Virus record (IMG/VR): IMGVR_UViG_3300027896_000028
From: a virus
Taxonomy: Duplodnaviria; Heunggongvirae; Uroviricota; Caudoviricetes
DNA length: 64,000 nucleotides
Direction: 5' to 3' (one strand)
Position 1 is the first letter of the stretch. Each line of letters begins with the position of its first letter. The notes under the pieces are model-generated. The model did not search any database. It saw nothing but the letters and a program-made list of their open reading frames with translations, and was not told where the DNA came from. This document shows, one piece after another, positions 1-64,000 of the stretch. A program made the translations under genes and the position numbers.

Positions 1-26
1 TTTCATATAGTTATAGTAGTATGTTT

Positions 27-356
27 TTATTGTTTAATCAACTTCTCTTTTTGTTCTCTCATCCAAGGCGTGCCTTCAAACCAAGGCTCGATATATTCTA
101 CGATATCCTTACGAGAGAATGAAGCAAAGTTATCGTTAGGACAACTCTCCAACACTTGGGTCATCATGAAAGCTAGCTTGGTAGACTTGTCGCTTTGTTT
201 ATCAGCGAAAGCTTTAACACCTTCCGTGGCTGCATCAATGATATGCTTCACCAGAGAGGGGTCTTCTTTACAAGACTGGTATACCCATTGTGTAATGGCT
301 TCTTTATTATCCATATTAGCAACCTCCAAAAATGCTACAGATAATAATGATTGCAA
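27..356 (-). CDS. hypothetical protein
   Basis: 109-aa ORF in the six-frame track, co-oriented with the flanking minus-strand genes. No recognisable motif. Confidence 0.45.
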   Translation of the reverse strand: MQSLLSVAFLEVANMDNKEAITQWVYQSCKEDPSLVKHIIDAATEGVKAFADKQSDKSTKLAFMMTQVLESCPNDNFASFSRKDIVEYIEPWFEGTPWMREQKEKLIKQ

Positions 357-448
357 TGATTGCAGCCCAGAAGCTGCTGTTATCCTTTGTACTGGTTGAA
401 TAACCTTTATATCTGCCGTGTCTGTCGTAATGATAACGTTTACTCATA

Positions 449-634
449 TTATTCTATCAATTTTGCCTTATAGAGCACCGTTTCAAGTTCCATGCGTTCA
501 GTCTGAACAGCCTCCGCTTTGATAAGTGCATCATCAGCCTCGCGACGATGTTTCGCTTCGCGATATTTCATTGATTCAATAACTTGTTCAAGAGCACGCT
601 TCCAGGCGTCTAATGTATTAGATTGATTATCCAT
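449..634 (-). CDS. hypothetical coiled-coil protein
   Basis: Track ORF 449..685. Start moved to an internal Met (MDNQSN) so it does not overlap the HIT gene. Charged helical sequence. Confidence 0.4.
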   Translation of the reverse strand: MDNQSNTLDAWKRALEQVIESMKYREAKHRREADDALIKAEAVQTERMELETVLYKAKLIE

Positions 635-635
635 A

Positions 636-1025
636 TTATTTCTTCCAGTACTTTGCTTTTTTAGGGATGACATGACGAATACCACCGCGTGGGTCTTTTA
701 CATCTCCTCTATAGCGAGGGATGACGTGACAATGAAATTGTAGCATAGTCTGACCTGCCGCATGTCCTTCGTTAAAGCCTACATTGAATCCATCAGGACG
801 AATAGGTAAACTTACATCTAGGTCACCCATTACCCAATCAACCATCCAAATCAATTCATCACGTTCATCTTTACCTAAGAGCATAAAACACTCTACTGCA
901 CGCTTAGGAACAATTAGAGTATGACCAGGTGAAATAGGAAATCCATCTCTAAAGATCACGAGCCTATCTCCTTCAAATATGAAGTCTTTCTTTTTAATCT
1001 TACCGAATATAGGTAATGTAATCAT
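636..1025 (-). CDS. HIT-family (histidine triad) nucleotide hydrolase/transferase
   Basis: 129 aa. Motif GHTLIVPKRAV resembles the HIT core, and QFHCHVIPR is a degenerate histidine-triad motif. Confidence 0.75.
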   Translation of the reverse strand: MITLPIFGKIKKKDFIFEGDRLVIFRDGFPISPGHTLIVPKRAVECFMLLGKDERDELIWMVDWVMGDLDVSLPIRPDGFNVGFNEGHAAGQTMLQFHCHVIPRYRGDVKDPRGGIRHVIPKKAKYWKK

Positions 1026-1038
1026 AATAAATTATAAG

Positions 1039-1320
1039 TTATTTCTTGTCGTTAGTCAAGCCATATTTCTTCAATTCTTTACTGTTGAGTTGGTGCTTGA
1101 GAGTAATTTTGACAAAAGGTTCTGTACCTTTGCGCCAGCTACGACCATCAGTAGTGTATGTGTCACGAACATACCAACTACGAGAGTCGACTTCACAGGC
1201 TTCACCGAAATGTCCCACAACTACGACTGGCATATCACCTGTCGGGTCGAGCTCTTTCAGTTTAGCTATGACCTGTTTAGTGGCCATAAACTTGCTCATG
1301 GCTGTTTGTTCTTTAGACAT
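1039..1320 (-). CDS. hypothetical protein
   Basis: 93-aa ORF tightly packed between minus-strand genes. Confidence 0.45.
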   Translation of the reverse strand: MSKEQTAMSKFMATKQVIAKLKELDPTGDMPVVVVGHFGEACEVDSRSWYVRDTYTTDGRSWRKGTEPFVKITLKHQLNSKELKKYGLTNDKK

Positions 1321-1476
1321 ATCAGTAACTTACGTATCCACCATCGTAATTACATCTGCTGCAAACACCGCGAGGTGAAGGGTCTTCAGGACCACGGTCG
1401 ACAATCTCAAAGTCGTGCCCACCTTTGTGTAGGTTCTCACACAACCATTGAAACAATTTCCACTTCAATTTGCGTA

Positions 1477-1725
1477 TCATGACCTCAGATCCCTTTCATA
1501 TGAATTGTTTATCGCTTCTTCGCGCAGCCTGTCTAACTCTTCTGCATGTTGTATAGCATTTTCACGTGCTTGATGGACTGATAGCTTTAGATGTTCAATC
1601 TCCATTGCTAATCGATAGTTTTCTTCAGTTAACACATCAATCCGCTGCTCACGCTTGGTGATTTGTTTTAACATAGAATAAGTATAGACTATTCCGCTGG
1701 AACAGGCCAGAATTATTTGACGCAA
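1477..1725 (-). CDS. hypothetical coiled-coil protein
   Basis: 82-aa ORF with heptad-like charged sequence. Confidence 0.4.
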   Translation of the reverse strand: MRQIILACSSGIVYTYSMLKQITKREQRIDVLTEENYRLAMEIEHLKLSVHQARENAIQHAEELDRLREEAINNSYERDLRS

Positions 1726-2156
1726 TTAGGAAAAATCTTAGCAAGAATCCTTTGATCTGCTTTCACTCTGTGCTCATTAAGCTTTTCTTCTTTGTAATCT
1801 AACATACTCTCTATAGCTGCTCTGATACGTTTGGCATCAGCTCGCTCAAATTTGAACATATCTGTATTGGTTAACCAAGCTTCGATGGGGCACGGGTTAT
1901 CCGCTTCTATCCCATAGATCCTGTCACCATCACAAAATGTTAATCTACGTTCTACTGTCTGACTAACTTCATCCGTCCACTTATCGTGGTTCTCAGGCCG
2001 GAGATCAACCAAAATTTGATTCACAATGCATTCATAGGAAACATCTTTCGGTGGTTCAGGTACCGGTGATGCAACTGGTGCAGGTTTCTTAAACGCAGTT
2101 GCAAATACTTTGTATGTATTACGTATATTTTGGAACATAATATCATTTAGCGACAC
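1713..2156 (-). CDS. hypothetical protein
   Basis: 147-aa ORF immediately upstream of the NAMPT-family gene on the same strand. Confidence 0.5.
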   Translation of the reverse strand: MSLNDIMFQNIRNTYKVFATAFKKPAPVASPVPEPPKDVSYECIVNQILVDLRPENHDKWTDEVSQTVERRLTFCDGDRIYGIEADNPCPIEAWLTNTDMFKFERADAKRIRAAIESMLDYKEEKLNEHRVKADQRILAKIFPNCVK

Positions 2157-3759
2157 GTGCCCGAATGTCTGCGAGCGTTTCGTTGATCAACAGTTTACCA
2201 TCGAGGAACACCGACTTGAGTTCACCCTTGGCTTCCTCTTCCGGAGTAACGCGATCGGTGTAGGTATAGTGGCCATCCACCAAGTCGACACGAACCATAC
2301 CTCTGGCAGACTTCTTCATACCATCATCCGACACCGGATCTTTGTACACATCGATCGCAGTGCCATTGACAATACCGTGAGTAGCTTTAATAGCCAGACC
2401 AAACGTATCGCGCGTATTGAATTGATACGTATAGCTACCAATGCCATAGACTGCGTTGGTGGAAGCAAAGCCCTTATCCTTGAGGCGGATACTGATCTTC
2501 TCTGCACGTTCCACAGTAATCGAATCACCATAGATAGCACCGATATGCGAATCCAACATCTTATAACCCTTCGGACTAACAGTACCATCGAAGATGTCCC
2601 AAAGAGATTCAATGAGACCCTTGCGTACCACTTCCTTCTCACGAGGCGTCAGCTTCTCCATCTGAGGATGGTAACCATCAAAGCCGCAGAGACAGTCCAC
2701 CGGATCAGTCCAGAACGAGTCGGGACGGATAACCAGCTTATCCACCGGGAAGCCTCCAGTACGGGCCATGATCTCAGGTTTCAACCGCGGAAGAATCTCA
2801 GATACAACACTGAAGAGGTTATATGTATCACCGACATACGACACAACACCACTCGGAAAGCCTTCAGTGATATACCATTTGAGGAAAGCGTACTCACGGA
2901 TGAGCATCGGATTGATAACCACTGGGTCGTGATCTTCTTGACCTTGACCTTCAGGTGTGCGATCAATAAATTCCTTCATCGACTTACCAAAGTATTCATC
3001 GTTATAGATGATGTTAAAGCTGGCCACAGCATGTTCAGAAGCTGGAACGCTAGCACCAACCAGTTCCTTCTCCACATCCGCATTGTAGTAGTGTTCCAAG
3101 AACTCAATAGCCGGAATGGTATCGGTCCCAGTGAAAGACAACAAATGTCCACCACCACTCGTACAAGCCGACTCCATGCTGCTCATACCACGGAAGCTGA
3201 AGTCATGACCCTGCCATTGACAGAAGCTGGTATCACCAACTGTTTCCATAGCGTACTTGTCGAGCACAGCCCGGAAGGTCTTGGCGATGGTAGCACTAGT
3301 CATCGGCTGCCAAGTGATACAGCTCCAGATGCTCTCCAGATAGTTCACCAACCAATAAGCATGATCAACGGTGTTGGTGATAGTCGTACACGGAGTACGA
3401 ATAGACACGCTAACACCTTCAGGAAGCGATTTGATATGAAGCGGGAGATAGCCCAAGTCGTGGAGCTTCTTGATGTGATCCGTAGTCACCGCACCCTTAC
3501 CGAGCGTGGCGTTAATCATACGGAGATACTTGGCTTCCACTTCAGCCCAAGGCTTACGGAAGAAGTTCACCTCCCATTGATTCAAGAGATACTCCTTGAT
3601 GAAGTATTGCAGGCCGAAGACAACAACCGTATTCGTACCTTCGATACGGCTCTTGCGTGGAGTGAGATTGGAATATACCTTCGTGGTGCCTTTCGGGTAC
3701 ATTTTATAATGTCCCTGTTTGTAGAAATCGTTTTGAATCAGTGGTTGGATATGTTTCAT
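2143..3759 (-). CDS. nicotinamide phosphoribosyltransferase family protein (NAMPT/NadV-like; candidate Namat of an NAD+ reconstitution pathway)
   Basis: 538 aa. The N-terminus MKHIQPLIQNDFYKQGHYKMYP and the overall length are typical of the NAMPT/NadV family. The long antisense ORF 2110..3894 is rejected. Confidence 0.85.
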   Translation of the reverse strand: MKHIQPLIQNDFYKQGHYKMYPKGTTKVYSNLTPRKSRIEGTNTVVVFGLQYFIKEYLLNQWEVNFFRKPWAEVEAKYLRMINATLGKGAVTTDHIKKLHDLGYLPLHIKSLPEGVSVSIRTPCTTITNTVDHAYWLVNYLESIWSCITWQPMTSATIAKTFRAVLDKYAMETVGDTSFCQWQGHDFSFRGMSSMESACTSGGGHLLSFTGTDTIPAIEFLEHYYNADVEKELVGASVPASEHAVASFNIIYNDEYFGKSMKEFIDRTPEGQGQEDHDPVVINPMLIREYAFLKWYITEGFPSGVVSYVGDTYNLFSVVSEILPRLKPEIMARTGGFPVDKLVIRPDSFWTDPVDCLCGFDGYHPQMEKLTPREKEVVRKGLIESLWDIFDGTVSPKGYKMLDSHIGAIYGDSITVERAEKISIRLKDKGFASTNAVYGIGSYTYQFNTRDTFGLAIKATHGIVNGTAIDVYKDPVSDDGMKKSARGMVRVDLVDGHYTYTDRVTPEEEAKGELKSVFLDGKLLINETLADIRARVAK

Positions 3760-3790
3760 AGTAAAATAATAAAGGATTTGGTTGTGATAG

Positions 3791-4042
3791 TCAAGATTTA
3801 TTTGCGAATCTCTCTGACTGTTCTTTTAAGAAGGTCGAGATGGCCTGCTTCTGTGCAACAGACATTTCAGTGGCAATCATCTCATCCGATATAGCTTTCA
3901 GATACGCAGCGACATTGTTTAATCCGATGAATACAGCTTGATACCTATCTGTATCGACTTCCATAATAGCATGGGCGATATCTTCAGAGGATACGTGGAC
4001 TTCTACCTCCACGTCCACGTTTACTGTTTTTGTGATTTTCAT
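3791..4042 (-). CDS. hypothetical protein
   Basis: 83-aa ORF. Confidence 0.45.
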   Translation of the reverse strand: MKITKTVNVDVEVEVHVSSEDIAHAIMEVDTDRYQAVFIGLNNVAAYLKAISDEMIATEMSVAQKQAISTFLKEQSERFANKS

Positions 4043-4043
4043 A

Positions 4044-4253
4044 TCAGGTTTCTTTCGCTAAAATGGCATAAACAGCACCAATGCATTTTTCTTTGGCCCA
4101 GTCAACCCACACTTGTTTATCAATGCAATCACTGGCTTCGATAGCAGATTGTGTAAACCTAATAAATTCACCGCTCATGTCGCAGATAACGAAGCCTTTA
4201 TCATCGATGTATAGCATGTATCTCGTCATAACATTAGGGATTTTCTTCGACAA
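4044..4253 (-). CDS. hypothetical protein
   Basis: 69-aa ORF. Confidence 0.4.
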   Translation of the reverse strand: MSKKIPNVMTRYMLYIDDKGFVICDMSGEFIRFTQSAIEASDCIDKQVWVDWAKEKCIGAVYAILAKET

Positions 4254-4731
4254 TCTTCATATACATCGTGTTCAAATCAGAATACACACGAGCCAGTAGA
4301 GATGGGTTAACCAATTCAGTCTGGATCAATACATCGTTCTTACGCTTGTACTCTGGATGGATACAGACATAAGTCTTGCGATAGGGAGCATACTGACACT
4401 TGACAAGCTGCTTACCATATTCCAGAAGGGTAATGGGTGCCAATGTCTCAGGAGCGAAATAGAATAGAGTAATCTCCGCCAAGTCGAGATGCTTAAACTC
4501 CCAAGCAATCTGCTCGCGTTCTGCTTTAGGGTCAAGAGTGGAATAGTTATCACGGCGTGGATTAAAGATGTTAAAGTGAGGTAACAAACGATTCGCAGCA
4601 TCATCTTGCCAATTGGAGGCACCAGTAATGGAGCCAGCTAGGAAGATGGTATGCTTCAAATCGAGACCAGAGTAGTGTTCAATGCTATTAGGAGCTTCGA
4701 GATATTTCATAAGTTTAAGATATGGCATCAA
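4234..4731 (-). CDS. nucleoside 2-deoxyribosyltransferase-like protein (putative)
   Basis: 165 aa. The motif IFLAGSITGASNWQDD resembles the Rossmann-type N-deoxyribosyltransferase N-terminus. This is an inference from motif recall only. Confidence 0.4.
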   Translation of the reverse strand: MMPYLKLMKYLEAPNSIEHYSGLDLKHTIFLAGSITGASNWQDDAANRLLPHFNIFNPRRDNYSTLDPKAEREQIAWEFKHLDLAEITLFYFAPETLAPITLLEYGKQLVKCQYAPYRKTYVCIHPEYKRKNDVLIQTELVNPSLLARVYSDLNTMYMKIVEENP

Positions 4732-5206
4732 TCGTTGTTCCGAAAGTGCGTACAGCCATTAACGTTTTCCCAAGGAGATTTAATCCTTGCCAATTCTTTT
4801 CATCGAGAATAAGATCATCATCCTCTGCAAGACCTACACCCCATATCTTATCTGTAGGTGAAGCTTCTACTAAAGTCCGTGAGCCTGTAGCTTTTAATAG
4901 TTCCCACAAGCCTAGATTCTGCCGAAACTTCGCAAGCACAGCAGTATGCATGGCGCGCTCACGTAATTTTTCCCATTTAGCATTGTTAAATCCTTTAACC
5001 AGTCTGCCTAGCTTCTTAGCTTCTGCAGGATGCTTAACACTTGCAATCTGCGTCATGATATCAGCATCGTTAAAATGGTAAGCCTTCAACCACATAAAGG
5101 CGTGCTCTGAAGTATAGAATGGTATATCGTCAATGTGTAACGGCGCAGGATAGAAGTTACTCATAAACCCACCGTAGAAATAGATATGTGTGTCAGTGGT
5201 CCTCAT
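4715..5206 (-). CDS. NADAR-domain protein (YbiA-like; NAD- and ADP-ribose-associated)
   Basis: 163 aa. IYFYGGFMSNFYPAPLHIDDIPFYTSEHAFMWLKAYHF matches the conserved YbiA/NADAR signature. Confidence 0.8.
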   Translation of the reverse strand: MRTTDTHIYFYGGFMSNFYPAPLHIDDIPFYTSEHAFMWLKAYHFNDADIMTQIASVKHPAEAKKLGRLVKGFNNAKWEKLRERAMHTAVLAKFRQNLGLWELLKATGSRTLVEASPTDKIWGVGLAEDDDLILDEKNWQGLNLLGKTLMAVRTFGTTIDAIS

Positions 5207-6099
5207 AGTTTGTCAAAGAATTTGTTCACTAACCCAAGGACGTGAATATTTGGGTGTTGCGTATCTACCAAATCATGGTAGTAACTATCAGTAGTCCATA
5301 TCTGATCAATACCGTTACATAACAATTTCTCAAGTGTAGTGGTTAGATTGGTATCTCCACCGAAGACTCCATGAGTAACGTAAAGAATAACCTTACCACA
5401 GTTCTTCTTCTTCAGCTCAGCAGCGAGACCAATGAATGTACCACCCATTTCGCAGATATCATCTACAATAACAACATTCCTACCTTTGAGATCATCGCAG
5501 TAAACAGCAATCTCTTTAATCTTTCCGTTTGTTAGATCGCGAAGCTTATCGGCCCGAACGAAATTGTCATGAGCCAACCAACCAGCCACTTCGGCTGTCT
5601 TCTTATTGCTACCAGCATCCGGACTGACGAGTACACTACCCATCAGAGTAGGAATGAAATCGGTATACTTGTTGAGTACATCGAGCTGAGAGATAATCTG
5701 AACCCGATCGATAACAGCTTCGCTAACCAAGCTATGAGGGTCGACAATGGTTACCTTGTTGAAGTTCAAGCTGTTGATGTAGTTAGCGAATACCTTCAAG
5801 CTAAAGGATTCACCTCTATCACAAACCCTATCCTGCCGAGCATAAGGCAGATAAGGCATGAACAGATTGATAGGGTTCTTGTCAAAGCGTTCAAGAGCGT
5901 CCTTCAGATTAGCCAGCTTGAACAAGTCATCGCTGTTCTGAATGCGAGCAACAATCACATTAGGCTGTTCAATAGATTGGTAAGCATAGTCAGCAGCATT
6001 AAGCTTGACAGACACTTCACCAGCAGGGAAGATGAATTCCTTGAAGTAAAGAGAACTTTTAATGCCAGTTGTGAGGTTAATTTTGTGGATGTTAAACAT
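5203..6099 (-). CDS. ribose-phosphate pyrophosphokinase (PRPP synthetase)-like protein; candidate Adps of an NAD+ reconstitution pathway
   Basis: 298 aa. The PRPP-binding loop NVVIVDDICEMGGTF is diagnostic of the Prs family. The long antisense ORF 5569..6120 is rejected. Confidence 0.8.
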   Translation of the reverse strand: MFNIHKINLTTGIKSSLYFKEFIFPAGEVSVKLNAADYAYQSIEQPNVIVARIQNSDDLFKLANLKDALERFDKNPINLFMPYLPYARQDRVCDRGESFSLKVFANYINSLNFNKVTIVDPHSLVSEAVIDRVQIISQLDVLNKYTDFIPTLMGSVLVSPDAGSNKKTAEVAGWLAHDNFVRADKLRDLTNGKIKEIAVYCDDLKGRNVVIVDDICEMGGTFIGLAAELKKKNCGKVILYVTHGVFGGDTNLTTTLEKLLCNGIDQIWTTDSYYHDLVDTQHPNIHVLGLVNKFFDKL

Positions 6100-6100
6100 A

Positions 6101-6283
6101 TTATTTGGGTGCGTGTATAAAGAGATAAAGGATACCTACAAATAGGCTGACAGTCATCGCGATCTGCAAAGGACTATCAGCGTCTTTGTTGTTACGGAGA
6201 AATCCAGCAATGCTGCACAGGCCACAGATGGACCAGATGATGGTAATTAGCATCAACCAATTGTTGTGAAGTATGATGTCCAT
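6101..6283 (-). CDS. small membrane protein
   Basis: Track ORF 6101..6379 trimmed to an internal Met. Two hydrophobic helices. Confidence 0.4.
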   Translation of the reverse strand: MDIILHNNWLMLITIIWSICGLCSIAGFLRNNKDADSPLQIAMTVSLFVGILYLFIHAPK

Positions 6284-6284
6284 A

Positions 6285-6467
6285 TTATCTTCCTTTGATG
6301 AAAGCAATGAGCAAAACCACCGCAAGAGCTGCTGCTCCAATGATAAAGAGCCAGTAGAAGAATGTAGGATACGTATCAATCAGCTGCTGGAAGCAGTACT
6401 GTTGATACGACATAACAACGACGGGTTGATTGTTCATATTAGTTCTCTTGAACGACGAATGTACCAC
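6285..6467 (-). CDS. small membrane protein
   Basis: 60 aa with a hydrophobic core (FFYWLFIIGAAALAVVLLIAFI). Confidence 0.4.
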   Translation of the reverse strand: MVHSSFKRTNMNNQPVVVMSYQQYCFQQLIDTYPTFFYWLFIIGAAALAVVLLIAFIKGR

Positions 6468-6696
6468 TGATGATTACAGCCTTGTCATTGTTGTCAATGA
6501 AGAAGCAGCTTCCACCACGATCTTCCACCTTGGACTTAGCTTTCCAAGTTTGGATAGCTGTACCGTTTGCGTTGTAGAGGGTGATGGTGCGATTCAAGCC
6601 GAGCCAGTCAGACTTCTCGTGCTTGAGTGCGTTGTTAATTTTACCACAACCGGTCAGAACAACCAGGAGAGGAGCGATGATGAGTAGTTTTTTCAT
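6439..6696 (-). CDS. putative lipoprotein
   Basis: 85 aa. N-terminal signal with lipobox LVVLTGC. Confidence 0.5.
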   Translation of the reverse strand: MKKLLIIAPLLVVLTGCGKINNALKHEKSDWLGLNRTITLYNANGTAIQTWKAKSKVEDRGGSCFFIDNNDKAVIISGTFVVQEN

Positions 6697-7289
6697 TTTG
6701 TTAGTTGATAGATAGATATTCCGAACTTGGTTTTGTCAGCGAACACTTTTGTAAATTCTCCAGTCTTCTCGAAAGCTTCGAGAGCGTTAGAGACACCGCT
6801 ACAGAAAACAGAATCATGGAAAATCATGTAACCATCTTTCGCAACGAGTGATTTGTAATTCTGGATGTCTCTCTTCACACCCTCTTCAGAGTGGTCTGCA
6901 TCAATATAAACTAAGTCGAAGAGCTGGTTATGAGACAATGCCCACGCTTGAGCTTCTTTTGACTGAGAGTCACCGATGTACTCTTCCACGTTCTTACCTT
7001 TGAGGTTATCCTTCCGATAGACGTGAGCAGAGTGTTGATTGTTGTCGATGATTTTGATCGTATCAATACCGAGAAAGTCAGAGAACACTCTTGCATTTCC
7101 ACCAGCAGCAGCACCAACCTCCAAGAGGTTCTTAAAGCTTTTATTAGAAGCCATTAAGAAAGCTACCACATTAGAAATCTCATCCAGGTTCTGCTGCAGA
7201 CGAATACCACCTACAAACTTACCACCAAACATTTCCAAGTTATCAGAACCCAGATCTGCGATTTTGTCTTTAATTTCTTGAATGTCCAT
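6693..7289 (-). CDS. class I SAM-dependent methyltransferase
   Basis: 198 aa. Motif I is LEVGAAAGG, and VYIDADH is typical of O-methyltransferase-like Rossmann enzymes. Confidence 0.7.
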   Translation of the reverse strand: MDIQEIKDKIADLGSDNLEMFGGKFVGGIRLQQNLDEISNVVAFLMASNKSFKNLLEVGAAAGGNARVFSDFLGIDTIKIIDNNQHSAHVYRKDNLKGKNVEEYIGDSQSKEAQAWALSHNQLFDLVYIDADHSEEGVKRDIQNYKSLVAKDGYMIFHDSVFCSGVSNALEAFEKTGEFTKVFADKTKFGISIYQLTK

Positions 7290-7327
7290 ACAAAGAGTGT
7301 AGATGATTTAGTTAATATGTGCAAGAG

Positions 7328-7549
7328 TTAAATTGAATATTCTGGTACAAATTCTTTGTTAAAGCAGTTCACTAGATGCTCCTCGTTAATGAAACCATAT
7401 CCATTGCGATCGAACTTGAATGTGCAGTCTTTATTCTCTGGTGTACCAGCACCACAATAGAAGTACTTGTTGACAGAGTGTAGATACATACACCTACCAA
7501 TCTTTAACTCTTCATTACACAATGGACATTTAGGATTCATAAGTCTCAC
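7328..7549 (-). CDS. cysteine-rich small protein (zinc-ribbon-like)
   Basis: 73 aa with CPLC...C...C...C spacing. Confidence 0.45.
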   Translation of the reverse strand: MRLMNPKCPLCNEELKIGRCMYLHSVNKYFYCGAGTPENKDCTFKFDRNGYGFINEEHLVNCFNKEFVPEYSI

Positions 7550-7763
7550 GCATTTGTACCCAGAACCGTAGGTTAGTAGCTACCGGTAGTCTTGCACTAT
7601 CAGCTACTGCTGTAGCAATATGAATACCGAGATGTGCATATGCATTATCATTCCATGAAGTTATTAGGTCATCGAGGTGTGCACCTGGACTTATAAACAC
7701 CCTGCGAGTGACATAGTCACGTTGCTTAAAAGGTTTACTAACTATTACATCTTCAGCTTCCAT
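7530..7763 (-). CDS. hypothetical protein
   Basis: Track ORF 7530..7832 trimmed to an internal Met to avoid overlap with the ligase gene. Confidence 0.35.
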   Translation of the reverse strand: MEAEDVIVSKPFKQRDYVTRRVFISPGAHLDDLITSWNDNAYAHLGIHIATAVADSARLPVATNLRFWVQMRETYES

Positions 7764-7764
7764 A

Positions 7765-8880
7765 TTAATGCTTAAAGCAATTGTCAATATCGATGCGAGC
7801 GAAGTTTGGAGTACCCAAACCAGTAAGACCATTGTAAAGGAACGTAACTGTCTTCCCTATCCAACCACCCACCTCAAAGAGAACCTTACGGTCCTCATAG
7901 CAACCTTTAAACGTTGCATCAAACTCTATACCCTCCCACAGCAATGTAGCTGTGACTGCAGAACCGTCCATCGTCTTGCCTTGATGGATAGCGAGGATCT
8001 TAGCTTCTGCGTCATCTTCGGGTTTAACCTTGAGTAGATCATATGAGCGACCGTGCTTGTAAGGAGCAGTGATAGACCGATACATAGCACCCTCGTACCC
8101 ATCATCTACATAGGATTGATACACTTTGTATGTCTCATCAACACTCTTCACCATCTCGTAGTCGACAACAACAATGTATTTGATATCCTGTAGAAAAGTC
8201 TTCAGAGCTTCACGACGCTGCAGGTTTCCGGTCTGCTCAGTAACGCCATTGAAACCGTAACCATCATAAACATAGAGCCGAACAAACTCTTCGCTCTCCT
8301 TTAAAACAGCTGGTGTGATCTTCTTCTCCTTCTTTTTGAGAATGCTCATCAACTTGTTGAGCTTATAACGGAACTCGTGATTGTAACCTTCACCATCAAT
8401 AACGAGATCAGGATATCTCTTAAAAAGAGGCTCCAAGGCTTTGATGATGTGTGGAATGGTAAGCCAGGTCTCACCCTTGCGAGTGAATGCACCATCCTTA
8501 GTAACAATGACACGACCACCGTTGTACTTGCGATCCAACATCGCCGGGAAAGTGATTGTATCAAGACGATCTTTGAGATGATAAGCGAGCATAGGCTCAA
8601 CGTACTGAAAGTTGTCAACATCATTGATAGAAAGGAAGTAACCAGTCTTGAGCTGTTTCTTGTATTTCGACTTGACCTCAGCTTCAGCTTGCTCTTCAGC
8701 AGTAGTAGCATTTGCCTTGCCGATGTTCTTCGGCTTAGCAATGACCCAATCTGATTCAACTAGATTAGGGCTACCCTTCACTCCAGCGACAGTACGAAAC
8801 TTATCACCATCACGCTGCTGATACCAGATGCGAATATTACCTGTTGAATCCTTACAATAGAGGGTGTCGTATGTTTTCAT
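7765..8880 (-). CDS. ATP-dependent DNA ligase (T7-like)
   Basis: 371 aa. Motif I is KYNGGR (compare T7 KYDGQR), motif IV is DGYEGAMYR and motif V is LLKVK. Confidence 0.8.
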   Translation of the reverse strand: MKTYDTLYCKDSTGNIRIWYQQRDGDKFRTVAGVKGSPNLVESDWVIAKPKNIGKANATTAEEQAEAEVKSKYKKQLKTGYFLSINDVDNFQYVEPMLAYHLKDRLDTITFPAMLDRKYNGGRVIVTKDGAFTRKGETWLTIPHIIKALEPLFKRYPDLVIDGEGYNHEFRYKLNKLMSILKKKEKKITPAVLKESEEFVRLYVYDGYGFNGVTEQTGNLQRREALKTFLQDIKYIVVVDYEMVKSVDETYKVYQSYVDDGYEGAMYRSITAPYKHGRSYDLLKVKPEDDAEAKILAIHQGKTMDGSAVTATLLWEGIEFDATFKGCYEDRKVLFEVGGWIGKTVTFLYNGLTGLGTPNFARIDIDNCFKH

Positions 8881-8908
8881 TATTAAAATTATAGCTTATT
8901 TTTCGAAA

Positions 8909-9142
8909 TTAGTCAAGAGTTTTTTCAAGTTGTTCACTGAGTAGATGTTGAACAAGTAGATGTTGAACAGTCTGGCTTACTTCCCATGCAACTGGAGATT
9001 CGATGCCAATACGTACCAGCATCATACCATCATCTACTACTGAGAAGGCATTGTACATATCATCATACATAGACATAGCCAACCTTTTCACTTCGTCCAT
9101 CTCAGCTGGTCTAGGTATTATATATGTTGTCATCTTTTCCAT
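8909..9142 (-). CDS. hypothetical protein
   Basis: 77-aa ORF. Confidence 0.4.
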   Translation of the reverse strand: MEKMTTYIIPRPAEMDEVKRLAMSMYDDMYNAFSVVDDGMMLVRIGIESPVAWEVSQTVQHLLVQHLLSEQLEKTLD

Positions 9143-9354
9143 AGGTTACATAAGACAGCTCTCAGTACAGATTGAACAGGTACTCTTGTATTACTGTACG
9201 TGGTTACGAATACTTGTTTATTGACCTCTTGGAAGATACCAATGTCAAAGTGGTTGAAGGTGTCTTCACTACACTGATGTTCTATTGACAGCATAACATC
9301 TGTACCAAGAAAGATATTTGTATCATCCATAATTAAAAAACCGGGCCCAGCCAT
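9130..9354 (-). CDS. hypothetical protein
   Basis: 74-aa ORF. Confidence 0.4.
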   Translation of the reverse strand: MAGPGFLIMDDTNIFLGTDVMLSIEHQCSEDTFNHFDIGIFQEVNKQVFVTTYSNTRVPVQSVLRAVLCNLWKR

Positions 9355-9376
9355 ATCATGTACTAGACCCGGTTGA
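9341..9376 (-). terminator. possible intrinsic terminator
   Basis: CCGGG...CCCGG hairpin with a long loop, followed on the minus strand by a T6 run, downstream of gene 9395..10255. Confidence 0.3.
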
Positions 9377-9394
9377 GTTGGCTACAAACTAAAC

Positions 9395-10255
9395 TTACGT
9401 GAGAATGTCAGCGTTTTCAAACAGGTTCTGATTGCGCCATTTGAGCGCTTCAGCGACAGTTTTGATTTCCGGTGCCACACCCTCAAGGTGGAAGCAGCCG
9501 ATCGATGGATTCGTCATCTTGAGATAACGAGCGTCTTTCAGCTCCTCACTCAGTTCGATGCTGTACAGCTCGTATGTATCCCGTTTGTCGAGCAGCTTGT
9601 GTGGAAGCGCACTGATCACGCGATCCATACCCACCTTGCGAATCAGCTCGCGACGAACTTCAACGTTGGTTTCCTTCAAGACCGTATTGGTGTCTAGCTT
9701 CTCAGCGGGAGTCAACACATACTCTTTCTTCAGCATCACACCGTTGAGTGCGAAGATTTCGTTATCGCCACTGTAAGACAGCGCCGGGCCATCTTCGCAG
9801 TTGAGACCGCTAGCGTTCTTCTTGACAATCGACATCGGTTGGCACACGATGCATTCCTGGTCGAGAGGAAACACCATGCCATACTTCTGGCAGTTGCGAA
9901 GAGCATCGTATTCCGCGCGGTTTTTGTAAACCACGTCGAGTTCATTCGCGCAATATTCGTAGAACGCGAACCACGACGCCCAGAACTGGCAGTCGAAGTA
10001 CGGATACACGAACTTCAGTTGATCGTCTTTCTTGCGACCAAGAACTTCATTGACGCGATCCCAACACGCCTTCGGAGACTGAAAGAGTGAAACCGGTGCC
10101 GGTTTATCCTTCTTCAGGACGAGGCGCTGAAACACTTCGAAGTCAGCTTCCGCATCTTCGAGTTTCAATTGCTTTGTGGTGAGCCCCTTCGCAGTCCATT
10201 CCGCAACGTATTGCGGAAACTTCGCTTGCTGCTCTTCCGTTAGTTTAGTGATCAT
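9395..10255 (-). CDS. hypothetical protein (GC-rich gene)
   Basis: Track ORF 9395..10300 begins at TTG. The start is set to the first in-frame ATG (MITKLTEEQ). Local GC is about 50% against roughly 37% background. Confidence 0.5.
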   Translation of the reverse strand: MITKLTEEQQAKFPQYVAEWTAKGLTTKQLKLEDAEADFEVFQRLVLKKDKPAPVSLFQSPKACWDRVNEVLGRKKDDQLKFVYPYFDCQFWASWFAFYEYCANELDVVYKNRAEYDALRNCQKYGMVFPLDQECIVCQPMSIVKKNASGLNCEDGPALSYSGDNEIFALNGVMLKKEYVLTPAEKLDTNTVLKETNVEVRRELIRKVGMDRVISALPHKLLDKRDTYELYSIELSEELKDARYLKMTNPSIGCFHLEGVAPEIKTVAEALKWRNQNLFENADILT

Positions 10256-10289
10256 AGTCTGAGTGTTATTTGTTGTTTGTGTTGGCGAT

Positions 10290-10610
10290 TTAGTCAACAA
10301 CCTGACGGGTCATCTTGCTGAACCAATCGTATTCTTGAACACGACCAATCTCGTACAAGCCCTTGTCGAGCTTGATGTGACCGTGCTCTTGGTGAGTCAG
10401 AGTAGCCGGCCCCTCGAGCTTCAAGAGCATCTTCTCACCAATCTGGATGAGTTCGGAGTCGGTCTCTTCGATGCCGTGATAGTGACCAGTCACTTCACCT
10501 TCAGCGAGCACGAGCTTGCCTTTGGAAATGACCTTCTGTTCACCAGCAGGCATCTTCGTGATGCGACGGAGAAGCACGTCGCCCTGTTGTACTGTTTTAA
10601 GTTTCTTCAT
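10290..10610 (-). CDS. hypothetical protein
   Basis: 106 aa with GDVLL...GEVTGHYH motifs. GC-rich like its neighbour. Confidence 0.5.
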   Translation of the reverse strand: MKKLKTVQQGDVLLRRITKMPAGEQKVISKGKLVLAEGEVTGHYHGIEETDSELIQIGEKMLLKLEGPATLTHQEHGHIKLDKGLYEIGRVQEYDWFSKMTRQVVD

Positions 10611-10687
10611 AATTTAATTTGTTTATTTTTGTTTGTTAATTCCAACTGTTCCTAAAAGTATAACTTCTTTTCCGGTATAGGCAATAA

Positions 10688-11113
10688 TTATTTAAGACTA
10701 TCTGTAGGTACCAGAAGACCTTCTTGGATGCCTTTGCAGTTGTATGCATACTCACCGATATCAGTTAAGGGAGCAACTAACATAGTTGTAGAGCTCGCTG
10801 CTGAATGAGATACCTTATCCGTATAATTTACATAACGACGAGCTTCGATATAGTTCGTGGTACACCCCATCAAAGATAAAATCCAGTTAGTAGTTGCTAC
10901 AGCAGCAGCAGCAGTATTTACTTGAATTGGTGCAAAGTAAATCTCGTTAGTTACATAGACTGTATTGGTAGTAGGGTTGTGAAGCAAGGTTTGATATTTG
11001 CTCTGTATAGAACCAGCGTATAGAACCACACCAATTGCAACTGCGATTAACAGGCCCACTGCGATATTGTTTTTAGTTTGTTCAGTTAACATAAAATTAG
11101 ATGCACCTGCCAA
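10688..11113 (-). CDS. membrane protein
   Basis: 141 aa with an N-terminal TM helix (IAVGLLIAVAIGVVLYAG). Confidence 0.45.
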   Translation of the reverse strand: MAGASNFMLTEQTKNNIAVGLLIAVAIGVVLYAGSIQSKYQTLLHNPTTNTVYVTNEIYFAPIQVNTAAAAVATTNWILSLMGCTTNYIEARRYVNYTDKVSHSAASSTTMLVAPLTDIGEYAYNCKGIQEGLLVPTDSLK

Positions 11114-11219
11114 TAATGAAACCAGCTACGAGGATGATTATAACCTGCCAGCTAAGAAAGCTGACGAGATAAGCTGCACCTATGATAGCAAATGAAATCA
11201 GAATAAGATGTTTCATATT

Positions 11220-11540
11220 TTAGCGAGTTGAGGTGATTGCTTCGTTTGAATAATAAATTGTTTCAGTAGGTGTGACAACTGTGCAACTCCGTTGAGCGCA
11301 TTGCTTAATCAAATGTTTAGCTAGCTCCTTTGCTTTAGCATCAATCGTATCTGTTTCGCTAGGAAACCGAGGATAGTTAATCAAACCAACACAAACACCT
11401 GACTCCATTCCACCAGTAAAAACAAATAACGTTTTTGTGATGCTCACACAAAAACCAGATAGACAGTAGAAGCTACAAGCATTGACAACTGCATCGTAGT
11501 TACCAGCAATGTATATTTTAACTTCGTATGTCTTTACCAT
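11220..11540 (-). CDS. hypothetical protein
   Basis: 106-aa ORF. Confidence 0.45.
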   Translation of the reverse strand: MVKTYEVKIYIAGNYDAVVNACSFYCLSGFCVSITKTLFVFTGGMESGVCVGLINYPRFPSETDTIDAKAKELAKHLIKQCAQRSCTVVTPTETIYYSNEAITSTR

Positions 11541-11565
11541 GCCACAATAATAATAGAAGAATAAA

Positions 11566-11608
11566 AAAAAGCAAGAAAAACCCTGCGGAGTCTTATAGCT
11601 CCGCAGGG
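11566..11608 (-). terminator. rho-independent terminator
   Basis: Perfect 10-bp GC-rich stem CCCTGCGGAG/CTCCGCAGGG with an 8-nt loop, followed on the minus strand by a T-run. Lies immediately downstream of the pilin-like gene. Confidence 0.7.
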
Positions 11609-11628
11609 TTGCTAACTACACCAAGCTC

Positions 11629-11997
11629 TTATTGCATTGCGTGAGCTGGCGTGGCTGTTGACAGTGTGCATGTAGGTGAAGTACCTACGTTCACTGTGTC
11701 GTTGTACGTCCCGCCACCAGGGCAGCCAGGGACTTTATTATTAGCATTCAGTTTGATATAAACTGAAAGGCTAGCAGATACTGAAGCAGTAGTGCCAGCA
11801 GCCTTGTTGTTCTCTATCGCATACTCCTGCGCTGCATTGTCAATCTGCTGAAGATTGTTAATGCATGCATTAGCTTGCGTCGTTGCACGAGCTCTCACGA
11901 AGTTGGGAATAGCAATAGCAGCAAGCAATCCTATAATTGCGACAACTATCATTATTTCAACAAGCGTGAAGGCGCTTTGTCTTTTGGTCGTTTTCAT
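11629..11997 (-). CDS. type IV pilin / pseudopilin-like protein (prepilin-type N-terminal cleavage/methylation domain)
   Basis: Leader MKTTKRQSA followed by FTLVEIMIVVAIIGLLAAIAIP, the class III signal / N-methyl-Phe hydrophobic helix. Strong SD (AAAGGAGAG) 6 nt upstream of the chosen ATG. GC-rich. Confidence 0.75.
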   Translation of the reverse strand: MKTTKRQSAFTLVEIMIVVAIIGLLAAIAIPNFVRARATTQANACINNLQQIDNAAQEYAIENNKAAGTTASVSASLSVYIKLNANNKVPGCPGGGTYNDTVNVGTSPTCTLSTATPAHAMQ

Positions 11998-12204
11998 GTT
12001 ACTCTCCTTTGAACATGGCGTGGAACAATGCAGCAAGCGGGTTATATGTAGTATGTATTTGTTCCAGTTTATTGCTCGCTGCTACCATATAAATAATTTA
12101 AGCTACTATTTTAAAAAGGTCAACTAAATAGTTTTACTTCTACCTCATCACTCTGGTTGATTCGTGTAAAGCTTTAATAAATATAAGATAGGAACCTAAA
12201 GAAG

Positions 12205-14820
12205 ATGTCTGACAAAAACAACATTGTGGGTGCATTTCGTCACAAAAATACACTCATTACACCTACAGTAGTGAATCGAGGTAATAGCGTCATCTTTTAC
12301 ACATCAAAAAAGAGAATGACTCTCTCTGATGGTGCCTCACCCCTGTATGAATATACTGTACGCGGTAAAAGCCTTATTATTGAGTCCCATACAGTAAAAC
12401 CAGGTGTTGAGGTTGGTGTATTAACAATCGAGAATGCTAATTATGAGTTTCTTCTCCAGCCTGCCGGGAATCGGGAGTCGGCTATTATAATTAACCCAAA
12501 TCAAAAGAAAGTAGTCATTGATAATAGCAGCGTTGCATCCTATTTCACTAAAGATACCGACCACCCGAAATCAATAGAACAAAACAACGGACCTCTCAAG
12601 TTCAATAATTACGAGACAAAGCATCTAGTATATGAAGCACTCACACCACTCTCTGCTCTTATAGCAGAGAGTGTGAGCAATCAAAATGAGTCAATATCAT
12701 TAGCTCTCACAAATCTTAACAATTTCGTCAAAGAACAGCGAGTTGCCTTGGAAGGTGTAATCCAGAAGGATTTTGTCAAGATAAAAGAGTCTCAGCAGAC
12801 ATCATTTACTAAAGGATGGGAGAAGGTTCTCGAAATAACTGACAAGAAGACGTCCGAATGGTTTAAGGTTTATGGTGAGAAGACAAACAAGAAGGTCTCG
12901 TCCGAATTACAATCGTTCGCAAGGAATTTAATAAACGAAGCTGTTGAGAAGCAAGGTGAGGAACTGTTAAAGGAATCTCATACTCACCTAGCATCACTTA
13001 GTGCTTTAACATTCAAATGGTTTAAGGAGCAGGTTAATAACATTGAGAAGATGTCTGATCAACTGCTAGTCGAAAAGAATGAGCAGACTGAAACAGAATT
13101 GGACAAGCGAATAGAGAAGTTGACAGAACAGGTTACCCACAAGCTGCAACATCTTACAGATAAAGTAACGTCCGAATCCACAAAGATTGAACAGTCCTTG
13201 ACATCTAAAGTAGACAAAAAGACAAATGCTATTGACACGTTGTCTAAGTCGCTAGAGAAGATCATTAAGGAGACACCTGGTAATGTTACAGAGCTATTTG
13301 AGAGTGCATCTAGGAAGTGGACGAAGGCGCTCGAAGATAAGGTAACTGAGCTCGAAACATTCAAAGAGAGCATTTACAGTGGTAATAAAGATGTAGTAGA
13401 TAAGTTCAATAAGCTTTCACATAAGGTTACTGAAACAGAGACAGAGCTAGAGAAGCAGAAGAAGACTGTTAACAGGGAAGTAAAGACATATATCGACAAG
13501 CAGACTGCTGAGATGAAAATCTTGATTGGTAAGTCTCTGGAGTCTGGTGGTGGCTCTGCTACTAACCCATTCATTAACGGTGGCACGATGAATGGTGACC
13601 TAACTGTTAAGGGTAACTTAAACGTTGAAGGTATATATCTATCTGCTGGTATTAGTTTATTCACGCTACTATCTGGTGCGGGCGGTGGAACTGGTAGAGA
13701 TGATGTTAACACAGTTGTTATATCTAGCTCAGCTAACTGGAATAGTGTATTCTCAACGGTTAAAGCTAATAGCGCTGAATGGGAAGCTGATTTTACAGTT
13801 GTAAACACTAACTCAGCTAATTGGGATACTGCATACGGTTACTCTACAGTGTACAGTTCTAACAGTGCGTCTTACGGTTCAACATATTCTACCGTTAACA
13901 CTAATAGCGCTAGCTGGGATATATCTTCTGCATACGCAACGGTATACAGCTCTAACAGTGCTAAGTACGAATCTAATTATAGTACGACTACCACTAACTC
14001 AGCTAACTGGGGTAGTGTATACACCACAGTAAATAATACTAGCGCTAATTGGAATATTGGTTATGATTTTGGTACAACGTTCAGTGTTATTAGTGCTTCA
14101 TATGATTCGTCTTATTCAACTGTTAATGCTAACTCCGCTAACTGGGATATCAGTTTTAAATACAGCACAGTTTATAGTGCCAATAGCGCTACATACGCCA
14201 CAATCGCTTATACAGCAAATTATCTGCCTCTCAGTGGTGGTAGCGTAGTAGGTGATGTTACAATTTTCGGTAATCTAACAGCATACGGCACAATTACCTT
14301 CTTAGACACACAGGTAATTGTTGCCAGTGCAATGCATATTACCAATACAGGTACTGGCCCTGCATTAGTAGTAAATCAAACAGGCCCTCAACCTATTGCA
14401 GATTTCCAAGATGACGGTTTTACTGTTGTTCGTATCGCTGATGATGGCTTTGTTGGTATTGGGACAATTACACCGAATGTTGAATTGACGGTTAAGGGTG
14501 CTATCAGCGCTACTGGAGACGTTACATTTAATAGCAGCCTAAACTTAATGCCGGTCGTTTCGGGGGCTGCTGTTGTCTTAGGTGCTAAATCATTCTACGT
14601 ATATTCTGGTGCAGGTGATATTACTTGGACGCTACCTGATTTAGCATCATCACCTAATAGAATGTATTTTATCAAGAATCGTAGTGCGGCTGGTAACATT
14701 TCCCTAAATGCTAGTGGAGCTGATAATTTATACTACACCTCTGTAACGCCTTCTTACAACGTAGGGCCTGGTGAAGCTTATATCATCGCAAACGATGGCA
14801 CATACTGGGAGATCATGTAA
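12205..14820 (+). CDS. tail fiber-like protein (long coiled-coil stalk, NSANW-type repeats, C-terminal beta-rich domain)
   Basis: 871 aa. A roughly 250-aa heptad-rich coiled coil, then GGTMNGDLTVKGNLNVEG and TITPNVELTVKG fiber-type motifs. At least 10 degenerate N(S/T)(A/S)NW repeats (aa 510-650). Confidence 0.65.
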   Translation: MSDKNNIVGAFRHKNTLITPTVVNRGNSVIFYTSKKRMTLSDGASPLYEYTVRGKSLIIESHTVKPGVEVGVLTIENANYEFLLQPAGNRESAIIINPNQKKVVIDNSSVASYFTKDTDHPKSIEQNNGPLKFNNYETKHLVYEALTPLSALIAESVSNQNESISLALTNLNNFVKEQRVALEGVIQKDFVKIKESQQTSFTKGWEKVLEITDKKTSEWFKVYGEKTNKKVSSELQSFARNLINEAVEKQGEELLKESHTHLASLSALTFKWFKEQVNNIEKMSDQLLVEKNEQTETELDKRIEKLTEQVTHKLQHLTDKVTSESTKIEQSLTSKVDKKTNAIDTLSKSLEKIIKETPGNVTELFESASRKWTKALEDKVTELETFKESIYSGNKDVVDKFNKLSHKVTETETELEKQKKTVNREVKTYIDKQTAEMKILIGKSLESGGGSATNPFINGGTMNGDLTVKGNLNVEGIYLSAGISLFTLLSGAGGGTGRDDVNTVVISSSANWNSVFSTVKANSAEWEADFTVVNTNSANWDTAYGYSTVYSSNSASYGSTYSTVNTNSASWDISSAYATVYSSNSAKYESNYSTTTTNSANWGSVYTTVNNTSANWNIGYDFGTTFSVISASYDSSYSTVNANSANWDISFKYSTVYSANSATYATIAYTANYLPLSGGSVVGDVTIFGNLTAYGTITFLDTQVIVASAMHITNTGTGPALVVNQTGPQPIADFQDDGFTVVRIADDGFVGIGTITPNVELTVKGAISATGDVTFNSSLNLMPVVSGAAVVLGAKSFYVYSGAGDITWTLPDLASSPNRMYFIKNRSAAGNISLNASGADNLYYTSVTPSYNVGPGEAYIIANDGTYWEIM
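13720..14200 (+). repeat. degenerate coding tandem repeats (about 45 nt; NxSANW(D/N)xxY motif)
   Basis: Repeated TNSANW / NSASW / NSAKY units are visible in the translation of 12205..14820. Confidence 0.5.
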
Positions 14821-14828
14821 ATATTCAT

Positions 14829-16961
14829 ATGAAGAACATTGTAGTTAAATTCATCTTAGCAGCAGTCTTGGTGTTGTTAGGCATCGCAGACAGTCAAGCA
14901 GCTTTGCAGACAACGTTTCCTGCGAGCGCTATTACTAATGCTCCCTGGACAACAACACAAACTGTATCCCAGATTATTAGCACATCATCTATCTCTGTAC
15001 AGCAGATTACTAATTTTAATCAAGTCATATCAACCTCATCAGTTCCGGCCAATACTATTACTAATCCAATTTGGGTTAATACTAATGGTGGATTTGCATG
15101 GGGTCTTACTATTTTTGGTGGTGTATTCAACGGCAATGGCGGAGGGCTAACCAATCTTAATATTAGCGGCATTTCTAATTTTCCAACAGCATGGAGTTAT
15201 ACGGCTATAACTAATCCACCATGGTGTACAACCGGAGCAGTTAGTAGCATAATTTCAACATCAGCTATTCCAGCTGCTAATATAACTAACCCTACTTGGT
15301 TGACTACTCAGCAAGTTGGTGGTATTATAGCCACGTCAGCAATACCTGCAGCCAATATAACTAACCCCCCTTGGACTACTACAGGAGCAGTTGGTGGAAT
15401 TCTATTAACATCTCAGTTGCCTAATACGGTCATCACTAACCCGCCTTGGACAACAACTGGAGCAGTGCAATCAGCCATCTCATCGTTCGCTTCTACAGGT
15501 ACAGTAGCTTATGCTAACACATCATCAGTCGCAATGAACCTTTCAGCTGATCTAACTAACTGGGTTTTATCATCTGGTGTAGGTGTAGATTTCTATCAAA
15601 CTTCTACTACTAATAACATATCAGCTTCAATCTCCAATTGCTTTATGTTCTCTGTAAGCCCAGTAATAAACATGATGACAAATTCAGTTGTACCTACTGC
15701 AGGTTCTTATGGGCAGACTTGGCTAACTCCAATAACTGTTTCTCGTCTTGAAGTAGGTTACATATACATTAATTCCATGTTCTCGATAACAGGTAACGGT
15801 GGACCATCCACCACTGCTCAATATGAATTGTGGACTTGGAACACAAATGGTACATTTACACAATTCCCTGGTGGTTACTGTTCTGGTATGATGGTTAGTT
15901 CCGCTACGCCCGCCAATACAGGGCCAATGTCTATATCTATACAAAATGCAACCAACTTAGCAAGCGGAACTTATCTCGCACTACGATTAAAATTTGTTAC
16001 AACTAGCGGAAATAATCTAAATTTCTCTACCTATTCTGGAGATGGATATATCTCTGTTATTGCTGTAAATGCTGGTAACTCATTACAGTCAATAGCAACA
16101 AATAACCCATTTAATGGTGCATTCTTAGGGTCAGACGGTATCAACTCTTTCTGGTCGATTAATGCTTATTGGTTAACTAATCTAAACGCTACAAACTTGA
16201 CAGGTATAATTCCTCTAACGAAAATACCATCACTACCGAGTTCAATCATTACTAACCCCCCTTGGTTGACTACTCAGCAAGTTGGAGGTATTATAGCTAC
16301 ATCACAGATACCAGCAGTTAATATTACTAACCCCCCTTGGACTACTACAGGAGCAGTTGGTGGAATTCTATTAACATCTCAGTTGCCTAATACGGTCATC
16401 ACTAACCCGCCTTGGACTACTACAGGAGCGGTTGGTGGAATTCTGCTTACATCTCAGTTACCTAATACGGTAATTACTAATCCACCTTGGACAACTACAC
16501 AAGCAGTAGGTGGCATTGTTGCTACATCCGCGATACCAGCTGCTAATATAACAGGCACTTTGCCTTATATCAGCAACAATAATGGTGCTGGTACAAACAC
16601 TACGCTCGTCACTGTTACTATAACTAATGGTAACTGGACAGGCCTGTTCTCATTAACGAATGTGACATTTACATTTTCAGGTAACATTAGGTATGCTGTT
16701 ACAAACGTATCAGCAAACTATACAGTATCAACGAACGACAACACTGTTAACTGCCTATCTAATTCCTTTAACGTAACCTTACCAACTGCTGTCGGAATTG
16801 AAGGTCTGGAGTATGATGTTAAGAATTCAGGTAACGGTGTTATCACTTTACTAACTACAGCTGGCCAAACGATAGACGGTAACGCTAGTGGAACAATTAA
16901 GTTAGGTACTATGGATAACTATACATTACGTGTAGCCAATACAAACTGGATGATAAGATAA
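14829..16961 (+). CDS. repeat-rich secreted or structural protein (fiber/adhesin-like)
   Basis: 710 aa. N-terminal signal-peptide-like MKNIVVKFILAAVLVLLGIADSQA. At least 10 copies of a roughly 25-aa unit ITNPPWTTTGAVGGILLTSQLPNTV. C-terminal domain similar to that of 12205..14820. Confidence 0.65.
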   Translation: MKNIVVKFILAAVLVLLGIADSQAALQTTFPASAITNAPWTTTQTVSQIISTSSISVQQITNFNQVISTSSVPANTITNPIWVNTNGGFAWGLTIFGGVFNGNGGGLTNLNISGISNFPTAWSYTAITNPPWCTTGAVSSIISTSAIPAANITNPTWLTTQQVGGIIATSAIPAANITNPPWTTTGAVGGILLTSQLPNTVITNPPWTTTGAVQSAISSFASTGTVAYANTSSVAMNLSADLTNWVLSSGVGVDFYQTSTTNNISASISNCFMFSVSPVINMMTNSVVPTAGSYGQTWLTPITVSRLEVGYIYINSMFSITGNGGPSTTAQYELWTWNTNGTFTQFPGGYCSGMMVSSATPANTGPMSISIQNATNLASGTYLALRLKFVTTSGNNLNFSTYSGDGYISVIAVNAGNSLQSIATNNPFNGAFLGSDGINSFWSINAYWLTNLNATNLTGIIPLTKIPSLPSSIITNPPWLTTQQVGGIIATSQIPAVNITNPPWTTTGAVGGILLTSQLPNTVITNPPWTTTGAVGGILLTSQLPNTVITNPPWTTTQAVGGIVATSAIPAANITGTLPYISNNNGAGTNTTLVTVTITNGNWTGLFSLTNVTFTFSGNIRYAVTNVSANYTVSTNDNTVNCLSNSFNVTLPTAVGIEGLEYDVKNSGNGVITLLTTAGQTIDGNASGTIKLGTMDNYTLRVANTNWMIR
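15190..15480 (+). repeat. about 75-bp coding tandem repeats (first block)
   Basis: Near-identical DNA units encoding ITNP(P/T)W(T/L)TT...GGI..TS.(I/L)P. Confidence 0.55.
16240..16560 (+). repeat. about 75-bp coding tandem repeats (second block, 4 units)
   Basis: Units such as actaaccc(c/g)ccttggac(t/a)actaca(g/c)gagc(a/g)gttggtggaattct recur at 16243, 16321, 16396 and 16471. Confidence 0.6.
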
Positions 16962-16968
16962 TAAATTT

Positions 16969-18267
16969 ATGAAGAAAATATTAGCAACAATAACATTAAT
17001 AGTATTTGCCTGTTTTATGGCAGGTGCAACAATCATTAATAATCCAACAGTTGATTTCAACCCAGGTAACGAATCTGCCTTCGGTGTGCTTGAGACAGGT
17101 GAGTTGACACCAGTCTTGCAAATGGACTTTATCTACGGTATTAACATCCAAGTAGGTAAGACAAACATAAGCGGTTTAACCGGCGGTGGTAACGTAGATA
17201 CTTCTGCGAACCGTCTTCGTGTTCAATCTGGAACTAATACGGCAGGATTCGGCACTTTTCAATCTGTGCGTGGTGCTAAATACCGCGCAGGACAAGGCGT
17301 CACAGCCCGTTGGACATCAGTATTCGCTCAGCCTGTAACCAATAACTTACAGGAGATGGGTGCTGGTAATGAATCTGATGGTTATATGTTTGGATATTTT
17401 ACTAATGGACAATTTGGTATCATTTACCGTGGATGGGGAACAAATTCATTCATTCCGCAAACGAGCTGGAATGGTGATAAATCTGACGGTACCGGTAAAA
17501 GTGGATTTGCGTTAATACCCACGAATGGTAATGTGTACATGGTGAAATACCCTTTCCTGGGTTATGGTAATATTGAATTTTTTATTGAAGATGGATCGGC
17601 TGGATTCGTATTGGTGCATACAATTCTATATGCAAATACATCAACCAATACATCTATCAGCAACCCGAATCTGTCATTCTGGGCTCGTAGTATTAACTAT
17701 GGTTCTCAAAGCAATGTTGTTATGTACTCTGGTTCGGTGGGTTTCTTCTTATCAGGTCCTCGTTCATTCTTAAGCAATCCTAAATGGGCTGCAAACTCAG
17801 GTTATCTAACTGCTGCGACTGCATATGAAACTAATCTAATAACACTGCAAAATTGTACAAACTATAACGGTATACCAAACCGTTCATTAATCAGATTAAA
17901 CTCAATGACGATTAGTACTACAGTGACTGCATCTGGAGCTGCTACATATTTTGTTCGATATAACCCAAACTACACTATAGCGCCTACATTCGTAGCTATC
18001 AATGGTACAACTAACCTAAATGGTTTGGTTATAACAAACGGTAACTCTATAACAGGTATATCAACAAACAATACTGGTATATCGGGAGGTCAATTAATAT
18101 TCACTAGTTGTGTTTCTGGTCCTAACAACGGATCTCAGAATCAACTTATTGACCTATCGCCATATGACCTCTATATCGCACCAGGTGATAAGATTACAGT
18201 AAGTGTGCAAGCTGTGGCTGGTACTACAATAAGCATCATCAGCTTAACTTGGACAGAAGATATCTAA
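16969..18267 (+). CDS. secreted or structural protein (signal-peptide-like N-terminus)
   Basis: 432 aa. MKKILATITLIVFACFMAGA, then a Gly/Asn/Thr-rich beta-type sequence. Confidence 0.55.
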   Translation: MKKILATITLIVFACFMAGATIINNPTVDFNPGNESAFGVLETGELTPVLQMDFIYGINIQVGKTNISGLTGGGNVDTSANRLRVQSGTNTAGFGTFQSVRGAKYRAGQGVTARWTSVFAQPVTNNLQEMGAGNESDGYMFGYFTNGQFGIIYRGWGTNSFIPQTSWNGDKSDGTGKSGFALIPTNGNVYMVKYPFLGYGNIEFFIEDGSAGFVLVHTILYANTSTNTSISNPNLSFWARSINYGSQSNVVMYSGSVGFFLSGPRSFLSNPKWAANSGYLTAATAYETNLITLQNCTNYNGIPNRSLIRLNSMTISTTVTASGAATYFVRYNPNYTIAPTFVAINGTTNLNGLVITNGNSITGISTNNTGISGGQLIFTSCVSGPNNGSQNQLIDLSPYDLYIAPGDKITVSVQAVAGTTISIISLTWTEDI

Positions 18268-18272
18268 ACTTT

Positions 18273-19139
18273 ATGAAGTATATTACGTCTCTATTAACAG
18301 TTGGTATATTGTTATTAACCTTTTCAGTAATGGGTCAATCTACAATGACTGTGTCTAGCTTTTCTGGAACCATACAGCAAGGTGTAGTAGTGACTATTGC
18401 GCAGCAGGCTAACTCATTAACTGCCGGGAGTACTAGTACTAATCCGACTTTTGTTGGTACTACAATCTTGAATAGCAATTTGGTAATAAATGCCGACACC
18501 ACTACCAGCCCCATCACAATTACAAACAGCAAATTCGTAACAGTCATAACGAACAGTCTTATAGGAACAACTTTGTACGTAAGTTATGGAGCTAATAAGC
18601 CATTAATATCCTGGAACACTAATGGCAATATTATAATAACACCTGCGACTGGAAGTTCTGTCAGCCTTAATGGTAATACTTCAATAGGTACTACTACGAC
18701 AACTAATACAGTTCGTGGAACAACTATGTTTACCGGTGAAGGTACTACTACAATTGGTGGATCGGTGACAATTTCAAATGGATATGTAGATACTCCGGTT
18801 TACGTAAGCTATACAGGTGTCACAAATGGCATATTAGATTTATCATTGGGATCAACGTTTATGATCACAAATTTAACCAATCACATCTATATATCATTAA
18901 CCAATACTACTGGTTTAATTGGTACGCATAGGAACATAACTCTATTGACTCAACAGAATGGTGTGGGTGGTTGGTTTATTACTTGGAATACTAACGTGGC
19001 TGTAGCTTGCTCTAAGTTTAGTTATGGAGTAATCCCAGTTAACACGACAAATAGTAATGCCCGTACTGTATACTCAGGTACTACATCGCCAAGTAGTACA
19101 AACGTTTTCTGGATAATGACAGACAATTTCCAACCTTAA
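18273..19139 (+). CDS. secreted or structural protein (signal-peptide-like N-terminus)
   Basis: Track ORF 18249..19139. Start moved to MKYITSLLTVGILLLTFSVMG to avoid overlap. Thr/Asn-rich. Confidence 0.5.
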   Translation: MKYITSLLTVGILLLTFSVMGQSTMTVSSFSGTIQQGVVVTIAQQANSLTAGSTSTNPTFVGTTILNSNLVINADTTTSPITITNSKFVTVITNSLIGTTLYVSYGANKPLISWNTNGNIIITPATGSSVSLNGNTSIGTTTTTNTVRGTTMFTGEGTTTIGGSVTISNGYVDTPVYVSYTGVTNGILDLSLGSTFMITNLTNHIYISLTNTTGLIGTHRNITLLTQQNGVGGWFITWNTNVAVACSKFSYGVIPVNTTNSNARTVYSGTTSPSSTNVFWIMTDNFQP

Positions 19140-19142
19140 AAT

Positions 19143-21641
19143 ATGAGATACATATATGCTATACTTGCTGCACTACTCATATTCATTCCTAGAGTAGGAG
19201 CGGTATCTAAGACTGCAGTTTCTACTGGTAACTGGAATGCCGCTATTTGGAGTCCCACTGGAGTTCCAGTCTCTACAGATTCCGTTATTATCTCTAACGT
19301 TACAGTCACCATTACTAATAACATAACGATTACAAATCTCTGGTTGACGAATGCAGTATCAGTTTTAGTAGTTACAAACCCAAATGGCCCAGCTTCCTTA
19401 ACGGTGAAAGGTAACCTCACGAATGAGTCTGGATCAACACTGTCACTCGCCGCGAATTGTACTTGTACGAACCTTGTCATCAATGGTGTTGCTAATAGCA
19501 CAGGTGGACTGATTCTTTTATACAACAGCATATCGCTTACTGCTCAATCAATTACTACGACTGGATTTGGTTCTGGTTCTGGTTCGATTAATAGTGTGAC
19601 TGGAAATAACGTTTGTACCAATCATGGCCAATTTGTTTCTGGCGCTGGTGGGTTTCAGTTGGGATGTGATTCAGGCTCATTTACTCATTCAGGAGGAACT
19701 GGCTCAATAGGATTTAACAAATATGGGGCGGGAACGAATATTCTATATGGGGCGGATGGTACAACTGGCGCACATACTATAAATGCAGGTGTGTGGCAGC
19801 TAAGTCCAGGAGCTTCAATGCAAGCAGTATCTTGGACTATAAAAGGAGTTTTGGACTTGAATAATAACAACTTAGCAGTTGGCGCAGTGGCAAATAAAAC
19901 AATCACACTAGGTAACTCTACAGTTTGTGATATCAAAACAGGAACTGGCACAATGAGTATTTTTTATCCTGATACTATAATTTCAACCTCAGGTGCGGTA
20001 ACTAGCACCATTAGTGGAAACTTAGATATTAATAAGTTTACGAATAATAATGGCGGTCTTCGATTTAATACAGTTAACTCTGCCGCATACATAAAACTTC
20101 AAGCGGTAGTTTCGGGTGGAGGGTTTGTTAAGACTAATGTAGGTACTCTAGAACTTTCTGGTGCAAACATATATACAAATCAATTAGAGATAGCGCAAGG
20201 GGTATTAGTGTTAACTGTCGCTCCTAATAGTAACAACGTTGCTGGTCCATTTGGTAGTAACGCACTCCCGGTGCTTCTTGGAAGCTCAAGTACAATAGCT
20301 AATGCCACTTTGACCTTTGGATTTGATGGATCATCAGATAAAGACTTCTATGTAGGTGTTTCAGGTGAGAGCGGTCCTGCAAATGCTATTAATACGAGTG
20401 GTGGTAACATAGAATTATCAGGATTTATCACTGCTCCTGGTGGAGCTACATCTAAGATGATAGAAAAACGTGGAGGATTAACTCTTACACTTTCCGGAAT
20501 AACTGATAATCTTTGGGTTAAGTGGTATTTAATAGGTGGAACGTTAGTTCTCAATAAATCAAATCCGGCTACTCGAGCAGGTGCTGAGTTATGGCTTGAT
20601 GGTACTTTTAGTACTACAGCTAGACTAGGTCCTGATAGTGGTGGTGATCAAATAGGTACTGGAGGACTAGGAGGAAACCTTAACTTTACTAATCAGAATC
20701 CTGGATCTTTCTCAGTGTTTGATATGAATGGTCAGAATGAAGCTATTGATATTATAAGCGCACCGGTCTCTACTAATTTTATCATCTGTAACAATAGCAA
20801 CAATACCATCTCTACTCTTACTGTAGGTACATCAACTCCTGGCGGTAGTTCATCTTACGGCGGACTATTCTTAGATAATACAAATGGAAGTGGAGGGGGT
20901 TTGGCTTTAAGGAAATATGGTACCGGTATATTCACCTTCTGTTATTCTAATCTATCAGCGTTTACAGGAGGAGTCTTAGTTAGTAATGGTATCTTATCTG
21001 CTACCAACGGGTTCAGGTTTGGTGAAAGCAATAATATCACAGTGGTTCAAGGCGCATATCTATCCCTATTTTCATCATCTAGCGTGCTCGGTACAAACGC
21101 TTGGTTATTTTTAGGTACAAATGCGGGTTCGTTTGTAACTAATAGTTTTAATGGAACTAACTTTATTGGTGCATTGTTCACCAATGGTGTTCGCCTAGCA
21201 AACGGCACCTACGGTGTATCCAACTCTCCTGCAGCTAATAAGATTAACGTCTTCGCAGCAACTAATGTAAATGGTAACGGTATATTGAGTGTGGGTAACG
21301 TTCCTAATGGTATAGCACCGGTTATCACAAACGTTACAGCTAGCTACTTCGAAAATCGCAGTCACTATCCTTGGGCCATACTAACTGGAGTAATCAGCAA
21401 TTCACAAGGTATCTATCCAGCACAAGGAGAAACAGTAACAGCCAAGATAGATGGATTCCCAGCTTATAACGGAACAGTAACTAACAATACAGGCAGATTC
21501 GTAGTAACTAATAGAATTGAGTCTATACCTGGAGGTATATTTCCTATACTATACTCTTATACAGGAGGAACAAACCTCTTAGCTGCACCTACAAATAGCA
21601 GCACAATATTAACCAATGTAGGTTCATTCATGACTTTTTAA
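19143..21641 (+). CDS. autotransporter-like beta-helix repeat protein (PATR-type repeats)
   Basis: 832 aa. Signal-peptide-like MRYIYAILAALLIFIPRVGA. Repeated G-x-GTL-x-LSGAN-x-YT motifs (VGTLELSGANIYTNQLEIAQGVLVL; LRKYGTGIFTF...NGILSATNG) match passenger-associated transport repeats. Confidence 0.55.
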   Translation: MRYIYAILAALLIFIPRVGAVSKTAVSTGNWNAAIWSPTGVPVSTDSVIISNVTVTITNNITITNLWLTNAVSVLVVTNPNGPASLTVKGNLTNESGSTLSLAANCTCTNLVINGVANSTGGLILLYNSISLTAQSITTTGFGSGSGSINSVTGNNVCTNHGQFVSGAGGFQLGCDSGSFTHSGGTGSIGFNKYGAGTNILYGADGTTGAHTINAGVWQLSPGASMQAVSWTIKGVLDLNNNNLAVGAVANKTITLGNSTVCDIKTGTGTMSIFYPDTIISTSGAVTSTISGNLDINKFTNNNGGLRFNTVNSAAYIKLQAVVSGGGFVKTNVGTLELSGANIYTNQLEIAQGVLVLTVAPNSNNVAGPFGSNALPVLLGSSSTIANATLTFGFDGSSDKDFYVGVSGESGPANAINTSGGNIELSGFITAPGGATSKMIEKRGGLTLTLSGITDNLWVKWYLIGGTLVLNKSNPATRAGAELWLDGTFSTTARLGPDSGGDQIGTGGLGGNLNFTNQNPGSFSVFDMNGQNEAIDIISAPVSTNFIICNNSNNTISTLTVGTSTPGGSSSYGGLFLDNTNGSGGGLALRKYGTGIFTFCYSNLSAFTGGVLVSNGILSATNGFRFGESNNITVVQGAYLSLFSSSSVLGTNAWLFLGTNAGSFVTNSFNGTNFIGALFTNGVRLANGTYGVSNSPAANKINVFAATNVNGNGILSVGNVPNGIAPVITNVTASYFENRSHYPWAILTGVISNSQGIYPAQGETVTAKIDGFPAYNGTVTNNTGRFVVTNRIESIPGGIFPILYSYTGGTNLLAAPTNSSTILTNVGSFMTF

Positions 21642-21645
21642 AACT

Positions 21646-21879
21646 ATGGCAAACCTTAACCTTAGAGAACCAAACAATATAACTAGCAATTGGTATGTTG
21701 ATACAACATGCACACATTGCCATAAATGCACTAGAACTTGCTCTGCTGTGTTCTACGGCAACGAAAATGCTACATGGGTATTTGCCGGCCCGCATACTCC
21801 TGAGGATTTGGCTCTGTGTGAGAAAGCTATGGCCGAATGTCCAGTCGGTGCAATAGGTAATGATTGGGTAGAGCCTTGA
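21646..21879 (+). CDS. 4Fe-4S ferredoxin-like protein
   Basis: 77 aa with CTHCHKCTRTC (CxxCxxCxxxC) and a distal ECP cysteine. Confidence 0.55.
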   Translation: MANLNLREPNNITSNWYVDTTCTHCHKCTRTCSAVFYGNENATWVFAGPHTPEDLALCEKAMAECPVGAIGNDWVEP

Positions 21880-21909
21880 TTCGTATTAAGCAGGTACTAC
21901 AATACTACT

Positions 21910-22455
21910 ATGAAAGCAATTGTAGCAATGGATTTAAACCGAACCATTGGTAATAACGGTAAACTCCCCTGGCCAAAAATTAAAGAAGATTTCGCGTTCT
22001 TCAAGAAGATGACTATAGGTGACAATCTTATCATGGGTCGCAAGACTTTTGACTCTGTAGGTGAGTTACCTGGACGCTTCACTTGGATCTTAACTAATGA
22101 TCAATCTAAGATGGCTAAGAAGTGCCTTAATATGGCTGGTGAGAGTTATGCCTACAATAATAACAGCGCTTATGTTGAGCGAGCTGATATTGATAAATTT
22201 ATAGCGACTGAAGGAAAAGATCCTCGATACACTAGCGATTTATGGGTTTGTGGTGGTGCCCAAATCTACAAAGATCTGATTCCCCTCTGCACAGATGTTT
22301 ATGTTACTCTAGTATTGAACGAATACGAAGGTGATACATTTCTACCGGAGTTTGAACATCTCTTCATTGAGCAAACTATTATTAAAGAACATAAAGACTT
22401 CTGGATCATTAGATACCACACACCTACTGCGATACCGGGAACACAATTGGTATAG
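21910..22455 (+). CDS. dihydrofolate reductase
   Basis: 181 aa. AIVAMDLNRTIGNNGKLPW and WVCGGAQIY are the DHFR signature motifs. Confidence 0.85.
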   Translation: MKAIVAMDLNRTIGNNGKLPWPKIKEDFAFFKKMTIGDNLIMGRKTFDSVGELPGRFTWILTNDQSKMAKKCLNMAGESYAYNNNSAYVERADIDKFIATEGKDPRYTSDLWVCGGAQIYKDLIPLCTDVYVTLVLNEYEGDTFLPEFEHLFIEQTIIKEHKDFWIIRYHTPTAIPGTQLV

Positions 22456-22576
22456 GTTTACCTTCGGAGTCAGTTAACACTGTAGCGTCTCCGTTACTGT
22501 TGATAGCATTCGGCATTGTTTGGCAACCTTGCATTAACACTAAAAGTAGTGGTATAGTAATAAACAGAATCTTCAT
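22424..22576 (-). CDS. putative small lipoprotein
   Basis: Track ORF 22424..22630 trimmed to MKILFITIPLLLVLMQGC (lipobox). Confidence 0.35.
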   Translation of the reverse strand: MKILFITIPLLLVLMQGCQTMPNAINSNGDATVLTDSEGKPIPIVFPVSQ

Positions 22577-22908
22577 ATAGCCTCGACAGTATTTATTACT
22601 GGAGGTAGCTCTGGCAATGTAGTCCACCACTTAACCTGGATATCCGCTGCATTCTGATTGTCAAATATCCAATAGAAAACATTAGAGTCTGAGTTATCAG
22701 GCATCTGTCGAGCAATGGTAATTGTTTCACCATCGCTAATAAGAACACGCTCATGCTTCGGAGGAGGTGAGGCATGAGTATACCTATTCCAGTTAACGTT
22801 CATATCAATATTTAATATGTTTTCTTTCATAATCAAAGGATATAACCGATTTGGACGAAGTGCAAGTCTATTAATACGTCCGAATTTACTAGTTGATTTA
22901 TGTTTCAT
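22573..22908 (-). CDS. hypothetical protein
   Basis: 111-aa ORF. Confidence 0.4.
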   Translation of the reverse strand: MKHKSTSKFGRINRLALRPNRLYPLIMKENILNIDMNVNWNRYTHASPPPKHERVLISDGETITIARQMPDNSDSNVFYWIFDNQNAADIQVKWWTTLPELPPVINTVEAI

Positions 22909-22924
22909 ACCTCTAAATAGTAGT

Positions 22925-23404
22925 ATGAAGAAGATTACTGCTTACGCCGCTATCGCGCTTGTCGCAACGATGTTTATTATTGGTTGTTCTACCACCAAGG
23001 ATCTTGCACCAAACGGTGCATATAATCAAGATGCATACCTGTATAACATTGATCAAACCGTTGTTGTATCATATAACGTGATTGATCAATTTCTCATATT
23101 TGAAATGAAGAATAACGACTGGATTAAAACCAATTCACCTGAGGTCTTTAAGATTGCTAACGACATCAGAGATAAGACACCGAACGTCCTGAAGAATATC
23201 TCAACAGCTCGTAACTTGTATATCAAGTATCTAGGTAACACCAATGAACTAGCAGCCAATAAAGAATTGGCAAAAGCACAGCTGTCATCAGCTGTCGGTG
23301 ATCTTAGCAACACTGCATTGATCGCTCAAAGCGCTATTGGCGCAGTCAGTATAGGTGCACAAGCTCCGGTTGCTACGAATGTTGTCAACATCCTACCCCA
23401 ATAA
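22925..23404 (+). CDS. putative lipoprotein
   Basis: Track ORF 22817..23404 trimmed to MKKITAYAAIALVATMFIIGCS (lipobox). Confidence 0.5.
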   Translation: MKKITAYAAIALVATMFIIGCSTTKDLAPNGAYNQDAYLYNIDQTVVVSYNVIDQFLIFEMKNNDWIKTNSPEVFKIANDIRDKTPNVLKNISTARNLYIKYLGNTNELAANKELAKAQLSSAVGDLSNTALIAQSAIGAVSIGAQAPVATNVVNILPQ

Positions 23405-23407
23405 TTT

Positions 23408-23692
23408 ATGTCAAATCAAACTACTGAAACAATTGCGACAAATGCATCTGCAATCTTGAATGCTGTTAACGGTGTTCTACCTATCGTCGAAGCTCTTGTA
23501 CCTGCAGCTCAAGGTAACGCTCAGGTTATTAAACTCGCTACCGATGCTGCAGCTGCGTTGATACCTCTTATTAGATGTATACCGACCGGTGGTGAAGTAA
23601 CTGTGCAAGAGCAAGCTGCTCAATTCGCTCGAGTTTACGCTATCCTTGCTGGTACACCACTAACTGGACCGCAGTGGCAGAAACAGGTCTAA
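23408..23692 (+). CDS. hypothetical protein
   Basis: 94 aa, Ala-rich. Confidence 0.45.
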   Translation: MSNQTTETIATNASAILNAVNGVLPIVEALVPAAQGNAQVIKLATDAAAALIPLIRCIPTGGEVTVQEQAAQFARVYAILAGTPLTGPQWQKQV

Positions 23693-23694
23693 CA

Positions 23695-23922
23695 TTACCA
23701 GTTAATCGTTGTAGTTTCACTATCCATGTCTACATGGACCTGGTAACCTAACCTCAAGAGCTCCCTCTTGACTGTAGCTTTAATGCGGTAAGCTAGTCTA
23801 CATTCGCGTAAATTAGTATTAATACTGCGAAGGATATTCTCTTCTACGTTCTCAAGCTGACCTTCGAGGCTACCCTCAACCATGTCAGCTGCTTCCTGTG
23901 CTGTAGGTAATTTTTTAAACAT
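23695..23922 (-). CDS. hypothetical protein
   Basis: Track ORF 23695..24021 trimmed to an internal Met to reduce overlap with the next gene. Confidence 0.35.
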   Translation of the reverse strand: MFKKLPTAQEAADMVEGSLEGQLENVEENILRSINTNLRECRLAYRIKATVKRELLRLGYQVHVDMDSETTTINW

Positions 23923-24250
23923 ATACGATTTTGATTTTATTTTGTTCTGCGAATTCAATCTCGGCTTTAACACCGACAGATACATCCCAGCCTGGGAGCT
24001 GATAAACGAATAAACCATCACACAAGCTCAAAAAATGTAGATCGTGCTCTGACCAGAACTCCCATGTGTGAGGTAATTTAGGCTCAGCAGCGAGAGCAAT
24101 TGGACGACCGTGTGATATCGGAGAGTATACGCGATACCCTTCTAACATCAGAGCAGCTGCCTTCTTGTTGATGAGGTTAAACCTGCTCTCCATCTCCTTA
24201 GGGTCTGGATGTGAGTATGGTGCTGCCAGATAGATGAATAGCTTTTTCAT
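23915..24250 (-). CDS. nucleoside 2-deoxyribosyltransferase-like / DUF4406-like protein (putative)
   Basis: 111 aa. MKKLFIYLAAPYSHPD...CDGLFVYQLPGWDVSVGVKAEIEFA matches the small Rossmann NDT-like fold pattern (inference). Confidence 0.4.
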   Translation of the reverse strand: MKKLFIYLAAPYSHPDPKEMESRFNLINKKAAALMLEGYRVYSPISHGRPIALAAEPKLPHTWEFWSEHDLHFLSLCDGLFVYQLPGWDVSVGVKAEIEFAEQNKIKIVYV

Positions 24251-24251
24251 G

Positions 24252-24482
24252 TTATTTGCGTCTAGCTAGATTGTGAATAAAACCATCCATGTCCGTTCCT
24301 CTCCAGACATCATAACCAGTTGCACCTTTAGGAAGCGCTCTATTCTCTTTGCGAGCTTCTTCTACAAGCTGTTTAACTACACATGGCTTCAGCACTACGG
24401 ACCAGTCATGTATTTGCTTGTATTGCATCTTCAGACCGTCTTGAAGAGTGAACGATTTATTGATTAAGTCTTCGACTAACAT
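24252..24482 (-). CDS. hypothetical protein
   Basis: Track ORF 24252..24527 trimmed to a downstream Met so it does not overlap the tRNA. Confidence 0.4.
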   Translation of the reverse strand: MLVEDLINKSFTLQDGLKMQYKQIHDWSVVLKPCVVKQLVEEARKENRALPKGATGYDVWRGTDMDGFIHNLARRK

Positions 24483-24493
24483 ATGATTTAAGT

Positions 24494-24569
<76 letters not shown>

Positions 24570-24779
24570 GAGATTATTTTTTCTTTTTCTTTATTGGCAT
24601 GTACTTCCGGTCTCTACCGTTAAGTGCAAGGGCGTAGTTCAGCGTATTGGCGACACTATCGCTCATCGTATATACAGCTTTAAACACCTTTTGATTAGTA
24701 TCCGTGTTAATCAAATTGTACTTTCTTTCCATAACAATAATGTAGTATCAAAATGAAAATTAAGCAACTGAATTTTAGA

Positions 24780-25580
24780 CTATTTTAAGAGGTTGAAGTA
24801 TTCTCGCCAATCACATTTAATGAGCTTGCATTGTCTAGGGTCAGACAGATATAAGAAGTCTAAAATCTTTTCATCACTACCAATGTAGCCATTTGCAATG
24901 CAGGCTTCTACAATCATGTTAAATGTAGTAACCATTGAGTCTATCATTTCAATAGGTACAATGAATGCTGTACCTTGAATAAAGCGCATCTGCGACAAAG
25001 CATGATCTCTCGGTACTTGTATGCTAATATCTGAATGATGAGAGAAGAATGTAATTCGTTCTTTATCGATCTTAGCTTCGTTAGGCCATACCACACCCTT
25101 GTAGTTTTTTATATCTTCTCTCAAGCCACCAGCGTCAACCCAGAATAGGAACTGCTGACCTGGGAAAGCTGCAGCTTCTGCTGCAATCTCCAGAAAGCGT
25201 ACCTTATTAAACATCACTACATTGTATAGGGGTTTAGACATCTCTGGTACATGGTGAAAGGACACTTGCTTCTTGAATGCTTCAGAAGACATCAGCTCTT
25301 CAAGTTCATCGTTAAACTGAACATAGGCATCTAGCTCTTTAAGAGGTGTAATTAGTAGATGCGTCTTACAACCTGTAGGGTCAACCTCTCTACGAGATCT
25401 TATGATCTCCTCTTTAAATTTCTCTTCAGTAAAGATGACCATATTGCAGTCGATAGCTAACGTATTCTTCATCCAGTGGAGATACGTGTTGTAAGACATA
25501 GTGTGATGTTGCCATTTATCCCTCTCAATATCATAGAGAGCTGTAACTAGAGTAGTGTGTTTATTCATATCCATTGCCAA
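24780..25580 (-). CDS. hypothetical protein (possible nucleotide-sugar transferase-like)
   Basis: 266 aa. An LFWVDAGG motif lies in a glycosylation gene cluster. The family assignment is uncertain. Confidence 0.45.
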   Translation of the reverse strand: MAMDMNKHTTLVTALYDIERDKWQHHTMSYNTYLHWMKNTLAIDCNMVIFTEEKFKEEIIRSRREVDPTGCKTHLLITPLKELDAYVQFNDELEELMSSEAFKKQVSFHHVPEMSKPLYNVVMFNKVRFLEIAAEAAAFPGQQFLFWVDAGGLREDIKNYKGVVWPNEAKIDKERITFFSHHSDISIQVPRDHALSQMRFIQGTAFIVPIEMIDSMVTTFNMIVEACIANGYIGSDEKILDFLYLSDPRQCKLIKCDWREYFNLLK

Positions 25581-26323
25581 TTTACAATTTGATTTTTGTG
25601 AAGTATATTTACCTTAGACACATCAAAATGTCTAGAGGTGTTATCAGGGCTGTATAGAGAGTCTAATTTAAAGCCTACATGGTTAAGCATAGTGGGTACA
25701 AAACCTTCACCGTAACCAAAATAACCAGCATCATTGAAATCTAACAAAGCTTTAAACGCTTCATTTGAATATCGAGTGATAGCAAAGAATGAACCGAATA
25801 TGTCTTTGACATCAGCAGGCATAGTATCTGTCGGGCCAGGATATCTACGAAACCAATCGGTACCTGAGTGAGTATTATTGTCAATCAACGGTACTAGAGG
25901 TTGTTCAGTGATACCAGCATTCTTGAATATGAAGTAGCTTAGGAAATCTGAATCATACTTTACATCTTTAAAAAATGCATCCCAGTCATTGCAGAGTATA
26001 TCATCATCAAAGAACCAATAGTAGTCGAAATTTGGATTAGCTTTATAGAAGTTAAGCATCCTTAGATAAGCATAGAACCATATGATGTTACGATTACCAT
26101 AAGCATTCCAGTAATGCTGCTTGCTTACCTCGTGTGGAAATTTCAGATTCTTTCGTACATCTGCTTCTGTGTAGATAAATGAGTTACCGTTGATAGGAGA
26201 AACTGGATTACTCTGACTATCGATAATAGCGTAGGTATTAGGTTTTTCAAGAAATGCCTTCCAGTGTGGGATATAGCTATTAATTGAATGGTTAGCAAAG
26301 CATGCACAATAACTGTTAATCAT
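25565..26323 (-). CDS. putative glycosyltransferase (DxD motif)
   Basis: 252 aa. YWFFDDDILCNDWD is a DXD-type motif. Confidence 0.5.
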   Translation of the reverse strand: MINSYCACFANHSINSYIPHWKAFLEKPNTYAIIDSQSNPVSPINGNSFIYTEADVRKNLKFPHEVSKQHYWNAYGNRNIIWFYAYLRMLNFYKANPNFDYYWFFDDDILCNDWDAFFKDVKYDSDFLSYFIFKNAGITEQPLVPLIDNNTHSGTDWFRRYPGPTDTMPADVKDIFGSFFAITRYSNEAFKALLDFNDAGYFGYGEGFVPTMLNHVGFKLDSLYSPDNTSRHFDVSKVNILHKNQIVNWQWI

Positions 26324-27122
26324 ACGAAGTTCTTAGAATTTTATACCATGTAGGTATCCGGTTAAATTGATGTACAATAGCATAAGGTGACCTCTGTTTA
26401 TTTACTATGCGACCATTGTATAGTTCAGGTACACAGTACTTCTCTTTTATGATGTTAAAGAATCCCCACACATTGAAGAATTGTGTTGGTCCAGCTACTG
26501 CACAATGCATAGCCCAGCTGTCATTTAAATTATAAATCTTCAGCTTATCTACCTGCTTCTTAGCTACCATGACAATGAGAGCTGCCTGGTCTTGTATATC
26601 ATGCTTATTAGTGCTACCTTCACACATAGCGTACATCCGCTTAAGCAATGAACTTAGAGGTGCGCGATTACCAGCAATGACACCAGAGTTGATGACTTCT
26701 TGATCTGAACATACAGCTCTATCACCTGGAAATAGCTTGCTTATGTTATCGGCATTCCATGGTTCCTGGTTAACCGTAACACCTTCACCACTTACAAAAA
26801 TATCATATGTACTGAAATCGAGCAAGAGCGGATTATCTTGAAATACGACATCAAAGACATCTGTGTACAGGATATGTTCATCTGTAATTGTGTCTAGATA
26901 ATCTGCAGCTACCTTCAACCGTGTATGATTAATAGATTGCTCGTGTGGTAGATTAACAGATATAACTTTCAACGGTAGATCGGCTACAGACTGCAAATCT
27001 CGTTCAGTCGCGTTAATAGCAAGTAAAACTACTGCATCTGGGCTGAAACGCTTGAAGCTCCTACTCCAGAGGCTTATTTTCGCTTTGTTATTGAACAGTT
27101 GATTACAAACACCTAAAAGCAT
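26316..27122 (-). CDS. putative glycosyltransferase
   Basis: 268 aa. ILYTDVFDVVFQDNP is a DxD-like motif. Co-oriented with neighbouring GT genes. Confidence 0.45.
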   Translation of the reverse strand: MLLGVCNQLFNNKAKISLWSRSFKRFSPDAVVLLAINATERDLQSVADLPLKVISVNLPHEQSINHTRLKVAADYLDTITDEHILYTDVFDVVFQDNPLLLDFSTYDIFVSGEGVTVNQEPWNADNISKLFPGDRAVCSDQEVINSGVIAGNRAPLSSLLKRMYAMCEGSTNKHDIQDQAALIVMVAKKQVDKLKIYNLNDSWAMHCAVAGPTQFFNVWGFFNIIKEKYCVPELYNGRIVNKQRSPYAIVHQFNRIPTWYKILRTSYD

Positions 27123-27123
27123 A

Positions 27124-28362
27124 TTAAAGTTTACCTATAATTTGGTTACACCATCCCTTGCTCATACTATGAGGCCAAACAATCCAGCTAGCAGGTTTTT
27201 CAACTACATCAAACTCTCTCCAAATTTTAACCCATTGATCATCACCAGCGAGACAAGCCTTCACCTCTTCTAGATTAGCATCCTTACGATATAGATCGCG
27301 ACCGTCAGCAGCCTTGAAAGCAACACACCAGAAATCATAATCAGTCTCAGTAAACTGTGGTCTATGAGCATCTATACAATGCTTGAAACGACGTGTGAGC
27401 GATGCTTCCCAATTTTCAACTGGTGGATTAGGAGCTATCTTATTCTCTAATGTATATTGCTGAACTGAGCGATTCTTGAAGCTGATACCAGCATACAGCT
27501 CGTAATCGCGAAGTGTACGCTTAGTACCGAATCCGTAGATACCAAAATCAATATCCTGTACTTCGTTATCCATACCGAAAAGCTTACGATTTCTTAAATG
27601 AGATTCCTTATTCTGTTCACCCCATTTAGGTGCATCATCCCAATGCTTTGTACGACCCTTTCTAGTATACTCGTGCCAGCATATAACCTTGTGCGGACAG
27701 AACAAATCATATCCATGTGTAAATGACCTCACAGCAAGGTTAATCTCTTCACCATGAAAGTAATAATGTGGGTCATAAATCACCTCTTTATTCCATTGAC
27801 CTAGAGTGAAGATAAAATGAGCTGAGAGAAAACGAGCTGGTAACGGTGAATTATAACTCTGCCAATTCGGTATAGTAGCTGGAAGAAAGAATACAGCTCC
27901 TTCAGGAATGAATCTATCAAAATTCATCAACCACGGAACCTCTGTTCTACCAGCTGGATAAGTCTCCGGGTTAAATGATGGTATATAAGATGTCAGCAAA
28001 GGTTTCTCATGTCCTTTAGCTCTCAACTCCTCGAGCATGTTGATACAAGTTTCATCCCAGTTCGGTGTAAACCTGTGATGTGAATCCAAACATAACGAAT
28101 ACTTCTCATTTGTATACTGCTGTTGAATGAGATTACGTGCCCAGCAACAGCCACCTGTTTTGTCATGGGGTATATCAAGTATCTTTACATTCGGCAGATC
28201 TTTAATCTCGTCAATTTTCTCATCCGGTGAATGCTGCCATGCAATGCAGATTGTAATATTCTCTGGATTCTTAGCGTTTGAAAGTAGGTGCTGAATTGTC
28301 GACACCAACAGAGGGTCTCGGTAAGCAGCGATCTGCACAAAAATAGTATTTGGTTGCGCCAT
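27124..28362 (-). CDS. glycosyltransferase (GT-A fold)
   Basis: 412 aa. N-terminal IFVQIAAYRDP...ICIAWQHSPDE...CLDSHHRF follows a GT-A Rossmann pattern. Confidence 0.6.
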   Translation of the reverse strand: MAQPNTIFVQIAAYRDPLLVSTIQHLLSNAKNPENITICIAWQHSPDEKIDEIKDLPNVKILDIPHDKTGGCCWARNLIQQQYTNEKYSLCLDSHHRFTPNWDETCINMLEELRAKGHEKPLLTSYIPSFNPETYPAGRTEVPWLMNFDRFIPEGAVFFLPATIPNWQSYNSPLPARFLSAHFIFTLGQWNKEVIYDPHYYFHGEEINLAVRSFTHGYDLFCPHKVICWHEYTRKGRTKHWDDAPKWGEQNKESHLRNRKLFGMDNEVQDIDFGIYGFGTKRTLRDYELYAGISFKNRSVQQYTLENKIAPNPPVENWEASLTRRFKHCIDAHRPQFTETDYDFWCVAFKAADGRDLYRKDANLEEVKACLAGDDQWVKIWREFDVVEKPASWIVWPHSMSKGWCNQIIGKL

Positions 28363-28383
28363 GATAATAATTACGTATAAATA

Positions 28384-28635
28384 ATGTATATGCCACTTAA
28401 ACCAGGTTCAAGTAAAAAAACGATTAGTTCTAATGTTGGTGAGTTGATGAGCTCTTACAAAAAGAAAGGTACGCTCGGTACTTCCCACCCAAAAAGCAAA
28501 GCAAAAGCTCGCAAACAGGCTATAGCTATTGCAATGAGCAAAGCCGGTAAAAATAAGAAGACTCATAATGAGTGCTTTAATAACGCTGTTAACAGAGTGC
28601 TGTCCGAGGCTTTCGAGTTTAAAATTGAAAGCTGA
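28384..28635 (+). CDS. small basic protein
   Basis: 83 aa, Lys-rich. Confidence 0.4.
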   Translation: MYMPLKPGSSKKTISSNVGELMSSYKKKGTLGTSHPKSKAKARKQAIAIAMSKAGKNKKTHNECFNNAVNRVLSEAFEFKIES

Positions 28636-28639
28636 GTTG

Positions 28640-29460
28640 TAAATCCTTCTGACTCCATCGCCGGAATCAAAGCTCATAAACAAGACGATCTGCTTACAAA
28701 CTCTCAGCAAAATTATGTTTATTGTTAGAGCACAAAAACGCTTATTTAAAAAAGCTGGTGACTGTTTTCGCGTGGTCACGGCAGCGGCTAGTTCGCGTAA
28801 CTAGCGGACGGAATAGTGAATGTCCATATTAGGGTCGGCTCACCACGTGCTCAAGCCTTGTTAGGTTTTTAATTTAGCGCTATGCCTAACGAACGCGTCT
28901 CCGTCGAGATTTAAATTGGACTTGGTGGGGGTTTAGATTACCCACAACTCACCTGTTCAACGATCTTTTCAGTCACACCAGCAAGCTTAATTACTTCTTG
29001 CCTTTTTAGGTGATGGGATTGATTACCCACAGTTCTCGGCAGCTATCTAATATATTTTAGAATAGCCTGAACCCCTTCTCAGTACCAAGTTGGCCAACTC
29101 AATACCTCCAGGACTTTAACCATCAAACAGACTCTGTACTCGTATCTGCTCTTCGCAGCTCCGATGCGTTACCCCTTGCTTCAAAGGTTGTTCCGCCACA
29201 AAAGTCCAAATTGTCTGTTCATGAGCCGGTTGATGGGCTTGCACACATGCTGTCCGCTTGGTCACGGGTATGGCCAGCTCACAAACAAATTTTAAAAGAA
29301 CAAAACTACAAAATTGCGGTAGGTTTTTAAACCGATGCACCTACAAAATCGGTCGGGTTAGACTTTCTATCACCCGCAGTTCCGAGTCATTATAGCATTC
29401 ACATCCTCGCGCGCTGTTGAGTTTTTAGTTTAAGGTAACGCACTCAACGAACCTAAATCG
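28640..29460. other. about 0.8-kb structured non-coding region (possible ncRNA, origin or regulatory region)
   Basis: No credible ORF. GC is elevated against background. Multiple hairpins (GCTAGTT-CGCG-AACTAGC; GTGGG...CCCAC) and two copies of GATTACCCACA at 28936 and 29021. Confidence 0.4.
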
Positions 29461-29461
29461 A

Positions 29462-29788
29462 TCAATGCGCAGTCGACAAATAGTGACTGTGCAAACCAAC
29501 TACCTTGTTACCCATTTCCGGGAACGCGACAAAATAGCGAGTAAATTGCCGGTTGCTATTACCACGGATATGGACACCATCCTGAGTCGAGACCGCGACA
29601 ACCGTACCGGTCAAGCCAACATACTTCTTGTAACGACCTTGCTCACTCTTGCGAGTATTGCGCGTAACCTTCACCGTTTGAGCGGGGGTAAATTTGCAAT
29701 TGCGGTTCGTGCTTTGGTCCCACTCAGTGAGCACCGAGGCATAGATGTTGTTCTTGTCGAGTAATTTGATACGTTTCGTTAAGTTCAT
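29462..29788 (-). CDS. hypothetical protein
   Basis: 108 aa. GC-rich. Confidence 0.45.
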   Translation of the reverse strand: MNLTKRIKLLDKNNIYASVLTEWDQSTNRNCKFTPAQTVKVTRNTRKSEQGRYKKYVGLTGTVVAVSTQDGVHIRGNSNRQFTRYFVAFPEMGNKVVGLHSHYLSTAH

Positions 29789-29835
29789 ATTTTTATTATA
29801 CTGTATTGTTTTTGTTTTTCAACTGTTTTTTCCGT

Positions 29836-30366
29836 TTAAACCGTTTTAAAGTATTTGACCTCTTTACCTTTTTTATTGCAAGCTTTCATCTCTGTAAAGA
29901 CGATCGTCTTAGCTTTGACACCATCCTTGATAGCTTTGTAAGCTTCCATGTAACTGATGCCGAGCTTCTCAGACAACTCCTTACAGCTGTATTCACCTTC
30001 AGGTAACTTTACAGCTACCTTTACGACCTCTTCTTCGTCTTCAGCAGCCAGCTTCGCAACACCTGCTGCAGTCAGCTCTTCAAATTTAACCTTGGCAGCA
30101 CCACGAGCTCCATAGCTCCAAGCCGTGCGACCAAACGTATTAGCTGACGGATAAACTTCACGATCTTCCGGTTCAAAAGCACCACCAGGTAATGGGTCAC
30201 CTTTCTTGCGCTTCTTGATTATGAAGACTTCGTATCCCATTAACAAGTCTTTCTGACGACGTTCGTAAATTGCAACGTTCTCGTTGCGCATGACTTGATT
30301 CAAAGTAACAGGGTTACCGACAAAACCATCACCAGTCCAAATCTTAGTTTTCGGTAATTCAATCAT
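29836..30366 (-). CDS. hypothetical protein
   Basis: 176 aa. GC-rich, with a charged Ala/Glu/Lys-rich C-terminus. Confidence 0.5.
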   Translation of the reverse strand: MIELPKTKIWTGDGFVGNPVTLNQVMRNENVAIYERRQKDLLMGYEVFIIKKRKKGDPLPGGAFEPEDREVYPSANTFGRTAWSYGARGAAKVKFEELTAAGVAKLAAEDEEEVVKVAVKLPEGEYSCKELSEKLGISYMEAYKAIKDGVKAKTIVFTEMKACNKKGKEVKYFKTV

Positions 30367-30613
30367 ATGTAAATTATAGTCGCTTCTCTCACTTAGTCAA
30401 GAAAATATTTTGTGTGAATGGAGGTATCACCCTCTTGATGCATTTTGGCCAATGCTGGTTACTTCTGTCGAGTCGATATCAAACTACTTACGGGTTATAG
30501 TCTGCAGGTATATACGCCGCCTGTTTTACATTTCCATTGCCGGCTGCAGCGAGCAACGTTTGCCGTTTTGGTTTGTCGTGGTGAGTTGTCCACGTTTCAT
30601 TCACACAAAAAAT

Positions 30614-30835
30614 TTAAAAAGTCGTAGTCAGTTGACTGCGTATTGAGTCGACATCCTCAATCCCCTTGGGTTTGGTCGCGTCAATTTCAGCGTGAATTTC
30701 GCGGAGCAGTTTCCAGCTATTTCTGGTCACGGCCCAGCCAGCCATACGCTCACGCAATCTTTTTGCCGACGGACGACCGTAGTTGGGGTTTTGGGAGAGT
30801 TTGGTACCGACGTAGACAGCTTTCGAATCAGACAT
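30614..30835 (-). CDS. hypothetical protein
   Basis: 73-aa ORF. Confidence 0.4.
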   Translation of the reverse strand: MSDSKAVYVGTKLSQNPNYGRPSAKRLRERMAGWAVTRNSWKLLREIHAEIDATKPKGIEDVDSIRSQLTTTF

Positions 30836-30994
30836 AATAATTTAGTCAGTTGAGGTTTAGGTTGTTACGGCATGAATGTCAAAACAAATATCATCGCGAT
30901 AGCGTAGGCAGTATTCGGTGAACCTGACCACGCCGTCCAAGCGATGGCGACTAAGAGTACAACTCTTAGCAGCCAAAGCCAGTTCGACAAAAAC

Positions 30995-31318
30995 TTAAGC
31001 AGCAGCGGGCTCATTGTTAATCTTTTTGTCGAAGTGGAAACGCAGTTTGTTGCCAGCTGTCCAAATCGTCAGGATGCCCTTCGCGACTCCAGCTGCGTTG
31101 ACCACCAGTGTACAACCGATTTCGTCGTTGTACCGGTAATTGTATTCAGACGACTCAGCAACGTGCTGGTCGTAACGTTTGAGGATCCAATCCTTGGCGA
31201 CTTTTGCGTATTCGGTTAATTGTTTATCGATCATGTTTATATTTTGGCTCATAAATTGTGTTTGTGCAAGTTGTTTCTTTGTATTTCTGTATTTTTCTTT
31301 AGACACCCACGGAATCAT
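30995..31318 (-). CDS. hypothetical protein
   Basis: 107-aa ORF. Confidence 0.4.
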   Translation of the reverse strand: MIPWVSKEKYRNTKKQLAQTQFMSQNINMIDKQLTEYAKVAKDWILKRYDQHVAESSEYNYRYNDEIGCTLVVNAAGVAKGILTIWTAGNKLRFHFDKKINNEPAAA

Positions 31319-31727
31319 TGGAGTCTTGAGATTTGGTCTGCTTAGATATCAAGTGATCTAGGTTAATTTTCAGGGGATTTTGGTTTGTTTCACTGTGTTT
31401 TTCCATCTGACTATACATACTCTCACCCAGTTCTGTCAACTTAAAGACTGGTTCTCCGTATTTGTCAACCTCAGTTGGATGTGGTTCTAGCAAACCAGCC
31501 TCCTGTAATTTGTCGGTGACTTCTTTCATAGCTTTGTCTTTTTCTTCCATGATAATTAGTCGAGCTTTCCACCTCGTACAGCCTAGTTGCTCCATAAGGA
31601 ACGTCTCAGCATCTGCGTCCGACATTATCGTTTTTTGTTTCTTCTCCGAAGTATAAATCCAGAGCAGAAATAAATTTGCAGCTATAATTGCTACAACCAG
31701 ACCATATTGTATGAACGTGTATAACAT
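31299..31727 (-). CDS. membrane-anchored protein
   Basis: 142 aa with an N-terminal TM helix (LVVAIIAANLFLLWIY). Confidence 0.45.
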   Translation of the reverse strand: MLYTFIQYGLVVAIIAANLFLLWIYTSEKKQKTIMSDADAETFLMEQLGCTRWKARLIIMEEKDKAMKEVTDKLQEAGLLEPHPTEVDKYGEPVFKLTELGESMYSQMEKHSETNQNPLKINLDHLISKQTKSQDSNDSVGV

Positions 31728-31732
31728 ATTTT

Positions 31733-32059
31733 CTATCCACTGCAGTTAAAGGTTTGAGTCGATTTCGTTGCTCCCACCTTATGACAGATTTCTTTAAAGA
31801 CATTTGTCGCGACATCATTGTCAGTAATCGACAATATTCTCTTAACTTTGTCGCGACCCTGATCTTCAGTCAAGTTGGTCCATTCTGGGTCACCAGATGT
31901 AAATACGTTGACCGTAGCAGACTTACTTATTTGGACGTCAGGAAATAGCCTTGCAATCTCCCTCACGAACGCTTCGTCAAAATCTCTTTCATACGCCGCG
32001 TTCATCATACTCTCAAGTAGGTTACCAGCGCTTAGAGTCTTACTCTTTTTTCGTCTCAT
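31733..32059 (-). CDS. hypothetical protein (paralog family, member 1)
   Basis: 108 aa. Shares GDPEW(T/S)NLT(E/D)D and a ...ICxxxG core with 32063..32371. Confidence 0.5.
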   Translation of the reverse strand: MRRKKSKTLSAGNLLESMMNAAYERDFDEAFVREIARLFPDVQISKSATVNVFTSGDPEWTNLTEDQGRDKVKRILSITDNDVATNVFKEICHKVGATKSTQTFNCSG

Positions 32060-32062
32060 ACG

Positions 32063-32371
32063 TCAAAAAGGTGGTTCTGATATGTCGACTGCTTTCCACT
32101 CGCCATTGTATCCTGTGTATATCCAGGTCTCGTCTGCAGTGCTCTCGTCGTTATTATACGACGTTACTGACAGTGCTTCAGCATCGCGCTTGTCACGAGC
32201 TTGACTGCAAATTTCATTGAAGAGGTTTAAAGCGGTTTTATAGTCTAGACCGGGAAACATTGCCTGCACCTTAATGACACCAGCATCATCAGTCAGATTA
32301 CTCCACTCTGGGTCGCCGACCTCACCGGATGTTTTGACAGGTTTGACTACACCTGGTTTACCTCGCTTCAT
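32063..32371 (-). CDS. hypothetical protein (paralog family, member 2)
   Basis: 102 aa. GDPEWSNLTDDAG...LFNEICSQ. Confidence 0.5.
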   Translation of the reverse strand: MKRGKPGVVKPVKTSGEVGDPEWSNLTDDAGVIKVQAMFPGLDYKTALNLFNEICSQARDKRDAEALSVTSYNNDESTADETWIYTGYNGEWKAVDISEPPF

Positions 32372-32454
32372 TGACTCTAGTATTTGGCGAATAGCATCTG
32401 TTGCTTCTTGCTTCTTGCTTCTGTTCGTCAGTTCTGTAGTCTGCGTAGTAGTCT

Positions 32455-32781
32455 TTAATCTTCATACGACTTGGTAATGTTATAGATTGACTGATCTATT
32501 GTATAAGCACCTGTCAGAGTTACAAAATTAGTGCTTTGAAAAACCGCTTTCATACCTGCATTCTTAATTTCCTGTTTACACAATTCTTTAAAAATTTCTG
32601 CTGCGGTTATGTTATTAGGTATAGACAACAACTCTGATACTGCTTTGCTACCCTCTGGTGTTGTCATATGACTCCAAACTATCGGGGTATTTGGAACCAT
32701 AGCAATCTCTAAACAAGGATTAGGCACACTACCGGGTGTGTTCAATGTCCATTCTTCATCTGTTATTGGGTCTTCGTTCAT
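32455..32781 (-). CDS. hypothetical protein (paralog family, member 3, divergent)
   Basis: 108 aa. TDEEWTLNTPG...IFKELCKQ. Confidence 0.45.
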   Translation of the reverse strand: MNEDPITDEEWTLNTPGSVPNPCLEIAMVPNTPIVWSHMTTPEGSKAVSELLSIPNNITAAEIFKELCKQEIKNAGMKAVFQSTNFVTLTGAYTIDQSIYNITKSYED

Positions 32782-33257
32782 TCAGAGTCGATTTCATCTA
32801 ATGTGGAGTCAAAATCAACCGAGCTGTTAAGCCTCTTAATAATCTCGTCCTTGCAGCTATCTATCAAACCGACATCAGTATCAGTCTGAACTAGATGAGA
32901 TGTCAGATTAGACATATCGTTGTCATCATCCACAATTACAAAGCAAGTCACATCCGGGTTCTCGTCGAGCCAGTGTTGTATCTCACCACCTCTATCGAGG
33001 TGCGGCAGACTTGCTGTCTTACCAATGACTACACGACGAGTAGCTGGGCTGAGTTTTGAGAACAGATAATTAACTGATGCTGGGTGATGTCTCCATGTAG
33101 ATGAAAGAACGATGTCGCAGCCTGTTTCTGCAGCAATTTGATCTAACATTGCGCATTTATCTTTTTCTACCCCTACCAAACCATCAAATGATTCGGTCGT
33201 AAACCTGTTGTTGAGAACTCCATCAACGTCTAAGAAGAGTACTTTCCTTGATTGCAT
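32778..33257 (-). CDS. HAD-superfamily phosphatase
   Basis: 159 aa. Motif I is FLDVDGVLN, and the acidic motif is FVIVDDDND. Confidence 0.7.
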   Translation of the reverse strand: MQSRKVLFLDVDGVLNNRFTTESFDGLVGVEKDKCAMLDQIAAETGCDIVLSSTWRHHPASVNYLFSKLSPATRRVVIGKTASLPHLDRGGEIQHWLDENPDVTCFVIVDDDNDMSNLTSHLVQTDTDVGLIDSCKDEIIKRLNSSVDFDSTLDEIDSE

Positions 33258-33323
33258 AATTAGTTTTTTTGTAGTGTGATTTCCATTGTTGTAATTATAT
33301 TTGACAAATTTAAAAAGTCAATG

Positions 33324-34799
33324 TTATTTTTTAATTTGGTCTTTCCAGAATATCGATAGAGCGAGTTGAGTACAGCGACTCTGGAATTGAGCTGCACTTT
33401 CACCTCTGCCTGCTTCGATAGTTTTCTCAACCAGTTCAGGGTAATCAGAGAGTATATATTTCGCAACTTTTTCGCGCTCTGTTTGCTCCATCTCGTGCAG
33501 CTCGATAATACGGTCTACACGCCCTGGTCGAGTTGATTTGACTTCGATATCAGCCTTATCTGGTATACCAAGTGCAGGGTCAAGACTTGATATGTCGTTA
33601 GTTGTAATAACCAAGAACACACCATCTCCATTATTGACACCTGAAATAGTATTCAAGAGACAATCGAATGTGAGTGAGTCTATCAACTCCTTAGCCGTAA
33701 TATTTGCTCTACCGCTGAACACGTTATCAATATCTTCAATCAGAGCTATAGCAGGTGCATTTTGTTGAACCTCCTGCCATGCTTCGGTAAAGGAGTTATT
33801 GTCTAACCCGCTTAAGTCGAGAACATATACAGGTAAATCCAAATCCATCGCAATAGAACGAACAAGTGTACTCTTACCAGTTCCAGGTTTACCGTGTAGG
33901 AGCCAGCCCATGCGCCAGGTAATACCTTTTTCTTTGAACCACTTTTCGTGTTTAAGCCACAACCGAATTTCTTTAACGGCTTCCATAACATAGTCAGGGA
34001 AGAAGAAAACATTAAAAGCTGTGTTCTTACCTTTCTTGGTTCCAATATCGCCAATCTCCCAGTTAAGTAGGCGAACTACGTTTGTGCGTATATTTGTTTC
34101 ATCTGAAGATACACCAGTGTGACCACCTCTACTCGACACTTCATCGCTACCATTCTTTCCACCTGAGCCCTTCATAGAGCGACCAATACGCGTAATGCTA
34201 AAGCGATTATTCTTTTCTACAAGGTTTTCAAAGCCTGTTACACACTTCAACCCGCTATTAGAGCTTATGCGGTGTAGGCTGTTATAATAGTCGATCGACT
34301 CTAATACAAGTTTATTGATATCAAATAGGCCTCTGATTGTGCTGACGTTAATAATAAAGTCGGAGCTATATTCACCAAAGCCGCGAGAATCCTTCTGACC
34401 ATTAAAACCGTATACAATTGGTCTCTTATTAAGCCATACTAGGATGCTTTCAGACGAGAAGCTTTCAAAACCAACAACCTCAACGCGTTGAACAGGGTTA
34501 ACAAACAGCTTACTACCACCAAAGACTCGAGGTCCAAATATGCTACGCTTTGCTTTAGCGTTTAAGTAAGCGCTTATTGCTTTAGCTGAATCATCCTTAA
34601 GAGTAACCTTGACAAACAATATGCTGCTCAAATTGCGCACAAAACCGGTAATATGGCCCCATGCAGTAACAACTATCGCGATTACAGCAGCGATACCCGC
34701 ATATCCACCAGCACTAGTTAAGTATGCAGGTATATTTGAACTTGCTGCATGAACAACAGGGACTGCGTTAGAAGCTTGAATAATGAAGTTAGTTGTCAT
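33324..34799 (-). CDS. membrane-anchored AAA+ ATPase (BCS1-like)
   Basis: 491 aa. N-terminal TM segment, Walker A LLHGKPGTGKST and Walker B ALIEDID (the IEDID form typical of BCS1). Confidence 0.65.
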   Translation of the reverse strand: MTTNFIIQASNAVPVVHAASSNIPAYLTSAGGYAGIAAVIAIVVTAWGHITGFVRNLSSILFVKVTLKDDSAKAISAYLNAKAKRSIFGPRVFGGSKLFVNPVQRVEVVGFESFSSESILVWLNKRPIVYGFNGQKDSRGFGEYSSDFIINVSTIRGLFDINKLVLESIDYYNSLHRISSNSGLKCVTGFENLVEKNNRFSITRIGRSMKGSGGKNGSDEVSSRGGHTGVSSDETNIRTNVVRLLNWEIGDIGTKKGKNTAFNVFFFPDYVMEAVKEIRLWLKHEKWFKEKGITWRMGWLLHGKPGTGKSTLVRSIAMDLDLPVYVLDLSGLDNNSFTEAWQEVQQNAPAIALIEDIDNVFSGRANITAKELIDSLTFDCLLNTISGVNNGDGVFLVITTNDISSLDPALGIPDKADIEVKSTRPGRVDRIIELHEMEQTEREKVAKYILSDYPELVEKTIEAGRGESAAQFQSRCTQLALSIFWKDQIKK

Positions 34800-34800
34800 A

Positions 34801-35103
34801 TTATTTTACCTTTTCAAAAACGTGAGCTACAAATGCACCTTCCTTAAGAGTATAAGAGCCAATAAATAAGACCCCTGTGTCAGAGCAAGGTGTATCTACT
34901 CCTACTGTAATTATCTCTTTTGGTATATATGGATTGTTAATATTCTCTGCAACATACAAGTTAACTGCTGGTCTAATACCATACGCACCAGATACTGGTT
35001 TTGATTTATCAGTATGAATGCTTAAGAACATGGCTCCCTCTCTCACATGAATATTCTGTGAGTTGCTGACGCTCAGTTCTATAGCTCTAATTTGCATGCT
35101 CAT
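34801..35103 (-). CDS. hypothetical protein
   Basis: 100 aa. Confidence 0.4.
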   Translation of the reverse strand: MSMQIRAIELSVSNSQNIHVREGAMFLSIHTDKSKPVSGAYGIRPAVNLYVAENINNPYIPKEIITVGVDTPCSDTGVLFIGSYTLKEGAFVAHVFEKVK

Positions 35104-35725
35104 AATTTGTCGTGAATGTCGTTGTTTGATTTATTTCCAGACACTTATAATACACACCATCAATAGTAATTTCAAGATTTTTATGGTGGTGTCCAAAGAA
35201 AACTTGTTTCGGTTTGCGTCTCTCAATCATTCGCTGGAGAGCTAACCTAGTACGAGATTTTGCAGTAACCCACGGCCACGCACCCTGTACAATATTCTGA
35301 GGGCCATCGTGTGAAAGAAGAGTATCAGCAGAGCTGTGTTCCCATTGATTAATAGCTTCTTCGAGTTGTTGGTATGTCAACTCTTCATCATCCCACCAGT
35401 CGATACCAATTGTGCGAGAATCCTTGTCATGACTATCTGCACCAGAAACAAAGAAGAAGCCTTTATACTCACCGAAATCACCTAGACAGTTTGGAAGGGT
35501 ATGGCACTCTTTGCGATTGTCGTGATTACCTGGGAAGAACTTAAAGGTAGGTGGTAACTTCTTAAACTTGTATGTATCCGGTACACCATCAACAATAAAG
35601 CCAACACCTAAGTCTCCTATCTGGATAACCTCAGTTTTAGTAGGTACCCTCTTCTGAGCTTTTTGGTGCACCTTATGGCACCTATCTAGGTAACCATGTA
35701 CATCGCCTAAAATTGTAAATGTCAT
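35087..35725 (-). CDS. metallophosphoesterase (calcineurin-like / lambda PPase-like)
   Basis: 212 aa with GDVHG, GDLGVG and GNHDN motifs. Confidence 0.75.
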   Translation of the reverse strand: MTFTILGDVHGYLDRCHKVHQKAQKRVPTKTEVIQIGDLGVGFIVDGVPDTYKFKKLPPTFKFFPGNHDNRKECHTLPNCLGDFGEYKGFFFVSGADSHDKDSRTIGIDWWDDEELTYQQLEEAINQWEHSSADTLLSHDGPQNIVQGAWPWVTAKSRTRLALQRMIERRKPKQVFFGHHHKNLEITIDGVYYKCLEINQTTTFTTNYEHAN

Positions 35726-35922
35726 ACTATTGGTGATCTTAGATCTAAGAGATCAAAGTCGTTCTTGTTGACAGTTAGTTTTCCGTGGTCTTTAAACTCT
35801 ACAATGTAGTAGTAGTCATCGCATACTCTAGTATCTCGAGTAACAGCAATTAAGGTACCTTCTTCATGCTTCTCTATTCTGTTACCTTCAACGGTAACAG
35901 CTTTGCGTGCGCACACCCTCAT
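35722..35922 (-). CDS. hypothetical protein
   Basis: 66 aa. Confidence 0.35.
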   Translation of the reverse strand: MRVCARKAVTVEGNRIEKHEEGTLIAVTRDTRVCDDYYYIVEFKDHGKLTVNKNDFDLLDLRSPIV

Positions 35923-36022
35923 TCTATTGTAGATTCTTCAGCTTTGATAGCTTCCTGTTTTTGTTTCTCGAGATAGATGTTGTATTCCGCTTCTTGTTCA
36001 GTTTGTTCTTCAGTCGTCATAT

Positions 36023-36205
36023 TTACCTTTTTAATAGGATGTTGATCCAAGTGATTAATGTAATTAAAAATGGTGCTGTAATCAAGGCGAAAATCACGCC
36101 ACCTACTGGCCCGGAATCACAATGCCAGAAATGGAACCATTTAGTCTTCTTGACTATTACAGTTGGTTTGGTAGGTACTATCGGTTTTGATGTTTGTTGT
36201 ATCAT
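36023..36205 (-). CDS. small membrane protein
   Basis: 60 aa, hydrophobic. Confidence 0.3.
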   Translation of the reverse strand: MIQQTSKPIVPTKPTVIVKKTKWFHFWHCDSGPVGGVIFALITAPFLITLITWINILLKR

Positions 36206-36420
36206 GCTAGTTCGTTAATAGTTGGTAAATGGTTTCCTTGGACATTACGTGTATATACAAAAGTCGACGGTACTAGGTCCCATGGATTATATCCAATATA
36301 AGCTGTATGCGAAGTTGTATCCGGTTTAGGGAATTCAATCTTCTGCGGTCCAGGTGGTTGAAACAGTGTGTTCAAACCAACTGGTCTCAGGATATTAGGG
36401 TTAATAGCTCCTACAGTCAT
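36202..36420 (-). CDS. hypothetical protein
   Basis: 72 aa. Confidence 0.35.
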   Translation of the reverse strand: MTVGAINPNILRPVGLNTLFQPPGPQKIEFPKPDTTSHTAYIGYNPWDLVPSTFVYTRNVQGNHLPTINELA

Positions 36421-36872
36421 ACAGGTAGTTTACAGATAAACAAAGTACCTTCCCACTCTTCGAAGATAACTTTGAGCATCGTTTCAATAATTCTCCAGTC
36501 TCCTCCACCGAGGCCACACCCGATAAAGTAGGGTACTGCAGCACTTCTCAAACCTACAGTTTCAAGATGACTGCGAATACCTGTCATCCCGGTAAAGAAG
36601 GCTTCATAGTCGGTATGACGTTTATCACTTCCATACCGATATTGACTGTATAGGTTATAGATGTACTTAGCATCATAAGCTTTAACACAGCTATAGTGGC
36701 CCATCTTAGCTTTGTCTCCACAAGTGGTATGATTATCTGCCTCAGCAGCTTCAGGGTACCTATCACGAATTAACCTAGCAATGCCGCCACCCATCTTCCC
36801 AAAGCAATTGCATTGGTGAATGATAGCATCACTCTCCATTTTAAAGATGTCCATTTCAACATTTGTAATCAT
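36417..36872 (-). CDS. Macro-domain protein (ADP-ribose binding/processing)
   Basis: 151 aa. IIHQCNCFGKMGGGIARLI matches the macro-domain core (NAAN...GGGV). Confidence 0.7.
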   Translation of the reverse strand: MITNVEMDIFKMESDAIIHQCNCFGKMGGGIARLIRDRYPEAAEADNHTTCGDKAKMGHYSCVKAYDAKYIYNLYSQYRYGSDKRHTDYEAFFTGMTGIRSHLETVGLRSAAVPYFIGCGLGGGDWRIIETMLKVIFEEWEGTLFICKLPV

Positions 36873-37522
36873 TTCTTTTCCTCTAGTCTTCCAGCTGTAT
36901 TGTCAATTTCCTGTCTACGTTTAGCTGCTTTAGCTCTGCATTCAGCGCAGCGAATAGTAACCCAGCCCAGACTAGCTGTTACATCCTTTGTGGAACCGCA
37001 AGTCTCACAAATCTTATAAGACATAGATTCCGCGAAGTCGATATACGCCATGGTGGTCATATCCCCACCCCTAACATAGAAGCACAACCCGCCGAACTTT
37101 TCTTTAACCTGCAAAGCAACCACTTGAGATCTGGGGATCTTGGATTCCTTATGGTGTTCATGCAAGCTGAAATGGCTTTGAATCCACTGATACAATCTCC
37201 ACTCTGTACTCTTAAAATATCCCGCAGGTCTAGGGCCCTTGTTGTCGTCCAACAATATGTTGTGTGCTAACGGATACACGATATGATTCCACACCAAGGC
37301 ATTCCACAATCTCTTCAGCTTACGAATGACTATATTTTCAGGGACCCAATCCTTCTGGTCGCAATGCCATTGAATCTTGCGACAGGTTAGATCAAGAAGA
37401 TCATACCATCCATCTCCGCATTCAAACCCCCAGTACATACAACTTTCAGTCATTGGCTTATCTCTGTCAGCAAAGATCTTAGGGTACTTGTCGTATAACT
37501 TCTTTGTATTTTCTTCGTTCAT
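36869..37522 (-). CDS. hypothetical protein with C-terminal zinc ribbon
   Basis: 217 aa. CETCGS...CAEC at the C-terminus. Translationally coupled to the macro gene. Confidence 0.5.
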   Translation of the reverse strand: MNEENTKKLYDKYPKIFADRDKPMTESCMYWGFECGDGWYDLLDLTCRKIQWHCDQKDWVPENIVIRKLKRLWNALVWNHIVYPLAHNILLDDNKGPRPAGYFKSTEWRLYQWIQSHFSLHEHHKESKIPRSQVVALQVKEKFGGLCFYVRGGDMTTMAYIDFAESMSYKICETCGSTKDVTASLGWVTIRCAECRAKAAKRRQEIDNTAGRLEEKK

Positions 37523-37525
37523 ATA

Positions 37526-37843
37526 TTATGTCGATTTAATCGGACCACACCAAGGCCCATTAGGCACTGGCCAACCTGGACCTGGGTTTATAATAGGCGG
37601 ATAATGCACCTGTGGTGGACTACAAGGACAGACAGATGTAAAGGGAGACAACCCAGCGCCACATCGCGGACAAATCCAACCTGTTAAGCCACCAGCTGGT
37701 CTAGAGTTCGGGCTCGGGTTCTGTATCAGCTCTTTTTTATCACCACTAGCTTCTTGTATTATTTGCAGCCACGTCTTTCCGCAGCAGGTACAAGAGCCAC
37801 CATCAGACTCAAAATTATGTTCATTCCAGATACATTCGCTCAT
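37526..37843 (-). CDS. cysteine-rich zinc-finger protein
   Basis: 105 aa with CTCCGK...CPRCGAG...CPCS. Confidence 0.45.
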
Positions 37844-37893
37844 AAGACATATTAACCTATTCTATCGTCATAATCAACTTAAAATATTGACAT

Positions 37894-37930
37894 AAAAAAC
37901 GCGTACTATTTCTAATACGCGTTTTGTGTT
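37894..37930 (-). terminator. rho-independent terminator (bidirectional hairpin)
   Basis: 10-bp stem AAAACGCGTA/TACGCGTTTT, 10-nt loop, flanked by A6 and T-runs. Downstream of gene 37942..38190. Confidence 0.6.
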
Positions 37931-37941
37931 TATCTGTTTGG

Positions 37942-38190
37942 TTAGTTAAATGCAGTTAATGCATTCACAACTGTAGCGAGGCGAGCGTTAGCCTGAGCCT
38001 GCGTCCAGTCACCAGCAGCATCGTAAGCAGCTCCACTCCACAACACAACCGGTTGCGCGAGTTCTGCGACGAAAGCGCGGACGATCTTCTGACTTGGAAG
38101 ATCGACAACGCGCTCAAGCGTTACAGAGGAGATAACTACAGCCTGCTTAATCGTCTTAGGAGACGATAGGTCTATTTTAATGGCAGCCAT
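37942..38190 (-). CDS. hypothetical protein
   Basis: 82 aa. Confidence 0.45.
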   Translation of the reverse strand: MAAIKIDLSSPKTIKQAVVISSVTLERVVDLPSQKIVRAFVAELAQPVVLWSGAAYDAAGDWTQAQANARLATVVNALTAFN

Positions 38191-38301
38191 ATTTGGTCCT
38201 TTTTGTTATGTCCGATTGTCTACGCGATCAGCTTTCGTTCGGACGCCGTGCTAATCGTTTATAAGGTTACCACTCAGTAACCAAAATTGTTAAATTATTT
38301 A

Positions 38302-39516
38302 TTAAACCCCAGCACCTAAGTCCCAGGTTCTGATAGTACCTGCATTATTGTATTCAGCTATTAAGTTGCCAGATGAAACGTCAATACGGAAAGCTAAACC
38401 ACCACGCATCAAAGTACCATCTATTTCGTTACCCACTATCGCACCACCATCTGTAAGAGCGGATAGCGTAGGAACTGTCATCGCCACAGTCCCAGTTTGA
38501 TGTATACGTATACTACTACGTGAATTAGTACTGTTGTGTCTACCAAATTCCATAACACGGAAAGGGGCTGGCCCTATGTTTACAGCCATACCAACTACAA
38601 CCGATTCGTTTGCGGAAACTGAATTTTCCCAACCGAATATTTGTGAGGAAACGTTTCCAGAAGCTATCTGATTAAATCCGCCAATCACTGTAGAATTCGT
38701 ACCTAGCAGTTGGTTATTACAACCTACTACAGTTGATGTATTACCGCTACCGTTTATTGTATTAATAGAGCCAACAATTGTAGCATTATCGCAGGTATCA
38801 TAATTGCTAGATGTCATTGTATTACCATAACCGACTACTGTCGCATTATCAAAGTATTTTGCAGACATTGTATTACTACAACCAACAGCTGTAACATTCA
38901 GTTGAGGTATATTGCCGTAACCATTTGAAACTGTATTGTTGTACCCAAACACGGCGGCATTTTCACCGTGGACTGTATTCTTATAACCAAATGCGCAACC
39001 TTTCTGACCGTCTGCAATTGAATTTTTGTAACCAATTGCTGTAGACCGATAAGCTGATGCAGTGTTATTATAACCGAAGGTAGAAGTATAATAACCACTA
39101 GAAGTGTTGCCATGACCAAAAGCCGAACTATACGGACTACCGACTGTGTTGCTATGACCAAATGCGGAGCCACCCGAAAGGTAAGTTGGGTAAGACCATG
39201 TCGTCGAGTGAACTACATTACGAAAACCGACTGCAGAGCTTTCATTAAAGTAATTCGAAACGGTGTTATTGCAACCAACCGCAGAACCGTTCACACTACC
39301 CGCATAATTACCCCATCCCATTGCAACTGCATGAGCATACATACCTGCCGTCGTATTACTACTACCCACTCTAATCTCACCGCTTGGTAATCCATTAACA
39401 ACAGAGACTGCTGTAGCTCTAAACTCTGTGTTAGAGTTAGTATTGTAACCAACTAATTGAGCATCAGTTAGCTGTGTATTATCTTTCGATGCGAAGTTAG
39501 TAAAATTCTGTGACAT
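38302..39516 (-). CDS. fiber/adhesin-like repeat protein, paralog A (YadA-head/Hep_Hag-like repeats)
   Basis: 404 aa. Starts MSQNFTNFAS. Central S(A/T)(A/F)(F/I)GY.NT degenerate heptad-ish repeats. Conserved C-terminal domain ...DGTLMRGGLAFRIDVSSGNLIAEYNNAGTIRTWDLGAGV. Confidence 0.55.
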   Translation of the reverse strand: MSQNFTNFASKDNTQLTDAQLVGYNTNSNTEFRATAVSVVNGLPSGEIRVGSSNTTAGMYAHAVAMGWGNYAGSVNGSAVGCNNTVSNYFNESSAVGFRNVVHSTTWSYPTYLSGGSAFGHSNTVGSPYSSAFGHGNTSSGYYTSTFGYNNTASAYRSTAIGYKNSIADGQKGCAFGYKNTVHGENAAVFGYNNTVSNGYGNIPQLNVTAVGCSNTMSAKYFDNATVVGYGNTMTSSNYDTCDNATIVGSINTINGSGNTSTVVGCNNQLLGTNSTVIGGFNQIASGNVSSQIFGWENSVSANESVVVGMAVNIGPAPFRVMEFGRHNSTNSRSSIRIHQTGTVAMTVPTLSALTDGGAIVGNEIDGTLMRGGLAFRIDVSSGNLIAEYNNAGTIRTWDLGAGV

Positions 39517-39537
39517 ATATGTGATTATTTAATGCTC

Positions 39538-40347
39538 TCAGTAACCAAAAGCATTAAAAAACCAGGTGTGGTCGTTACGAATCATGTTGGCCAAGTCTTT
39601 GCCTAAAACATCATTATAATCAGGTTTAACGGCTTTAAGCGAAGTTGCTACCTGATGATTACCATACACGCCAAAATGCGAGTCGTCTTCAAACACTTCT
39701 TTCTTCAGATTATTGAAGTCATGAGTGAATGGATCTATGCCAATATATTCGTACACCTTATTCATTGTCTCTTGCGGTGCCATGCAAAGATCCTCGTATC
39801 GGACGAATAGAATCTTCTTATCTATACCACGTTGAAATGAATCGGCTGTACGTAATAACGCTAATCCGATAGGTTGAGTATTCAACCAATGCTGAATGCG
39901 CTGGCCTGTAGTCATGTTAGTTAGATTAACTGGATTATCTGTACCAACAGGCAAATGACGAGTCTTGCGGTAAACCTTTTCCATACTAGCAATAGAAGCT
40001 CTCAAATCTCTAACCATACAGATCATCTTCGGGTTAGGATTCCATTGGTCTACCCATTCATAGTAATGAGACCAACCTCTATTCTTATCGCATACAATTG
40101 GACGATTAGTAATAGGCGCGTAATAGGAATCTGCCATTCCTTTGCACATGTTGATGAAACCTTTTAACATCAACTCGGGATCTTGAGATTTGACTTCAGG
40201 AAGATTGTAGTTGCCACGAGCCGCAAATTGATATTCAAGCAATGGTGAGGTGGCGCTACCGTAGATATTAGGATTCTGGTGCAGAATGACTTGAAGTAGT
40301 TCGGAGCCACTACGGGGCATCGATGTATTAAAAATCAGCTTTTCCAT
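39538..40347 (-). CDS. sulfotransferase-family protein
   Basis: 269 aa. The 5'-PSB-like loop SMPRSGSELL and the 3'-PB-like RDLRASIAS are arranged as in PAPS-dependent sulfotransferases. Confidence 0.6.
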   Translation of the reverse strand: MEKLIFNTSMPRSGSELLQVILHQNPNIYGSATSPLLEYQFAARGNYNLPEVKSQDPELMLKGFINMCKGMADSYYAPITNRPIVCDKNRGWSHYYEWVDQWNPNPKMICMVRDLRASIASMEKVYRKTRHLPVGTDNPVNLTNMTTGQRIQHWLNTQPIGLALLRTADSFQRGIDKKILFVRYEDLCMAPQETMNKVYEYIGIDPFTHDFNNLKKEVFEDDSHFGVYGNHQVATSLKAVKPDYNDVLGKDLANMIRNDHTWFFNAFGY

Positions 40348-40385
40348 ATGCTGATTATTTAATTAAAAGTTCTAAAAATCAAATG

Positions 40386-40643
40386 CTATACACCTACACC
40401 TAAATCCCAAGTTTTGATAGTACCGCCACTGTTATGATCAACCATTAAGTGGCCAGTAGACGGATCAATTCGAAAACCCAAACCATTACGCATTAAAGTA
40501 CCATCTATCTCTTGACCTAAACTGCTGCCGCCGTCAGCAAATGCGGATGCAGTTAACGTTGTAAAGGTTGTAGCACCTGTATTAGTATGCATACGAATGC
40601 CTGTGCGGGATACGAAGTTGGTAAAATTCTGCGACATACGCAA
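40386..40643 (-). CDS. truncated fiber paralog (shared N-terminus and C-terminal domain only)
   Basis: 85 aa. MRMSQNFTNFVSR... then directly the conserved GTLMRNGLGFRID...WDLGVGV C-domain. Confidence 0.5.
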   Translation of the reverse strand: MRMSQNFTNFVSRTGIRMHTNTGATTFTTLTASAFADGGSSLGQEIDGTLMRNGLGFRIDPSTGHLMVDHNSGGTIKTWDLGVGV

Positions 40644-40647
40644 TTAT

Positions 40648-41784
40648 TTATACTAACAAACCTAAATCTAATGATGTGACATTGCCAGACGCATTATTGA
40701 ATTGTAGTATCGCGTGATTGCTTGTGCTAATACGAACAGCAATACTGCCACGCATTAATGTACCATCGACTTCGCTGCCTGCAGTAGATCCACCGTCTGT
40801 AAAGGCTGTATCGGTTTGTGGAACGGTAAGGTTAGTCATACCACTTGCAGTATGCATACGAACCGCTGCTCGAGTAGTGCTCCAATCACCGAGCTCTAAT
40901 GCCCCTTTAGTTGAATGTACGCTACGACCGATAGCTGTACTATTCGTATCTTCACTGTTACCGTAGCCAACTGAACATCCTATCCCGATGGCTATTAAGT
41001 TGTTAGTACCATTACCATCAGGGTCTACTACATTACTATTACCTAATATCAAACAGTTAGTACCATTAAGTGTATTGCTGTTACCAACCACTACTCCTCC
41101 TTGATTCACAATTGCGTAATTGCTATTACCTACAACGAAAGCATTTACAAACCCTGCTTGTTGAGCATGAGTAGAATTACCAAATATACAATTACCAGGA
41201 CCGATTGGGACGTTGCTATTACCAACTATAATAGTACCAGTATCATCAGCTGTGCTTCGATTATTGTAACCAAATATTGCACCATGATTACCGGCTAATA
41301 TATTATTACTTCCAACCGCTGTTGAAAAGTATCGAAGATTCGTATTGACTGAGTTATTATAACCTATAGCGACTGTGTTGTAACCATGAGCTGTGTTATT
41401 AATACCTAGTGCTGTGCTGTGATCAACAGTAGCGCTATTACCTGCACCTACAGCAACAGCGTTAGTGTAACCGTTGGCTGTGTTGGCATTACCTATTGCT
41501 GCTGAACTACCTGTTCCGTATCCGAAATTACTAATACTGTTATTGCTGATACCTATAGCTGTTACTAAATTACCTGAATACCCTGAATTAAAGGAACCTG
41601 TATTACCATCACCTATCATCACCATCTGACTGCTACTACCATCAGGTGTGCTTAAATGGTTGACAACATTTAATAAATCAGCTCGGAATTCAACATTTGC
41701 AGCCGGGCTATAACCTACAATCTGAACCCCAGAGAGTTCGGCCGATGTTGTTCTCTCTGTGAAGTTAGTGAAATTCTGCGACAT
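40648..41784 (-). CDS. fiber/adhesin-like repeat protein, paralog B
   Basis: 378 aa. MSQNFTNFTE N-terminus, GNSN/GYNN repeat core and the same C-terminal domain. Confidence 0.55.
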   Translation of the reverse strand: MSQNFTNFTERTTSAELSGVQIVGYSPAANVEFRADLLNVVNHLSTPDGSSSQMVMIGDGNTGSFNSGYSGNLVTAIGISNNSISNFGYGTGSSAAIGNANTANGYTNAVAVGAGNSATVDHSTALGINNTAHGYNTVAIGYNNSVNTNLRYFSTAVGSNNILAGNHGAIFGYNNRSTADDTGTIIVGNSNVPIGPGNCIFGNSTHAQQAGFVNAFVVGNSNYAIVNQGGVVVGNSNTLNGTNCLILGNSNVVDPDGNGTNNLIAIGIGCSVGYGNSEDTNSTAIGRSVHSTKGALELGDWSTTRAAVRMHTASGMTNLTVPQTDTAFTDGGSTAGSEVDGTLMRGSIAVRISTSNHAILQFNNASGNVTSLDLGLLV

Positions 41785-41859
41785 ATGAAGTATTTATTCT
41801 TCATATAACAGAATTGTTGGTATGTAGTGAGTAGAATTTAGTCTAAGCTATCACTAACA

Positions 41860-42087
41860 CTACCCTTTATAATCAGCTAGATCTTTAAAATCAGTCAAAT
41901 AAACAAAATTTTCGATGATTATGTATGTCCCTAAATCACCATCAGATTCGGACTGCTCGATAGCTACACAAGGAAATTGTGCAGGTTTACCTATGGAATA
42001 TCTGGTATAACTATCATTCTTCCAATATTTGGCTTGGTGCTGCTTGAACGCCTTCTCGTCTGCTAAGTATGTTTTTTCGACGATCAT
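41860..42087 (-). CDS. hypothetical protein
   Basis: 75 aa. Confidence 0.4.
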   Translation of the reverse strand: MIVEKTYLADEKAFKQHQAKYWKNDSYTRYSIGKPAQFPCVAIEQSESDGDLGTYIIIENFVYLTDFKDLADYKG

Positions 42088-42088
42088 A

Positions 42089-42556
42089 TTATCCTTGAGT
42101 TATCGGTGTACGAATTAAAGGATCTTTAAAAGTCTTCTTGCTCATGATCTCTTGCACCTTTTCAAAACTGATAGGGAAGTAGTTATGACAGTCAACACCT
42201 ACGTCGATTGAGAGAGCATGTGGATCATCTGGTAACGTATTGTGAGTATGACCGTACAAGTGCCAAGCGCCGCGATGAGATTGGTTCCAAACGCGCATAG
42301 CATAATGACACAATGTAATACTCTTATCGCGACAAGTGATCTCTCTATAGCTATCAGAGTATGAGTAAAACTTCTCTCTATTCTGCCAAGCTATATGGTC
42401 ATGATTACCTTTAACAAGTACAATCAAACCGTTAAGGCGTTTGAGATAACTATCAAAACCATACTCAGTCTTGGTAAAAGCGAAATCACCGAGGTGATAA
42501 ATTAGGTCATCTTTCTTCACAACACTATTCCAATTAGCGATTAAAGCCTCATCCAT
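42089..42556 (-). CDS. metallophosphoesterase
   Basis: 155 aa with LGDFAF, GNHDH and GHTHN motifs. Confidence 0.7.
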   Translation of the reverse strand: MDEALIANWNSVVKKDDLIYHLGDFAFTKTEYGFDSYLKRLNGLIVLVKGNHDHIAWQNREKFYSYSDSYREITCRDKSITLCHYAMRVWNQSHRGAWHLYGHTHNTLPDDPHALSIDVGVDCHNYFPISFEKVQEIMSKKTFKDPLIRTPITQG

Positions 42557-42670
42557 TTCAACAGAGCTCTTGAACGGGCGATTACAATACTTGATTATGT
42601 TAGAATGTCCGAAATGAGCTAGGTGTCAGCGGTGAACCAAGTATGGTACCCGCTGACATCACCTTTCTCT

Positions 42671-43539
42671 TTAAATTGTTGATTCATAATATTTGTTTAT
42701 ATACTCTTCTTTGTTATATCTCTCTCCTCGTTTGTATCTATCTATAAGTATAACACATAGCTGCTGCTCTTGCCACTCTTTTTTGAAAGATAAAATTTTA
42801 TCAAACAATTGATCCAGGGTCATGCCATCAGCATCTGTATATCTCCCTTTCTTTTTACTGACATTTTCACTATGGGTCAGTATTTGGCAATTACAAGGAT
42901 GGCGCAATATCTCCGGAAACACTTTATTTTGGAATCCTGTTCTTCTAGAATATATGTGATCTCGTACAACCCCATCAATATTTGTTGTGTTATTAAAAAC
43001 ACCACAATTTGATAATTTATTTTTAGTATCCTTTACAATATCAAACATTCTTTGATTCCAATTGGCGCAATCACGATAAAAAATATAATCATCCTTTTGA
43101 TTGAGTGGGACCCAGTAACCCTTCTCTTCGTATTGTTTTCGTTGTCTCGATTTATATTCAGGTGTAAATTTATTTCTCGATTTAATACCTATGAGCTGTT
43201 TTATTTCATCTGTATGTTTGTGTGAATACGATTCAGCGTCACGATGTTCATGCATAGCGCGAATGCGTTGTTTAGAGAATTTTTTCCTCTGTTCGCAGTA
43301 CCCGCCTTAAACCTATATTCATCGTTAACCTTGGATTTTACAAGTCGTGATTGCTCTTGTTTTTGCTTCAGGGACCATTTGTTTTTGTAATTGGGGTTAT
43401 TAGCCCCACGAAGAGCAGTCTTATACAATATCCTTTGGCATTCTTTTGAACATACAGGGGTATTTGAATTCACTTGGCATGCGTATCGTTTAAATGATGT
43501 TTTACAGACCGCACATTTATATGTAGACTGATTCTTCAT
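42671..43539 (-). pseudogene. HNH homing endonuclease, split into two frames (frameshifted or programmed)
   Basis: ORF 43201..43539 carries an N-terminal zinc finger and a GANNPNYKNKWS NUMOD-like motif. ORF 42671..43255 in another frame carries the HNH core (HIYSRR...HPCNCQILTHSEN). The overlap region contains a T-rich run. Confidence 0.5.
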
Positions 43540-43739
43540 ATAAATATTTAGTCATATCGCGTGTCCAAAATGGGTATCAGATGTGAACCAAGTGCTCATA
43601 TTATTTTTTAAGCCATTCCAGTATAAAATGTATCCACCAAAGCACACCATTGACAAGCATTAGCCAGTAAGCTAACACAGCTGCCATTTTAGTAAAATCA
43701 TTTTGTCTATCTAAATACCTGGCTAATGTTTTCATCATA

Positions 43740-43994
43740 TTATTTCCTAAACCAACTCTCAGTAATATCCATAATACGGAATACTCTGGGAGCCACTATG
43801 TCACTTATAAAAATACAAAACCAAACTATCGGTCCATGTAGAGCTTTATAAAGAAGCCTCTTACGTGGATTGGGTATCTCGTTTTCAGCGGCATACCTAC
43901 CATTACCATCATAATACATCGCCGCGCCTATGCAGCTATATGTTATGATTGCAAATGCAATTAGAAGATTTATCAATATTCTTATGTCTGACAT
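43740..43994 (-). CDS. membrane protein
   Basis: 84 aa with two TM helices. Confidence 0.4.
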   Translation of the reverse strand: MSDIRILINLLIAFAIITYSCIGAAMYYDGNGRYAAENEIPNPRKRLLYKALHGPIVWFCIFISDIVAPRVFRIMDITESWFRK

Positions 43995-44009
43995 ATTAAG
44001 ATTATATCT

Positions 44010-44573
44010 TTATTTCAGATAAGTGGCAAGTGTTTTTAGCGTTTCACTAAAGGAAACTGAAGACACTTTACAAATACCACCTAGCTTGCGTTCCACCATG
44101 CCGTATAGCCATTTACAGAGATTTTCCGAAGTTGGTACAAATTGCACCAATACTAACCCACCCGCCACTTCAATATGATGGGGCGCCGTTGATGGTGTTG
44201 GCGCGATACAATACTCTACGTGATCATTTACAACAACCGCTTGAACGGCATTGAGATCTAGTGCTGATACCTTATCGAGATTTGTTCGCGTGGAATTGAC
44301 AAAATCAATCGCCCACGGGTCTTCGAGATCTAAAATGGTTTTATGGTCCAGCTGATCATCTATAAACTTCTTAAACCAATTCAAATTAACATAATCAAGA
44401 AGCATGCCTTGCGGGTTAACCATTTCCCCTTCTAACTCCACTGTGATGATAGAGTTGTGGCCATGGCACCTCTTACATTTGCAAATAGAATTGTTTGAGA
44501 GTTCATCAGAAAGCTCTTGTTTCCAGACACGATGGGTGTAGCAGAGTTCGAATTGTTTTGAGATTTTATACAT
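44010..44573 (-). CDS. 6-carboxytetrahydropterin synthase (QueD/PTPS)-like protein
   Basis: 187 aa with a CxxxHGH motif (CKRCHGHNSIITVELEG). Confidence 0.6.
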   Translation of the reverse strand: MYKISKQFELCYTHRVWKQELSDELSNNSICKCKRCHGHNSIITVELEGEMVNPQGMLLDYVNLNWFKKFIDDQLDHKTILDLEDPWAIDFVNSTRTNLDKVSALDLNAVQAVVVNDHVEYCIAPTPSTAPHHIEVAGGLVLVQFVPTSENLCKWLYGMVERKLGGICKVSSVSFSETLKTLATYLK

Positions 44574-44585
44574 ATCATTATTATA

Positions 44586-45287
44586 CTATATTTTTTTCTT
44601 AAATCCACAAGAAGGTGTTGAAGTTCCGTAGATTTCTAAATACGATTTCCCTATTTTAGAGTGATTAGGACAATAATAATGTCCAGGTGTTTTAACCATT
44701 TTATTACAACCGCATAAACAAGCTCGAGGTTTTTTGCATTCTACACAAAAACGACCTTTGATATCTGCTGACATAAATTCATTCTTACAGTTCTCACATA
44801 TATGTTTAAATTTTTTATCTTTAAGCTTATACGGCCCTTTCTTTTGCCCTGTTCGACTTAGAACCATCTTTAATCTACTCTCTGCAGAGTGAACTTTGCC
44901 TTTATTGCTTTGAGATATCTTTCGTCTAGTCTCATCAGATATAGTGCGTATTGAATTATTTTGTGATACCATTTTACTATGTTGTATTTTTAATTTTTCG
45001 TATACAACTGATGTAACTTTATAATCTCTTAATACTCTACTATTTTCTGTATTCAGTTGATTACACATGGCCCATAGGGCAAATTTAAGTTTGTTGTTAT
45101 CAGGGTATATCCTTGTCAGTAATTGATGGCATATAAAATGCTCTCTTGCTGTTAAAGACACCTTGTTTGTTTTGCTATTATTGCCGCTCAGGCATTTTGG
45201 TATAATGTGATGTTTTTCGGTGTAACCTTGTAGTACTCGTTGTTTAGCCCTTTCAATGATGTCGTCGTAAATCTTCTTATATTTCAT
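44586..45287 (-). CDS. HNH homing endonuclease
   Basis: 233 aa. HNH core EKHHIIPKC...REH, NUMOD3-like repeats (ETRRKISQSNKGK.HS) and a C-terminal Cys cluster. Confidence 0.7.
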   Translation of the reverse strand: MKYKKIYDDIIERAKQRVLQGYTEKHHIIPKCLSGNNSKTNKVSLTAREHFICHQLLTRIYPDNNKLKFALWAMCNQLNTENSRVLRDYKVTSVVYEKLKIQHSKMVSQNNSIRTISDETRRKISQSNKGKVHSAESRLKMVLSRTGQKKGPYKLKDKKFKHICENCKNEFMSADIKGRFCVECKKPRACLCGCNKMVKTPGHYYCPNHSKIGKSYLEIYGTSTPSCGFKKKI

Positions 45288-45324
45288 ATTAATTATTTAT
45301 ATGAAATGCTTTAATATACACGTA

Positions 45325-45624
45325 TTATTTGGGTGACATATCTGGATTTATAGCCCATTGAATGCATTTCATATCTGTGATATCCACTAAGCGGATACCG
45401 TTCTTCGTTTTAAAGGTAACATGGTTATCTACCTTAGGCGGTTCTATTTTAGGCTGACAATTATCGCAACGTTTGATGTGAAAATCCCAATGGCCACAAA
45501 CATCACAAAAAAAGCCACACGAAGGTTTCCCTTCATGCGGCTTGGACGGATCTGTATTGCCAGAATAAGGCATAAACAGTTTGAAAATGTAGTAGCTAAT
45601 ATCTGTTGTAGGATTTGTAGTCAT
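45325..45624 (-). CDS. cysteine-rich small protein
   Basis: 99 aa with CGFFCDVCGH...CDNC. Confidence 0.4.
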   Translation of the reverse strand: MTTNPTTDISYYIFKLFMPYSGNTDPSKPHEGKPSCGFFCDVCGHWDFHIKRCDNCQPKIEPPKVDNHVTFKTKNGIRLVDITDMKCIQWAINPDMSPK

Positions 45625-46694
45625 TACTTCTTGCTGTCATAGTGTTTGTTAATGATTTTAAAGCTCTTACCGCCTTTCATTTTAACGACAACACCCTCGA
45701 AAGGTACACCATTAATATTGTCAATACCTTCATCGTACTTCTTAATCAATTCAGGTGTTAAGACAACATCCTTCTCAATCATAGGAACTGTTTCAATGCC
45801 AAGAGCTTCGGCTACCTTTACATAGTAGTGTGGAGACTCAATACCTTCATACTGAAGTGTATTGAAATTATAAACGCTGAACAATGCAAAGCCTAATGGT
45901 TTACTAGAATGGGGGTTGATAGACATCTTCTGAATACCATTACCATACATCTCACCGCGTAAGGCTAAGCTGACTTTATGCTTAACGCAGTAATCTTTAA
46001 GCTTCGCAACCAAATCCTTTTCTTTAGCAATAGTGGTGTACTTGTTAACACATTCTGTCTTCAACTCCATGCTTCGAGTGGTGATACCAATATGGTAATG
46101 ACTCGACCAATCTGATGTCTCTAATTGAGCTGCTACCTCTTTACAGAAGACTGTCATGCTACTTCCATCGATTTTCAAAGTAACATCTACAACCTCGCCA
46201 TAAGGAATAGCATCCAAGTTCTGGTAACGCTCTTCATCTGTCTTGCCTAAGCCTGTAGGCAACGGACCTTTAGCATCCAAGTCTTGCGGTATTGGTGGCT
46301 CATATTTAGTGACACCAAGAATATCAGCAACATCCGCACCTTCTAAACCACCAACAACAGTTCCAGAGAATGCATTCATTCGCTCTATTTCAACCGTAGG
46401 AACAATACCCAATGATTCAACAATACCCATACTCCAACTGCCGCGAAGCTTTACAGCTTTCACGCGACTGGATTTGGCTTTGTAGAAAGCAGCCCATTCT
46501 TTATCAGGGAGAACAGTATCAGGCTGGATGAATACAATCAGTTCACCAACTTTATATTGATCACGCTTAACGATACACTGATAGCCCAACACCTTGACAA
46601 TGTCTAAAGTATCTGCATTGCTGTGATGAGCTACTTCTAAAATTTTTTCAATAGATGCGAGTTTCATATTCAAATTATAGCGATTATTTAGCAA
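45624..46694 (-). CDS. ATP-dependent RNA ligase (DraRnl/Rnl5-like: N-terminal OB/tRNA-binding-like domain plus C-terminal nucleotidyltransferase)
   Basis: 356 aa. The N-terminus EVAHHSNADTLDIVKVLGYQCIV resembles the tRNA-binding OB fold. Motif I is KIDGSS, motif IV PFEGVVVK and motif V KIINK. Confidence 0.65.
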   Translation of the reverse strand: MLNNRYNLNMKLASIEKILEVAHHSNADTLDIVKVLGYQCIVKRDQYKVGELIVFIQPDTVLPDKEWAAFYKAKSSRVKAVKLRGSWSMGIVESLGIVPTVEIERMNAFSGTVVGGLEGADVADILGVTKYEPPIPQDLDAKGPLPTGLGKTDEERYQNLDAIPYGEVVDVTLKIDGSSMTVFCKEVAAQLETSDWSSHYHIGITTRSMELKTECVNKYTTIAKEKDLVAKLKDYCVKHKVSLALRGEMYGNGIQKMSINPHSSKPLGFALFSVYNFNTLQYEGIESPHYYVKVAEALGIETVPMIEKDVVLTPELIKKYDEGIDNINGVPFEGVVVKMKGGKSFKIINKHYDSKK

Positions 46695-46817
46695 AAGACA
46701 AGATTAAAGTTGTGACACCATATAAGAAGTATACAATAGCCATCTTGTAGTTACATTTAATGATGGCTTCGATAGCTGCTCCGAAGAGCATGAAACCAGC
46801 TGCAGTATTACATATAT

Positions 46818-47027
46818 TCACTGTACAACCTCCTCTTTCCATTTAGTCCCGTCAAACCAGTTAAGTTTCTTTTGCGCCTCTTCTAAAGTATAGAAGGTGT
46901 CAGTACACCAAAGATCGGTATTATACGAAGCGTCTACCCAGCACCATCTAAACAAGCAATGCTTTTGCTGTATAACATATGTAACCTTACCTTCCGGATT
47001 TTCTCTTTTAATGATTCTAGCTTTCAT
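46818..47027 (-). CDS. hypothetical protein
   Basis: 69 aa. Confidence 0.4.
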   Translation of the reverse strand: MKARIIKRENPEGKVTYVIQQKHCLFRWCWVDASYNTDLWCTDTFYTLEEAQKKLNWFDGTKWKEEVVQ

Positions 47028-47028
47028 A

Positions 47029-47247
47029 TTATTTCAACCACATTGTTAATCCCCACACAATCCAAGCAATAGCAGTACCTACAAAGCATATAATCATAAC
47101 AAGCGCTGTGAACATACCAGCAAACCACCCCGTATCTTTTCGTTCCATGTATGCCATAATGTATGCCATAATAAGTGTCGCAGCGAAACCTAGCAGTGTT
47201 ATAAATTCTGGTACAACCCAACTTGTCAAATGTATTGTAATATTCAT
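47029..47247 (-). CDS. membrane protein
   Basis: 72 aa with two TM helices. Confidence 0.4.
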   Translation of the reverse strand: MNITIHLTSWVVPEFITLLGFAATLIMAYIMAYMERKDTGWFAGMFTALVMIICFVGTAIAWIVWGLTMWLK

Positions 47248-47249
47248 AT

Positions 47250-47564
47250 CTAGGAGTTTTTAAGGTGTGACAAAGTCTGCTCCATCTCTTTGATGTCAGC
47301 TTCGTACGTCTCAGCTAACATCTTATTCTTTCGAGTAGTTCGACCTAAGCTTATATCATGAAATGCTAGAAGCTCCTTCGTACTATCCAACCCATTTTGA
47401 ATACATCGTATAGCTGCATAGATATAATCCTTCTGTATCGTTCGCATCTCTGGCTGATAAGAGATAGGATTAACAAATTCAGCTGCGTGATATTCACTTA
47501 AACCGTGCGTTGGACAGTTACGACCTTCCCCGCAGCAGCAATTCGCTATATTTGTAGTATTCAT
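47250..47564 (-). CDS. hypothetical protein
   Basis: 104 aa. Confidence 0.45.
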   Translation of the reverse strand: MNTTNIANCCCGEGRNCPTHGLSEYHAAEFVNPISYQPEMRTIQKDYIYAAIRCIQNGLDSTKELLAFHDISLGRTTRKNKMLAETYEADIKEMEQTLSHLKNS

Positions 47565-47569
47565 TATGT

Positions 47570-47609
47570 TAAAAGTAGAAAGCTGGCCTCTAGATCTCTA
47601 GAGGCCAGC
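47570..47609 (-). terminator. rho-independent terminator
   Basis: Perfect 12-bp palindromic stem GCTGGCCTCTAG/CTAGAGGCCAGC with a 4-nt loop, just downstream of the SPFH gene stop. T-rich on the minus strand. Confidence 0.6.
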
Positions 47610-47621
47610 TATTGTTGTTGA

Positions 47622-48905
47622 TTACTTCTTCGTCGTAGTCGTCATATCCAAGCTCAGCTCCTTGGCCGTCTTAGCCGTAAGCAGACTGATCAAGTCGGAC
47701 GCACCGCCTGCAGGTCCAGCACCTCCACCACCGAGAACGGTAGTCGGGACCCAATTGCCTTGGTACTTGGCGATGGACTCAGCATAGGCTTTATTAACCT
47801 CAACCCAAGCCGAGAGCTTCTGTTCCAATGCACCGTTAGCCTGCATGACCAACTGTGCAGCTTGCGCTTGACCTTCACCGATCAAGATCTGTGCAGCCTT
47901 GGTAGCTTCAGCAGCCTTAGCGGAGAGTTCAGCTTCATTCACTTTCTTCTGTGCGATAATGATAGCGTTCGTCATTTCAGCTTGAGCATTAAGGCGTGTG
48001 ACTTCCAGGTTCTTCTGTGCAATCGTAACTTCCTTAGCTTTGATTGCTTCCTGTTCCCACTTCGCCTGTGCAGCGCTAGCTTTACCCTGCTGTTCGATCG
48101 TCAGAGCATCCTGTTCAGCTGTCTTAGCTTTCGCAATAGCAGTCTGAACTGCCATGATTGCTTGCTGTTGGTTTGCAATCTGATTCTTAACGACATCAGA
48201 GTAAGCAATACCATCGATAGTCAAGTTGAACGTACGGAGACCGAGAACACCAATCAAGCTCGTGTCTTCACGAACCGGGTTTCCATGGCTATCCATCGAG
48301 ATGTCAACTTGGCGAACGGTCTTCTCCTGACCAGTCAACGGATCGATACTACGAACATCGCGCGACAGCGTTTTATACGCACCCTTTTCAATCTGGTCAT
48401 AAACCAAGCTCAAGAGGTCGTTACGACGAGAAGCGTACGATTCAGCAGATGACATCAACGGACCTGTCATATACACTGCTTTACCGATGTTCTTCACGAT
48501 AATCTGCTGTTCGATAGCAGAGGGTGAGCCATACGTCTTGTGCAACGTAATGACCTGATCCATTGTAGCTGGCATTTCCCAGGCCAGAGACCCAGAGATT
48601 TCAGCTTCAGCACCGTCGTTGAAACGGATGTCCAATTTCGGAATGTGATACACTCCGTCGTTATCATCTTTATCCTTGGCATTGTCGAAGTCGATCTGAC
48701 CCCGACGCGGATAGAAGGTGACTTTACCACCCCAGCGCTGGTGAATACCAGGATTGAATGATACTGTAAGAGTACCATCAATCGGGCTTTGCAGCACTGC
48801 GATTTGATTTGCGTCCTGATGATACCATGCGGTATTACACACGACGATGATTGCGATTAACGCTACTGCAGCAAGGCAGAGCCCGACGATTTGACGAGTT
48901 GTCAT
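47622..48905 (-). CDS. SPFH/band-7 domain protein with C-terminal coiled coil
   Basis: 427 aa. N-terminal TM, beta-rich core, then an Ala/Gln/Glu-rich helical tail. Confidence 0.55.
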   Translation of the reverse strand: MTTRQIVGLCLAAVALIAIIVVCNTAWYHQDANQIAVLQSPIDGTLTVSFNPGIHQRWGGKVTFYPRRGQIDFDNAKDKDDNDGVYHIPKLDIRFNDGAEAEISGSLAWEMPATMDQVITLHKTYGSPSAIEQQIIVKNIGKAVYMTGPLMSSAESYASRRNDLLSLVYDQIEKGAYKTLSRDVRSIDPLTGQEKTVRQVDISMDSHGNPVREDTSLIGVLGLRTFNLTIDGIAYSDVVKNQIANQQQAIMAVQTAIAKAKTAEQDALTIEQQGKASAAQAKWEQEAIKAKEVTIAQKNLEVTRLNAQAEMTNAIIIAQKKVNEAELSAKAAEATKAAQILIGEGQAQAAQLVMQANGALEQKLSAWVEVNKAYAESIAKYQGNWVPTTVLGGGGAGPAGGASDLISLLTAKTAKELSLDMTTTTKK

Positions 48906-48911
48906 ATTTTT

Positions 48912-49244
48912 TTATTTCTTGTTGTTTTTGTTGTTTGTTTGTTTACTACCCCGCTCTTTAGGAGCAGGAGATTCTTTGGTAGTACTGAATAGATCATCCA
49001 CTACTTTCTTCCGTTTAAGCTCAGCTTTGAGTCTGGCGATTTCAGCCTTCATCTCTTCTTCGTCCATCTCTTCTTTAACACTCGCAATTTCCTTAGCGAG
49101 TTTAGGCTTCTTACTGAAGATAGGAAACATCGGTCTATATGTAAGCAGAGGCCAGATGATTTGAGACGCAAATGTAATCAGCATGGTAGCAACCATGATG
49201 AATTCAATGAACCGTACCGGTGAACCAAATAGAATTTTGTACAT
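48912..49244 (-). CDS. membrane protein with charged C-terminal helix
   Basis: 110 aa. Confidence 0.4.
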   Translation of the reverse strand: MYKILFGSPVRFIEFIMVATMLITFASQIIWPLLTYRPMFPIFSKKPKLAKEIASVKEEMDEEEMKAEIARLKAELKRKKVVDDLFSTTKESPAPKERGSKQTNNKNNKK

Positions 49245-49350
49245 AGGAAAATGATATATGTTTTTTTGTTTTAATCAACGTCTTTTTCTACGCGGACCAG
49301 AAATAGATGTTGTGATTGTTTTGCGTATCTTATAGCTACCAACACGCTTT

Positions 49351-49749
49351 TCATACCGCCTTGTTTTTGTTATTTTCATAAAGCTCTGGGTTTTCAAACT
49401 CGTTACCGACAACAATCATATCCTGTGTCGTCATATATGCTAATTCTTTTTCTGTCTGGTCATCCCAATTACAGACGAACATACCCGCCAAAAAACTAAC
49501 CCATCCAATTCTTTTAGAAAAATCAATTCCGTATTGAATAATATCTCCCTCGTAGATCTCTTTACCATTCTTATCCTTGACTCCTGTATATTGTAGAGCG
49601 GCACAGTCATTCAATTCTTCAATACCCACTTTATCCATAAAACCACCCATGAGTATTATCTCACCGAAGAGATTGACCTCGTAACCTGGTTTATGAATCC
49701 ATTCGTTAGTCTTTGTGTTTCGCACTCTAAATTTAATTTCTCTATTCAT
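49351..49749 (-). CDS. YopX-family protein
   Basis: Track ORF trimmed to an internal Met. KEIYEGDIIQYG motif. Confidence 0.5.
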   Translation of the reverse strand: MNREIKFRVRNTKTNEWIHKPGYEVNLFGEIILMGGFMDKVGIEELNDCAALQYTGVKDKNGKEIYEGDIIQYGIDFSKRIGWVSFLAGMFVCNWDDQTEKELAYMTTQDMIVVGNEFENPELYENNKNKAV

Positions 49750-49750
49750 A

Positions 49751-50167
49751 TTATTGTAATTTCCAATATCCGTAAACTCGTCTCCATCCCTTTGTTGTGT
49801 GAATTTTGTCATCATTCATCACACCATAAATGATTGCAACGACATGCTCTCTTAAGCTACAAATGATCTTACCTCTGGGCACCTTTCCATCTTCTAGTAT
49901 GAATGAGGGGGCTGTATACCAAACAAACCCCAGCTCTTTCATGTATCGCTTAAACCAAGCAGCTCGTGTCGAGATACCATCCATCACCGTACATGATGGA
50001 GTATGGTGTATAGATTTGCGCTGCTTAGCGTTACCTTCTGCTAGTCTATTGTACACCTGCTGATAAGGTAGGCCTGTAGCGATTGCTATAGAGCGACAAA
50101 CACAGTCTCCACCCTTACTGCGATAACCAGCAGCAGCTCTACCACCATCATTGAATTTAAATTTCAT
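49751..50167 (-). CDS. hypothetical protein
   Basis: 138 aa. Confidence 0.45.
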   Translation of the reverse strand: MKFKFNDGGRAAAGYRSKGGDCVCRSIAIATGLPYQQVYNRLAEGNAKQRKSIHHTPSCTVMDGISTRAAWFKRYMKELGFVWYTAPSFILEDGKVPRGKIICSLREHVVAIIYGVMNDDKIHTTKGWRRVYGYWKLQ

Positions 50168-50742
50168 TATACAACAGGTACAACCTTTAAAATAGCGTGG
50201 TGGTGTTTGTGCATAGGCTTTGGATTAAAAGCCTTCAACTTCTTCAGCTTAGGCCTCTTCCAACCCATCTCCTCAGGAGTCTTGCTACCCTTCTTGTTAT
50301 TACGCTTCTTATGCAACAGAGCAATATTGTTAGGGTCCTTCCTGCTACCACCACGGCTAATTGGGTCAAGATGGTCAAGAGATCTATCCTCAGGAGCAAG
50401 AATCTCACCAGTTACATAATCTCTACCACCATCGCGTTCAGAGATAGTCTTTAAGTTCACCTTAGCAGAACGCTTCGGCACTCTGTCATAGTTGACAGCA
50501 ACAATAACAGTTGGCATCCTAATCCTAGATACAGTGGTGTGGAGAGTCTCTTCAGCAGAGAGTGGTTCGAGCTTAATCCAATCTTCCCACTTGACAGGGT
50601 AGTACTCATCGTCATTGCGAAAGTCAAGAGCAGTCGCAGCGTCAATGAACATCTGCTTAATAGCGTCCTCGACAGTTACCTCATTAATGAGCTGCCAGTT
50701 CGAATTAAGTACAAATACTTTGCGTCTTAGAATATCAGACAT
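50167..50742 (-). CDS. HNH endonuclease
   Basis: 191 aa. RDGGRDYVTGE...LDHLDPISRGG...NIALLHKKRN follows the HNH His-Asn-His pattern, with a basic tail. Confidence 0.65.
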   Translation of the reverse strand: MSDILRRKVFVLNSNWQLINEVTVEDAIKQMFIDAATALDFRNDDEYYPVKWEDWIKLEPLSAEETLHTTVSRIRMPTVIVAVNYDRVPKRSAKVNLKTISERDGGRDYVTGEILAPEDRSLDHLDPISRGGSRKDPNNIALLHKKRNNKKGSKTPEEMGWKRPKLKKLKAFNPKPMHKHHHAILKVVPVV

Positions 50743-50830
50743 ATTGTTAATACAAAGAATATATGGTTTTCAGTCACTAATCAACTAAATTACACCGCGA
50801 AAAACAATATTTCGGGATTAAATATCTAAA

Positions 50831-51124
50831 ATGGCCTTTACAAATCAAAATTTATGTCGCAGCTTTAATGTAGCTGTAACCAACAGCCTTGTTTCTTTAA
50901 CTGCTCAGGATTGTACTGAAGTGGTGATTTATAATCAAGGACCATCTGCAGTATTGTTATTTGATAATGGATACACAGATGCATCTAATAGCTATATTGT
51001 TGCACCCTCTGCTTCATTCACAGTCAGGGGTATTACGAATAGTTCAGCGTTGAGCGCCCAGAGCATAGGGACATCTCAAGTGTATTACCGTACTCAGTAT
51101 TATCATGCACACGTGATTCGGTAA
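50831..51124 (+). CDS. hypothetical protein
   Basis: 97 aa. Confidence 0.45.
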   Translation: MAFTNQNLCRSFNVAVTNSLVSLTAQDCTEVVIYNQGPSAVLLFDNGYTDASNSYIVAPSASFTVRGITNSSALSAQSIGTSQVYYRTQYYHAHVIR

Positions 51125-51143
51125 GATTTCTAAACACAAAAAA

Positions 51144-51176
51144 AGCCTGTAGATTTCTCTACAGGCTTTTTTATTT
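51144..51176 (+). terminator. rho-independent terminator
   Basis: 10-bp stem AGCCTGTAGA/TCTACAGGCT followed by TTTTTTATTT, immediately after the stop of 50831..51124. Confidence 0.7.
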
Positions 51177-51283
51177 GGTCACCTCGACTAGACTCCCACT
51201 AGCATCTTCAACGTTAGGACCGTTGCGCTCTATTAAATTGAGCTACGAGGTGAAAAAGTGATTTTTAAGACTAAATATTTGAT

Positions 51284-51745
51284 ATGGCAACTATACGTCG
51301 TTCAGAAGAAAAGGTGCTCTCAGAAGCATACACTCAAGTTTTAAACACCGAAGGCTTCTTTGATCGAGTTGCTGCTACCGGAGCGGGTGTTATGCAGACA
51401 GCTAAGAATGTTGGTTCTGGTATTAAAGCTACTGGACAAGCTCTTACTGGTAATCTCGCAGGTGCACAAGCAACTGTTGCTAAAATGTCACCAGCAGACG
51501 ATGCTAAGATGCAATCTATTTTAAAGAATTCAGCTAAAAACTTTCTTACGGACATCTTCAAGCTTAAATTGATACCAGGTGCAGAAAATCTTCAACCACA
51601 GGATGTTGATATTAAGGCATTCATCACTGCTGTTGAACCTTTCCTTCAACAGTTAAAGGCTTCAAAGGCACCGGCTCCAGCCGCACCAGCAACTGGAACA
51701 ACTCCAGCAACTCCGGCCGCACCAGCAACTCCACCGGTAGCTTAA
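51284..51745 (+). CDS. Ala/Pro-rich protein
   Basis: 153 aa with a C-terminal PAAPATGTTPATPAAPATPP low-complexity tail. Confidence 0.5.
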   Translation: MATIRRSEEKVLSEAYTQVLNTEGFFDRVAATGAGVMQTAKNVGSGIKATGQALTGNLAGAQATVAKMSPADDAKMQSILKNSAKNFLTDIFKLKLIPGAENLQPQDVDIKAFITAVEPFLQQLKASKAPAPAAPATGTTPATPAAPATPPVA

Positions 51746-51749
51746 TAAA

Positions 51750-51782
51750 TGGCGGATGAGGAGGGAGTTCCACCCCCGGACG
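51750..51782 (-). other. tRNA 3'-end fragment (T-arm + acceptor 3' strand + CCA; Ser-like)
   Basis: The minus strand reads GGGGG-TGGAACT-CCCTC-CTCATCC-G-CCA. This closely resembles the 3' end of tRNA-Ser at 63778..63871. There is no 5' partner. Confidence 0.35.
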
Positions 51783-51847
51783 TTTTTTAGGCGTCGACTG
51801 TTTAGCAAACAGTTGTGTAAATGTGACATACACGTCTCATCCAAAAA

Positions 51848-51923
51848 TGGTACCCTAGGCCGGTCTTGCACCGGCACTTGACAGATTTTAAGTCTGTTGA
51901 CTCTGCTTTTGGTCTACTAGGGC
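51848..51923 (-). tRNA. tRNA-like gene, anticodon UAA (Leu-type anticodon but class I length; non-canonical D/T loops)
   Basis: 76 nt with an encoded CCA. Acceptor GCCCTAG/CTAGGGT (G1-U72), D-loop AAAAGCAG without GG, anticodon stem ACAGA/TCTGT, loop CUUAAAA, T-arm GCCGG-TGCAAGA-CCGGC, discriminator A. Confidence 0.55.
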
Positions 51924-52012
51924 GTCAAATAAACTCCCCCAGGATTACGCTTTGTTATAGGCCTCAGGGTCACCTGATTATTAGCTTTACAAGAGGCGCT
52001 GGAGGATTAAAA

Positions 52013-52089
52013 TGGTACTCCGGGTAGGACTTGCACCTACAACATTTGAGGTTTGAGCTCAACGACTCTTCTAATTGGTCTACCGGAGC
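52013..52089 (-). tRNA. tRNA-like gene, anticodon CAA (Leu-type anticodon, class I length; non-canonical D/T loops)
   Basis: 77 nt with CCA. Acceptor GCTCCGG/CCGGAGT (G1-U72), anticodon stem TTGAG/CTCAA, loop CUCAAAC, T-arm GTAGG-TGCAAGT-CCTAC, A73. Confidence 0.55.
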
Positions 52090-52090
52090 A

Positions 52091-52600
52091 TTAGTTGCTA
52101 CTAAAATCAGGATCAGTGAAATGAACGTGACCAGTCTTGTAATGTCTACGAGCTATTATCACATTTTCAAGTTCATTGATTGCATTCTTATCCGCTTCAA
52201 CTGTTTTAAATTGCTTGGTCGCTAACGACGTAATCAAGGGTATCGCTTGCTTTTGTACACCCTGTACAAACTCTTGAATTTTATCTAACTCTTCAGGGCT
52301 GAGAGTAGTTGGATCAAGTTTTAAGTGCTCTGATATATCGAGAAGAGCATCACCTAAGAGTCTACTAGTTATATCATCTACAACAATGTGGCTAGTAAAG
52401 AACCCTGCAGCGTCTCTAATCTCACCAGCAGCACAACTAGCGGCTACTTCTTCCTTTTCGTAATACTCACCTTCGATAATATCCTCTATTACTTTAAGAG
52501 TTCTGTCAATCAACATTCGAGGTGTAATATACCGCTGAGCATACTTCATCAGATCTTTACCGTTGTATGCTTCATTTATTAGATGATTGTCCAAGTTCAT
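52091..52600 (-). CDS. hypothetical protein
   Basis: 169 aa, acidic. Confidence 0.5.
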   Translation of the reverse strand: MNLDNHLINEAYNGKDLMKYAQRYITPRMLIDRTLKVIEDIIEGEYYEKEEVAASCAAGEIRDAAGFFTSHIVVDDITSRLLGDALLDISEHLKLDPTTLSPEELDKIQEFVQGVQKQAIPLITSLATKQFKTVEADKNAINELENVIIARRHYKTGHVHFTDPDFSSN

Positions 52601-52619
52601 AATATTATTTAGGCAAAAG

Positions 52620-52675
52620 TGGTCCTCCCAGCGAGACTCACACTCGCAACCTAGCCCTTATCGAGGGGTAGCTCT
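52620..52675 (-). other. tRNA 3' half (class II: anticodon-stem 3' strand, long variable arm, T-arm, acceptor, CCA)
   Basis: The minus strand reads GAGCT-ACCCCTCGATAAGGGCTAGG-GCGAG-TGTGAGT-CTCGC-TGGGAGG-A-CCA. It pairs with the 5' half at 53171..53200 (acceptor CCTCCTG/TGGGAGG and anticodon stem AGCTC/GAGCT). Confidence 0.45.
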
Positions 52676-52688
52676 ATTAAATAATTAT

Positions 52689-53087
52689 ATGAAGACATCT
52701 AATTGTTTAAATTGTAAAGTAACATTTAATTATAATGGCTCTAACTATCATGGTAAGTATTGCTCAAATAAATGCCAAGGAGAGTATAGACAGAAGCAAT
52801 ATCTGATAAATCTCAAATCTGGAGCATTAAACGGTAAGACTATAAATAGACCTAGTGTATATGCTCATTTAGTTCGTGAGAACGGTAATAGATGCGCTAT
52901 ATGCCTTACAGAAGGTATATGGAATGAAAAACCGTTGAGGTTATGGGTAGATCATATAGACGGCAATGCCTCCAATAATACCTGGACTAATTTTAGATTA
53001 ATATGTCCTAACTGTGAATCACAGTTAGATACATGCAGAGCTAAGAATAAAGGTAAGGGCAGAAAAGCCATCGGTATGAAATGGTAG
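52689..53087 (+). CDS. HNH homing endonuclease
   Basis: Track ORF 52587..53087; ATG chosen at MKTSNCLNC. N-terminal Cys4 finger, then NRCAICL...WVDHIDGNASNNTWTNFRLICPNCES (HNH). Its stop overlaps the 3' end of the tRNA at 53082. Confidence 0.7.
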   Translation: MKTSNCLNCKVTFNYNGSNYHGKYCSNKCQGEYRQKQYLINLKSGALNGKTINRPSVYAHLVRENGNRCAICLTEGIWNEKPLRLWVDHIDGNASNNTWTNFRLICPNCESQLDTCRAKNKGKGRKAIGMKW

Positions 53088-53156
53088 TCCTGGCAGGATT
53101 TTCGCCCGCAACCTGAGGGTTATATGCCCACTGCTCTAAAATTGAGCTACAGGACC
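53082..53156 (-). tRNA. tRNA-like gene, anticodon loop CAUAUAA (UAU, Ile-like, if canonical numbering applies)
   Basis: 75 nt with CCA. Acceptor GGTCCTG/CAGGACT (G1-U72), D-arm GCTC-AATTTTA-GAGC (TT in place of GG), T-loop CGAAAAT. A sits at position 33, which is atypical. Confidence 0.45.
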
Positions 53157-53170
53157 GTTAAATTTATAAA

Positions 53171-53200
53171 GAGCTTGCTCTACAATTGAGCTACAGGAGG
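53171..53200 (-). other. tRNA 5' half (acceptor 5' strand, D-arm, anticodon-stem 5' strand)
   Basis: The minus strand reads CCTCCTG-TA-GCTC-AATTGTA-GAGC-A-AGCTC. It is followed directly by an intact tRNA and is complementary to the 3' half at 52620..52675. Confidence 0.4.
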
Positions 53201-53203
53201 AAA

Positions 53204-53279
53204 TGGTAGACACGACAGGTCTTGCACCCGCACTAAGCCGGTCCTAAGCCGACTGCCTCTGCTTTTGGGCTACGTGTCC
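53204..53279 (-). tRNA. tRNA-like gene, anticodon UAG (Leu-type anticodon, class I length)
   Basis: 76 nt with CCA. Acceptor GGACACG/CGTGTCT (G1-U72), D-loop AAAAGCAGA, anticodon stem GTCGG/CCGGC, loop CUUAGGA, T-loop TGCAAGA, A73. Confidence 0.55.
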
Positions 53280-53286
53280 ATTAAAA

Positions 53287-53362
53287 TGGCAGCCTGTGAA
53301 GGACTTGCACCCTCAATTACCGTTCCGAAGACGGTAGTGATATCTAATTTCACCAACAGGCC
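53287..53362 (-). tRNA. tRNA-Arg (anticodon UCG), non-canonical D/T loops
   Basis: 76 nt with CCA. Acceptor GGCCTGT/ACAGGCT (G1-U72), D-arm GTGA-AATTAGATA-TCAC, anticodon stem ACCGT/ACGGT, loop CUUCGGA, T-arm GAGGG-TGCAAGT-CCTTC, G73. Confidence 0.6.
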
Positions 53363-53441
53363 ATGGAGCTGAATGTCGGTAATGCTCCGACTTATCTAGT
53401 TTACGAAACTAGTGCATCACTTTATATGCTTATCCAGCAAA

Positions 53442-54077
53442 TCAACTCTTTATATATTTAGAAGGAGGAAACTCTTCGTGGTAGTGATTTACACCACTTG
53501 TAAATAAACTCTTGTATGTATCATTCTTACCTAAACTAAGCAACCACTTTTCAGATGAATAATAATCAGTTGTATCACAGGTTGGCAACTGTTTGATATA
53601 CGAACTCTTTGCCCACCAAAAATTACCTGAGTAGTGTAATCCAAAACCAGGTGCATCCTGTTTATTAACACCAACTGTATTCATCTCCTCCAAAGCTTTA
53701 AAACACTCTTTCCACTCTTCTATAAGAAAGTACTCCATATAAGCTATCCAGCTATTAACAGGTACACTATCACATTTAGTAACACCTTTCGAGTGGATAT
53801 AAAGTATATTAGCTTCTGATTCTAAGTTTCGGCAAAACTCTCTAATGTAGTTAGTTGTTAACGATTCATTAGAAAACATAACCGGTGACAAACTGATAAC
53901 CTCTATCTTCGGATGCACTTTAAACTTCGGTGCATTTGACATATCACCGTTCAAGGAAACATATATCTTATCTACTGCGTCAATGAGACCACTCGATACG
54001 ATTTTATTATACGTCTTCAGGAAGCGTTCGTGGTAATCGTTTAAAGTTGATGAATGATAAAATATGTAACTTTGCAT
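53442..54077 (-). CDS. hypothetical protein
   Basis: 211 aa. Confidence 0.5.
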   Translation of the reverse strand: MQSYIFYHSSTLNDYHERFLKTYNKIVSSGLIDAVDKIYVSLNGDMSNAPKFKVHPKIEVISLSPVMFSNESLTTNYIREFCRNLESEANILYIHSKGVTKCDSVPVNSWIAYMEYFLIEEWKECFKALEEMNTVGVNKQDAPGFGLHYSGNFWWAKSSYIKQLPTCDTTDYYSSEKWLLSLGKNDTYKSLFTSGVNHYHEEFPPSKYIKS

Positions 54078-54131
54078 ATGGTTATTTTATAACATCTCTA
54101 TTTGTTATCAACTTTAATAAATGGCGGGAAA

Positions 54132-54392
54132 TTAATCAGGTTCAATGAATGATAAATCGTTTTGAAACCAAGATTCACCTTCATGATGTTTACAGCACTT
54201 ATTTGAGCAATAACCCCACCAATCTCCTTCATATTGAGGATGATCTTTGGTATCCCAATTACAGCAAACATGGATGATAGGCCAACCACAATCTTTGCAA
54301 TGTATACCTTCTGAAATTTCTATCGTCTCTGTGCTAGTTTTATATTTCAACTTATGCATAAATGGTGGGAATGATAGGATTTGCACATACAC
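54132..54392 (-). CDS. Cys/His-rich small protein
   Basis: 86 aa with CKDCGW...HVCCNW...CSNKCCKHHEG. Confidence 0.4.
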   Translation of the reverse strand: MYVQILSFPPFMHKLKYKTSTETIEISEGIHCKDCGWPIIHVCCNWDTKDHPQYEGDWWGYCSNKCCKHHEGESWFQNDLSFIEPD

Positions 54393-54446
54393 TGTTTACC
54401 TCCTCAAGGTAACGTCTCCTGCTAGTTGGACTACATTCCCGTAAAT

Positions 54447-54523
54447 TGGTGCGCTCGGAGGTAGTTGCAACCTCACCATATCCGGTTAAGAGCCGGGTGC
54501 CGGTCTACTGTAGCTTCAGGCGC
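54447..54523 (-). tRNA. tRNA-like element (anticodon loop CUCUUAA, CUU Lys-like); poor D-arm
   Basis: Ends in ACCA. T-arm GAGGT-TGCAACT-ACCTC, anticodon stem CCGG/CCGG, acceptor with one mismatch. The D-arm cannot be folded canonically. Confidence 0.3.
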
Positions 54524-54529
54524 ATTAAA

Positions 54530-54952
54530 TTATAACGACGATATACTCTGCGATAAGGCTGATTGTTTAAATGCTTCCATCTCTTCTTTGCTTGGTCGCA
54601 CTTCGACTCTTTCAGTCTTAAATTCTAGGTTAATAGACATATCAACATCAGAACCATCCAATGCTTTGATAGTCTTACCTTTAACAGGTCTCTCGTAAAC
54701 ACATTGCATATAGAAGACTTTGCCCATCTTCTTTGGTTTGATATCATCTAGTTGTTTACCTATCTCGAGCTGCTCTGTAAACCACTTATCACCGTCACGC
54801 ATTTCTTTCGGGCGCCCATTAGAAAAGTGAGCATTGAAGTATTCGAGGAGTTCTTCCTTTGTACCGACTAATATTTCAGCTTTTTGTATCATGGAATCAA
54901 TATAACAGATAAAGATATAAATGCAACTGAAGTTTAGAAATGGTCGCAGCAC
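54530..54952 (-). CDS. hypothetical protein
   Basis: 140 aa. GTG start, N-terminal hydrophobic segment. Confidence 0.45.
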   Translation of the reverse strand: MLRPFLNFSCIYIFICYIDSMIQKAEILVGTKEELLEYFNAHFSNGRPKEMRDGDKWFTEQLEIGKQLDDIKPKKMGKVFYMQCVYERPVKGKTIKALDGSDVDMSINLEFKTERVEVRPSKEEMEAFKQSALSQSISSL

Positions 54953-55015
54953 CCGGTGCTACCCCGGACTGAACTGGCTTATGAAACCTGCTCGATCGTT
55001 GGATCTACTGCGAAA

Positions 55016-55090
55016 TGGAGCCACCAGAAGGATATGCACCTTCCTGTCTGACTTACCAAGTCAGTTCATCGCTGTCTATGAGTTGGCGGC
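55016..55090 (-). tRNA. tRNA-Thr (anticodon GGU), non-canonical D/T loops
   Basis: 75 nt with CCA. Acceptor GCCGCCA/TGGTGGC, D-arm TCAT-AGACAGCG-ATGA, anticodon stem CTGAC/GTCAG, loop UUGGUAA, T-arm GAAGG-TGCATAT-CCTTC, U73. Confidence 0.6.
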
Positions 55091-55097
55091 GTTGTGA

Positions 55098-55499
55098 TTA
55101 ACAATTAATCAAATCAATATTCTGATCACCTGCAATGTTTACCAACCCGTTATCACCTGCGATGTTAAACAACTGACATGAATCACCAGGTGTTGGAGTA
55201 GGTGTTGGGGTAGGTGTGATCTCTGTCGGTGTCGGAGTCGGCAAAATCTCTGTCGGTGTTGGTGTGATCTCTGTCGGTGTCGGAGTCGGCAAAATCTCTG
55301 TCGGTGTTGGTGTGGTACCTGGTGTGGGTGGAACGTACAAGGTATGGCCTACTGTAGTAGCAGATGTGTTAGATATCTTAGGTTGTATACCTCTTGCTCT
55401 TCCACCAGCTCGCACTGATGCCGCTGCAGCTATTCTCGCCTCTGAACGCGTAGCTCTTGCTATTCTAATACTATCAAATTGTGATGGTGACTGTGCCAT
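55098..55499 (-). CDS. Pro/Thr-repeat protein
   Basis: 133 aa with TPTPTEILPTPTPTEITP tandem repeats. Encoded by a perfect 2 x 48-bp DNA tandem duplication. Confidence 0.5.
   Translation of the reverse strand: MAQSPSQFDSIRIARATRSEARIAAAASVRAGGRARGIQPKISNTSATTVGHTLYVPPTPGTTPTPTEILPTPTPTEITPTPTEILPTPTPTEITPTPTPTPTPGDSCQLFNIAGDNGLVNIAGDQNIDLINC
55213..55308. repeat. perfect 48-bp tandem duplication (2 copies)
   Basis: ggtgtgatctctgtcggtgtcggagtcggcaaaatctctgtcggtgtt occurs twice, back to back. Confidence 0.8.
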
Positions 55500-55518
55500 A
55501 CATATATTTATCTAAAAC

Positions 55519-55592
55519 TGGAGCTCAGTATTGGATTTGATCCGTCGTTTCAGTCTTACCAAGACCGTGTTCTGCTATTGAACTAACAAGGC
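55519..55592 (-). other. chimeric tRNA-like element (Thr-GGU-like 5' two-thirds + unrelated T-arm/acceptor 3' end with CCA)
   Basis: The 5' part is GCCTTGT-TA-GTTC-AATAGCA-GAAC-A-CGGTC-UUGGUAA-GACTG. The 3' part GGATCAAATCCAATACTGAGC-T-CCA does not pair with the 5' acceptor strand. Confidence 0.35.
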
Positions 55593-55595
55593 AAA

Positions 55596-55624
55596 TGGAG
55601 CTCAATATTGGATTTGCACCAATG
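55596..55624 (-). other. tRNA 3'-end fragment (T-arm ATTGG-TGCAAAT-CCAAT + acceptor 3' strand ATTGAGC + U + CCA)
   Basis: A direct repeat of the 3' end of the chimera. There is no 5' partner adjacent. Confidence 0.35.
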
Positions 55625-55655
55625 AATAATCGTTTTGAGTTCATTAAATAATTAT

Positions 55656-56435
55656 ATGACACAAAAAACAGGTATTTATACTAATTGTAAGCAATGTAAT
55701 AAGTCTATATATGTTACAAGAGGTGCAGCGAAGAAACGTCAAAATCATTTTTGTTCGCAGACATGCTCAGCAAAATACAATAACGCGCATAGAGCACCTA
55801 TGACAAGCAAGCAGAAGCAACAGAGATCAGATACCCTACGCAAATTTCATGGATTGCCTACACGAATATTGACACAACCAATTATGCCACTCGAACATCG
55901 ACTTAGTATATCTCGTGCTCACAGGGAAGGTAAGATTATGCAAAAGGAATATACTTGTAAGGTGTGCAATCAACTATTCATTTCACATAGGCAAGGCAAG
56001 GCATATTTTCCTACTGTTTGTTCAGATGAATGTCGCGGGCAACAATTAATTAAAAACGCGCACGGATGTAGATACATCTATAAAAACACCCATATGCAAT
56101 CTAGCTGGGAAGTTAGTATTGCAAAATTTCTTGATGAACAAGGTATAGAGTGGGTACGCCCTAAGTGTATACCTTACAAATATCTAGATGGAAAGATGAG
56201 AAATTATTTTGCTGATTTTTTTATACCATCTCTTAATTTATATGTAGATCCTAAAAATCCGATAATTGCCCGCATTCAAAAGGATAAGCTTCTTATTTTA
56301 GAAAAACAGATTGATCTTATCTATGGTACGGTGGATTTTCTCAAACAAGAAATACTTAAACGGGTTAAGAAGATGGAGCTAGGTGTCGGTGCTGCCCCGA
56401 CTAACTTCCGCTTTGCAGGCGGTGCCGTTTGCTGA
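55656..56435 (+). CDS. putative homing endonuclease (N-terminal Zn fingers + C-terminal Vsr/DUF559-like PD-(D/E)xK domain)
   Basis: Track ORF 55635..56435 (TTG start); ATG at MTQKTGIY chosen. It shares the upstream leader TTAAATAATTATATG with the HNH gene at 52689. The motif YFADFFIP...LYVDPKNP resembles the Vsr-like nuclease core. The C-terminal 20 codons run antisense through a tRNA. Confidence 0.55.
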   Translation: MTQKTGIYTNCKQCNKSIYVTRGAAKKRQNHFCSQTCSAKYNNAHRAPMTSKQKQQRSDTLRKFHGLPTRILTQPIMPLEHRLSISRAHREGKIMQKEYTCKVCNQLFISHRQGKAYFPTVCSDECRGQQLIKNAHGCRYIYKNTHMQSSWEVSIAKFLDEQGIEWVRPKCIPYKYLDGKMRNYFADFFIPSLNLYVDPKNPIIARIQKDKLLILEKQIDLIYGTVDFLKQEILKRVKKMELGVGAAPTNFRFAGGAVC

Positions 56436-56449
56436 TTCGGTAACCTAGC
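56374..56449 (-). tRNA. tRNA-Cys (anticodon GCA), non-canonical T-loop
   Basis: 76 nt with CCA. Acceptor GCTAGGT/ACCTAGC (perfect), U8 A9, anticodon stem CCGC/GCGG, loop CUGCAAA, T-arm GTCGG-GGCAGCA-CCGAC, U73. Confidence 0.5.
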
Positions 56450-56550
56450 TTAAGACGAGTCCCTTAGCTTCTTGGGTAACTGAGCATTAAATGGGGTGAC
56501 CGGTGGGTAATTACTTCGATTTTATCACCCCATCAGATATAAGTATTAAT

Positions 56551-57282
56551 ATGAAGACAACAGTAAGCTGTCCGATGTGTAAAACGGCTTTCAAACAACT
56601 AACTAATAGCCATTTTAAGCGGTGTCATAATACTACAATACACGATATAAAAATACAATTCCCTAATATTCAATTAAAATCGGATGCAACATATTCATTA
56701 GAATGCAAACAAATGGTATTAAAACGCCATTTAGCTGTTAAATTTAAAAATACAGAAAAGAAACAACGAGTTATTGAATATAATTCTAATCCTAAATGCT
56801 GTCAACAATGCTCAAAACCTATTTCATATACGAATAAGCGTTATGCTGATTTTTGTTCACATAAATGTGCAGCTGTTTTTAATAAATCACATCTCAGTTT
56901 TTCAGTTAAACGTAGTAAGGCTGAGATGTATATGGAACGGTTACTAACGAAATCTTTTCCTCTTATACCCATTGAAACAAACAACAGAAGTGTGCTCTCA
57001 ACTAAATTTGAAATTGATATATTATTACCAACGATTAAACTAGCTATTGAAATAAATGGGCCGACTCATTTTATACCAGTTCATGGTGATGAGATTCTTA
57101 AAAAAATACAGAATAGAGATTTACAGAAGGTATTAGAACTCCAGAAATTAAATTATACTTTTTTTGTTATTGATATAAGTCAGTTTACAAATTTTGAAAA
57201 GACTGTGAAATATCTTGATATTATATTCATTAAACAAATTAAGCCTTTTATTGAGCAGTATCAAAAAGAAATGGTCAGGTAG
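56551..57282 (+). CDS. putative homing endonuclease (Zn finger + Vsr/DUF559-like PD-(D/E)xK domain), paralog of 55656..56435
   Basis: Track ORF 56503..57282 (GTG start); the ATG at MKTTVSCPMCK has the same ATGAAGACA context as the HNH gene at 52689. The motif FEIDILLP...LAIEINGPTHF is a D...(E/Q)xK-like core. Its stop overlaps the tRNA at 57272. Confidence 0.55.
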   Translation: MKTTVSCPMCKTAFKQLTNSHFKRCHNTTIHDIKIQFPNIQLKSDATYSLECKQMVLKRHLAVKFKNTEKKQRVIEYNSNPKCCQQCSKPISYTNKRYADFCSHKCAAVFNKSHLSFSVKRSKAEMYMERLLTKSFPLIPIETNNRSVLSTKFEIDILLPTIKLAIEINGPTHFIPVHGDEILKKIQNRDLQKVLELQKLNYTFFVIDISQFTNFEKTVKYLDIIFIKQIKPFIEQYQKEMVR

Positions 57283-57348
57283 GTGGGATTTGCACCCACA
57301 CAGTTCCCTTCACAGAGGAAGATGCTAACTATTACATCACGTACCTGA
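57272..57348 (-). tRNA. tRNA-like gene with enlarged or irregular anticodon loop (anticodon unresolved)
   Basis: 77 nt ending in CCA. Acceptor TCAGGTA/TACCTGA, D-arm GATG...CATC, T-arm GTGGG-TGCAAAT-CCCAC. The anticodon region TTCC-UCUGUGAAG-GGAA folds only with an 8-9-nt loop. Confidence 0.4.
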
Positions 57349-57354
57349 ATAATC

Positions 57355-57423
57355 TGGAGCCAAGCCGGACATTGCAGTCCGCATCCTCGTTTACAAAACG
57401 AGCGTAGGTAGCTTACGCAAGGC
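57355..57423 (-). tRNA. tRNA-Thr-like (anticodon UGU), 5' region shortened (possible pseudo-tRNA)
   Basis: 69 nt with CCA. Perfect anticodon stem CTCGT/ACGAG with loop UUUGUAA, T-arm CGGAC-TGCAATG-GTCCG. The acceptor has two U-U mismatches and a 3-bp D-stem. Confidence 0.4.
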
Positions 57424-57427
57424 AAAA

Positions 57428-57502
57428 TGGAGCCCCATGAAAGATTTGCGCTTTCCTTTCCGGATTACAAAGCCGGTGCATCGCTGTCTATGCTTATAGG
57501 GC
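57428..57502 (-). tRNA. tRNA-Thr (anticodon UGU), non-canonical D/T loops
   Basis: 75 nt with CCA. Acceptor GCCCTAT/ATGGGGC, D-arm GCAT-AGACAGCG-ATGC, anticodon stem CCGG(C)/(U)CCGG, loop UUUGUAA, T-arm GAAAG-CGCAAAT-CTTTC, U73. Confidence 0.55.
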
Positions 57503-57539
57503 GTAAAATATGCAGATGTTTTGCTAACACTTGCATAAA

Positions 57540-57613
57540 TGGTAGGGGATAGAGGTAACGCTCCTCTGTCCTGTCGGTGTAAGCGACTCGCTCTGCTTTT
57601 GAGCTAACCCCCC
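57540..57613 (-). tRNA. tRNA-Val (anticodon UAC), non-canonical D/T loops
   Basis: 74 nt with CCA. Acceptor GGGGGGT/ATCCCCT (G1-U72), D-arm GCTC-AAAAGCA-GAGC, anticodon loop CUUACAC, T-arm AGAGG-AGCGTTA-CCTCT, A73. Confidence 0.55.
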
Positions 57614-57620
57614 ATGAAAA

Positions 57621-57923
57621 TTAAACTTGGCCTGGTCCCGTATTCTGCATCTCACAATCCTCATCTCCACCTACTTCTTCTTTTGCAGACCATTTTTCAT
57701 CGGCTTCGACTGTGTGCATGCCAATAAGTTCTTTAGCAAGGTGCAATATATCCTCTAAAACATACACCGGGTCTTGGCGTTCATCATCACTATTGAGATG
57801 ATCTTCGATTAAAGAAATAATTGCTTTACCAATCTGAACCTCACGCTTCTCTTCAGGATTAGACATATTGGTTTCATCATGCTCTACGTACAATCTATAA
57901 ATTTTGTCGGAATCGTTTGTCAT
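57621..57923 (-). CDS. acidic hypothetical protein
   Basis: 100 aa, Asp/Glu-rich. Confidence 0.45.
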   Translation of the reverse strand: MTNDSDKIYRLYVEHDETNMSNPEEKREVQIGKAIISLIEDHLNSDDERQDPVYVLEDILHLAKELIGMHTVEADEKWSAKEEVGGDEDCEMQNTGPGQV

Positions 57924-57943
57924 ACTAATATTTATGTATTTTA

Positions 57944-58609
57944 TTACAACTTTAAGGCTTTATCAACTTCTGATTTTTGTTTTTTACTGACACCCGCTTT
58001 ATGCATCACTTCATTACGCTTCATAGTGTCCATTATATTATCATCTATATGAATGACATCTGCAGCGGTTTTTGTTATCGCATTTGGTATTGCGGTCTTA
58101 CTAGTTACTACTGTTGTATCAATATTACACGTTTGTTTAAGATCCTCTATACACGATAAGAGCTCAGAAGTAAACACTTCGTCTGTCACAATATACAAGT
58201 GAGATATGTCATTAAATTCATTGTCTCTATCGCGAACCCAATCATGTAGGCATACAATATTTGAATGTGAGTTAACACGTACAGTATTCAATATTTTGTT
58301 CATTGCCTTGTATGGGTTTGAACTATGCTTAATTTCATGAACAGAGCGTACTTCGTTATCATATATTACAACGGTTACATCAGTGTTCAACTCTCCTATC
58401 TTATATGAAACCCACTGTAACTGAGTCATTATTGCCCAACCGTTTGATCTAGTTCGATATGACAGTGAAGCACTGGATGTATCAACAGCAATAACCAGTC
58501 TCGATTTCTTAGCTTTCGGTTTAACAAATTTCTTACCTGGTTCAAGCTTGAGCTCGGGTTGTATTGTTTGATAGGCTTCGACTAGAAGCGATGTATCCTT
58601 ATTGCTCAT
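57944..58609 (-). CDS. VWA-like domain protein (putative)
   Basis: 221 aa. LVIAVDTSSAS resembles a MIDAS DxSxS motif. Confidence 0.45.
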   Translation of the reverse strand: MSNKDTSLLVEAYQTIQPELKLEPGKKFVKPKAKKSRLVIAVDTSSASLSYRTRSNGWAIMTQLQWVSYKIGELNTDVTVVIYDNEVRSVHEIKHSSNPYKAMNKILNTVRVNSHSNIVCLHDWVRDRDNEFNDISHLYIVTDEVFTSELLSCIEDLKQTCNIDTTVVTSKTAIPNAITKTAADVIHIDDNIMDTMKRNEVMHKAGVSKKQKSEVDKALKL

Positions 58610-59421
58610 AAATTCATTGCATCAATTACGGTACCCATATCTTCCGGTTTAACACCAGATGAAATTGCATCGTGTTGCTTCTTAGATAGCTCTTTACCGT
58701 TTATATAGTAACCATGATGCAAATCGACCCGCTTAAATTCTACTGCTGGTCCATCCATACGGTGGTTTATAGTACAACCAGCATCTTTATAGTATAGTGT
58801 TACGAATCCTTTATCATCTTTACACAATTTTTCACCAGAAACTTTGTCAGTATAACCTACTATGTTTATAACATCTGTCATCTTTTTCCAACCTGTTACA
58901 AAGTATATACGAGTTTGACCTGCACCCCGTGATGTAAATTCCTTACGGGCATATATAAATGGTTCGCCATCTATTGTACCTGGTATATAAAACGATAATA
59001 GGTATCCTTTAGGTCCTTTTATCGGGTCGTAAGTCTCACCTTTATATAGAGAAGGTACAGTGTAAACAATACCTTGATACTCAACTTTTTGATCTATTGT
59101 AGATCTATTTACCTTAAATTTATTGAGATTATTGCGTGTTACAGAGCTCAGAGGTGCAGTATCAAGTGGAAATATCCAACCCGGTGAATGCTTTACAACT
59201 TTAGATTTACCAACAGTTAAGTTGATATCGTTATCAAAGATTTTGTCGCTGTACTTTGCCCACTTAGCTTCAGTAGCAGTACCCTCATACAACATTACCA
59301 GATTCTTATTGTCCGTCTTGTTTGCGCATCTCATTGACATACGGTAAATTCTTAACTTTTCTTTTAGCAGGGTTTCTGATACGCTTTGTAGGTGTTTCTT
59401 GATCCTCTTCCTGAGGTGCAC
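58606..59421 (-). CDS. hypothetical protein
   Basis: 271 aa, basic N-terminus. Confidence 0.5.
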   Translation of the reverse strand: MHLRKRIKKHLQSVSETLLKEKLRIYRMSMRCANKTDNKNLVMLYEGTATEAKWAKYSDKIFDNDINLTVGKSKVVKHSPGWIFPLDTAPLSSVTRNNLNKFKVNRSTIDQKVEYQGIVYTVPSLYKGETYDPIKGPKGYLLSFYIPGTIDGEPFIYARKEFTSRGAGQTRIYFVTGWKKMTDVINIVGYTDKVSGEKLCKDDKGFVTLYYKDAGCTINHRMDGPAVEFKRVDLHHGYYINGKELSKKQHDAISSGVKPEDMGTVIDAMNL

Positions 59422-59487
59422 GATGGGGCACAGGCATTGCTGCTATATTGTTAATGTGCTGCTGTATCTTATTAATATCCATCATAA

Positions 59488-60870
59488 TTATTTGGTACCT
59501 TTATCTAAAGATGCTTGAGCACGTGTCCAATCCTTTGACATAAACGATTTAAACGGCTCAACGTTCTTATTATCAAGTATAGTCTTAAATAGCGTAGCAG
59601 TTATCATATTATCCACTCTATTAAGTTTACTAAAGAAAACGTTCATCCATTCTTCATCAAGTTCGTGTAGGATACCGCACATCTCAGCGGCAACTTTTAT
59701 CTGTGTTTTCTTATCAGCTCCCATCAGTCTCTTTTGAAGCTCTGATGTGCAGCGTGAAAGAACACCATGGAGTTGATCAGTGCTAACACCTTCCGTCTCC
59801 TTGGTGTTCTTTTTCAAACCGATATGCTTCTTAGGGTTAGATACTAACTTATCCCAATCGAAATGACGCATATAACGCAAGTGCGCCATAAATCTACGAG
59901 ACCATGCTGGGCCACATGACTCACCAGCAGCTATTTCAATCTCTGTCATCGGATCGTAACTCAACTTACCATTACTCGCTTTGAAATCTTTATAGATTTC
60001 CTCCATATCTTCACTCAATGTAACAAACGAGCGAGGACATGCAAACTGATTATCGAAAGAAGGTTTCTCGTAGAAATTCTTTTCTGGATCAATTTCAACA
60101 AACTCACAGATGTATTCACTAATATTATTCATTCGTGCCCACTTTAGCCAAGTTGGAGCATCTGCAACCATTATACCAGCTTTAAAACGACTGGTTAAAG
60201 CGATCGGAAGTGGTTCATTGAAATCTGCACCTAAGTTACCTGCAGCAACAATACCCCAATCATCATTCATCTTCAAGTTACCAATCTTGCGATCTAATAC
60301 TAACTGAAATAGCGCCTTTTGTACAGCTTGGTGACCTTGATTTATTTCATCAAGGAAAAGCATACCAGATGAAGAAGGTATACCCATGATATATGCATAA
60401 AGCTGTGGCTTCATCTCGAGATATTCCTTCCTGCTTCTGATATCAATAATACCCGTAATGTCAGAAGGTTCTAACATCGCTGTGCGAATATCCCAAAAGA
60501 AGAAGTAATCTTTATAGAGGTTGTTATCGATAATATGACGCTGTTCATCAACACTTAATAATGCCCAGTCAACTACTTTACGCTTACCACCAAGTTTCTG
60601 ATCGACTATTCTTGCTAAATCGTTAGCTGATTCTTTAATCACAGCAGTTTTACCAAGACCAGGATCACCATAAACAAGCACAGATCTATGAGTCTTAAAA
60701 CCTCTGACAATAGAACGAACGGTTTGTTCAATTGAACGCTCAACTAGGTTCTTTTCCGCATGAGAGTGTGTAGGTGTATTAGTATCTGGAAACTCAGAGA
60801 TATCGATAGCATCTTCCTCTGCATATTCACAGAGTTTTCTAAAAGTATCGATTGTTTTGAAGGCTCTCAT
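59488..60870 (-). CDS. AAA+ ATPase (MoxR/AAA_5-like)
   Basis: 460 aa. Walker A VLVYGDPGLGKTAV, Walker B MLFLDEINQG and a sensor AAGN. Confidence 0.65.
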   Translation of the reverse strand: MRAFKTIDTFRKLCEYAEEDAIDISEFPDTNTPTHSHAEKNLVERSIEQTVRSIVRGFKTHRSVLVYGDPGLGKTAVIKESANDLARIVDQKLGGKRKVVDWALLSVDEQRHIIDNNLYKDYFFFWDIRTAMLEPSDITGIIDIRSRKEYLEMKPQLYAYIMGIPSSSGMLFLDEINQGHQAVQKALFQLVLDRKIGNLKMNDDWGIVAAGNLGADFNEPLPIALTSRFKAGIMVADAPTWLKWARMNNISEYICEFVEIDPEKNFYEKPSFDNQFACPRSFVTLSEDMEEIYKDFKASNGKLSYDPMTEIEIAAGESCGPAWSRRFMAHLRYMRHFDWDKLVSNPKKHIGLKKNTKETEGVSTDQLHGVLSRCTSELQKRLMGADKKTQIKVAAEMCGILHELDEEWMNVFFSKLNRVDNMITATLFKTILDNKNVEPFKSFMSKDWTRAQASLDKGTK

Positions 60871-60874
60871 ATAT

Positions 60875-62254
60875 TTATTTAATGTCGATAAGAAAGGTTT
60901 TGAGTCTAGTTTCAGGTTGTAGAGTTTTAATACCTTCCGCTGTGGTAACTAATGCAAAGTTCTTTGTCGGTGGTGGTAATAGATTAATAGGTGGATGCTC
61001 GACAAAACCGTCAGTTATATAAACAACTGCAGTAGCCTGCTTTTCTAGTTTATTCTTTCTAAGATATTCAGCTACCGACCCCATTGTAGTTCCACCACTC
61101 CTGAGATTGTTTAAAATAGTTTGTAACAACGTTGGAGCAGTACCTTTAGTTACGTTGATATGATAGTAAGCAACGTCATGCCACAACACTATGCATATGT
61201 TAGCTTGAGGGTAATGCCTGAAGACGTTAAGAGTTTCTGTGACAAAAGCTGAGAGTTCTTGTTGACCGATAGAACCTGAGGTATCGATAGCGATCACAAT
61301 GGGCGGTAAAATATCTTCATTGTGCATCTTTGGTAATATAACACCAGCTGCAAGAGGTCTCTTAGCAAATTTTCGCTGATCGTATCTTGCAACCGTCTGC
61401 ACTATAATCTGTTTCAACACAACTCGCCAATCAACGCGAGGTTTATGGATATCCATGATGTGTTCTCTCATGCCGCCTTCACCAGTACCTCGCTGTTTAC
61501 CCCTTCCAGCATCTTCATCATTTTTAGATGATTGGCTAGCTTGGCTAACCGCACGTCTAATATCATCAGCAGATTTATTACCAATTTCACCATCAACAAT
61601 AACGATCGGGGTACCGTCATTTGTTTTTCCTGGTGTACCCAGGACAATATCGAGAGGTGCAACTGCATTAAACTTCATTTGCTTATCAAGAATTTTATAC
61701 AAATATTCTGCACTCTTATTGCTAACGTCTATAGATACTGCCTTACCTGATGCTGTTAGCTTTGAATTTAACACAACCTTAGCTGTAGCACCATTGTTAC
61801 TCATTACAGGTATACAGCCCGCAGATGGCAGTTTAAAACCATTGCGGAGTAGGTCTCGGTTCATAATGAAATCTGTAGCAATATTCCACAACTGGTGGTG
61901 ACGACCCTTCTTGCGATCAGATGTCATTGTTGCAATGTGAGATGCTTCATGAGCAAGTACACCTATGCATTCGTCAAAATCTAAAAATTCAAGAGCGAAT
62001 CGAGGATTTATATAAATGTTACCTTGGGTATCAACTGCCATTGTTGGTAAACTATAGGTAGTTACTACGTTAAGCTTCTGTAGAAAGTGACCTAGAAATG
62101 GTGCATGTTTATAGATTTGAAACTTAGAACCCTTTAATCTAAGTCTAAACTTATCTTCCTGTTCTGGTGTAAGTGGTACCGACATCTCGTCGTAATTAAG
62201 CTCACGCTTAGAAGCTTCAGTCAAAATATTCGCAACTGTGTCGTTAAATTTCAC
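60875..62254 (-). CDS. zinc-metallopeptidase (HExxH) + VWA domain protein (DUF2201-like partner of MoxR ATPases)
   Basis: 459 aa. VLAHEASHIATM is an HExxH motif. The C-terminal VIAIDTSGSIGQQEL is a VWA MIDAS motif. GTG start. The antisense ORF 61455..61901 is rejected. Confidence 0.65.
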   Translation of the reverse strand: MKFNDTVANILTEASKRELNYDEMSVPLTPEQEDKFRLRLKGSKFQIYKHAPFLGHFLQKLNVVTTYSLPTMAVDTQGNIYINPRFALEFLDFDECIGVLAHEASHIATMTSDRKKGRHHQLWNIATDFIMNRDLLRNGFKLPSAGCIPVMSNNGATAKVVLNSKLTASGKAVSIDVSNKSAEYLYKILDKQMKFNAVAPLDIVLGTPGKTNDGTPIVIVDGEIGNKSADDIRRAVSQASQSSKNDEDAGRGKQRGTGEGGMREHIMDIHKPRVDWRVVLKQIIVQTVARYDQRKFAKRPLAAGVILPKMHNEDILPPIVIAIDTSGSIGQQELSAFVTETLNVFRHYPQANICIVLWHDVAYYHINVTKGTAPTLLQTILNNLRSGGTTMGSVAEYLRKNKLEKQATAVVYITDGFVEHPPINLLPPPTKNFALVTTAEGIKTLQPETRLKTFLIDIK

Positions 62255-62277
62255 ACTATTATTTATGTCTTCTTAAA

Positions 62278-62353
62278 TGGCGCTTGTATCTGAAGTTGCA
62301 TCAGAAATTTAACCTTCGCAGGGTTATGTGATATCTATTTTCACCATACAAGC
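62278..62353 (-). tRNA. tRNA-Arg (anticodon GCG), non-canonical D/T loops
   Basis: 76 nt with CCA. Perfect acceptor GCTTGTA/TACAAGC, D-arm GTGA-AAATAGATA-TCAC, anticodon stem TAACC/GGTTA, loop CUGCGAA, T-arm TCTGA-TGCAACT-TCAGA, G73. Confidence 0.6.
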
Positions 62354-62387
62354 AAACCGGCGCTCTATCTAACTGAGCTACTCGAGC
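62354..62387 (-). other. tRNA 5' half fused upstream of tRNA-Arg(GCG)
   Basis: The minus strand reads GCTCGAG-TA-GCTC-AGTTAGATA-GAGC-G-CCGGT-UU and then runs directly into the next tRNA. There is no 3' partner adjacent. Confidence 0.35.
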
Positions 62388-62388
62388 A

Positions 62389-62580
62389 TTAAATTTTTTC
62401 GAAGTTATCAAGAGTATCCCATTCAAGCAACCTCTTGTGTGCACTATACTCTATTACAAGACCTCTAGATTCACGTTTAACAACACGGACCGTGTAACCA
62501 AAGCCTTTATGTTGAAGGACGTCACCAACACCCCACTCTTTAGGGGACTGTGTTTGTTCATAAAAGACCTTGAAAGTCAT
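62389..62580 (-). CDS. hypothetical protein
   Basis: 63 aa. Confidence 0.4.
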   Translation of the reverse strand: MTFKVFYEQTQSPKEWGVGDVLQHKGFGYTVRVVKRESRGLVIEYSAHKRLLEWDTLDNFEKI

Positions 62581-62599
62581 ATTATTATTTAGTCTTAAA

Positions 62600-62674
62600 T
62601 GGTAGCGCGTAGGGGTTACGCTCCCCTGCCTTAGCCTTGAAAGGGCTCTATCCTAACTATTAGACGAACACGCC
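62600..62674 (-). tRNA. tRNA-Glu (anticodon UUC), non-canonical D/T loops
   Basis: 75 nt with CCA. Acceptor GGCGTGT/ACGCGCT (G1-U72), anticodon stem AGCC/GGCT, loop CUUUCAA, T-arm AGGGG-AGCGTAA-CCCCT, A73. Confidence 0.55.
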
Positions 62675-62675
62675 A

Positions 62676-62999
62676 TTAAATTTGTCGAGCTTGGCAAGCT
62701 GGGCACCTGCGAAGCAGCTCAGTGTAGTTAGCTTTAACATCGTACCAACCTACATGATTAAAATTTTCTAAAACACTGCAATCTAGGGGTGTCTTATGCT
62801 TCATATTGCGATTCAACATCTCTTCTGCAATCTCATCGTGTCGAGTTTGCAATGTCTTTGTATCGACTAAGCCAGTAGAAGCATACTTACCAAGTGCAAC
62901 ACCTTTTTTGATAGAACCAATAAACATATGATGTTCTACGTGCTCACCAAGCAGGTGTTTATTGCACATTAATTTAGGATTTACATGCCATTGTCTCAT
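62676..62999 (-). CDS. pyrimidine-dimer DNA glycosylase (T4 endonuclease V / DenV-like)
   Basis: 107 aa. LMCNKHLLGEHVEHHMFIGSIKKGV aligns with the DenV motif [24 protein letters not shown]. Confidence 0.55.
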   Translation of the reverse strand: MRQWHVNPKLMCNKHLLGEHVEHHMFIGSIKKGVALGKYASTGLVDTKTLQTRHDEIAEEMLNRNMKHKTPLDCSVLENFNHVGWYDVKANYTELLRRCPACQARQI

Positions 63000-63040
63000 A
63001 GATTTAATGTATAAAATCTATGAAGTAAAATCAATGCATT

Positions 63041-63499
63041 TTACCCGTTTTGATTCTTTAGGTTGGAGATGTAGTCACCGTAAGAGTTATAATCAGTAAA
63101 GATTCTTGTCCAAATAAAGAGGTTGTTCTTTCCTCCGTTAACAGTCTCTTTAATACCAATTACATGGAAAGGTGGTTGACGTTTTTGTACTTCTACACCG
63201 TAAATGAGGGTAGTAGGTTTACTAGGTCCCTCTGTCTTAAATCTGATAGATGCTTTCAATTCGAAAATTGCATCTTGTCCTCGGCTAGCTTTCCACGCTC
63301 GAAAATATCGACGCATAATAGCTCGCTCGTTAGGCTTCAACTTCTTCTTATCTGATAAGAACTGTTTAGTTACCTTTTCACGATCACCGGCACCTCGGTC
63401 ATATCGAAGAGCTACCTTGGATGGTCTATGAGCCTCTGCTAGAATAAACGACTTAAAGCTTTTCATTTTTAACCTCTGGTTTAGCAGCTGCATCAGCAA
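63041..63499 (-). CDS. hypothetical basic protein
   Basis: 152 aa. Confidence 0.45.
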   Translation of the reverse strand: MLMQLLNQRLKMKSFKSFILAEAHRPSKVALRYDRGAGDREKVTKQFLSDKKKLKPNERAIMRRYFRAWKASRGQDAIFELKASIRFKTEGPSKPTTLIYGVEVQKRQPPFHVIGIKETVNGGKNNLFIWTRIFTDYNSYGDYISNLKNQNG

Positions 63500-63650
63500 A
63501 AGCGTCTTGGGTATCTACAGCTGTATCAACACCTAGAGCATGTTTAAAATCCTCTTCAGAATTAAACGTCAACACCGGGATATCTTGGACATCATAAGTG
63601 CTTTCAAGCATCAGTTGACCATCTGCGGCTTTTTTCAATTTCTTGCTCAT
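63453..63650 (-). CDS. hypothetical protein
   Basis: 65 aa, overlapping the previous ORF by 47 nt. Confidence 0.35.
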   Translation of the reverse strand: MSKKLKKAADGQLMLESTYDVQDIPVLTFNSEEDFKHALGVDTAVDTQDAFADAAAKPEVKNEKL

Positions 63651-63697
63651 ATTATTATTTATATGATATTGACAAATTAACCAATAGTCAATAAAAA

Positions 63698-63772
63698 TGG
63701 TCCACTAGGTTGGTATCGCACCAACGTCCACGGGGTTTCAATCCGTTGCTAATCTATCTCAGCTACTAGTGG
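63698..63772 (-). tRNA. tRNA-Phe (anticodon GAA), non-canonical T-loop
   Basis: 75 nt with CCA. Perfect acceptor CCACTAG/CTAGTGG, U8 A9, anticodon loop UUGAAAC, T-arm GTTGG-TGCGATA-CCAAC, A73. Confidence 0.65.
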
Positions 63773-63777
63773 TTAAA

Positions 63778-63871
63778 TGGCGGATAAGTGAGGTGCTGCC
63801 CCCCAGTCCGAGTGGATACGGCTCCGATCGGTTTTCAAGACCGCCCCGAACGCTGGTCCGGATACTCATCC
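63778..63871 (-). tRNA. tRNA-Ser (anticodon UGA), class II with long variable arm
   Basis: 94 nt with CCA. Acceptor GGATGAG/CTTATCC, anticodon stem CGGT/ACCG, loop CUUGAAA, long variable stem-loop, T-arm TGGGG-GGCAGCA-CCTCA, G73. Confidence 0.6.
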
Positions 63872-63877
63872 ATGAAA

Positions 63878-64000
63878 TGGAGCGGCCGAAGGACTTTCAC
63901 CTCATCAATCGGGTATAAACCGATTATCTTATATACTTCAGAGCCCAAGCCGGGTCACCGGTACGTTGGCCCACGTGTATTATTAGACGATTACCGCATA
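63878..64000 (-). other. partial class II tRNA-like gene (3' end with CCA and a long variable arm); 5' end beyond the window
   Basis: The minus strand ends ...ATCGG-TTTATAC-CCGAT...GAGG-TGAAAGT-CCTT-CGGCCGC-T-CCA. The anticodon could not be assigned. Confidence 0.3.

Follow-up and report, generated by a model that had tools for sequence, protein, structure and literature searches.

How a phage that encodes a NAMPT-family and a Prs-family protein close together uses them, and what the genes lodged between them contribute, are the questions that this locus raises. The initial annotation of the DNA (the window, that is, the whole 64-kb stretch analysed) favored NARP1, an NAD+-rebuilding pathway of two enzymes, Adps and Namat, over the NadV-dependent NARP2, and mentioned the accompanying NADAR and NDT-like genes merely as neighbours. 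NARP1 is present in about 4% of phages. Its assignment here is supported by clamp residues, Adps traits, gene neighbourhood and the lack of an NMNAT in the window. The NADAR and NDT-like genes are the more interesting part.

Layout of the locus

The five open reading frames that had been named (Prs-like, NADAR, NDT-like, NAMPT-like and HIT) are all found where they were placed, every one on the minus strand, and NCBIfam and PHROGs concur with their Pfam assignments. The Prs-family and NAMPT-family genes are indeed close neighbours on one strand, with 1,443 nt between them. The features referred to below are:

6100..6438, minus strand: non-coding gap of 339 nt upstream of adps, the sole sizeable one; probable promoter region of the block
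5203..6099, minus strand: adps, candidate Prs-like ADP-ribose pyrophosphokinase, 298 aa (PF13793, PF00156, PF14572, NCBIfam, PHROG_619); first gene of the block
4715..5206, minus strand: NADAR-domain protein, 163 aa (PF08719, E 2.2e-44)
4234..4731, minus strand: NDT-like protein, NDT/DNPH1 superfamily, uncharacterised PF15891 subfamily (E 2.9e-18), 164-165 aa, ATG at 4728
4044..4229, minus strand: orf61, small ORF, a gene call on both source contigs
3791..4042, minus strand: orf83, small ORF, a gene call on both source contigs
2143..3759, minus strand: namat, candidate NAMPT-like nicotinamide ADP-ribose transferase, 538 aa (PF04095, E 2e-28; PF18127, E 2.8e-10)
1713..2138, minus strand: orf141, a gene call on both source contigs; final gene of the tight block
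636..1025, minus strand: HIT hydrolase (PF01230, E 1.7e-17)
36417..36872, minus strand: Macro-domain ORF, 151 aa (PF01661, E 1.9e-6)

Seven closely packed genes occupy positions 1713-6099 of the minus strand in the order adps, NADAR, NDT-like, orf61, orf83, namat, orf141. Spacing from adps to orf141 ranges from -17 to +31 nt: the start of NADAR and the stop of adps share 4 nt, orf61 lies 4 nt from the NDT-like gene and 1 nt from orf83, orf83 is 31 nt upstream of namat, and orf141 starts 4 nt downstream of namat. No terminator-like sites were found on the minus strand within this block. A promoter scan of the gap upstream of adps did not rise above shuffled expectation, and no specific promoter site is therefore claimed. 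The small ORFs are less informative: orf61 has no Pfam family match and is conserved only in the closest relatives, and the Pfam match of orf83 is below threshold. Membership of orf141 in the block is doubtful, since this ORF (which also has no Pfam match) does not recur among related loci. All-against-all clustering of those loci yields no recurrent families other than Adps, Namat, NDT-like and NADAR. Judged from its sequence, the block quite probably serves an uncultivated large phage as an extended operon for NAD+ reconstitution by NARP1.

The HIT gene, which is preceded by its own strong promoter-like site, stands apart. HIT was found in none of the NARP1 neighbourhoods of the relatives examined and in none of 80 IMG/VR Adps loci. 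Thus, the NADAR, NDT-like and HIT neighbours listed in the initial annotation are all present, but HIT is probably not part of the NAD+-rebuilding system.

The core enzymes

The same two protein families could also serve conventional nicotinamide salvage of the NARP2 kind, in which a true PRPP synthetase and NadV make NMN, and an NMNAT is supplied by the phage from outside the window or by the host (NadD/NadR). Telling these apart from sequence had been considered impracticable for Adps and Prs, as well as for Namat and NAMPT; that opinion is outdated, in that structural papers of 2026 supply sequence signatures for Adps and Namat (PMC12774641, PMC13586617) and these are present here.

The best PDB matches of the NAMPT-like protein are 9W5X and 9W5W, the Namat of SPbetaL1 (478 bits, versus 178 bits for human NAMPT). 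Its SCH clamp motif, G441-S-Y443-T-Y-Q-F447-N-T-R-D (GSYTYQFNTRD), agrees with the Namat consensus, its SCL Arg38 matches R40 and its catalytic Arg345 matches R306. In contrast, NadV of Vibrio phage KVP40, which is 29.5% identical, has GGGLLQQLDRD instead of the clamp and is devoid of the SCL and of the catalytic Arg, arguing against salvage. Scores against phage proteins form two groups, with the window protein on the Namat side: tblastn gives 363-455 bits for Namat-type phage proteins (363-478 bits when the SPbetaL1 structures are counted) and 150 bits for KVP40 NadV. Identity to validated Namats is 49-51%.

Two parts of Prs are missing from the Prs-like protein, beta1-alpha1 at the N-terminus and the AEAIRRI..SVSxLF module at the C-terminus. 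It also carries a K185-L-R187-D-L-T-N-G hairpin and a PP loop, D213-D214-I-C-E-M-G-G-T-F222 (GGTF), of the kind found in validated Adps. These four traits are common to the Adps of ICP1, SPbetaL1 and FADO, and are missing from the Prs of E. coli, Pseudomonas, Neisseria and Legionella as well as from one phage-encoded true Prs; they too speak against a PRPP synthetase. The HMM and phylogenetic placement proposed in the initial annotation puts the protein with validated Adps. In a tree whose canonical Prs are beta- and gamma-proteobacterial only, it separates from Prs together with the three Adps (91% bootstrap), its clade being sister to the validated Adps and not nested inside (a split with 55% support). 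With positive and negative controls alongside, it fails the Prs HMM cut-offs just as validated Adps do, and the phage-encoded true Prs passes them; its PRK01259 score is 99 bits, versus 354 for that phage Prs and 533 for E. coli Prs. The exception, and a point in favor of salvage, is the general model TIGR01251, for which the window protein (130 bits) is slightly over the 113-bit cut-off and validated Adps are just under it. Identity to validated Adps is 28-34%. The adenine contacts of the ICP1 enzyme, F92 and F223, are not kept in the window protein, nor are they in SPbetaL1 or FADO.

The statement that no NMNAT is visible in the window holds by family scan and by tblastn. PF01467, Nudix, NadR and PnuC have no match among the 42 other ORFs of at least 140 aa across the 64-kb window (its contig is at least 75.9 kb long, and relatives have genomes of 150-230 kb). 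Searching the whole window and ~4.8 kb of extra contig (L006) by tblastn with phage NMNAT, NatV-like and MutT sequences gave only chance-level matches (E at least 0.99). Nor was NMNAT or Nudix found in any of 80 related IMG/VR Adps-family loci, 76 of which have a Namat-type neighbour. Salvage can draw on the larger size of the genome, on the ability of Namat enzymes still to make NMN from PRPP in vitro (PMC12774641), and on the existence of phage clusters that pair NadV with a true Prs (L107). Set against the signatures of both enzymes, it is very improbable.

NARP1 proper has been described for phages Bas63, SPbetaL1 and FADO and, as NrsAB, for ICP1 (Osterman et al. 2024). The window shares with it a Prs-like and NAMPT-like pair on one strand of a phage genome, the clamp, the SCL and catalytic arginines, the Adps traits and no NMNAT in the window. 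With NARP2 (NadV and NatV of KVP40) it shares the rebuilding of NAD+ from nicotinamide by a NAMPT-family enzyme, but NARP2 requires PRPP and an NMNAT-Nudix enzyme, neither domain of which was found in the window. The core pair is an ordinary new NARP1 member, and the novelty is in the layout: unlike NARP1 as known, the core genes are separated by four genes (1.4 kb). There are smaller peculiarities. The window Namat has a ~40-residue insertion (residues 250-288) as well as GFPVD and FW insertions, found only in its closest relatives, and the window Adps, unlike those of ICP1 and SPbetaL1, retains a PNIHVLGL strand that resembles the Prs C-terminus.

The genes between adps and namat

Extended NARP1 operons are already known. 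In NARP1-AP of Vibrio phage Gary, the Macro phosphatase Adpp lies between Adps and Namat (bioRxiv 10.64898/2026.01.28.702374); another operon includes the glycosidase RyDEP, gp78 of Mycobacterium phage DyoEdafos (bioRxiv 10.64898/2026.05.28.727677). The NDT-like gene occupies the slot of Adpp and RyDEP in these operons. As in NARP1-AP, a third enzyme, which would handle ADPR derivatives, is set between adps and namat; the embedded proteins here are NADAR and NDT-like. The RyDEP operon, with its internal glycosidase, provides a working model for the predicted glycosidase activity of the NDT-like protein. On the other hand, RyDEP has the RyR R12 fold and cuts O-glycosidic ribose-ribose bonds, whereas the window protein has the NDT/DNPH1 Rossmannoid fold, known members of which cut N-glycosidic bonds.

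The window phage also has a Poa1p-like Macro protein, but its gene is about 30 kb off. PDB matches of this ORF include the ADPR-1''-P phosphatase Poa1p, YmdB and TARG1, and it is 38-42% identical to phage macro proteins annotated as 'Poa1p-like phosphatase', one of which is encoded in Vibrio phage VF16 between genes for Prs-like and NAMPT-like proteins. Macro homologs occur within 6 kb of adps in 16 of the 80 IMG/VR loci, mostly adjoining the Namat gene. It is possible, and suggested tentatively, that the distal protein is an Adpp-like ADPR-1''-phosphate phosphatase acting in trans; it may instead be part of nearby RNA-repair-like genes (HAD_SAK_2, Metallophos).

The best PDB matches of the NADAR protein are 8BAU (NADAR; E 4e-18) and 2B3W (YbiA). 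In the alignment to 8BAU, its Glu34 and Lys41 fall on the Glu and Lys of that structure, and their spacing of 7 residues equals that of catalytic E36 and K43 of T4 AdfN. In fold, in this residue pair, and in being phage-encoded and stand-alone, it resembles the NADAR ADP-ribosylglycohydrolases of the AdfN/DarG1 type (PMC11825919, PMC11543638). Unlike these, it has no DarT context and is translationally coupled to adps in an NAD+-rebuilding operon. Of 11 related loci, 7 have a NADAR at most 4 kb from adps. NADAR adjoining phage NadV/NadM genes was noted earlier (Iyer et al. 2022).

The NDT-like family is small (about 306 members), which makes a general nucleotide-pool role unlikely. Its identity to any characterised superfamily member (DNPH1/Rcl, MilB/BlsM, nucleoside 2-deoxyribosyltransferases) is at most 14%; the sole close structure, 4MCJ, is itself uncharacterised. 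In place of nucleoside salvage or antibiotic synthesis, its context is NAD+ rebuilding. A conserved Glu104 sits in the nucleophile motif, and a GSIxG loop and invariant Arg/Lys residues are of the phosphate-binding type. Phe30 aligns (in a weak hhalign match) with DNPH1 Tyr13, the residue that enforces 2'-deoxy selectivity.

Do these two proteins feed the pathway, or are they independent passengers in a variable hotspot of anti-defence and auxiliary-metabolism genes? As passengers, NADAR would be an orphan DarG1-like antitoxin (AdfN) stripping ADP-ribose off phage DNA, and the NDT-like protein would serve the nucleotide pool or DNA modification. Anti-DarT1 activity of phage NADARs is proven (PMC11825919), and the PTPS/QueD, DHFR and glycosyltransferase genes of the window suggest nucleotide or DNA modification. 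The adps-namat gap holds variable cargo, including homing endonucleases, a radical SAM gene, UPF0114 and many small ORFs. In L007 and L010, NADAR lies outside the gap, 3-4 kb upstream of adps. Broad IMG/VR sampling of 80 NARP1 loci found NADAR in 5 and NDT-like in only 3. Some distant NDT-like members are unlinked to NAD genes (X1, L114).

Against passengers stands the linkage seen from the NDT-like side. Of 14 informative NDT-seeded loci, 12 have genes of both the Prs and the NAMPT family within about 3 kb, a linkage that spans Adps identities down to about 30-40%. Loci with the NDT-like gene between adps and namat are that of the source phage and L007-9, L012, L013, L015, L017, L018, L102, L103, L105, L106, L111, L115 and L119. 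The compact three-gene adps-NDT-namat operons (L017, L018, L105, L106) and a four-gene operon (L115) leave no space for unrelated cargo, and the Phe at the deoxy-specificity position, in its weak register, speaks against a role with dNMPs. That both proteins are passengers is accordingly somewhat unlikely. The family is nonetheless not specific to NARP1, because it is also found in clusters of NadV, true Prs and NatV-like genes (L107 group, Phosso).

Proposed mechanism

The following scheme would account for an operon of this composition. A host defence NADase of the Sir2, TIR or SEFIR type would cut NAD+ to ADP-ribose and nicotinamide. By family membership and diagnostic residues, Adps is predicted to convert ADP-ribose and ATP to ADPR-pyrophosphate, and Namat, whose adenine-binding clamp would prefer ADPR-PP over PRPP, to join ADPR-PP and nicotinamide into NAD+ in one step. 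Since NAD+ would be produced directly, NMNAT would not be needed. By analogy with Adpp and RyDEP, NADAR and the NDT-like protein can be thought of as putative N-glycosidic-bond cleavers that widen the input of the pathway. NADAR may free ADPR from N-linked adducts, for example in DarT1-modified DNA. Glu104, the Arg/Lys and the Phe-for-Tyr substitution are consistent with NDT-like hydrolysis of the N-glycosidic bond of a phosphorylated ribonucleotide. The favored guess, a tentative one, is that an N-linked ADPR derivative (cADPR, N7-cADPR, His-ADPR) is its substrate and linear ADPR its product.

The second choice, AMP or another NMP, is unlikely. It would make the NDT-like protein a ribonucleoside-5'-monophosphate nucleosidase, yielding base and ribose-5-phosphate, which might clear the Adps-inhibiting AMP that Adps, Prs or Nudix enzymes produce and, in NadV and Prs clusters, provide ribose-5-phosphate for PRPP. 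The nearest characterised folds (DNPH1, MilB, LOG/PpnN) all belong to N-glycosidases of NMPs or dNMPs, and the GSIxG loop and Arg/Lys are consistent with binding of a 5'-phosphate. AMP inhibits Adps, leaving about 35% of activity at 500 uM (PMC13586617), and the NDT-like gene comes after a Prs-family gene (Adps or true Prs) in nearly all cases. However, characterised Adps do not use ribose-5-phosphate, so that this product would be useless to NARP1, and destruction of adenylate is costly in infection. In Phosso, moreover, the NDT-like gene belongs to a NadV-Nudix-NMNAT cluster, and there is no Prs-family gene closer than 5 kb.

Whatever its substrate, the NDT-like protein represents an unstudied and unnamed family that recurs in phage NAD+-rebuilding gene clusters.

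Gene content and source of the region

All of the ORFs named in the initial annotation are present on the minus strand of 636-6099, and their family assignments agree across Pfam, NCBIfam and PHROGs.

Table. Annotated genes of the region (Pfam, NCBIfam and PHROGs in agreement for each)
636-1025, minus strand: HIT
2143-3759, minus strand: NAMPT-family, 538 aa (namat)
4234-4731, minus strand: PF15891 "nucleoside 2-deoxyribosyltransferase-like" (NDT-like)
4715-5206, minus strand: NADAR
5203-6099, minus strand: Prs-family, 298 aa (adps)

Megablast of the 5.6-kb region against 50,697 phage records yields no nucleotide-level relative, and a single-protein search of IMG/VR with the Prs-like protein yields no match. 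The phage is without a close sequenced relative among isolates, and alignment-based searches were therefore used. The Prs-like protein has an identical counterpart on a metagenomic contig of 75.9 kb. Its homologs at 54-69% identity, the ones whose contexts were examined, are carried on contigs of 81-211 kb, and the other listed homologs on contigs of up to 232 kb; the source is an uncultivated large phage.

That no NMN adenylyltransferase is visible holds for the 64-kb window: a Pfam scan of its 42 further ORFs of at least 140 aa detects no NMNAT (PF01467), Nudix, NadR or PnuC, and tblastn with phage NMNAT, NatV-like and MutT proteins gives chance matches only (E of at least 0.99).

The Prs-like protein has the features of Adps

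The Prs-like protein is 34, 32 and 28% identical to the validated Adps of ICP1, SPbetaL1 and FADO, respectively, and 26% identical to E. coli Prs; pairwise identity alone is not decisive between Adps and Prs. The structure of ICP1 Adps provides two family signatures, loss of the C-terminal alpha11-alpha12 PRPS module and a remodelled PP loop (PMC13586617). When 13 Adps-clade sequences are aligned with five true Prs (one of them phage-encoded, on the IMG/VR contig L107), four traits divide the groups with no exceptions, and in all four the window protein is in the Adps state. The N-terminal ..FxGxxxxxLAxxIA.. of Prs (beta1-alpha1) is absent. The catalytic hairpin reads K185-L-R-D-L-T-N-G (KIRDVKTG in ICP1, KQRNFHTG in SPbetaL1) and so has the Adps context K-x-R-[DN]-x-x-[TN]-G, as against the Prs form K-[RK]-R without the [DN]...G tail (KRRPRANV in E. 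coli). The PP loop, DDICEMGGTF, resembles DDICDGAASF of ICP1 and DDLSSFGGTF of SPbetaL1, while that of Prs ends in ..TL; the residue at ICP1 position 221 is Phe throughout the 13 Adps-clade sequences and Leu in each of the five true Prs. (D216 of ICP1 is replaced by Glu in the window protein and by Ser in SPbetaL1.) Finally, the AEAIRRIxxEESVSxLF tail is missing: 37 residues follow the reference column in the window protein and 26-39 in validated Adps, against 51-63, with the motif, in true Prs including that of L107.

The reference residues of Adps are the catalytic Lys on the beta-hairpin (K185 in ICP1, K162 in SPbetaL1) and the acceptors R87, H121, D161, D212 and D213. Their counterparts K185, R88, H122, D161, D213 and D214 are all present in the window protein; since Prs has them too, they would mark catalytic competence, not specificity.

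Two further comparisons place the protein with Adps. A neighbor-joining tree (numpy NJ bootstrap) separates 13 Prs from the three validated Adps plus the window clade at 91% bootstrap, the Prs set being proteobacterial only, without Gram-positive, archaeal or class II enzymes; the window clade is sister to the validated Adps rather than nested among them. The profile scores tabulated below agree with this placement.

Table. Scores against Prs profile models, in bits (TIGR01251; PRK01259)
Cut-off: 113; 297
Validated Adps: 96-106; 64-80
Window Prs-like protein: 130; 99 (98.6)
E. coli Prs: 423; 533
Phage-encoded true Prs (L107): 340; 354

The window protein falls below the cut-offs of the Prs subfamily models: its 98.6 bits with PRK01259, a model that E. 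coli Prs and the phage Prs of L107 pass, and 115.6 bits with PRK00934 (cut-off 296) are those of a protein that is not a bona fide Prs, as is the missing N-terminal motif. The broad TIGR01251 is the sole Prs model that it passes, and by a small margin. The predicted activity of the 5203-6099 product is formation of ADPR-PP from ADPR and ATP, not of PRPP from R5P.

The NAMPT-like protein has the features of Namat

The best solved relatives of the NAMPT-like protein, at 478 bits (human NAMPT: 178), are PDB entries 9W5X and 9W5W, which are the Namat of phage SPbetaL1 with bound nicotinamide and NAD+ (PMC12774641). Against all phage records, tblastn gives 363-373 bits for ICP1, 455 for Bacillus phage Thrax3 and 150 for KVP40 NadV, and the phage scores fall into two groups, Namat-type at 281 bits or more and NadV-type at 201 or less, with a gap between. 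By PDB and phage scores alike, the protein is closer to validated Namat than to Nampt or NadV.

[quoted passage not shown] In a MAFFT alignment, the window protein has G441-S-Y443-T-Y-Q-F447-N-T-R-D as SCH, with Y443 and F447 at the stacking positions (GSFTYQYNTRD in SPbetaL1, GSYTYQYVTRD in ICP1), and TPRKSR38IEG aligned to the SCL segment TPRTSR40VED of SPbetaL1. KVP40 NadV, the negative control, has GGGLLQQLDRD and a shorter, unrelated loop. R345, in VIRPDS, is opposite catalytic R306 of SPbetaL1, and the SEH motif bearing the catalytic His is conserved. This pattern of clamp and catalytic residues is common to SPbetaL1, FADO, ICP1 and seven metagenomic relatives. The protein is thus a Namat candidate by every sequence feature considered, and the 2143-3759 product is predicted to make NAD+ from ADPR-PP and nicotinamide in preference to using PRPP.

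An insertion of ~40 residues (250-288; window 2896-3012) follows the catalytic-His segment, and near R345 there are two smaller ones, GFPVD and FW. Only the two closest metagenomic relatives (L008, L010) have these as well; the Namat proteins of SPbetaL1, FADO and ICP1 do not. As a separate observation, a solved "nicotinamide phosphoribosyltransferase" of 495 aa (PDB 9KE8/9KEO) scores 387 bits with the 2143-3759 product, far above human NAMPT. It has no Namat clamp, reading GAQTYQRNTRD at the SCH and being without the SCL Arg, and is less than 60% identical to any phage record.

The core pair and its transcription unit

The namat gene lies 1.4 kb downstream of adps on the same strand. A Namat homolog is found in the immediate vicinity for 97% of the Adps clade (Osterman et al.), and a Namat-type gene within 6 kb in 76 of 80 IMG/VR Adps-family loci agrees with that figure; the same 80 loci yield no match to NMNAT, Nudix or HIT. 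Within the 64-kb window, the arrangement is not that of NARP2, the NadV plus NatV module of KVP40: PF01467, Nudix and NadR are absent from this stretch and the NAMPT-like protein carries the clamp. Nor is it that of NARP1-AP, which includes a Macro phosphatase, there being no Macro gene in or beside the block; a Poa1p-like Macro ORF is located 30 kb away, at 36417-36872. The preference of the initial annotation for NARP1 is thus borne out by the Namat clamp, the Adps traits, the tree, the HMM cut-offs, the proximity of namat and the absence of NMNAT from the window, and the core pair is, on these sequence grounds, a further and fairly divergent member of a known and common system.

As a member, it would act in three steps: a defence NADase would release ADPR and nicotinamide, Adps would convert ADPR and ATP to ADPR-PP and AMP, and Namat would then join ADPR-PP and nicotinamide, yielding NAD+ and PPi. 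Since the pathway is established, and its success against Thoeris I, DSR1/2, SIR2-HerA, SEFIR and other defences of the NAD+-depleting kind is on record, the core alone is of modest value. What it does supply is a set of reusable rules for annotating phage "Prs/NadV" pairs (the GGTF PP loop, the K-x-R-[DN]..G hairpin, the missing terminal modules and the GS-aromatic clamp). What is new is the operon architecture, which includes a NADAR protein and an uncharacterised NDT-like enzyme, the latter recurrent where phages encode NAD+ rebuilding.

The seven genes from adps to orf141 are spaced by -4, -17, +4, +1, +31 and +4 nt. No terminator-like site was found on the block strand between them, and a 339-nt gap lies upstream of adps. 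The block fits a single transcription unit, with a promoter-like site at 3794-3766, just upstream of namat, leaving room for a second start.

The HIT hydrolase, which the initial annotation had counted in the NAD+ island, is excluded from the system because it has its own promoter-like match, belongs to a generic family and is not found near NARP1 in relatives. Its gene (636-1025, minus strand) lies 700 nt past the block behind four small ORFs, and directly upstream of it, at 1031-1059, is an 11/12 match to a sigma-70-like promoter (TTGACT-17-TATAAT). The protein is HINT/Ap4A-phosphorylase-like, and HIT genes are absent from all the related NARP1 neighbourhoods examined as well as from the 80 IMG/VR loci. 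Fhit-type HIT proteins read HVHVHVLPR at the motif where the window protein reads QFHCHVIPR, so that its first His would be Gln.

Enzymes between adps and namat

A third enzyme between adps and namat has two precedents. One is the Macro phosphatase Adpp, which converts the aRES product ADPR-1''-P to ADPR (bioRxiv 10.64898/2026.01.28.702374); the other is the glycosidase RyDEP, which converts 2'/3'cADPR to ADPR (bioRxiv 10.64898/2026.05.28.727677). In the window, by comparison, the same slot is filled by NADAR and the NDT-like protein. Seven lineages found through Adps homologs were examined for gene order.

Table. Gene order in seven lineages found through Adps homologs (numbers are protein lengths in aa)
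Source phage (window): adps-NADAR-NDT-61-83-namat
L007-9: NADAR 3 kb upstream; adps-141-NDT-55-66-namat
L010: NADAR upstream; without NDT-like gene
L011: adps-216-148-NADAR-(reverse gene)-namat
L012: adps-211-NADAR-...-NDT-namat
L013: adps-224-NADAR-56-NDT-namat
L014: without NADAR and without NDT-like gene

All-against-all clustering of 11 neighbourhoods leaves only four recurrent families: Adps (11), the NDT-like protein (8), Namat (8, and one more cut at the locus end) and NADAR (7). Other clusters present in more than three of the 11 loci are antisense shadow ORFs, and the proteins of ~211-224 aa that follow adps in L011-L013, considered as a further family, do not cluster. The IMG/VR contig 3300045919_000631 (L115:6001-9235), the best hit in the broad sample of 80 Adps loci, has a compact adps-NDT-like-NADAR-namat block, the window's four families with the middle two exchanged, which argues that the set rather than the order is selected.

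In relatives, the adps-namat interval looks like an insertion hotspot, since selfish mobile elements occupy or flank it (L012:5026-5820, L015:5470-6252 and L014:4303-5893). They comprise a homing endonuclease of GIY-YIG/NUMOD3 type, a LAGLIDADG endonuclease and an IS605 OrfB/TnpB gene accompanied by a resolvase.

The window NADAR (PF08719, 152 bits) has E34 and K41 aligned to the Glu and Lys of 8BAU, the catalytic pair of the family being E36/K43 in T4 AdfN; by fold and Glu/Lys pair it is a candidate ADP-ribosylglycohydrolase of the AdfN/DarG1 type. Phage NADARs are proven anti-DarT1 enzymes (AdfN) that take ADP-ribose off DNA (PMC11825919). NADAR genes near phage NadV/NadM genes have been recorded before, with soluble ADPr derivatives predicted as substrate (Iyer, Burroughs and Aravind 2022).

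The NDT-like family and its association with NAD+ rebuilding

The NDT-like family is small, with only ~306 homologs in 5.8 billion proteins, all PF15891 and none named; the relatives in cultured phages are all distant (no more than 43% identical) and belong mostly to jumbo phages. The motifs FLAGSITGAxDWQ, FNPRR, EREQITWE, ETLAPITLxEYG and YKRKNDVxIQT are common to 30 members, in which R60, E95, E104, R130 and K131 are invariant. The features of the NDT/DNPH1 N-glycosidase superfamily are present: the fold is Rossmannoid, strand 1 leads into a nucleotide-binding loop, and the Glu expected as nucleophile comes after strand 4. A profile search with the family against PDB sequences retrieves 4MCJ only, and hhalign to an approximate rat DNPH1 sequence is weak (E = 0.012), placing TIF30LAGSITG opposite SVY13FCGSIRG; residue-level mechanistic claims are tentative for this reason. 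In NDT/DNPH1, Tyr at that position enforces 2'-deoxy specificity, and the ribo-specific MilB has Phe, for which reason the invariant Phe30 hints at a ribonucleotide substrate.

Association was also examined from the side of the NDT-like protein, with searches seeded by it instead of Adps (four distant members and 13 IMG/VR loci).

Table. Gene order around the four distant NDT-like members
L015: NADAR-adps-radical SAM-NDT-(LAGLIDADG)-namat
L016: adps-...-NDT
L017, L018: compact adps-NDT-namat operons

Six of the 13 IMG/VR loci have the order adps-NDT-namat, compactly in L104-L106, and in L103 the NDT-like gene abuts namat ~860 nt from adps. Four others have a NAMPT-family gene, a Prs-family gene and the NDT-like gene in that order; of the remainder, two are cut at a contig edge and one is without any NAD-related gene. 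Counting distinct loci (L104 is the same contig as L018), a Prs-family gene is present in 13 of 14 informative NDT-seeded loci, together with a NAMPT-family gene within ~3 kb in 12 of the 14. Viewed from Adps, the NDT-like protein is a minority accessory: in a broad sample of 80 Adps loci it occurs in 3, NADAR in 5 and Macro in 16. That it is an unrelated passenger is rather unlikely.

The family accompanies both kinds of phage NAD+ rebuilding module, not NARP1 alone, because it is also found in clusters of two other types. At L107:2116-6519 (IMG/VR 3300032213_002087), the NDT-like gene comes last, after genes for a 319-aa protein that ends in a Nudix domain, a canonical NadV (549 bits with PRK09198), the bona fide Prs (354 bits with PRK01259) and a 153-aa ORF. 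The N-terminus of the 319-aa protein is weakly like NMNAT (E = 5e-5), and its domain make-up is that of a putative NatV-like protein. (The set of NatV-like NMNAT-Nudix, NadV, Prs, 153-aa ORF and NDT-like protein is seen in L110, L112 and L113 as well.) A cluster of this type is in effect a NARP2-like module equipped with a PRPP synthetase of its own and with an NDT-like accessory. In the Sinorhizobium jumbo phage Phosso (PV764938.1; L100:244-5411), an NDT-like gene, its product 43% identical to that of the window, stands at the end of a NadV...MutT-NMNAT-hydrolase cluster, which encodes on one strand a nicotinate/nicotinamide PRTase, four small ORFs, a MutT-like Nudix protein, NMNAT, a hydrolase, a hypothetical protein and the NDT-like protein.

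According to the survey that recorded NADAR near NadV/NadM, viral members of the NDT-type (DrHyd) superfamily are only ADP-ribosyl-cyclase-like (Iyer, Burroughs and Aravind 2022). The searchable literature has no mention of NARP1 together with a deoxyribosyltransferase-like protein, PF15891, DNPH1 or a nucleosidase, and the association of the NDT-like family with phage NAD+ rebuilding is, as far as can be checked, undescribed.

Possible roles of the embedded enzymes

Judged by context and fold, NADAR and the NDT-like protein would both cut N-glycosidic bonds. What the three contexts of the NDT-like protein (NARP1; NadV with Prs and NatV-like protein; NadV with Nudix and NMNAT) have in common is ADPR as entry metabolite, which would enter by way of Adps or by Nudix to R5P and then Prs. 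The favoured proposal for the NDT-like protein, though itself less likely than not, is that it would cleave an N-linked derivative of ADPR (cADPR, N7-cADPR, His-ADPR or another defence product) to give linear ADPR. It has two precedents: hydrolysis of cADPR by enzymes of the CD38 type, which belong to this superfamily, and RyDEP, which is found at the corresponding position in the operon. An AMP/NMP nucleosidase is unlikely; it would relieve the inhibition of Adps by AMP (PMC13586617) or supply R5P. Other roles are likewise unlikely. Nicotinamide release from NMN or NR is considered unlikely, the family also occurring in NadV/NMNAT clusters with NMN as intermediate, and an NADase is rejected as counterproductive inside an NAD+ rebuilding operon.

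Macro ORF and other genes of the window

The 151-aa product of the Macro-domain ORF at 36417-36872 (minus strand) shares 38-42% identity with phage macro proteins annotated as "Poa1p-like phosphatase"; in Vibrio phage VF16, the gene for one of them is flanked by a Prs-like and a NAMPT-like gene (the NARP1-AP layout). The Macro homologs in 16 of the 80 IMG/VR loci are within 6 kb of adps and mostly adjoin the Namat gene. The window ORF may specify an Adpp-like ADPR-1''-P phosphatase 30 kb from the NARP1 block, or may be part of an adjacent RNA-repair-like set. That set comprises a HAD domain ("Swiss Army Knife" RNA repair), a calcineurin-like phosphoesterase and an RNA ligase with PHA02142 OB fold (32778-33257, 35087-35725 and one ORF in 39.5-63.5 kb), and suggests that the phage also counters tRNA- or RNA-cleaving defences; an RNA ligase gene adjoins namat in L017. 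Auxiliary genes (6693-7289, 7765-8880, 21910-22455, 39538-40347 and others) encode a class I methyltransferase, an ATP-dependent DNA ligase, DHFR, PTPS/QueD, a sulfotransferase, several glycosyltransferases and a MoxR/VWA pair, and may serve in modifying nucleotides or DNA and in functions related to surface glycans.

Implications

The NDT-like protein may represent a new class of accessory enzyme, a somewhat doubtful proposition at present: an N-glycosidase that would turn an N-linked, ADPR-derived immune product or signal into linear ADPR, quenching the signal and feeding NARP1 at once. If so, its input could be cADPR, N7-cADPR or His-ADPR, or some further product of TIR/Sir2 enzymes that is no substrate for Adps. 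It would be the N-glycosidic counterpart of RyDEP and Adpp, and with NADAR and a trans-encoded Adpp-like Macro protein would make a multi-input NARP1 of the window phage. Compact three-gene operons such as those of L017 and L018 are directly clonable, and Phosso is an isolate that would allow knockout of the NDT-like gene. Each of the earlier NARP1 accessories exposed a countermeasure or signal beyond plain NARP1 (aRES-made ADPR-1''-P in the case of Adpp, Thoeris cADPR isomers in that of RyDEP). That many uncultivated large phages have the NDT-like protein in this slot, and that it also accompanies NadV and Prs clusters, points to a further NAD-derived metabolite in this arms race.

Follow-up and report, generated by a model that had tools for sequence, protein, structure and literature searches.

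A probable NARP1 variant with an embedded NADAR gene in an uncultured phage, and an orphan zinc-finger family whose recurrent neighbour is a metallophosphoesterase

The NAD+/ADP-ribose gene set described here is a variant of published systems. It is encoded in a 64,000-nucleotide stretch of viral DNA (IMGVR_UViG_3300027896_000028, hereafter the window; all features listed below are on its minus strand), in which an Adps-like gene, a NADAR gene, an NDT-like gene, two small ORFs and Namat make up one packed predicted operon, with a Macro gene homologous to that of NARP1-AP located 30 kb away. With moderate confidence, we consider the window to be part of an uncultured phage of ∼76 kb that carries a variant of NARP1 together with extra feeder or clean-up enzymes. 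In the same reading, the 217-aa protein encoded beside Macro is a member of an orphan family and not a dedicated Macro partner, its conserved neighbour being a calcineurin-like metallophosphoesterase.

The operon (2143-6099) has the order Adps-NADAR-NDT-x-x-Namat and forms a single packed minus-strand unit. Namat (2143..3759; PF04095 and PF18127), the NAMPT-like nicotinamide ADP-ribose transferase of NARP1, matches 9W5X and 9W5W, which have been identified as Namat structures (PMC12774641), at 3e-142 in phmmer searches versus 1e-52 for canonical NAMPT, and thus belongs to the Namat type of the NAMPT family. The published detection rule for NARP1 asks for a PRPP-synthetase-like gene near Namat, and such a homologue is found at 5203..6099 (PF13793, PF00156, PF14572; TIGR01251, 130 bits), 1.4 kb from Namat and on the same strand. 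Its designation as Adps rather than an ordinary PRPP synthetase comes from this context only; no Adps structure was present among the PDB sequence search matches. Between Namat and the NDT-like gene, the ORF list contains two small ORFs of 83 aa and about 60-69 aa (3791..4253), tightly packed on the strand of the neighbouring operon genes, with Pfam matches that are all sub-threshold. The NADAR-in-NARP1 layout recurs in other viral contigs: both flanking NARP1 genes are present at 5 of the 80 viral loci with related NADARs, and one contig, L255, carries Adps-NDT-NADAR-Namat, the gene set of the window.

The window therefore resembles NARP1 and NARP1-AP (Osterman et al., bioRxiv 10.1101/2024.02.11.579819, 10.64898/2026.01.28.702374) in combining, within one operon, a structurally solved type of Namat with an Adps candidate that resembles PRPS. 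However, the interval between Adps and Namat differs from that of NARP1-AP, since it holds NADAR, the NDT-like gene and the two small ORFs and lacks Macro, which is found 30 kb off in another transcription unit. A sequence-only reading of this DNA had proposed a dispersed ADP-ribose-handling toolkit used in multi-layer counter-defence. The predicted gene content supports a multi-part NAD+/ADP-ribose counter-defence set, as judged from the Namat similarity and the conserved catalytic pair of NADAR. The word dispersed does not apply to NADAR and one of the NDT-like genes, because both are inside the tightly packed Adps-like/Namat operon. A survey of viral NAD+-ADPr networks by Iyer, Burroughs and Aravind (PMC9503650) had already described NADAR beside phage NAD+ salvage genes and found Macro and NADAR together in DNA viruses more often than expected by chance.

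The NADAR ADP-ribosyl N-glycohydrolase (4715..5206; PF08719, 152 bits) is encoded by a gene that shares its first 4 nt with the end of Adps. Its motif SEHAFMWLK contains the predicted catalytic Glu/Lys pair, E34 and K41, both invariant in 46 homologues, as expected of an AdfN/DarG1-type NADAR domain; in T4 AdfN the catalytic residues are E36 and K43 (PMC11825919). PDB matches include 8BAU (4e-18) and YbiA (4e-12); against the preferred reading, a curated NCBIfam model would name the protein a riboflavin-intermediate N-glycosidase (151 bits, cut-off 74). The phage orphan NADARs of the AdfN type, antitoxin mimics acting against DarTG1, are likewise stand-alone proteins of ∼160 aa with Glu and Lys seven residues apart; however, no NAD+-reconstitution operon has been described for AdfN genes (PMC11825919), whereas the NADAR of the window overlaps Adps. 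The adjacent NDT-like gene (4234..4731; PF15891, 66.5 bits with a gathering score of 30) probably starts at the ATG at 4710, 4 nt past the NADAR stop. Among PDB entries the uncharacterised 4MCJ is its sole relative, and a homologue is present inside a NAD-salvage cluster of Sinorhizobium phage Phosso. A second NDT-fold protein (23915..24250; DUF1937, 66 bits; DUF4406, 29.5 bits) has the hypothetical protein 1T1J as sole PDB relative. Both NDT/DUF4406-like proteins had been recognised beforehand, as had NADAR. A HIT protein had also been claimed and was not recovered: Pfam gave no HIT match in 4234-37522, where ORFs down to 100 aa were covered almost completely (the exceptions being two on the plus strand that overlap minus-strand genes already scanned), and the HxHxHxx motif was absent from every ORF of this region.

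The Macro domain protein, also correctly assigned, is encoded at 36417..36872 (PF01661, 28 bits with a cut-off of 22; phrog_335 'phosphatase', 9e-42). It shares 39% identity (4e-32) with the Macro protein of Vibrio phage 166E36-1, whose gene is flanked by 'ribose-phosphate pyrophosphokinase' and 'nicotinamide phosphoribosyl transferase', and is thus homologous to the Macro proteins embedded in NARP1 operons (NARP1-AP/Adpp). This identity with a protein from a NARP1-AP layout suggests that the window Macro is probably an ADPR-1''-phosphate phosphatase of the Adpp type whose gene lies at a distance, an activity that has been published for Adpp (10.64898/2026.01.28.702374). Because the gene lies ∼30 kb from the operon and not within two genes of it, the window falls outside the operon definition of NARP1-AP.

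In the preferred reading, NAD+ broken by host defences would give nicotinamide and ADPR, ADPR-1''-phosphate or ADP-ribosylated DNA. Macro would remove the 1''-phosphate, as Adpp does, and NADAR may cleave N-glycosidic ADP-ribose adducts, either the guanine-ADPr of DarT1, as AdfN does, or an N-linked derivative in soluble form. From ADPR and nicotinamide, Adps and Namat would then make NAD+ again. At low confidence, we propose that the 217-aa protein most likely serves as a zinc-finger accessory subunit for substrate binding or targeting, acting with the metallophosphoesterase on a phosphoester of a nucleotide or nucleic acid.

It is possible, if somewhat unlikely, that NADAR and Macro are instead free-standing mimics of DarTG antitoxins, NADAR counteracting DarT1 guanine-ADPr and Macro DarT2 thymine-ADPr, without metabolic link to NARP1. 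DarG- and TARG1-type macrodomains are the best solved relatives of Macro by sequence and match it over its full length (2e-8 to 6e-8; 5M3I, 2e-8), whereas Poa1p (6LFU, 5e-6) matches residues 2-51 only. In a by-eye alignment with TARG1, the catalytic lysine position appears to read SQY and not TKK. The antitoxin_DarG model of NCBIfam (NF048014) aligns with the macro part alone and gives 50.9 bits (1.3e-13), against a cut-off of 250. DarT1 toxicity was reversed by all three phage NADARs tested (PMC11825919), and DarG-like mimics have been published for phages (PMC11481870, PMC13309987). However, the overlap of NADAR with Adps inside a NARP1 operon, the recurrence of this embedding, the low DarG score, the SQY reading and the location of the closest context-informative Macro homologue in a NARP1 operon speak against this alternative.

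The second part of the preferred reading concerns the 217-aa gene (36869..37522), which ends in a TGA that overlaps the start codon of Macro (ATGA, 36869-36872), in agreement with the coupling proposed earlier. Its transcription unit begins at an intrinsic-terminator-like hairpin (37894..37925), read from the sequence as ACGCGTA, a 10-nt loop and TACGCGT followed by TTTTTT, which closes the upstream gene and was missed by our terminator scan because the loop limit was 8 nt. The first gene past the terminator is a 105-aa Cys/Pro-rich ORF (37526..37843) with no family match, and Macro is followed by a 72-aa ORF (36202..36420) that is found upstream of the 217-aa gene in a related contig (L084). 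The 217-aa protein carries a KYPKIF/WGFECGDGW module at its N-terminus, a hairpin with the motif QVKEKFGGLxFY and, at the C-terminus, a Cys4 zinc finger (C172xxC175...C192xxC195), the predicted Zn-ribbon thus being present. Across 87 family sequences C172, C175 and C192 do not vary, and position 195 is Cys or His in the family alignment, giving the two conserved CxxC-type knuckles of a zinc ribbon or treble clef. Likeness to the Cys4 fingers of Lar, TnpB or RING/U-box proteins is limited to about 40-50 residues, and neither the N-terminal module, which is conserved, nor the QVKEKFGGLRFY hairpin has a known relative. Searches of Pfam, PHROG, NCBIfam and PDB sequences returned no significant match, sub-threshold hits being confined to the zinc-finger region. 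The structure is predicted with confidence (pLDDT 92-93) and resembles neither a solved PDB fold nor any ADP-ribose-binding fold. The family is a very large, unannotated family of phage and prophage proteins without characterised members, comprising 18,777 representatives at E <= 1e-3 and >11,000 clusters at 50% identity.

The recurrent conserved neighbour of this family is a calcineurin-like metallophosphoesterase, not Macro. A metallophosphoesterase was found near the family in 18 of 77 viral lineages (p = 1e-5) and, in bacterial genomes, at 15 of the 80 loci studied (p = 3e-4), whereas just one of 80 controls had it. Reciprocally, 40 of 80 loci selected for the metallophosphoesterase carry the 217-aa family on the same strand, 39 of them within 1.6 kb, and gene order changes while adjacency is kept. 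In the window, the corresponding gene (35087..35725; PF00149, 37.6 bits; DVH and GNHD motifs) is 1.1 kb downstream of the 217-aa gene and separated from it by four ORFs; Macro sits directly after the 217-aa gene, between the two. Relatives of this metallophosphoesterase adjoin 217-aa homologues in L146/L155 (2.7e-23, 3 nt apart) and L085 (2e-8), but BLAST detected no similarity between it and the ∼284-aa subfamily that dominates the association. The association could in part reflect inherited synteny among related freshwater phages. Of the two metallophosphoesterases that had been placed in 4234-37522, this one lies in that range and the only other one, a YfcE-like protein (42089..42556; PF12850, 32.3 bits), lies outside it. 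The accessible part of the viral NAD+-ADPr network survey (PMC9503650) makes no mention of the 217-aa family or of its metallophosphoesterase link.

The phosphoesterases also bring in an RNA-end repair module, an explanation that we regard as unlikely, in which the 217-aa protein, Macro, both metallophosphoesterases, a HAD phosphatase and an RNA ligase would heal and reseal RNA or tRNA cut by host anticodon nucleases. Macro would then process the ADPR-1''-phosphate or Appr>p that arises when 2'-phosphates are removed, and the zinc-finger protein would bind RNA. The HAD phosphatase, as named earlier, is encoded at 32778..33257 (PF18143 HAD_SAK_2, 101 bits) and belongs to the 'Swiss Army Knife' type defined from RNA-repair proteins; an AAA ATPase (33324-34799) and a DUF7352 protein (34801-35103) separate it (33324..35103) from the metallophosphoesterase. 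For these HAD and metallophosphoesterase genes, a part in RNA-end repair is no less fitting than one in ADP-ribose handling, and may be more so. Moreover, members of the 217-aa family adjoin RlaP/NTP_transf_2 and an RF-1-domain protein, or an Rv2179c-like exoribonuclease, and DEDD exonuclease and HAD_SAK-like genes adjoin homologues at 11-12 of 80 bacterial-genome loci. The survey by Iyer, Burroughs and Aravind (PMC9503650) also places Macro, HAD and calcineurin-like enzymes in neighbourhoods of RNA-repair genes in phages. However, the RNA ligase (45624..46694; PF21189, PF09414) is 8 kb off with tail-fibre-like genes intervening, no Tpt1/KptA, polynucleotide kinase or RtcB was found among the ORFs scanned, and the fusions of the 217-aa family to PTH2 and to a HAD-like domain, which would fit RNA repair, are rare and heterogeneous. 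The Macro homologue in a NARP1 operon of a cultured phage also speaks against this explanation.

The original suggestion, a 217-aa protein that works with Macro as a new component for processing or targeting ADP-ribose, now seems very unlikely. Homologues of the 217-aa protein were examined in 77 further viral lineages and at 80 genome loci; Macro was near the family in three of these lineages and at one locus, and it directly adjoined a homologue in none of them, so that the pairing occurs only in the lineage of the window. In a 63%-identical relative, no 150-aa gene, and hence no Macro, follows the 217-aa gene, and the downstream minus-strand genes otherwise match those of the window in size. 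This relative and the rarity of Macro speak against a dedicated Macro partner. NADAR accounts for 1 of 120 neighbours at +1/+2, and the family is present at 2-3 of 80 NADAR-centred loci. On the other side stand the 4-nt overlap with Macro and a relative of 80% nucleotide identity in which the pair is kept while a flanking gene switches side. In L085, a 217-aa homologue overlaps the NADAR start and is followed by an NMNAT-like gene and a metallophosphoesterase of the window type. Where the family has Macro or NADAR close by, which is the case in five lineages, a metallophosphoesterase is also present in four (one-sided p = 0.012), and an ADP-ribose link of the family survives weakly.

A bolder proposal, which we consider quite unlikely, is that the 217-aa family and its partner metallophosphoesterase constitute a widespread phage module of two genes, hitherto undescribed, for degrading or recycling a nucleotide phosphoester derived from NAD+ or from another source, the zinc-finger protein being a substrate-recognition or regulatory subunit with a fold absent from solved structures. 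If so, the substrate might be a derivative of ADPR or a cyclic nucleotide that serves as an immune signal, and different lineages would add interchangeable ADP-ribose hydrolases to the module: Macro in the window, L024, L144 and L154, and NADAR in L085.

Gene density, strand runs and gene content identify the window as a tailed-phage genome, with a DNA ligase, a dihydrofolate reductase (DHFR), tail-fibre-like repeat proteins and an RNA ligase among its products. No megablast match to 12 kb of the window was obtained in 50,697 GenBank phage records, indicating a phage without a cultured close relative. On the minus strand, Pfam and PHROG matches placed NADAR (4715-5206; PF08719, 152 bits), an NDT-like protein (4234-4731; PF15891, 66.5 bits), a second NDT-fold protein (23915-24250; DUF1937/DUF4406), a HAD phosphatase (32778-33257; PF18143 HAD_SAK_2), a calcineurin-like metallophosphoesterase, or MPE (35087-35725; PF00149), and Macro (36417-36872; PF01661, 28 bits against a cut-off of 22; phrog_335, 9e-42). 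The sequence-only reading had grouped these genes, each located correctly, into a dispersed ADP-ribose toolkit, which is real, yet is a variant of recently published systems. It had also counted a HIT protein, which we found within 4234-37522 neither by a HxHxHxx motif scan nor with Pfam, applied to almost every ORF there that reaches 100 aa, that is, without two plus-strand ORFs that overlap scanned minus-strand genes. Of the two MPEs it had listed, one is that at 35087-35725; the only other lies outside the toolkit range, at 42089-42556.

Several other genes of the window were noted. The product of 11629-12036 is a 135-aa phage-encoded protein with a type IV pilin N-terminal methylation motif (PF07963, 3.5e-8), and at 21646-22455, on the plus strand, a 77-aa 4Fe-4S ferredoxin gene stands immediately 5' of the DHFR gene. 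In the stretches 24780-28362 and 38302-41784, an HtrL_YibB-like protein and a GlcNAc-transferase share one block, and a sulfotransferase is flanked by two YadA-head-repeat (fibre-like) proteins; the HtrL_YibB-like, transferase and sulfotransferase genes may modify virion or host glycans.

The ORF at 36869-37522 (-) encodes a 217-aa protein; metagenomic contigs as long as 75.9 kb carry an identical copy. In line with the coupling to Macro that had been proposed, the TGA stop of the ORF overlaps the Macro ATG (ATGA). In a relative whose copy of the protein is 77% identical, the next gene is a 93%-identical Macro, again overlapping by 4 nt, and this pair is kept although a 72-aa neighbour switches side. 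Directly 5' of the 217-aa gene, the window has a 105-aa Cys/Pro-rich ORF with two CxxC pairs (37526-37843) that matched no family and is missing at this position in the 77%-identical relative. A homologue of 63% identity is not followed by a 150-aa gene, although its downstream minus-strand genes match in size. When co-occurrence with Macro was analysed across the family, as the sequence-only reading had suggested, Macro was in the flank in 3 of 77 viral lineages (162 other viral loci, grouped at 70% identity), directly adjacent at none of these 162 loci, and near the family gene at one of 80 genome loci. Pfam searches of 120 neighbours at positions +1/+2 returned Metallophos five times, WYL_2 three times and NADAR once. 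The Macro partnership thus holds within the lineage of the window but not beyond it: the overlap is lineage-restricted, and the claim of a novel, dedicated Macro partner is not supported.

The 217-aa protein had no significant match in Pfam, PHROG or NCBIfam, where sub-threshold hits fell in the zinc-finger region only. A word-indexed search recovered 1,287 relatives, and an exhaustive profile search 18,777 representatives at E <= 1e-3, including 11,311 at E <= 1e-10. The family is encoded at >500 IMG/VR loci and at 190 loci of species-representative genomes from many phyla, and GenBank phages gave only two partial matches, both in uncultured huge phages. Members measure 100-250 aa, mostly 130-220, and share the motifs KYPKIF, WGFECGDGW and QVKEKFGGLRFY and a zinc finger, with a variable insert between. 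The predicted zinc ribbon corresponds to a CxxC...CxxC pattern, which in the family reads C172xxC175...C192xx(C/H)195. AlphaFold2 modelled both the long and the short form with confidence (pLDDT 92.5 and 93.5), and a BFVD search with the 217-aa protein gave no hits other than uncharacterised viral proteins and partial matches to the zinc finger. An HNH PHROG, Lar and a BFVD 'thymidine kinase' were rejected as identities, their matches being confined to the zinc-finger region, and so was a His-Me nuclease, since neither a His nor an Asn of that class is conserved in the family. The C-terminal fusions observed (PTH2, a HAD-like domain and a probable read-through into a pterin-binding fragment) are too sporadic and heterogeneous to serve as a clue to function. 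On a Paraburkholderia panacisoli contig (L238:2466-3176), a 236-aa protein has an N-terminal motif resembling that of the family (YPIFF...FGIQCGFGWYGII) and a different C-terminus; the N-terminal module could be a domain of its own. A literature search on the motifs found no mention of them. The family comprises >11,000 sequence clusters without annotation or solved structural relative.

The recurrent neighbour of the family is a calcineurin-like MPE of about 255-290 aa (Pfam Metallophos, 2.5e-13; weak resemblance to CpdA/TIGR03729). It lies in the flank at 34 of 162 viral loci, or 18 of 77 lineages, and at 15 of 80 genome loci, against 1 of 80 viral loci that had NADAR at their centre and served as controls (Fisher p = 1e-5 for viral lineages and 3e-4 for genome loci); these viral counts come from the roughly 160 of >500 loci most similar to the queries, and dereplication at 70% identity leaves any deep shared synteny in place. 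Neighbours were called by simple ORF calling with local jackhmmer or BLAST clustering. Reciprocally, 80 viral loci were retrieved through aligned MPEs, and 40 of them carry the 217-aa family on the same strand (3 of 80 control loci), in 39 of the 40 within 1.6 kb and mostly directly upstream. Bacterial genomes (Beta-, Gamma- and Alphaproteobacteria, Desulfobacterota and others) often show the inverted order, with adjacency retained. The link is strong, reciprocal and order-independent.

The MPE of the window itself is not of the ~284-aa partner subfamily, with which it shares no BLAST similarity, and belongs to another subtype. Relatives of this window-type MPE abut the 217-aa family in two viral loci (L146 and L155; 2.7e-23, 3 nt apart), and another is present on a 202-kb contig (JGI 3300035390; L085:5001-10202). 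There, a NADAR gene overlaps at its start with a family member of 131 aa, and after them come an 80-aa ORF, an NMNAT-like CTP_transf_like gene, the window-type MPE and an NAD-dependent DNA ligase; the pattern is that of the window, with Macro replaced by NADAR. Macro or NADAR lies near the family in five independent units, four of which also have an MPE (p = 0.012). In one large group of freshwater phage contigs (IMG/VR, L003-L166), the family member comes after a gene for a T4 RNase H-like 5'-3' exonuclease and before a WYL_2 (PF10902) gene, flanks that place it in the early/replication region.

The 217-aa protein could act as the helper of a phosphoesterase. A rival is RNA-end repair, a reading that embraces the HAD_SAK gene, the MPE, the RNA ligase and several contexts of the family, among which are RlaP, the PTH2 fusion and a DEDD exoribonuclease-like gene; bacterial clusters of the family and its MPE are joined by HAD_SAK-like genes (11-12 of 80) and DEDD-exonuclease genes (11 of 80). 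Near the YfcE-like MPE at 42089-42556, the window has a PTPS/QueD-like gene and an RNA ligase with a PHA02142 OB domain (44010-46694); together these three could form an RNA-repair or queuosine-related block.

The 'NAD+ salvage pair' of the window is the NARP1 pathway of phage NAD+ reconstitution (Adps and Namat). The product of 2143-3759 is NAMPT-like and matches the Namat structures from phage (9W5X and 9W5W; PMC12774641) at 3e-142, against about 1e-52 for canonical NAMPT, and the PRPP-synthetase-like gene at 5203-6099 is the Adps candidate. The window carries an extended NARP1 operon: NADAR, the NDT-like gene and two small ORFs lie between these two genes, with overlapping or near-abutting ends, so that NADAR and the NDT-like gene are not dispersed. 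Of 80 viral contigs retrieved by means of aligned related NADARs, 12 carry a NAMPT-family gene within 5 kb, and 5 carry PRPS-like as well as NAMPT-like genes; one locus (L255) has the same set, Adps-NDT-NADAR-Namat. This embedding recurs among related viral contigs and is not universal, the cultured phages ESa1 and Vibrio 2.275.O having no NARP1 near NADAR. In Sinorhizobium phage Phosso, an NDT-like homologue (43% identity) is the last gene of an NAD-salvage cluster. The window Namat has 538 aa, against 491 aa in the solved protein, and aligns in two stretches, which implies an insertion of ~45 residues near residue 250; a 594-aa plus-strand ORF (2110-3894) is the antisense shadow of the Namat gene.

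The two catalytic residues of NADAR, Glu and Lys, are conserved (E34 and K41, without exception in 46 homologues). Their importance was demonstrated in T4 AdfN, and DarT1 guanine ADP-ribosylation was reversed by each of the three phage NADARs assayed in that study (PMC11825919). Iyer et al. already note NADAR beside phage NAD+ salvage genes and propose soluble ADPr substrates (PMC9503650), and a curated NCBIfam model would name the protein a riboflavin-intermediate N-glycosidase. By sequence, all of these are candidate substrates.

The Macro family is found in 2,604 GenBank phage records, frequently annotated as 'phosphatase'. In Vibrio phage 166E36-1, a Macro homologue (39% identity, 4e-32 to that of the window) is flanked by genes for a 'ribose-phosphate pyrophosphokinase' and a 'nicotinamide phosphoribosyl transferase'; by this alignment, the window Macro is homologous to a gene embedded in another phage's NARP1 operon. 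The layout is that of NARP1-AP, whose Macro protein Adpp turns aRES-made ADPR-1''-phosphate into ADPR for NARP1 (10.64898/2026.01.28.702374). The same Vibrio operon has a second 'phosphatase' gene just 5' of its Adps-like gene (L249:1371-1811). Unlike in NARP1-AP operons, the window Macro stands 30 kb from its NARP1 operon, and among solved structures it is closest in sequence to DarG/TARG1-type macrodomains (5M3I is that of DarG) rather than to Poa1p; both points count against a simple Adpp assignment. The NCBIfam DarG model scored the protein at only 51 bits, against a cut-off of 250. We favour an Adpp-like role that the window Macro would exert in trans, with a DarG mimic as the rival; Macro and NADAR would supply ADPR to NARP1, or they may detoxify ADP-ribosylated DNA.

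The NAD+/ADP-ribose part adds little to recent papers, save for one arrangement of NARP1 that recurs, in which NADAR and an NDT-like enzyme occupy the site of the Adpp phosphatase of other phages. This arrangement points to candidate further entry routes into NAD+ reconstitution. The more useful outcome is negative for the Macro-partner idea, yet opens a lead: the orphan family is linked to an MPE tightly and reciprocally, in phages and prophage-like elements of several phyla, and this link is a modest, testable lead.
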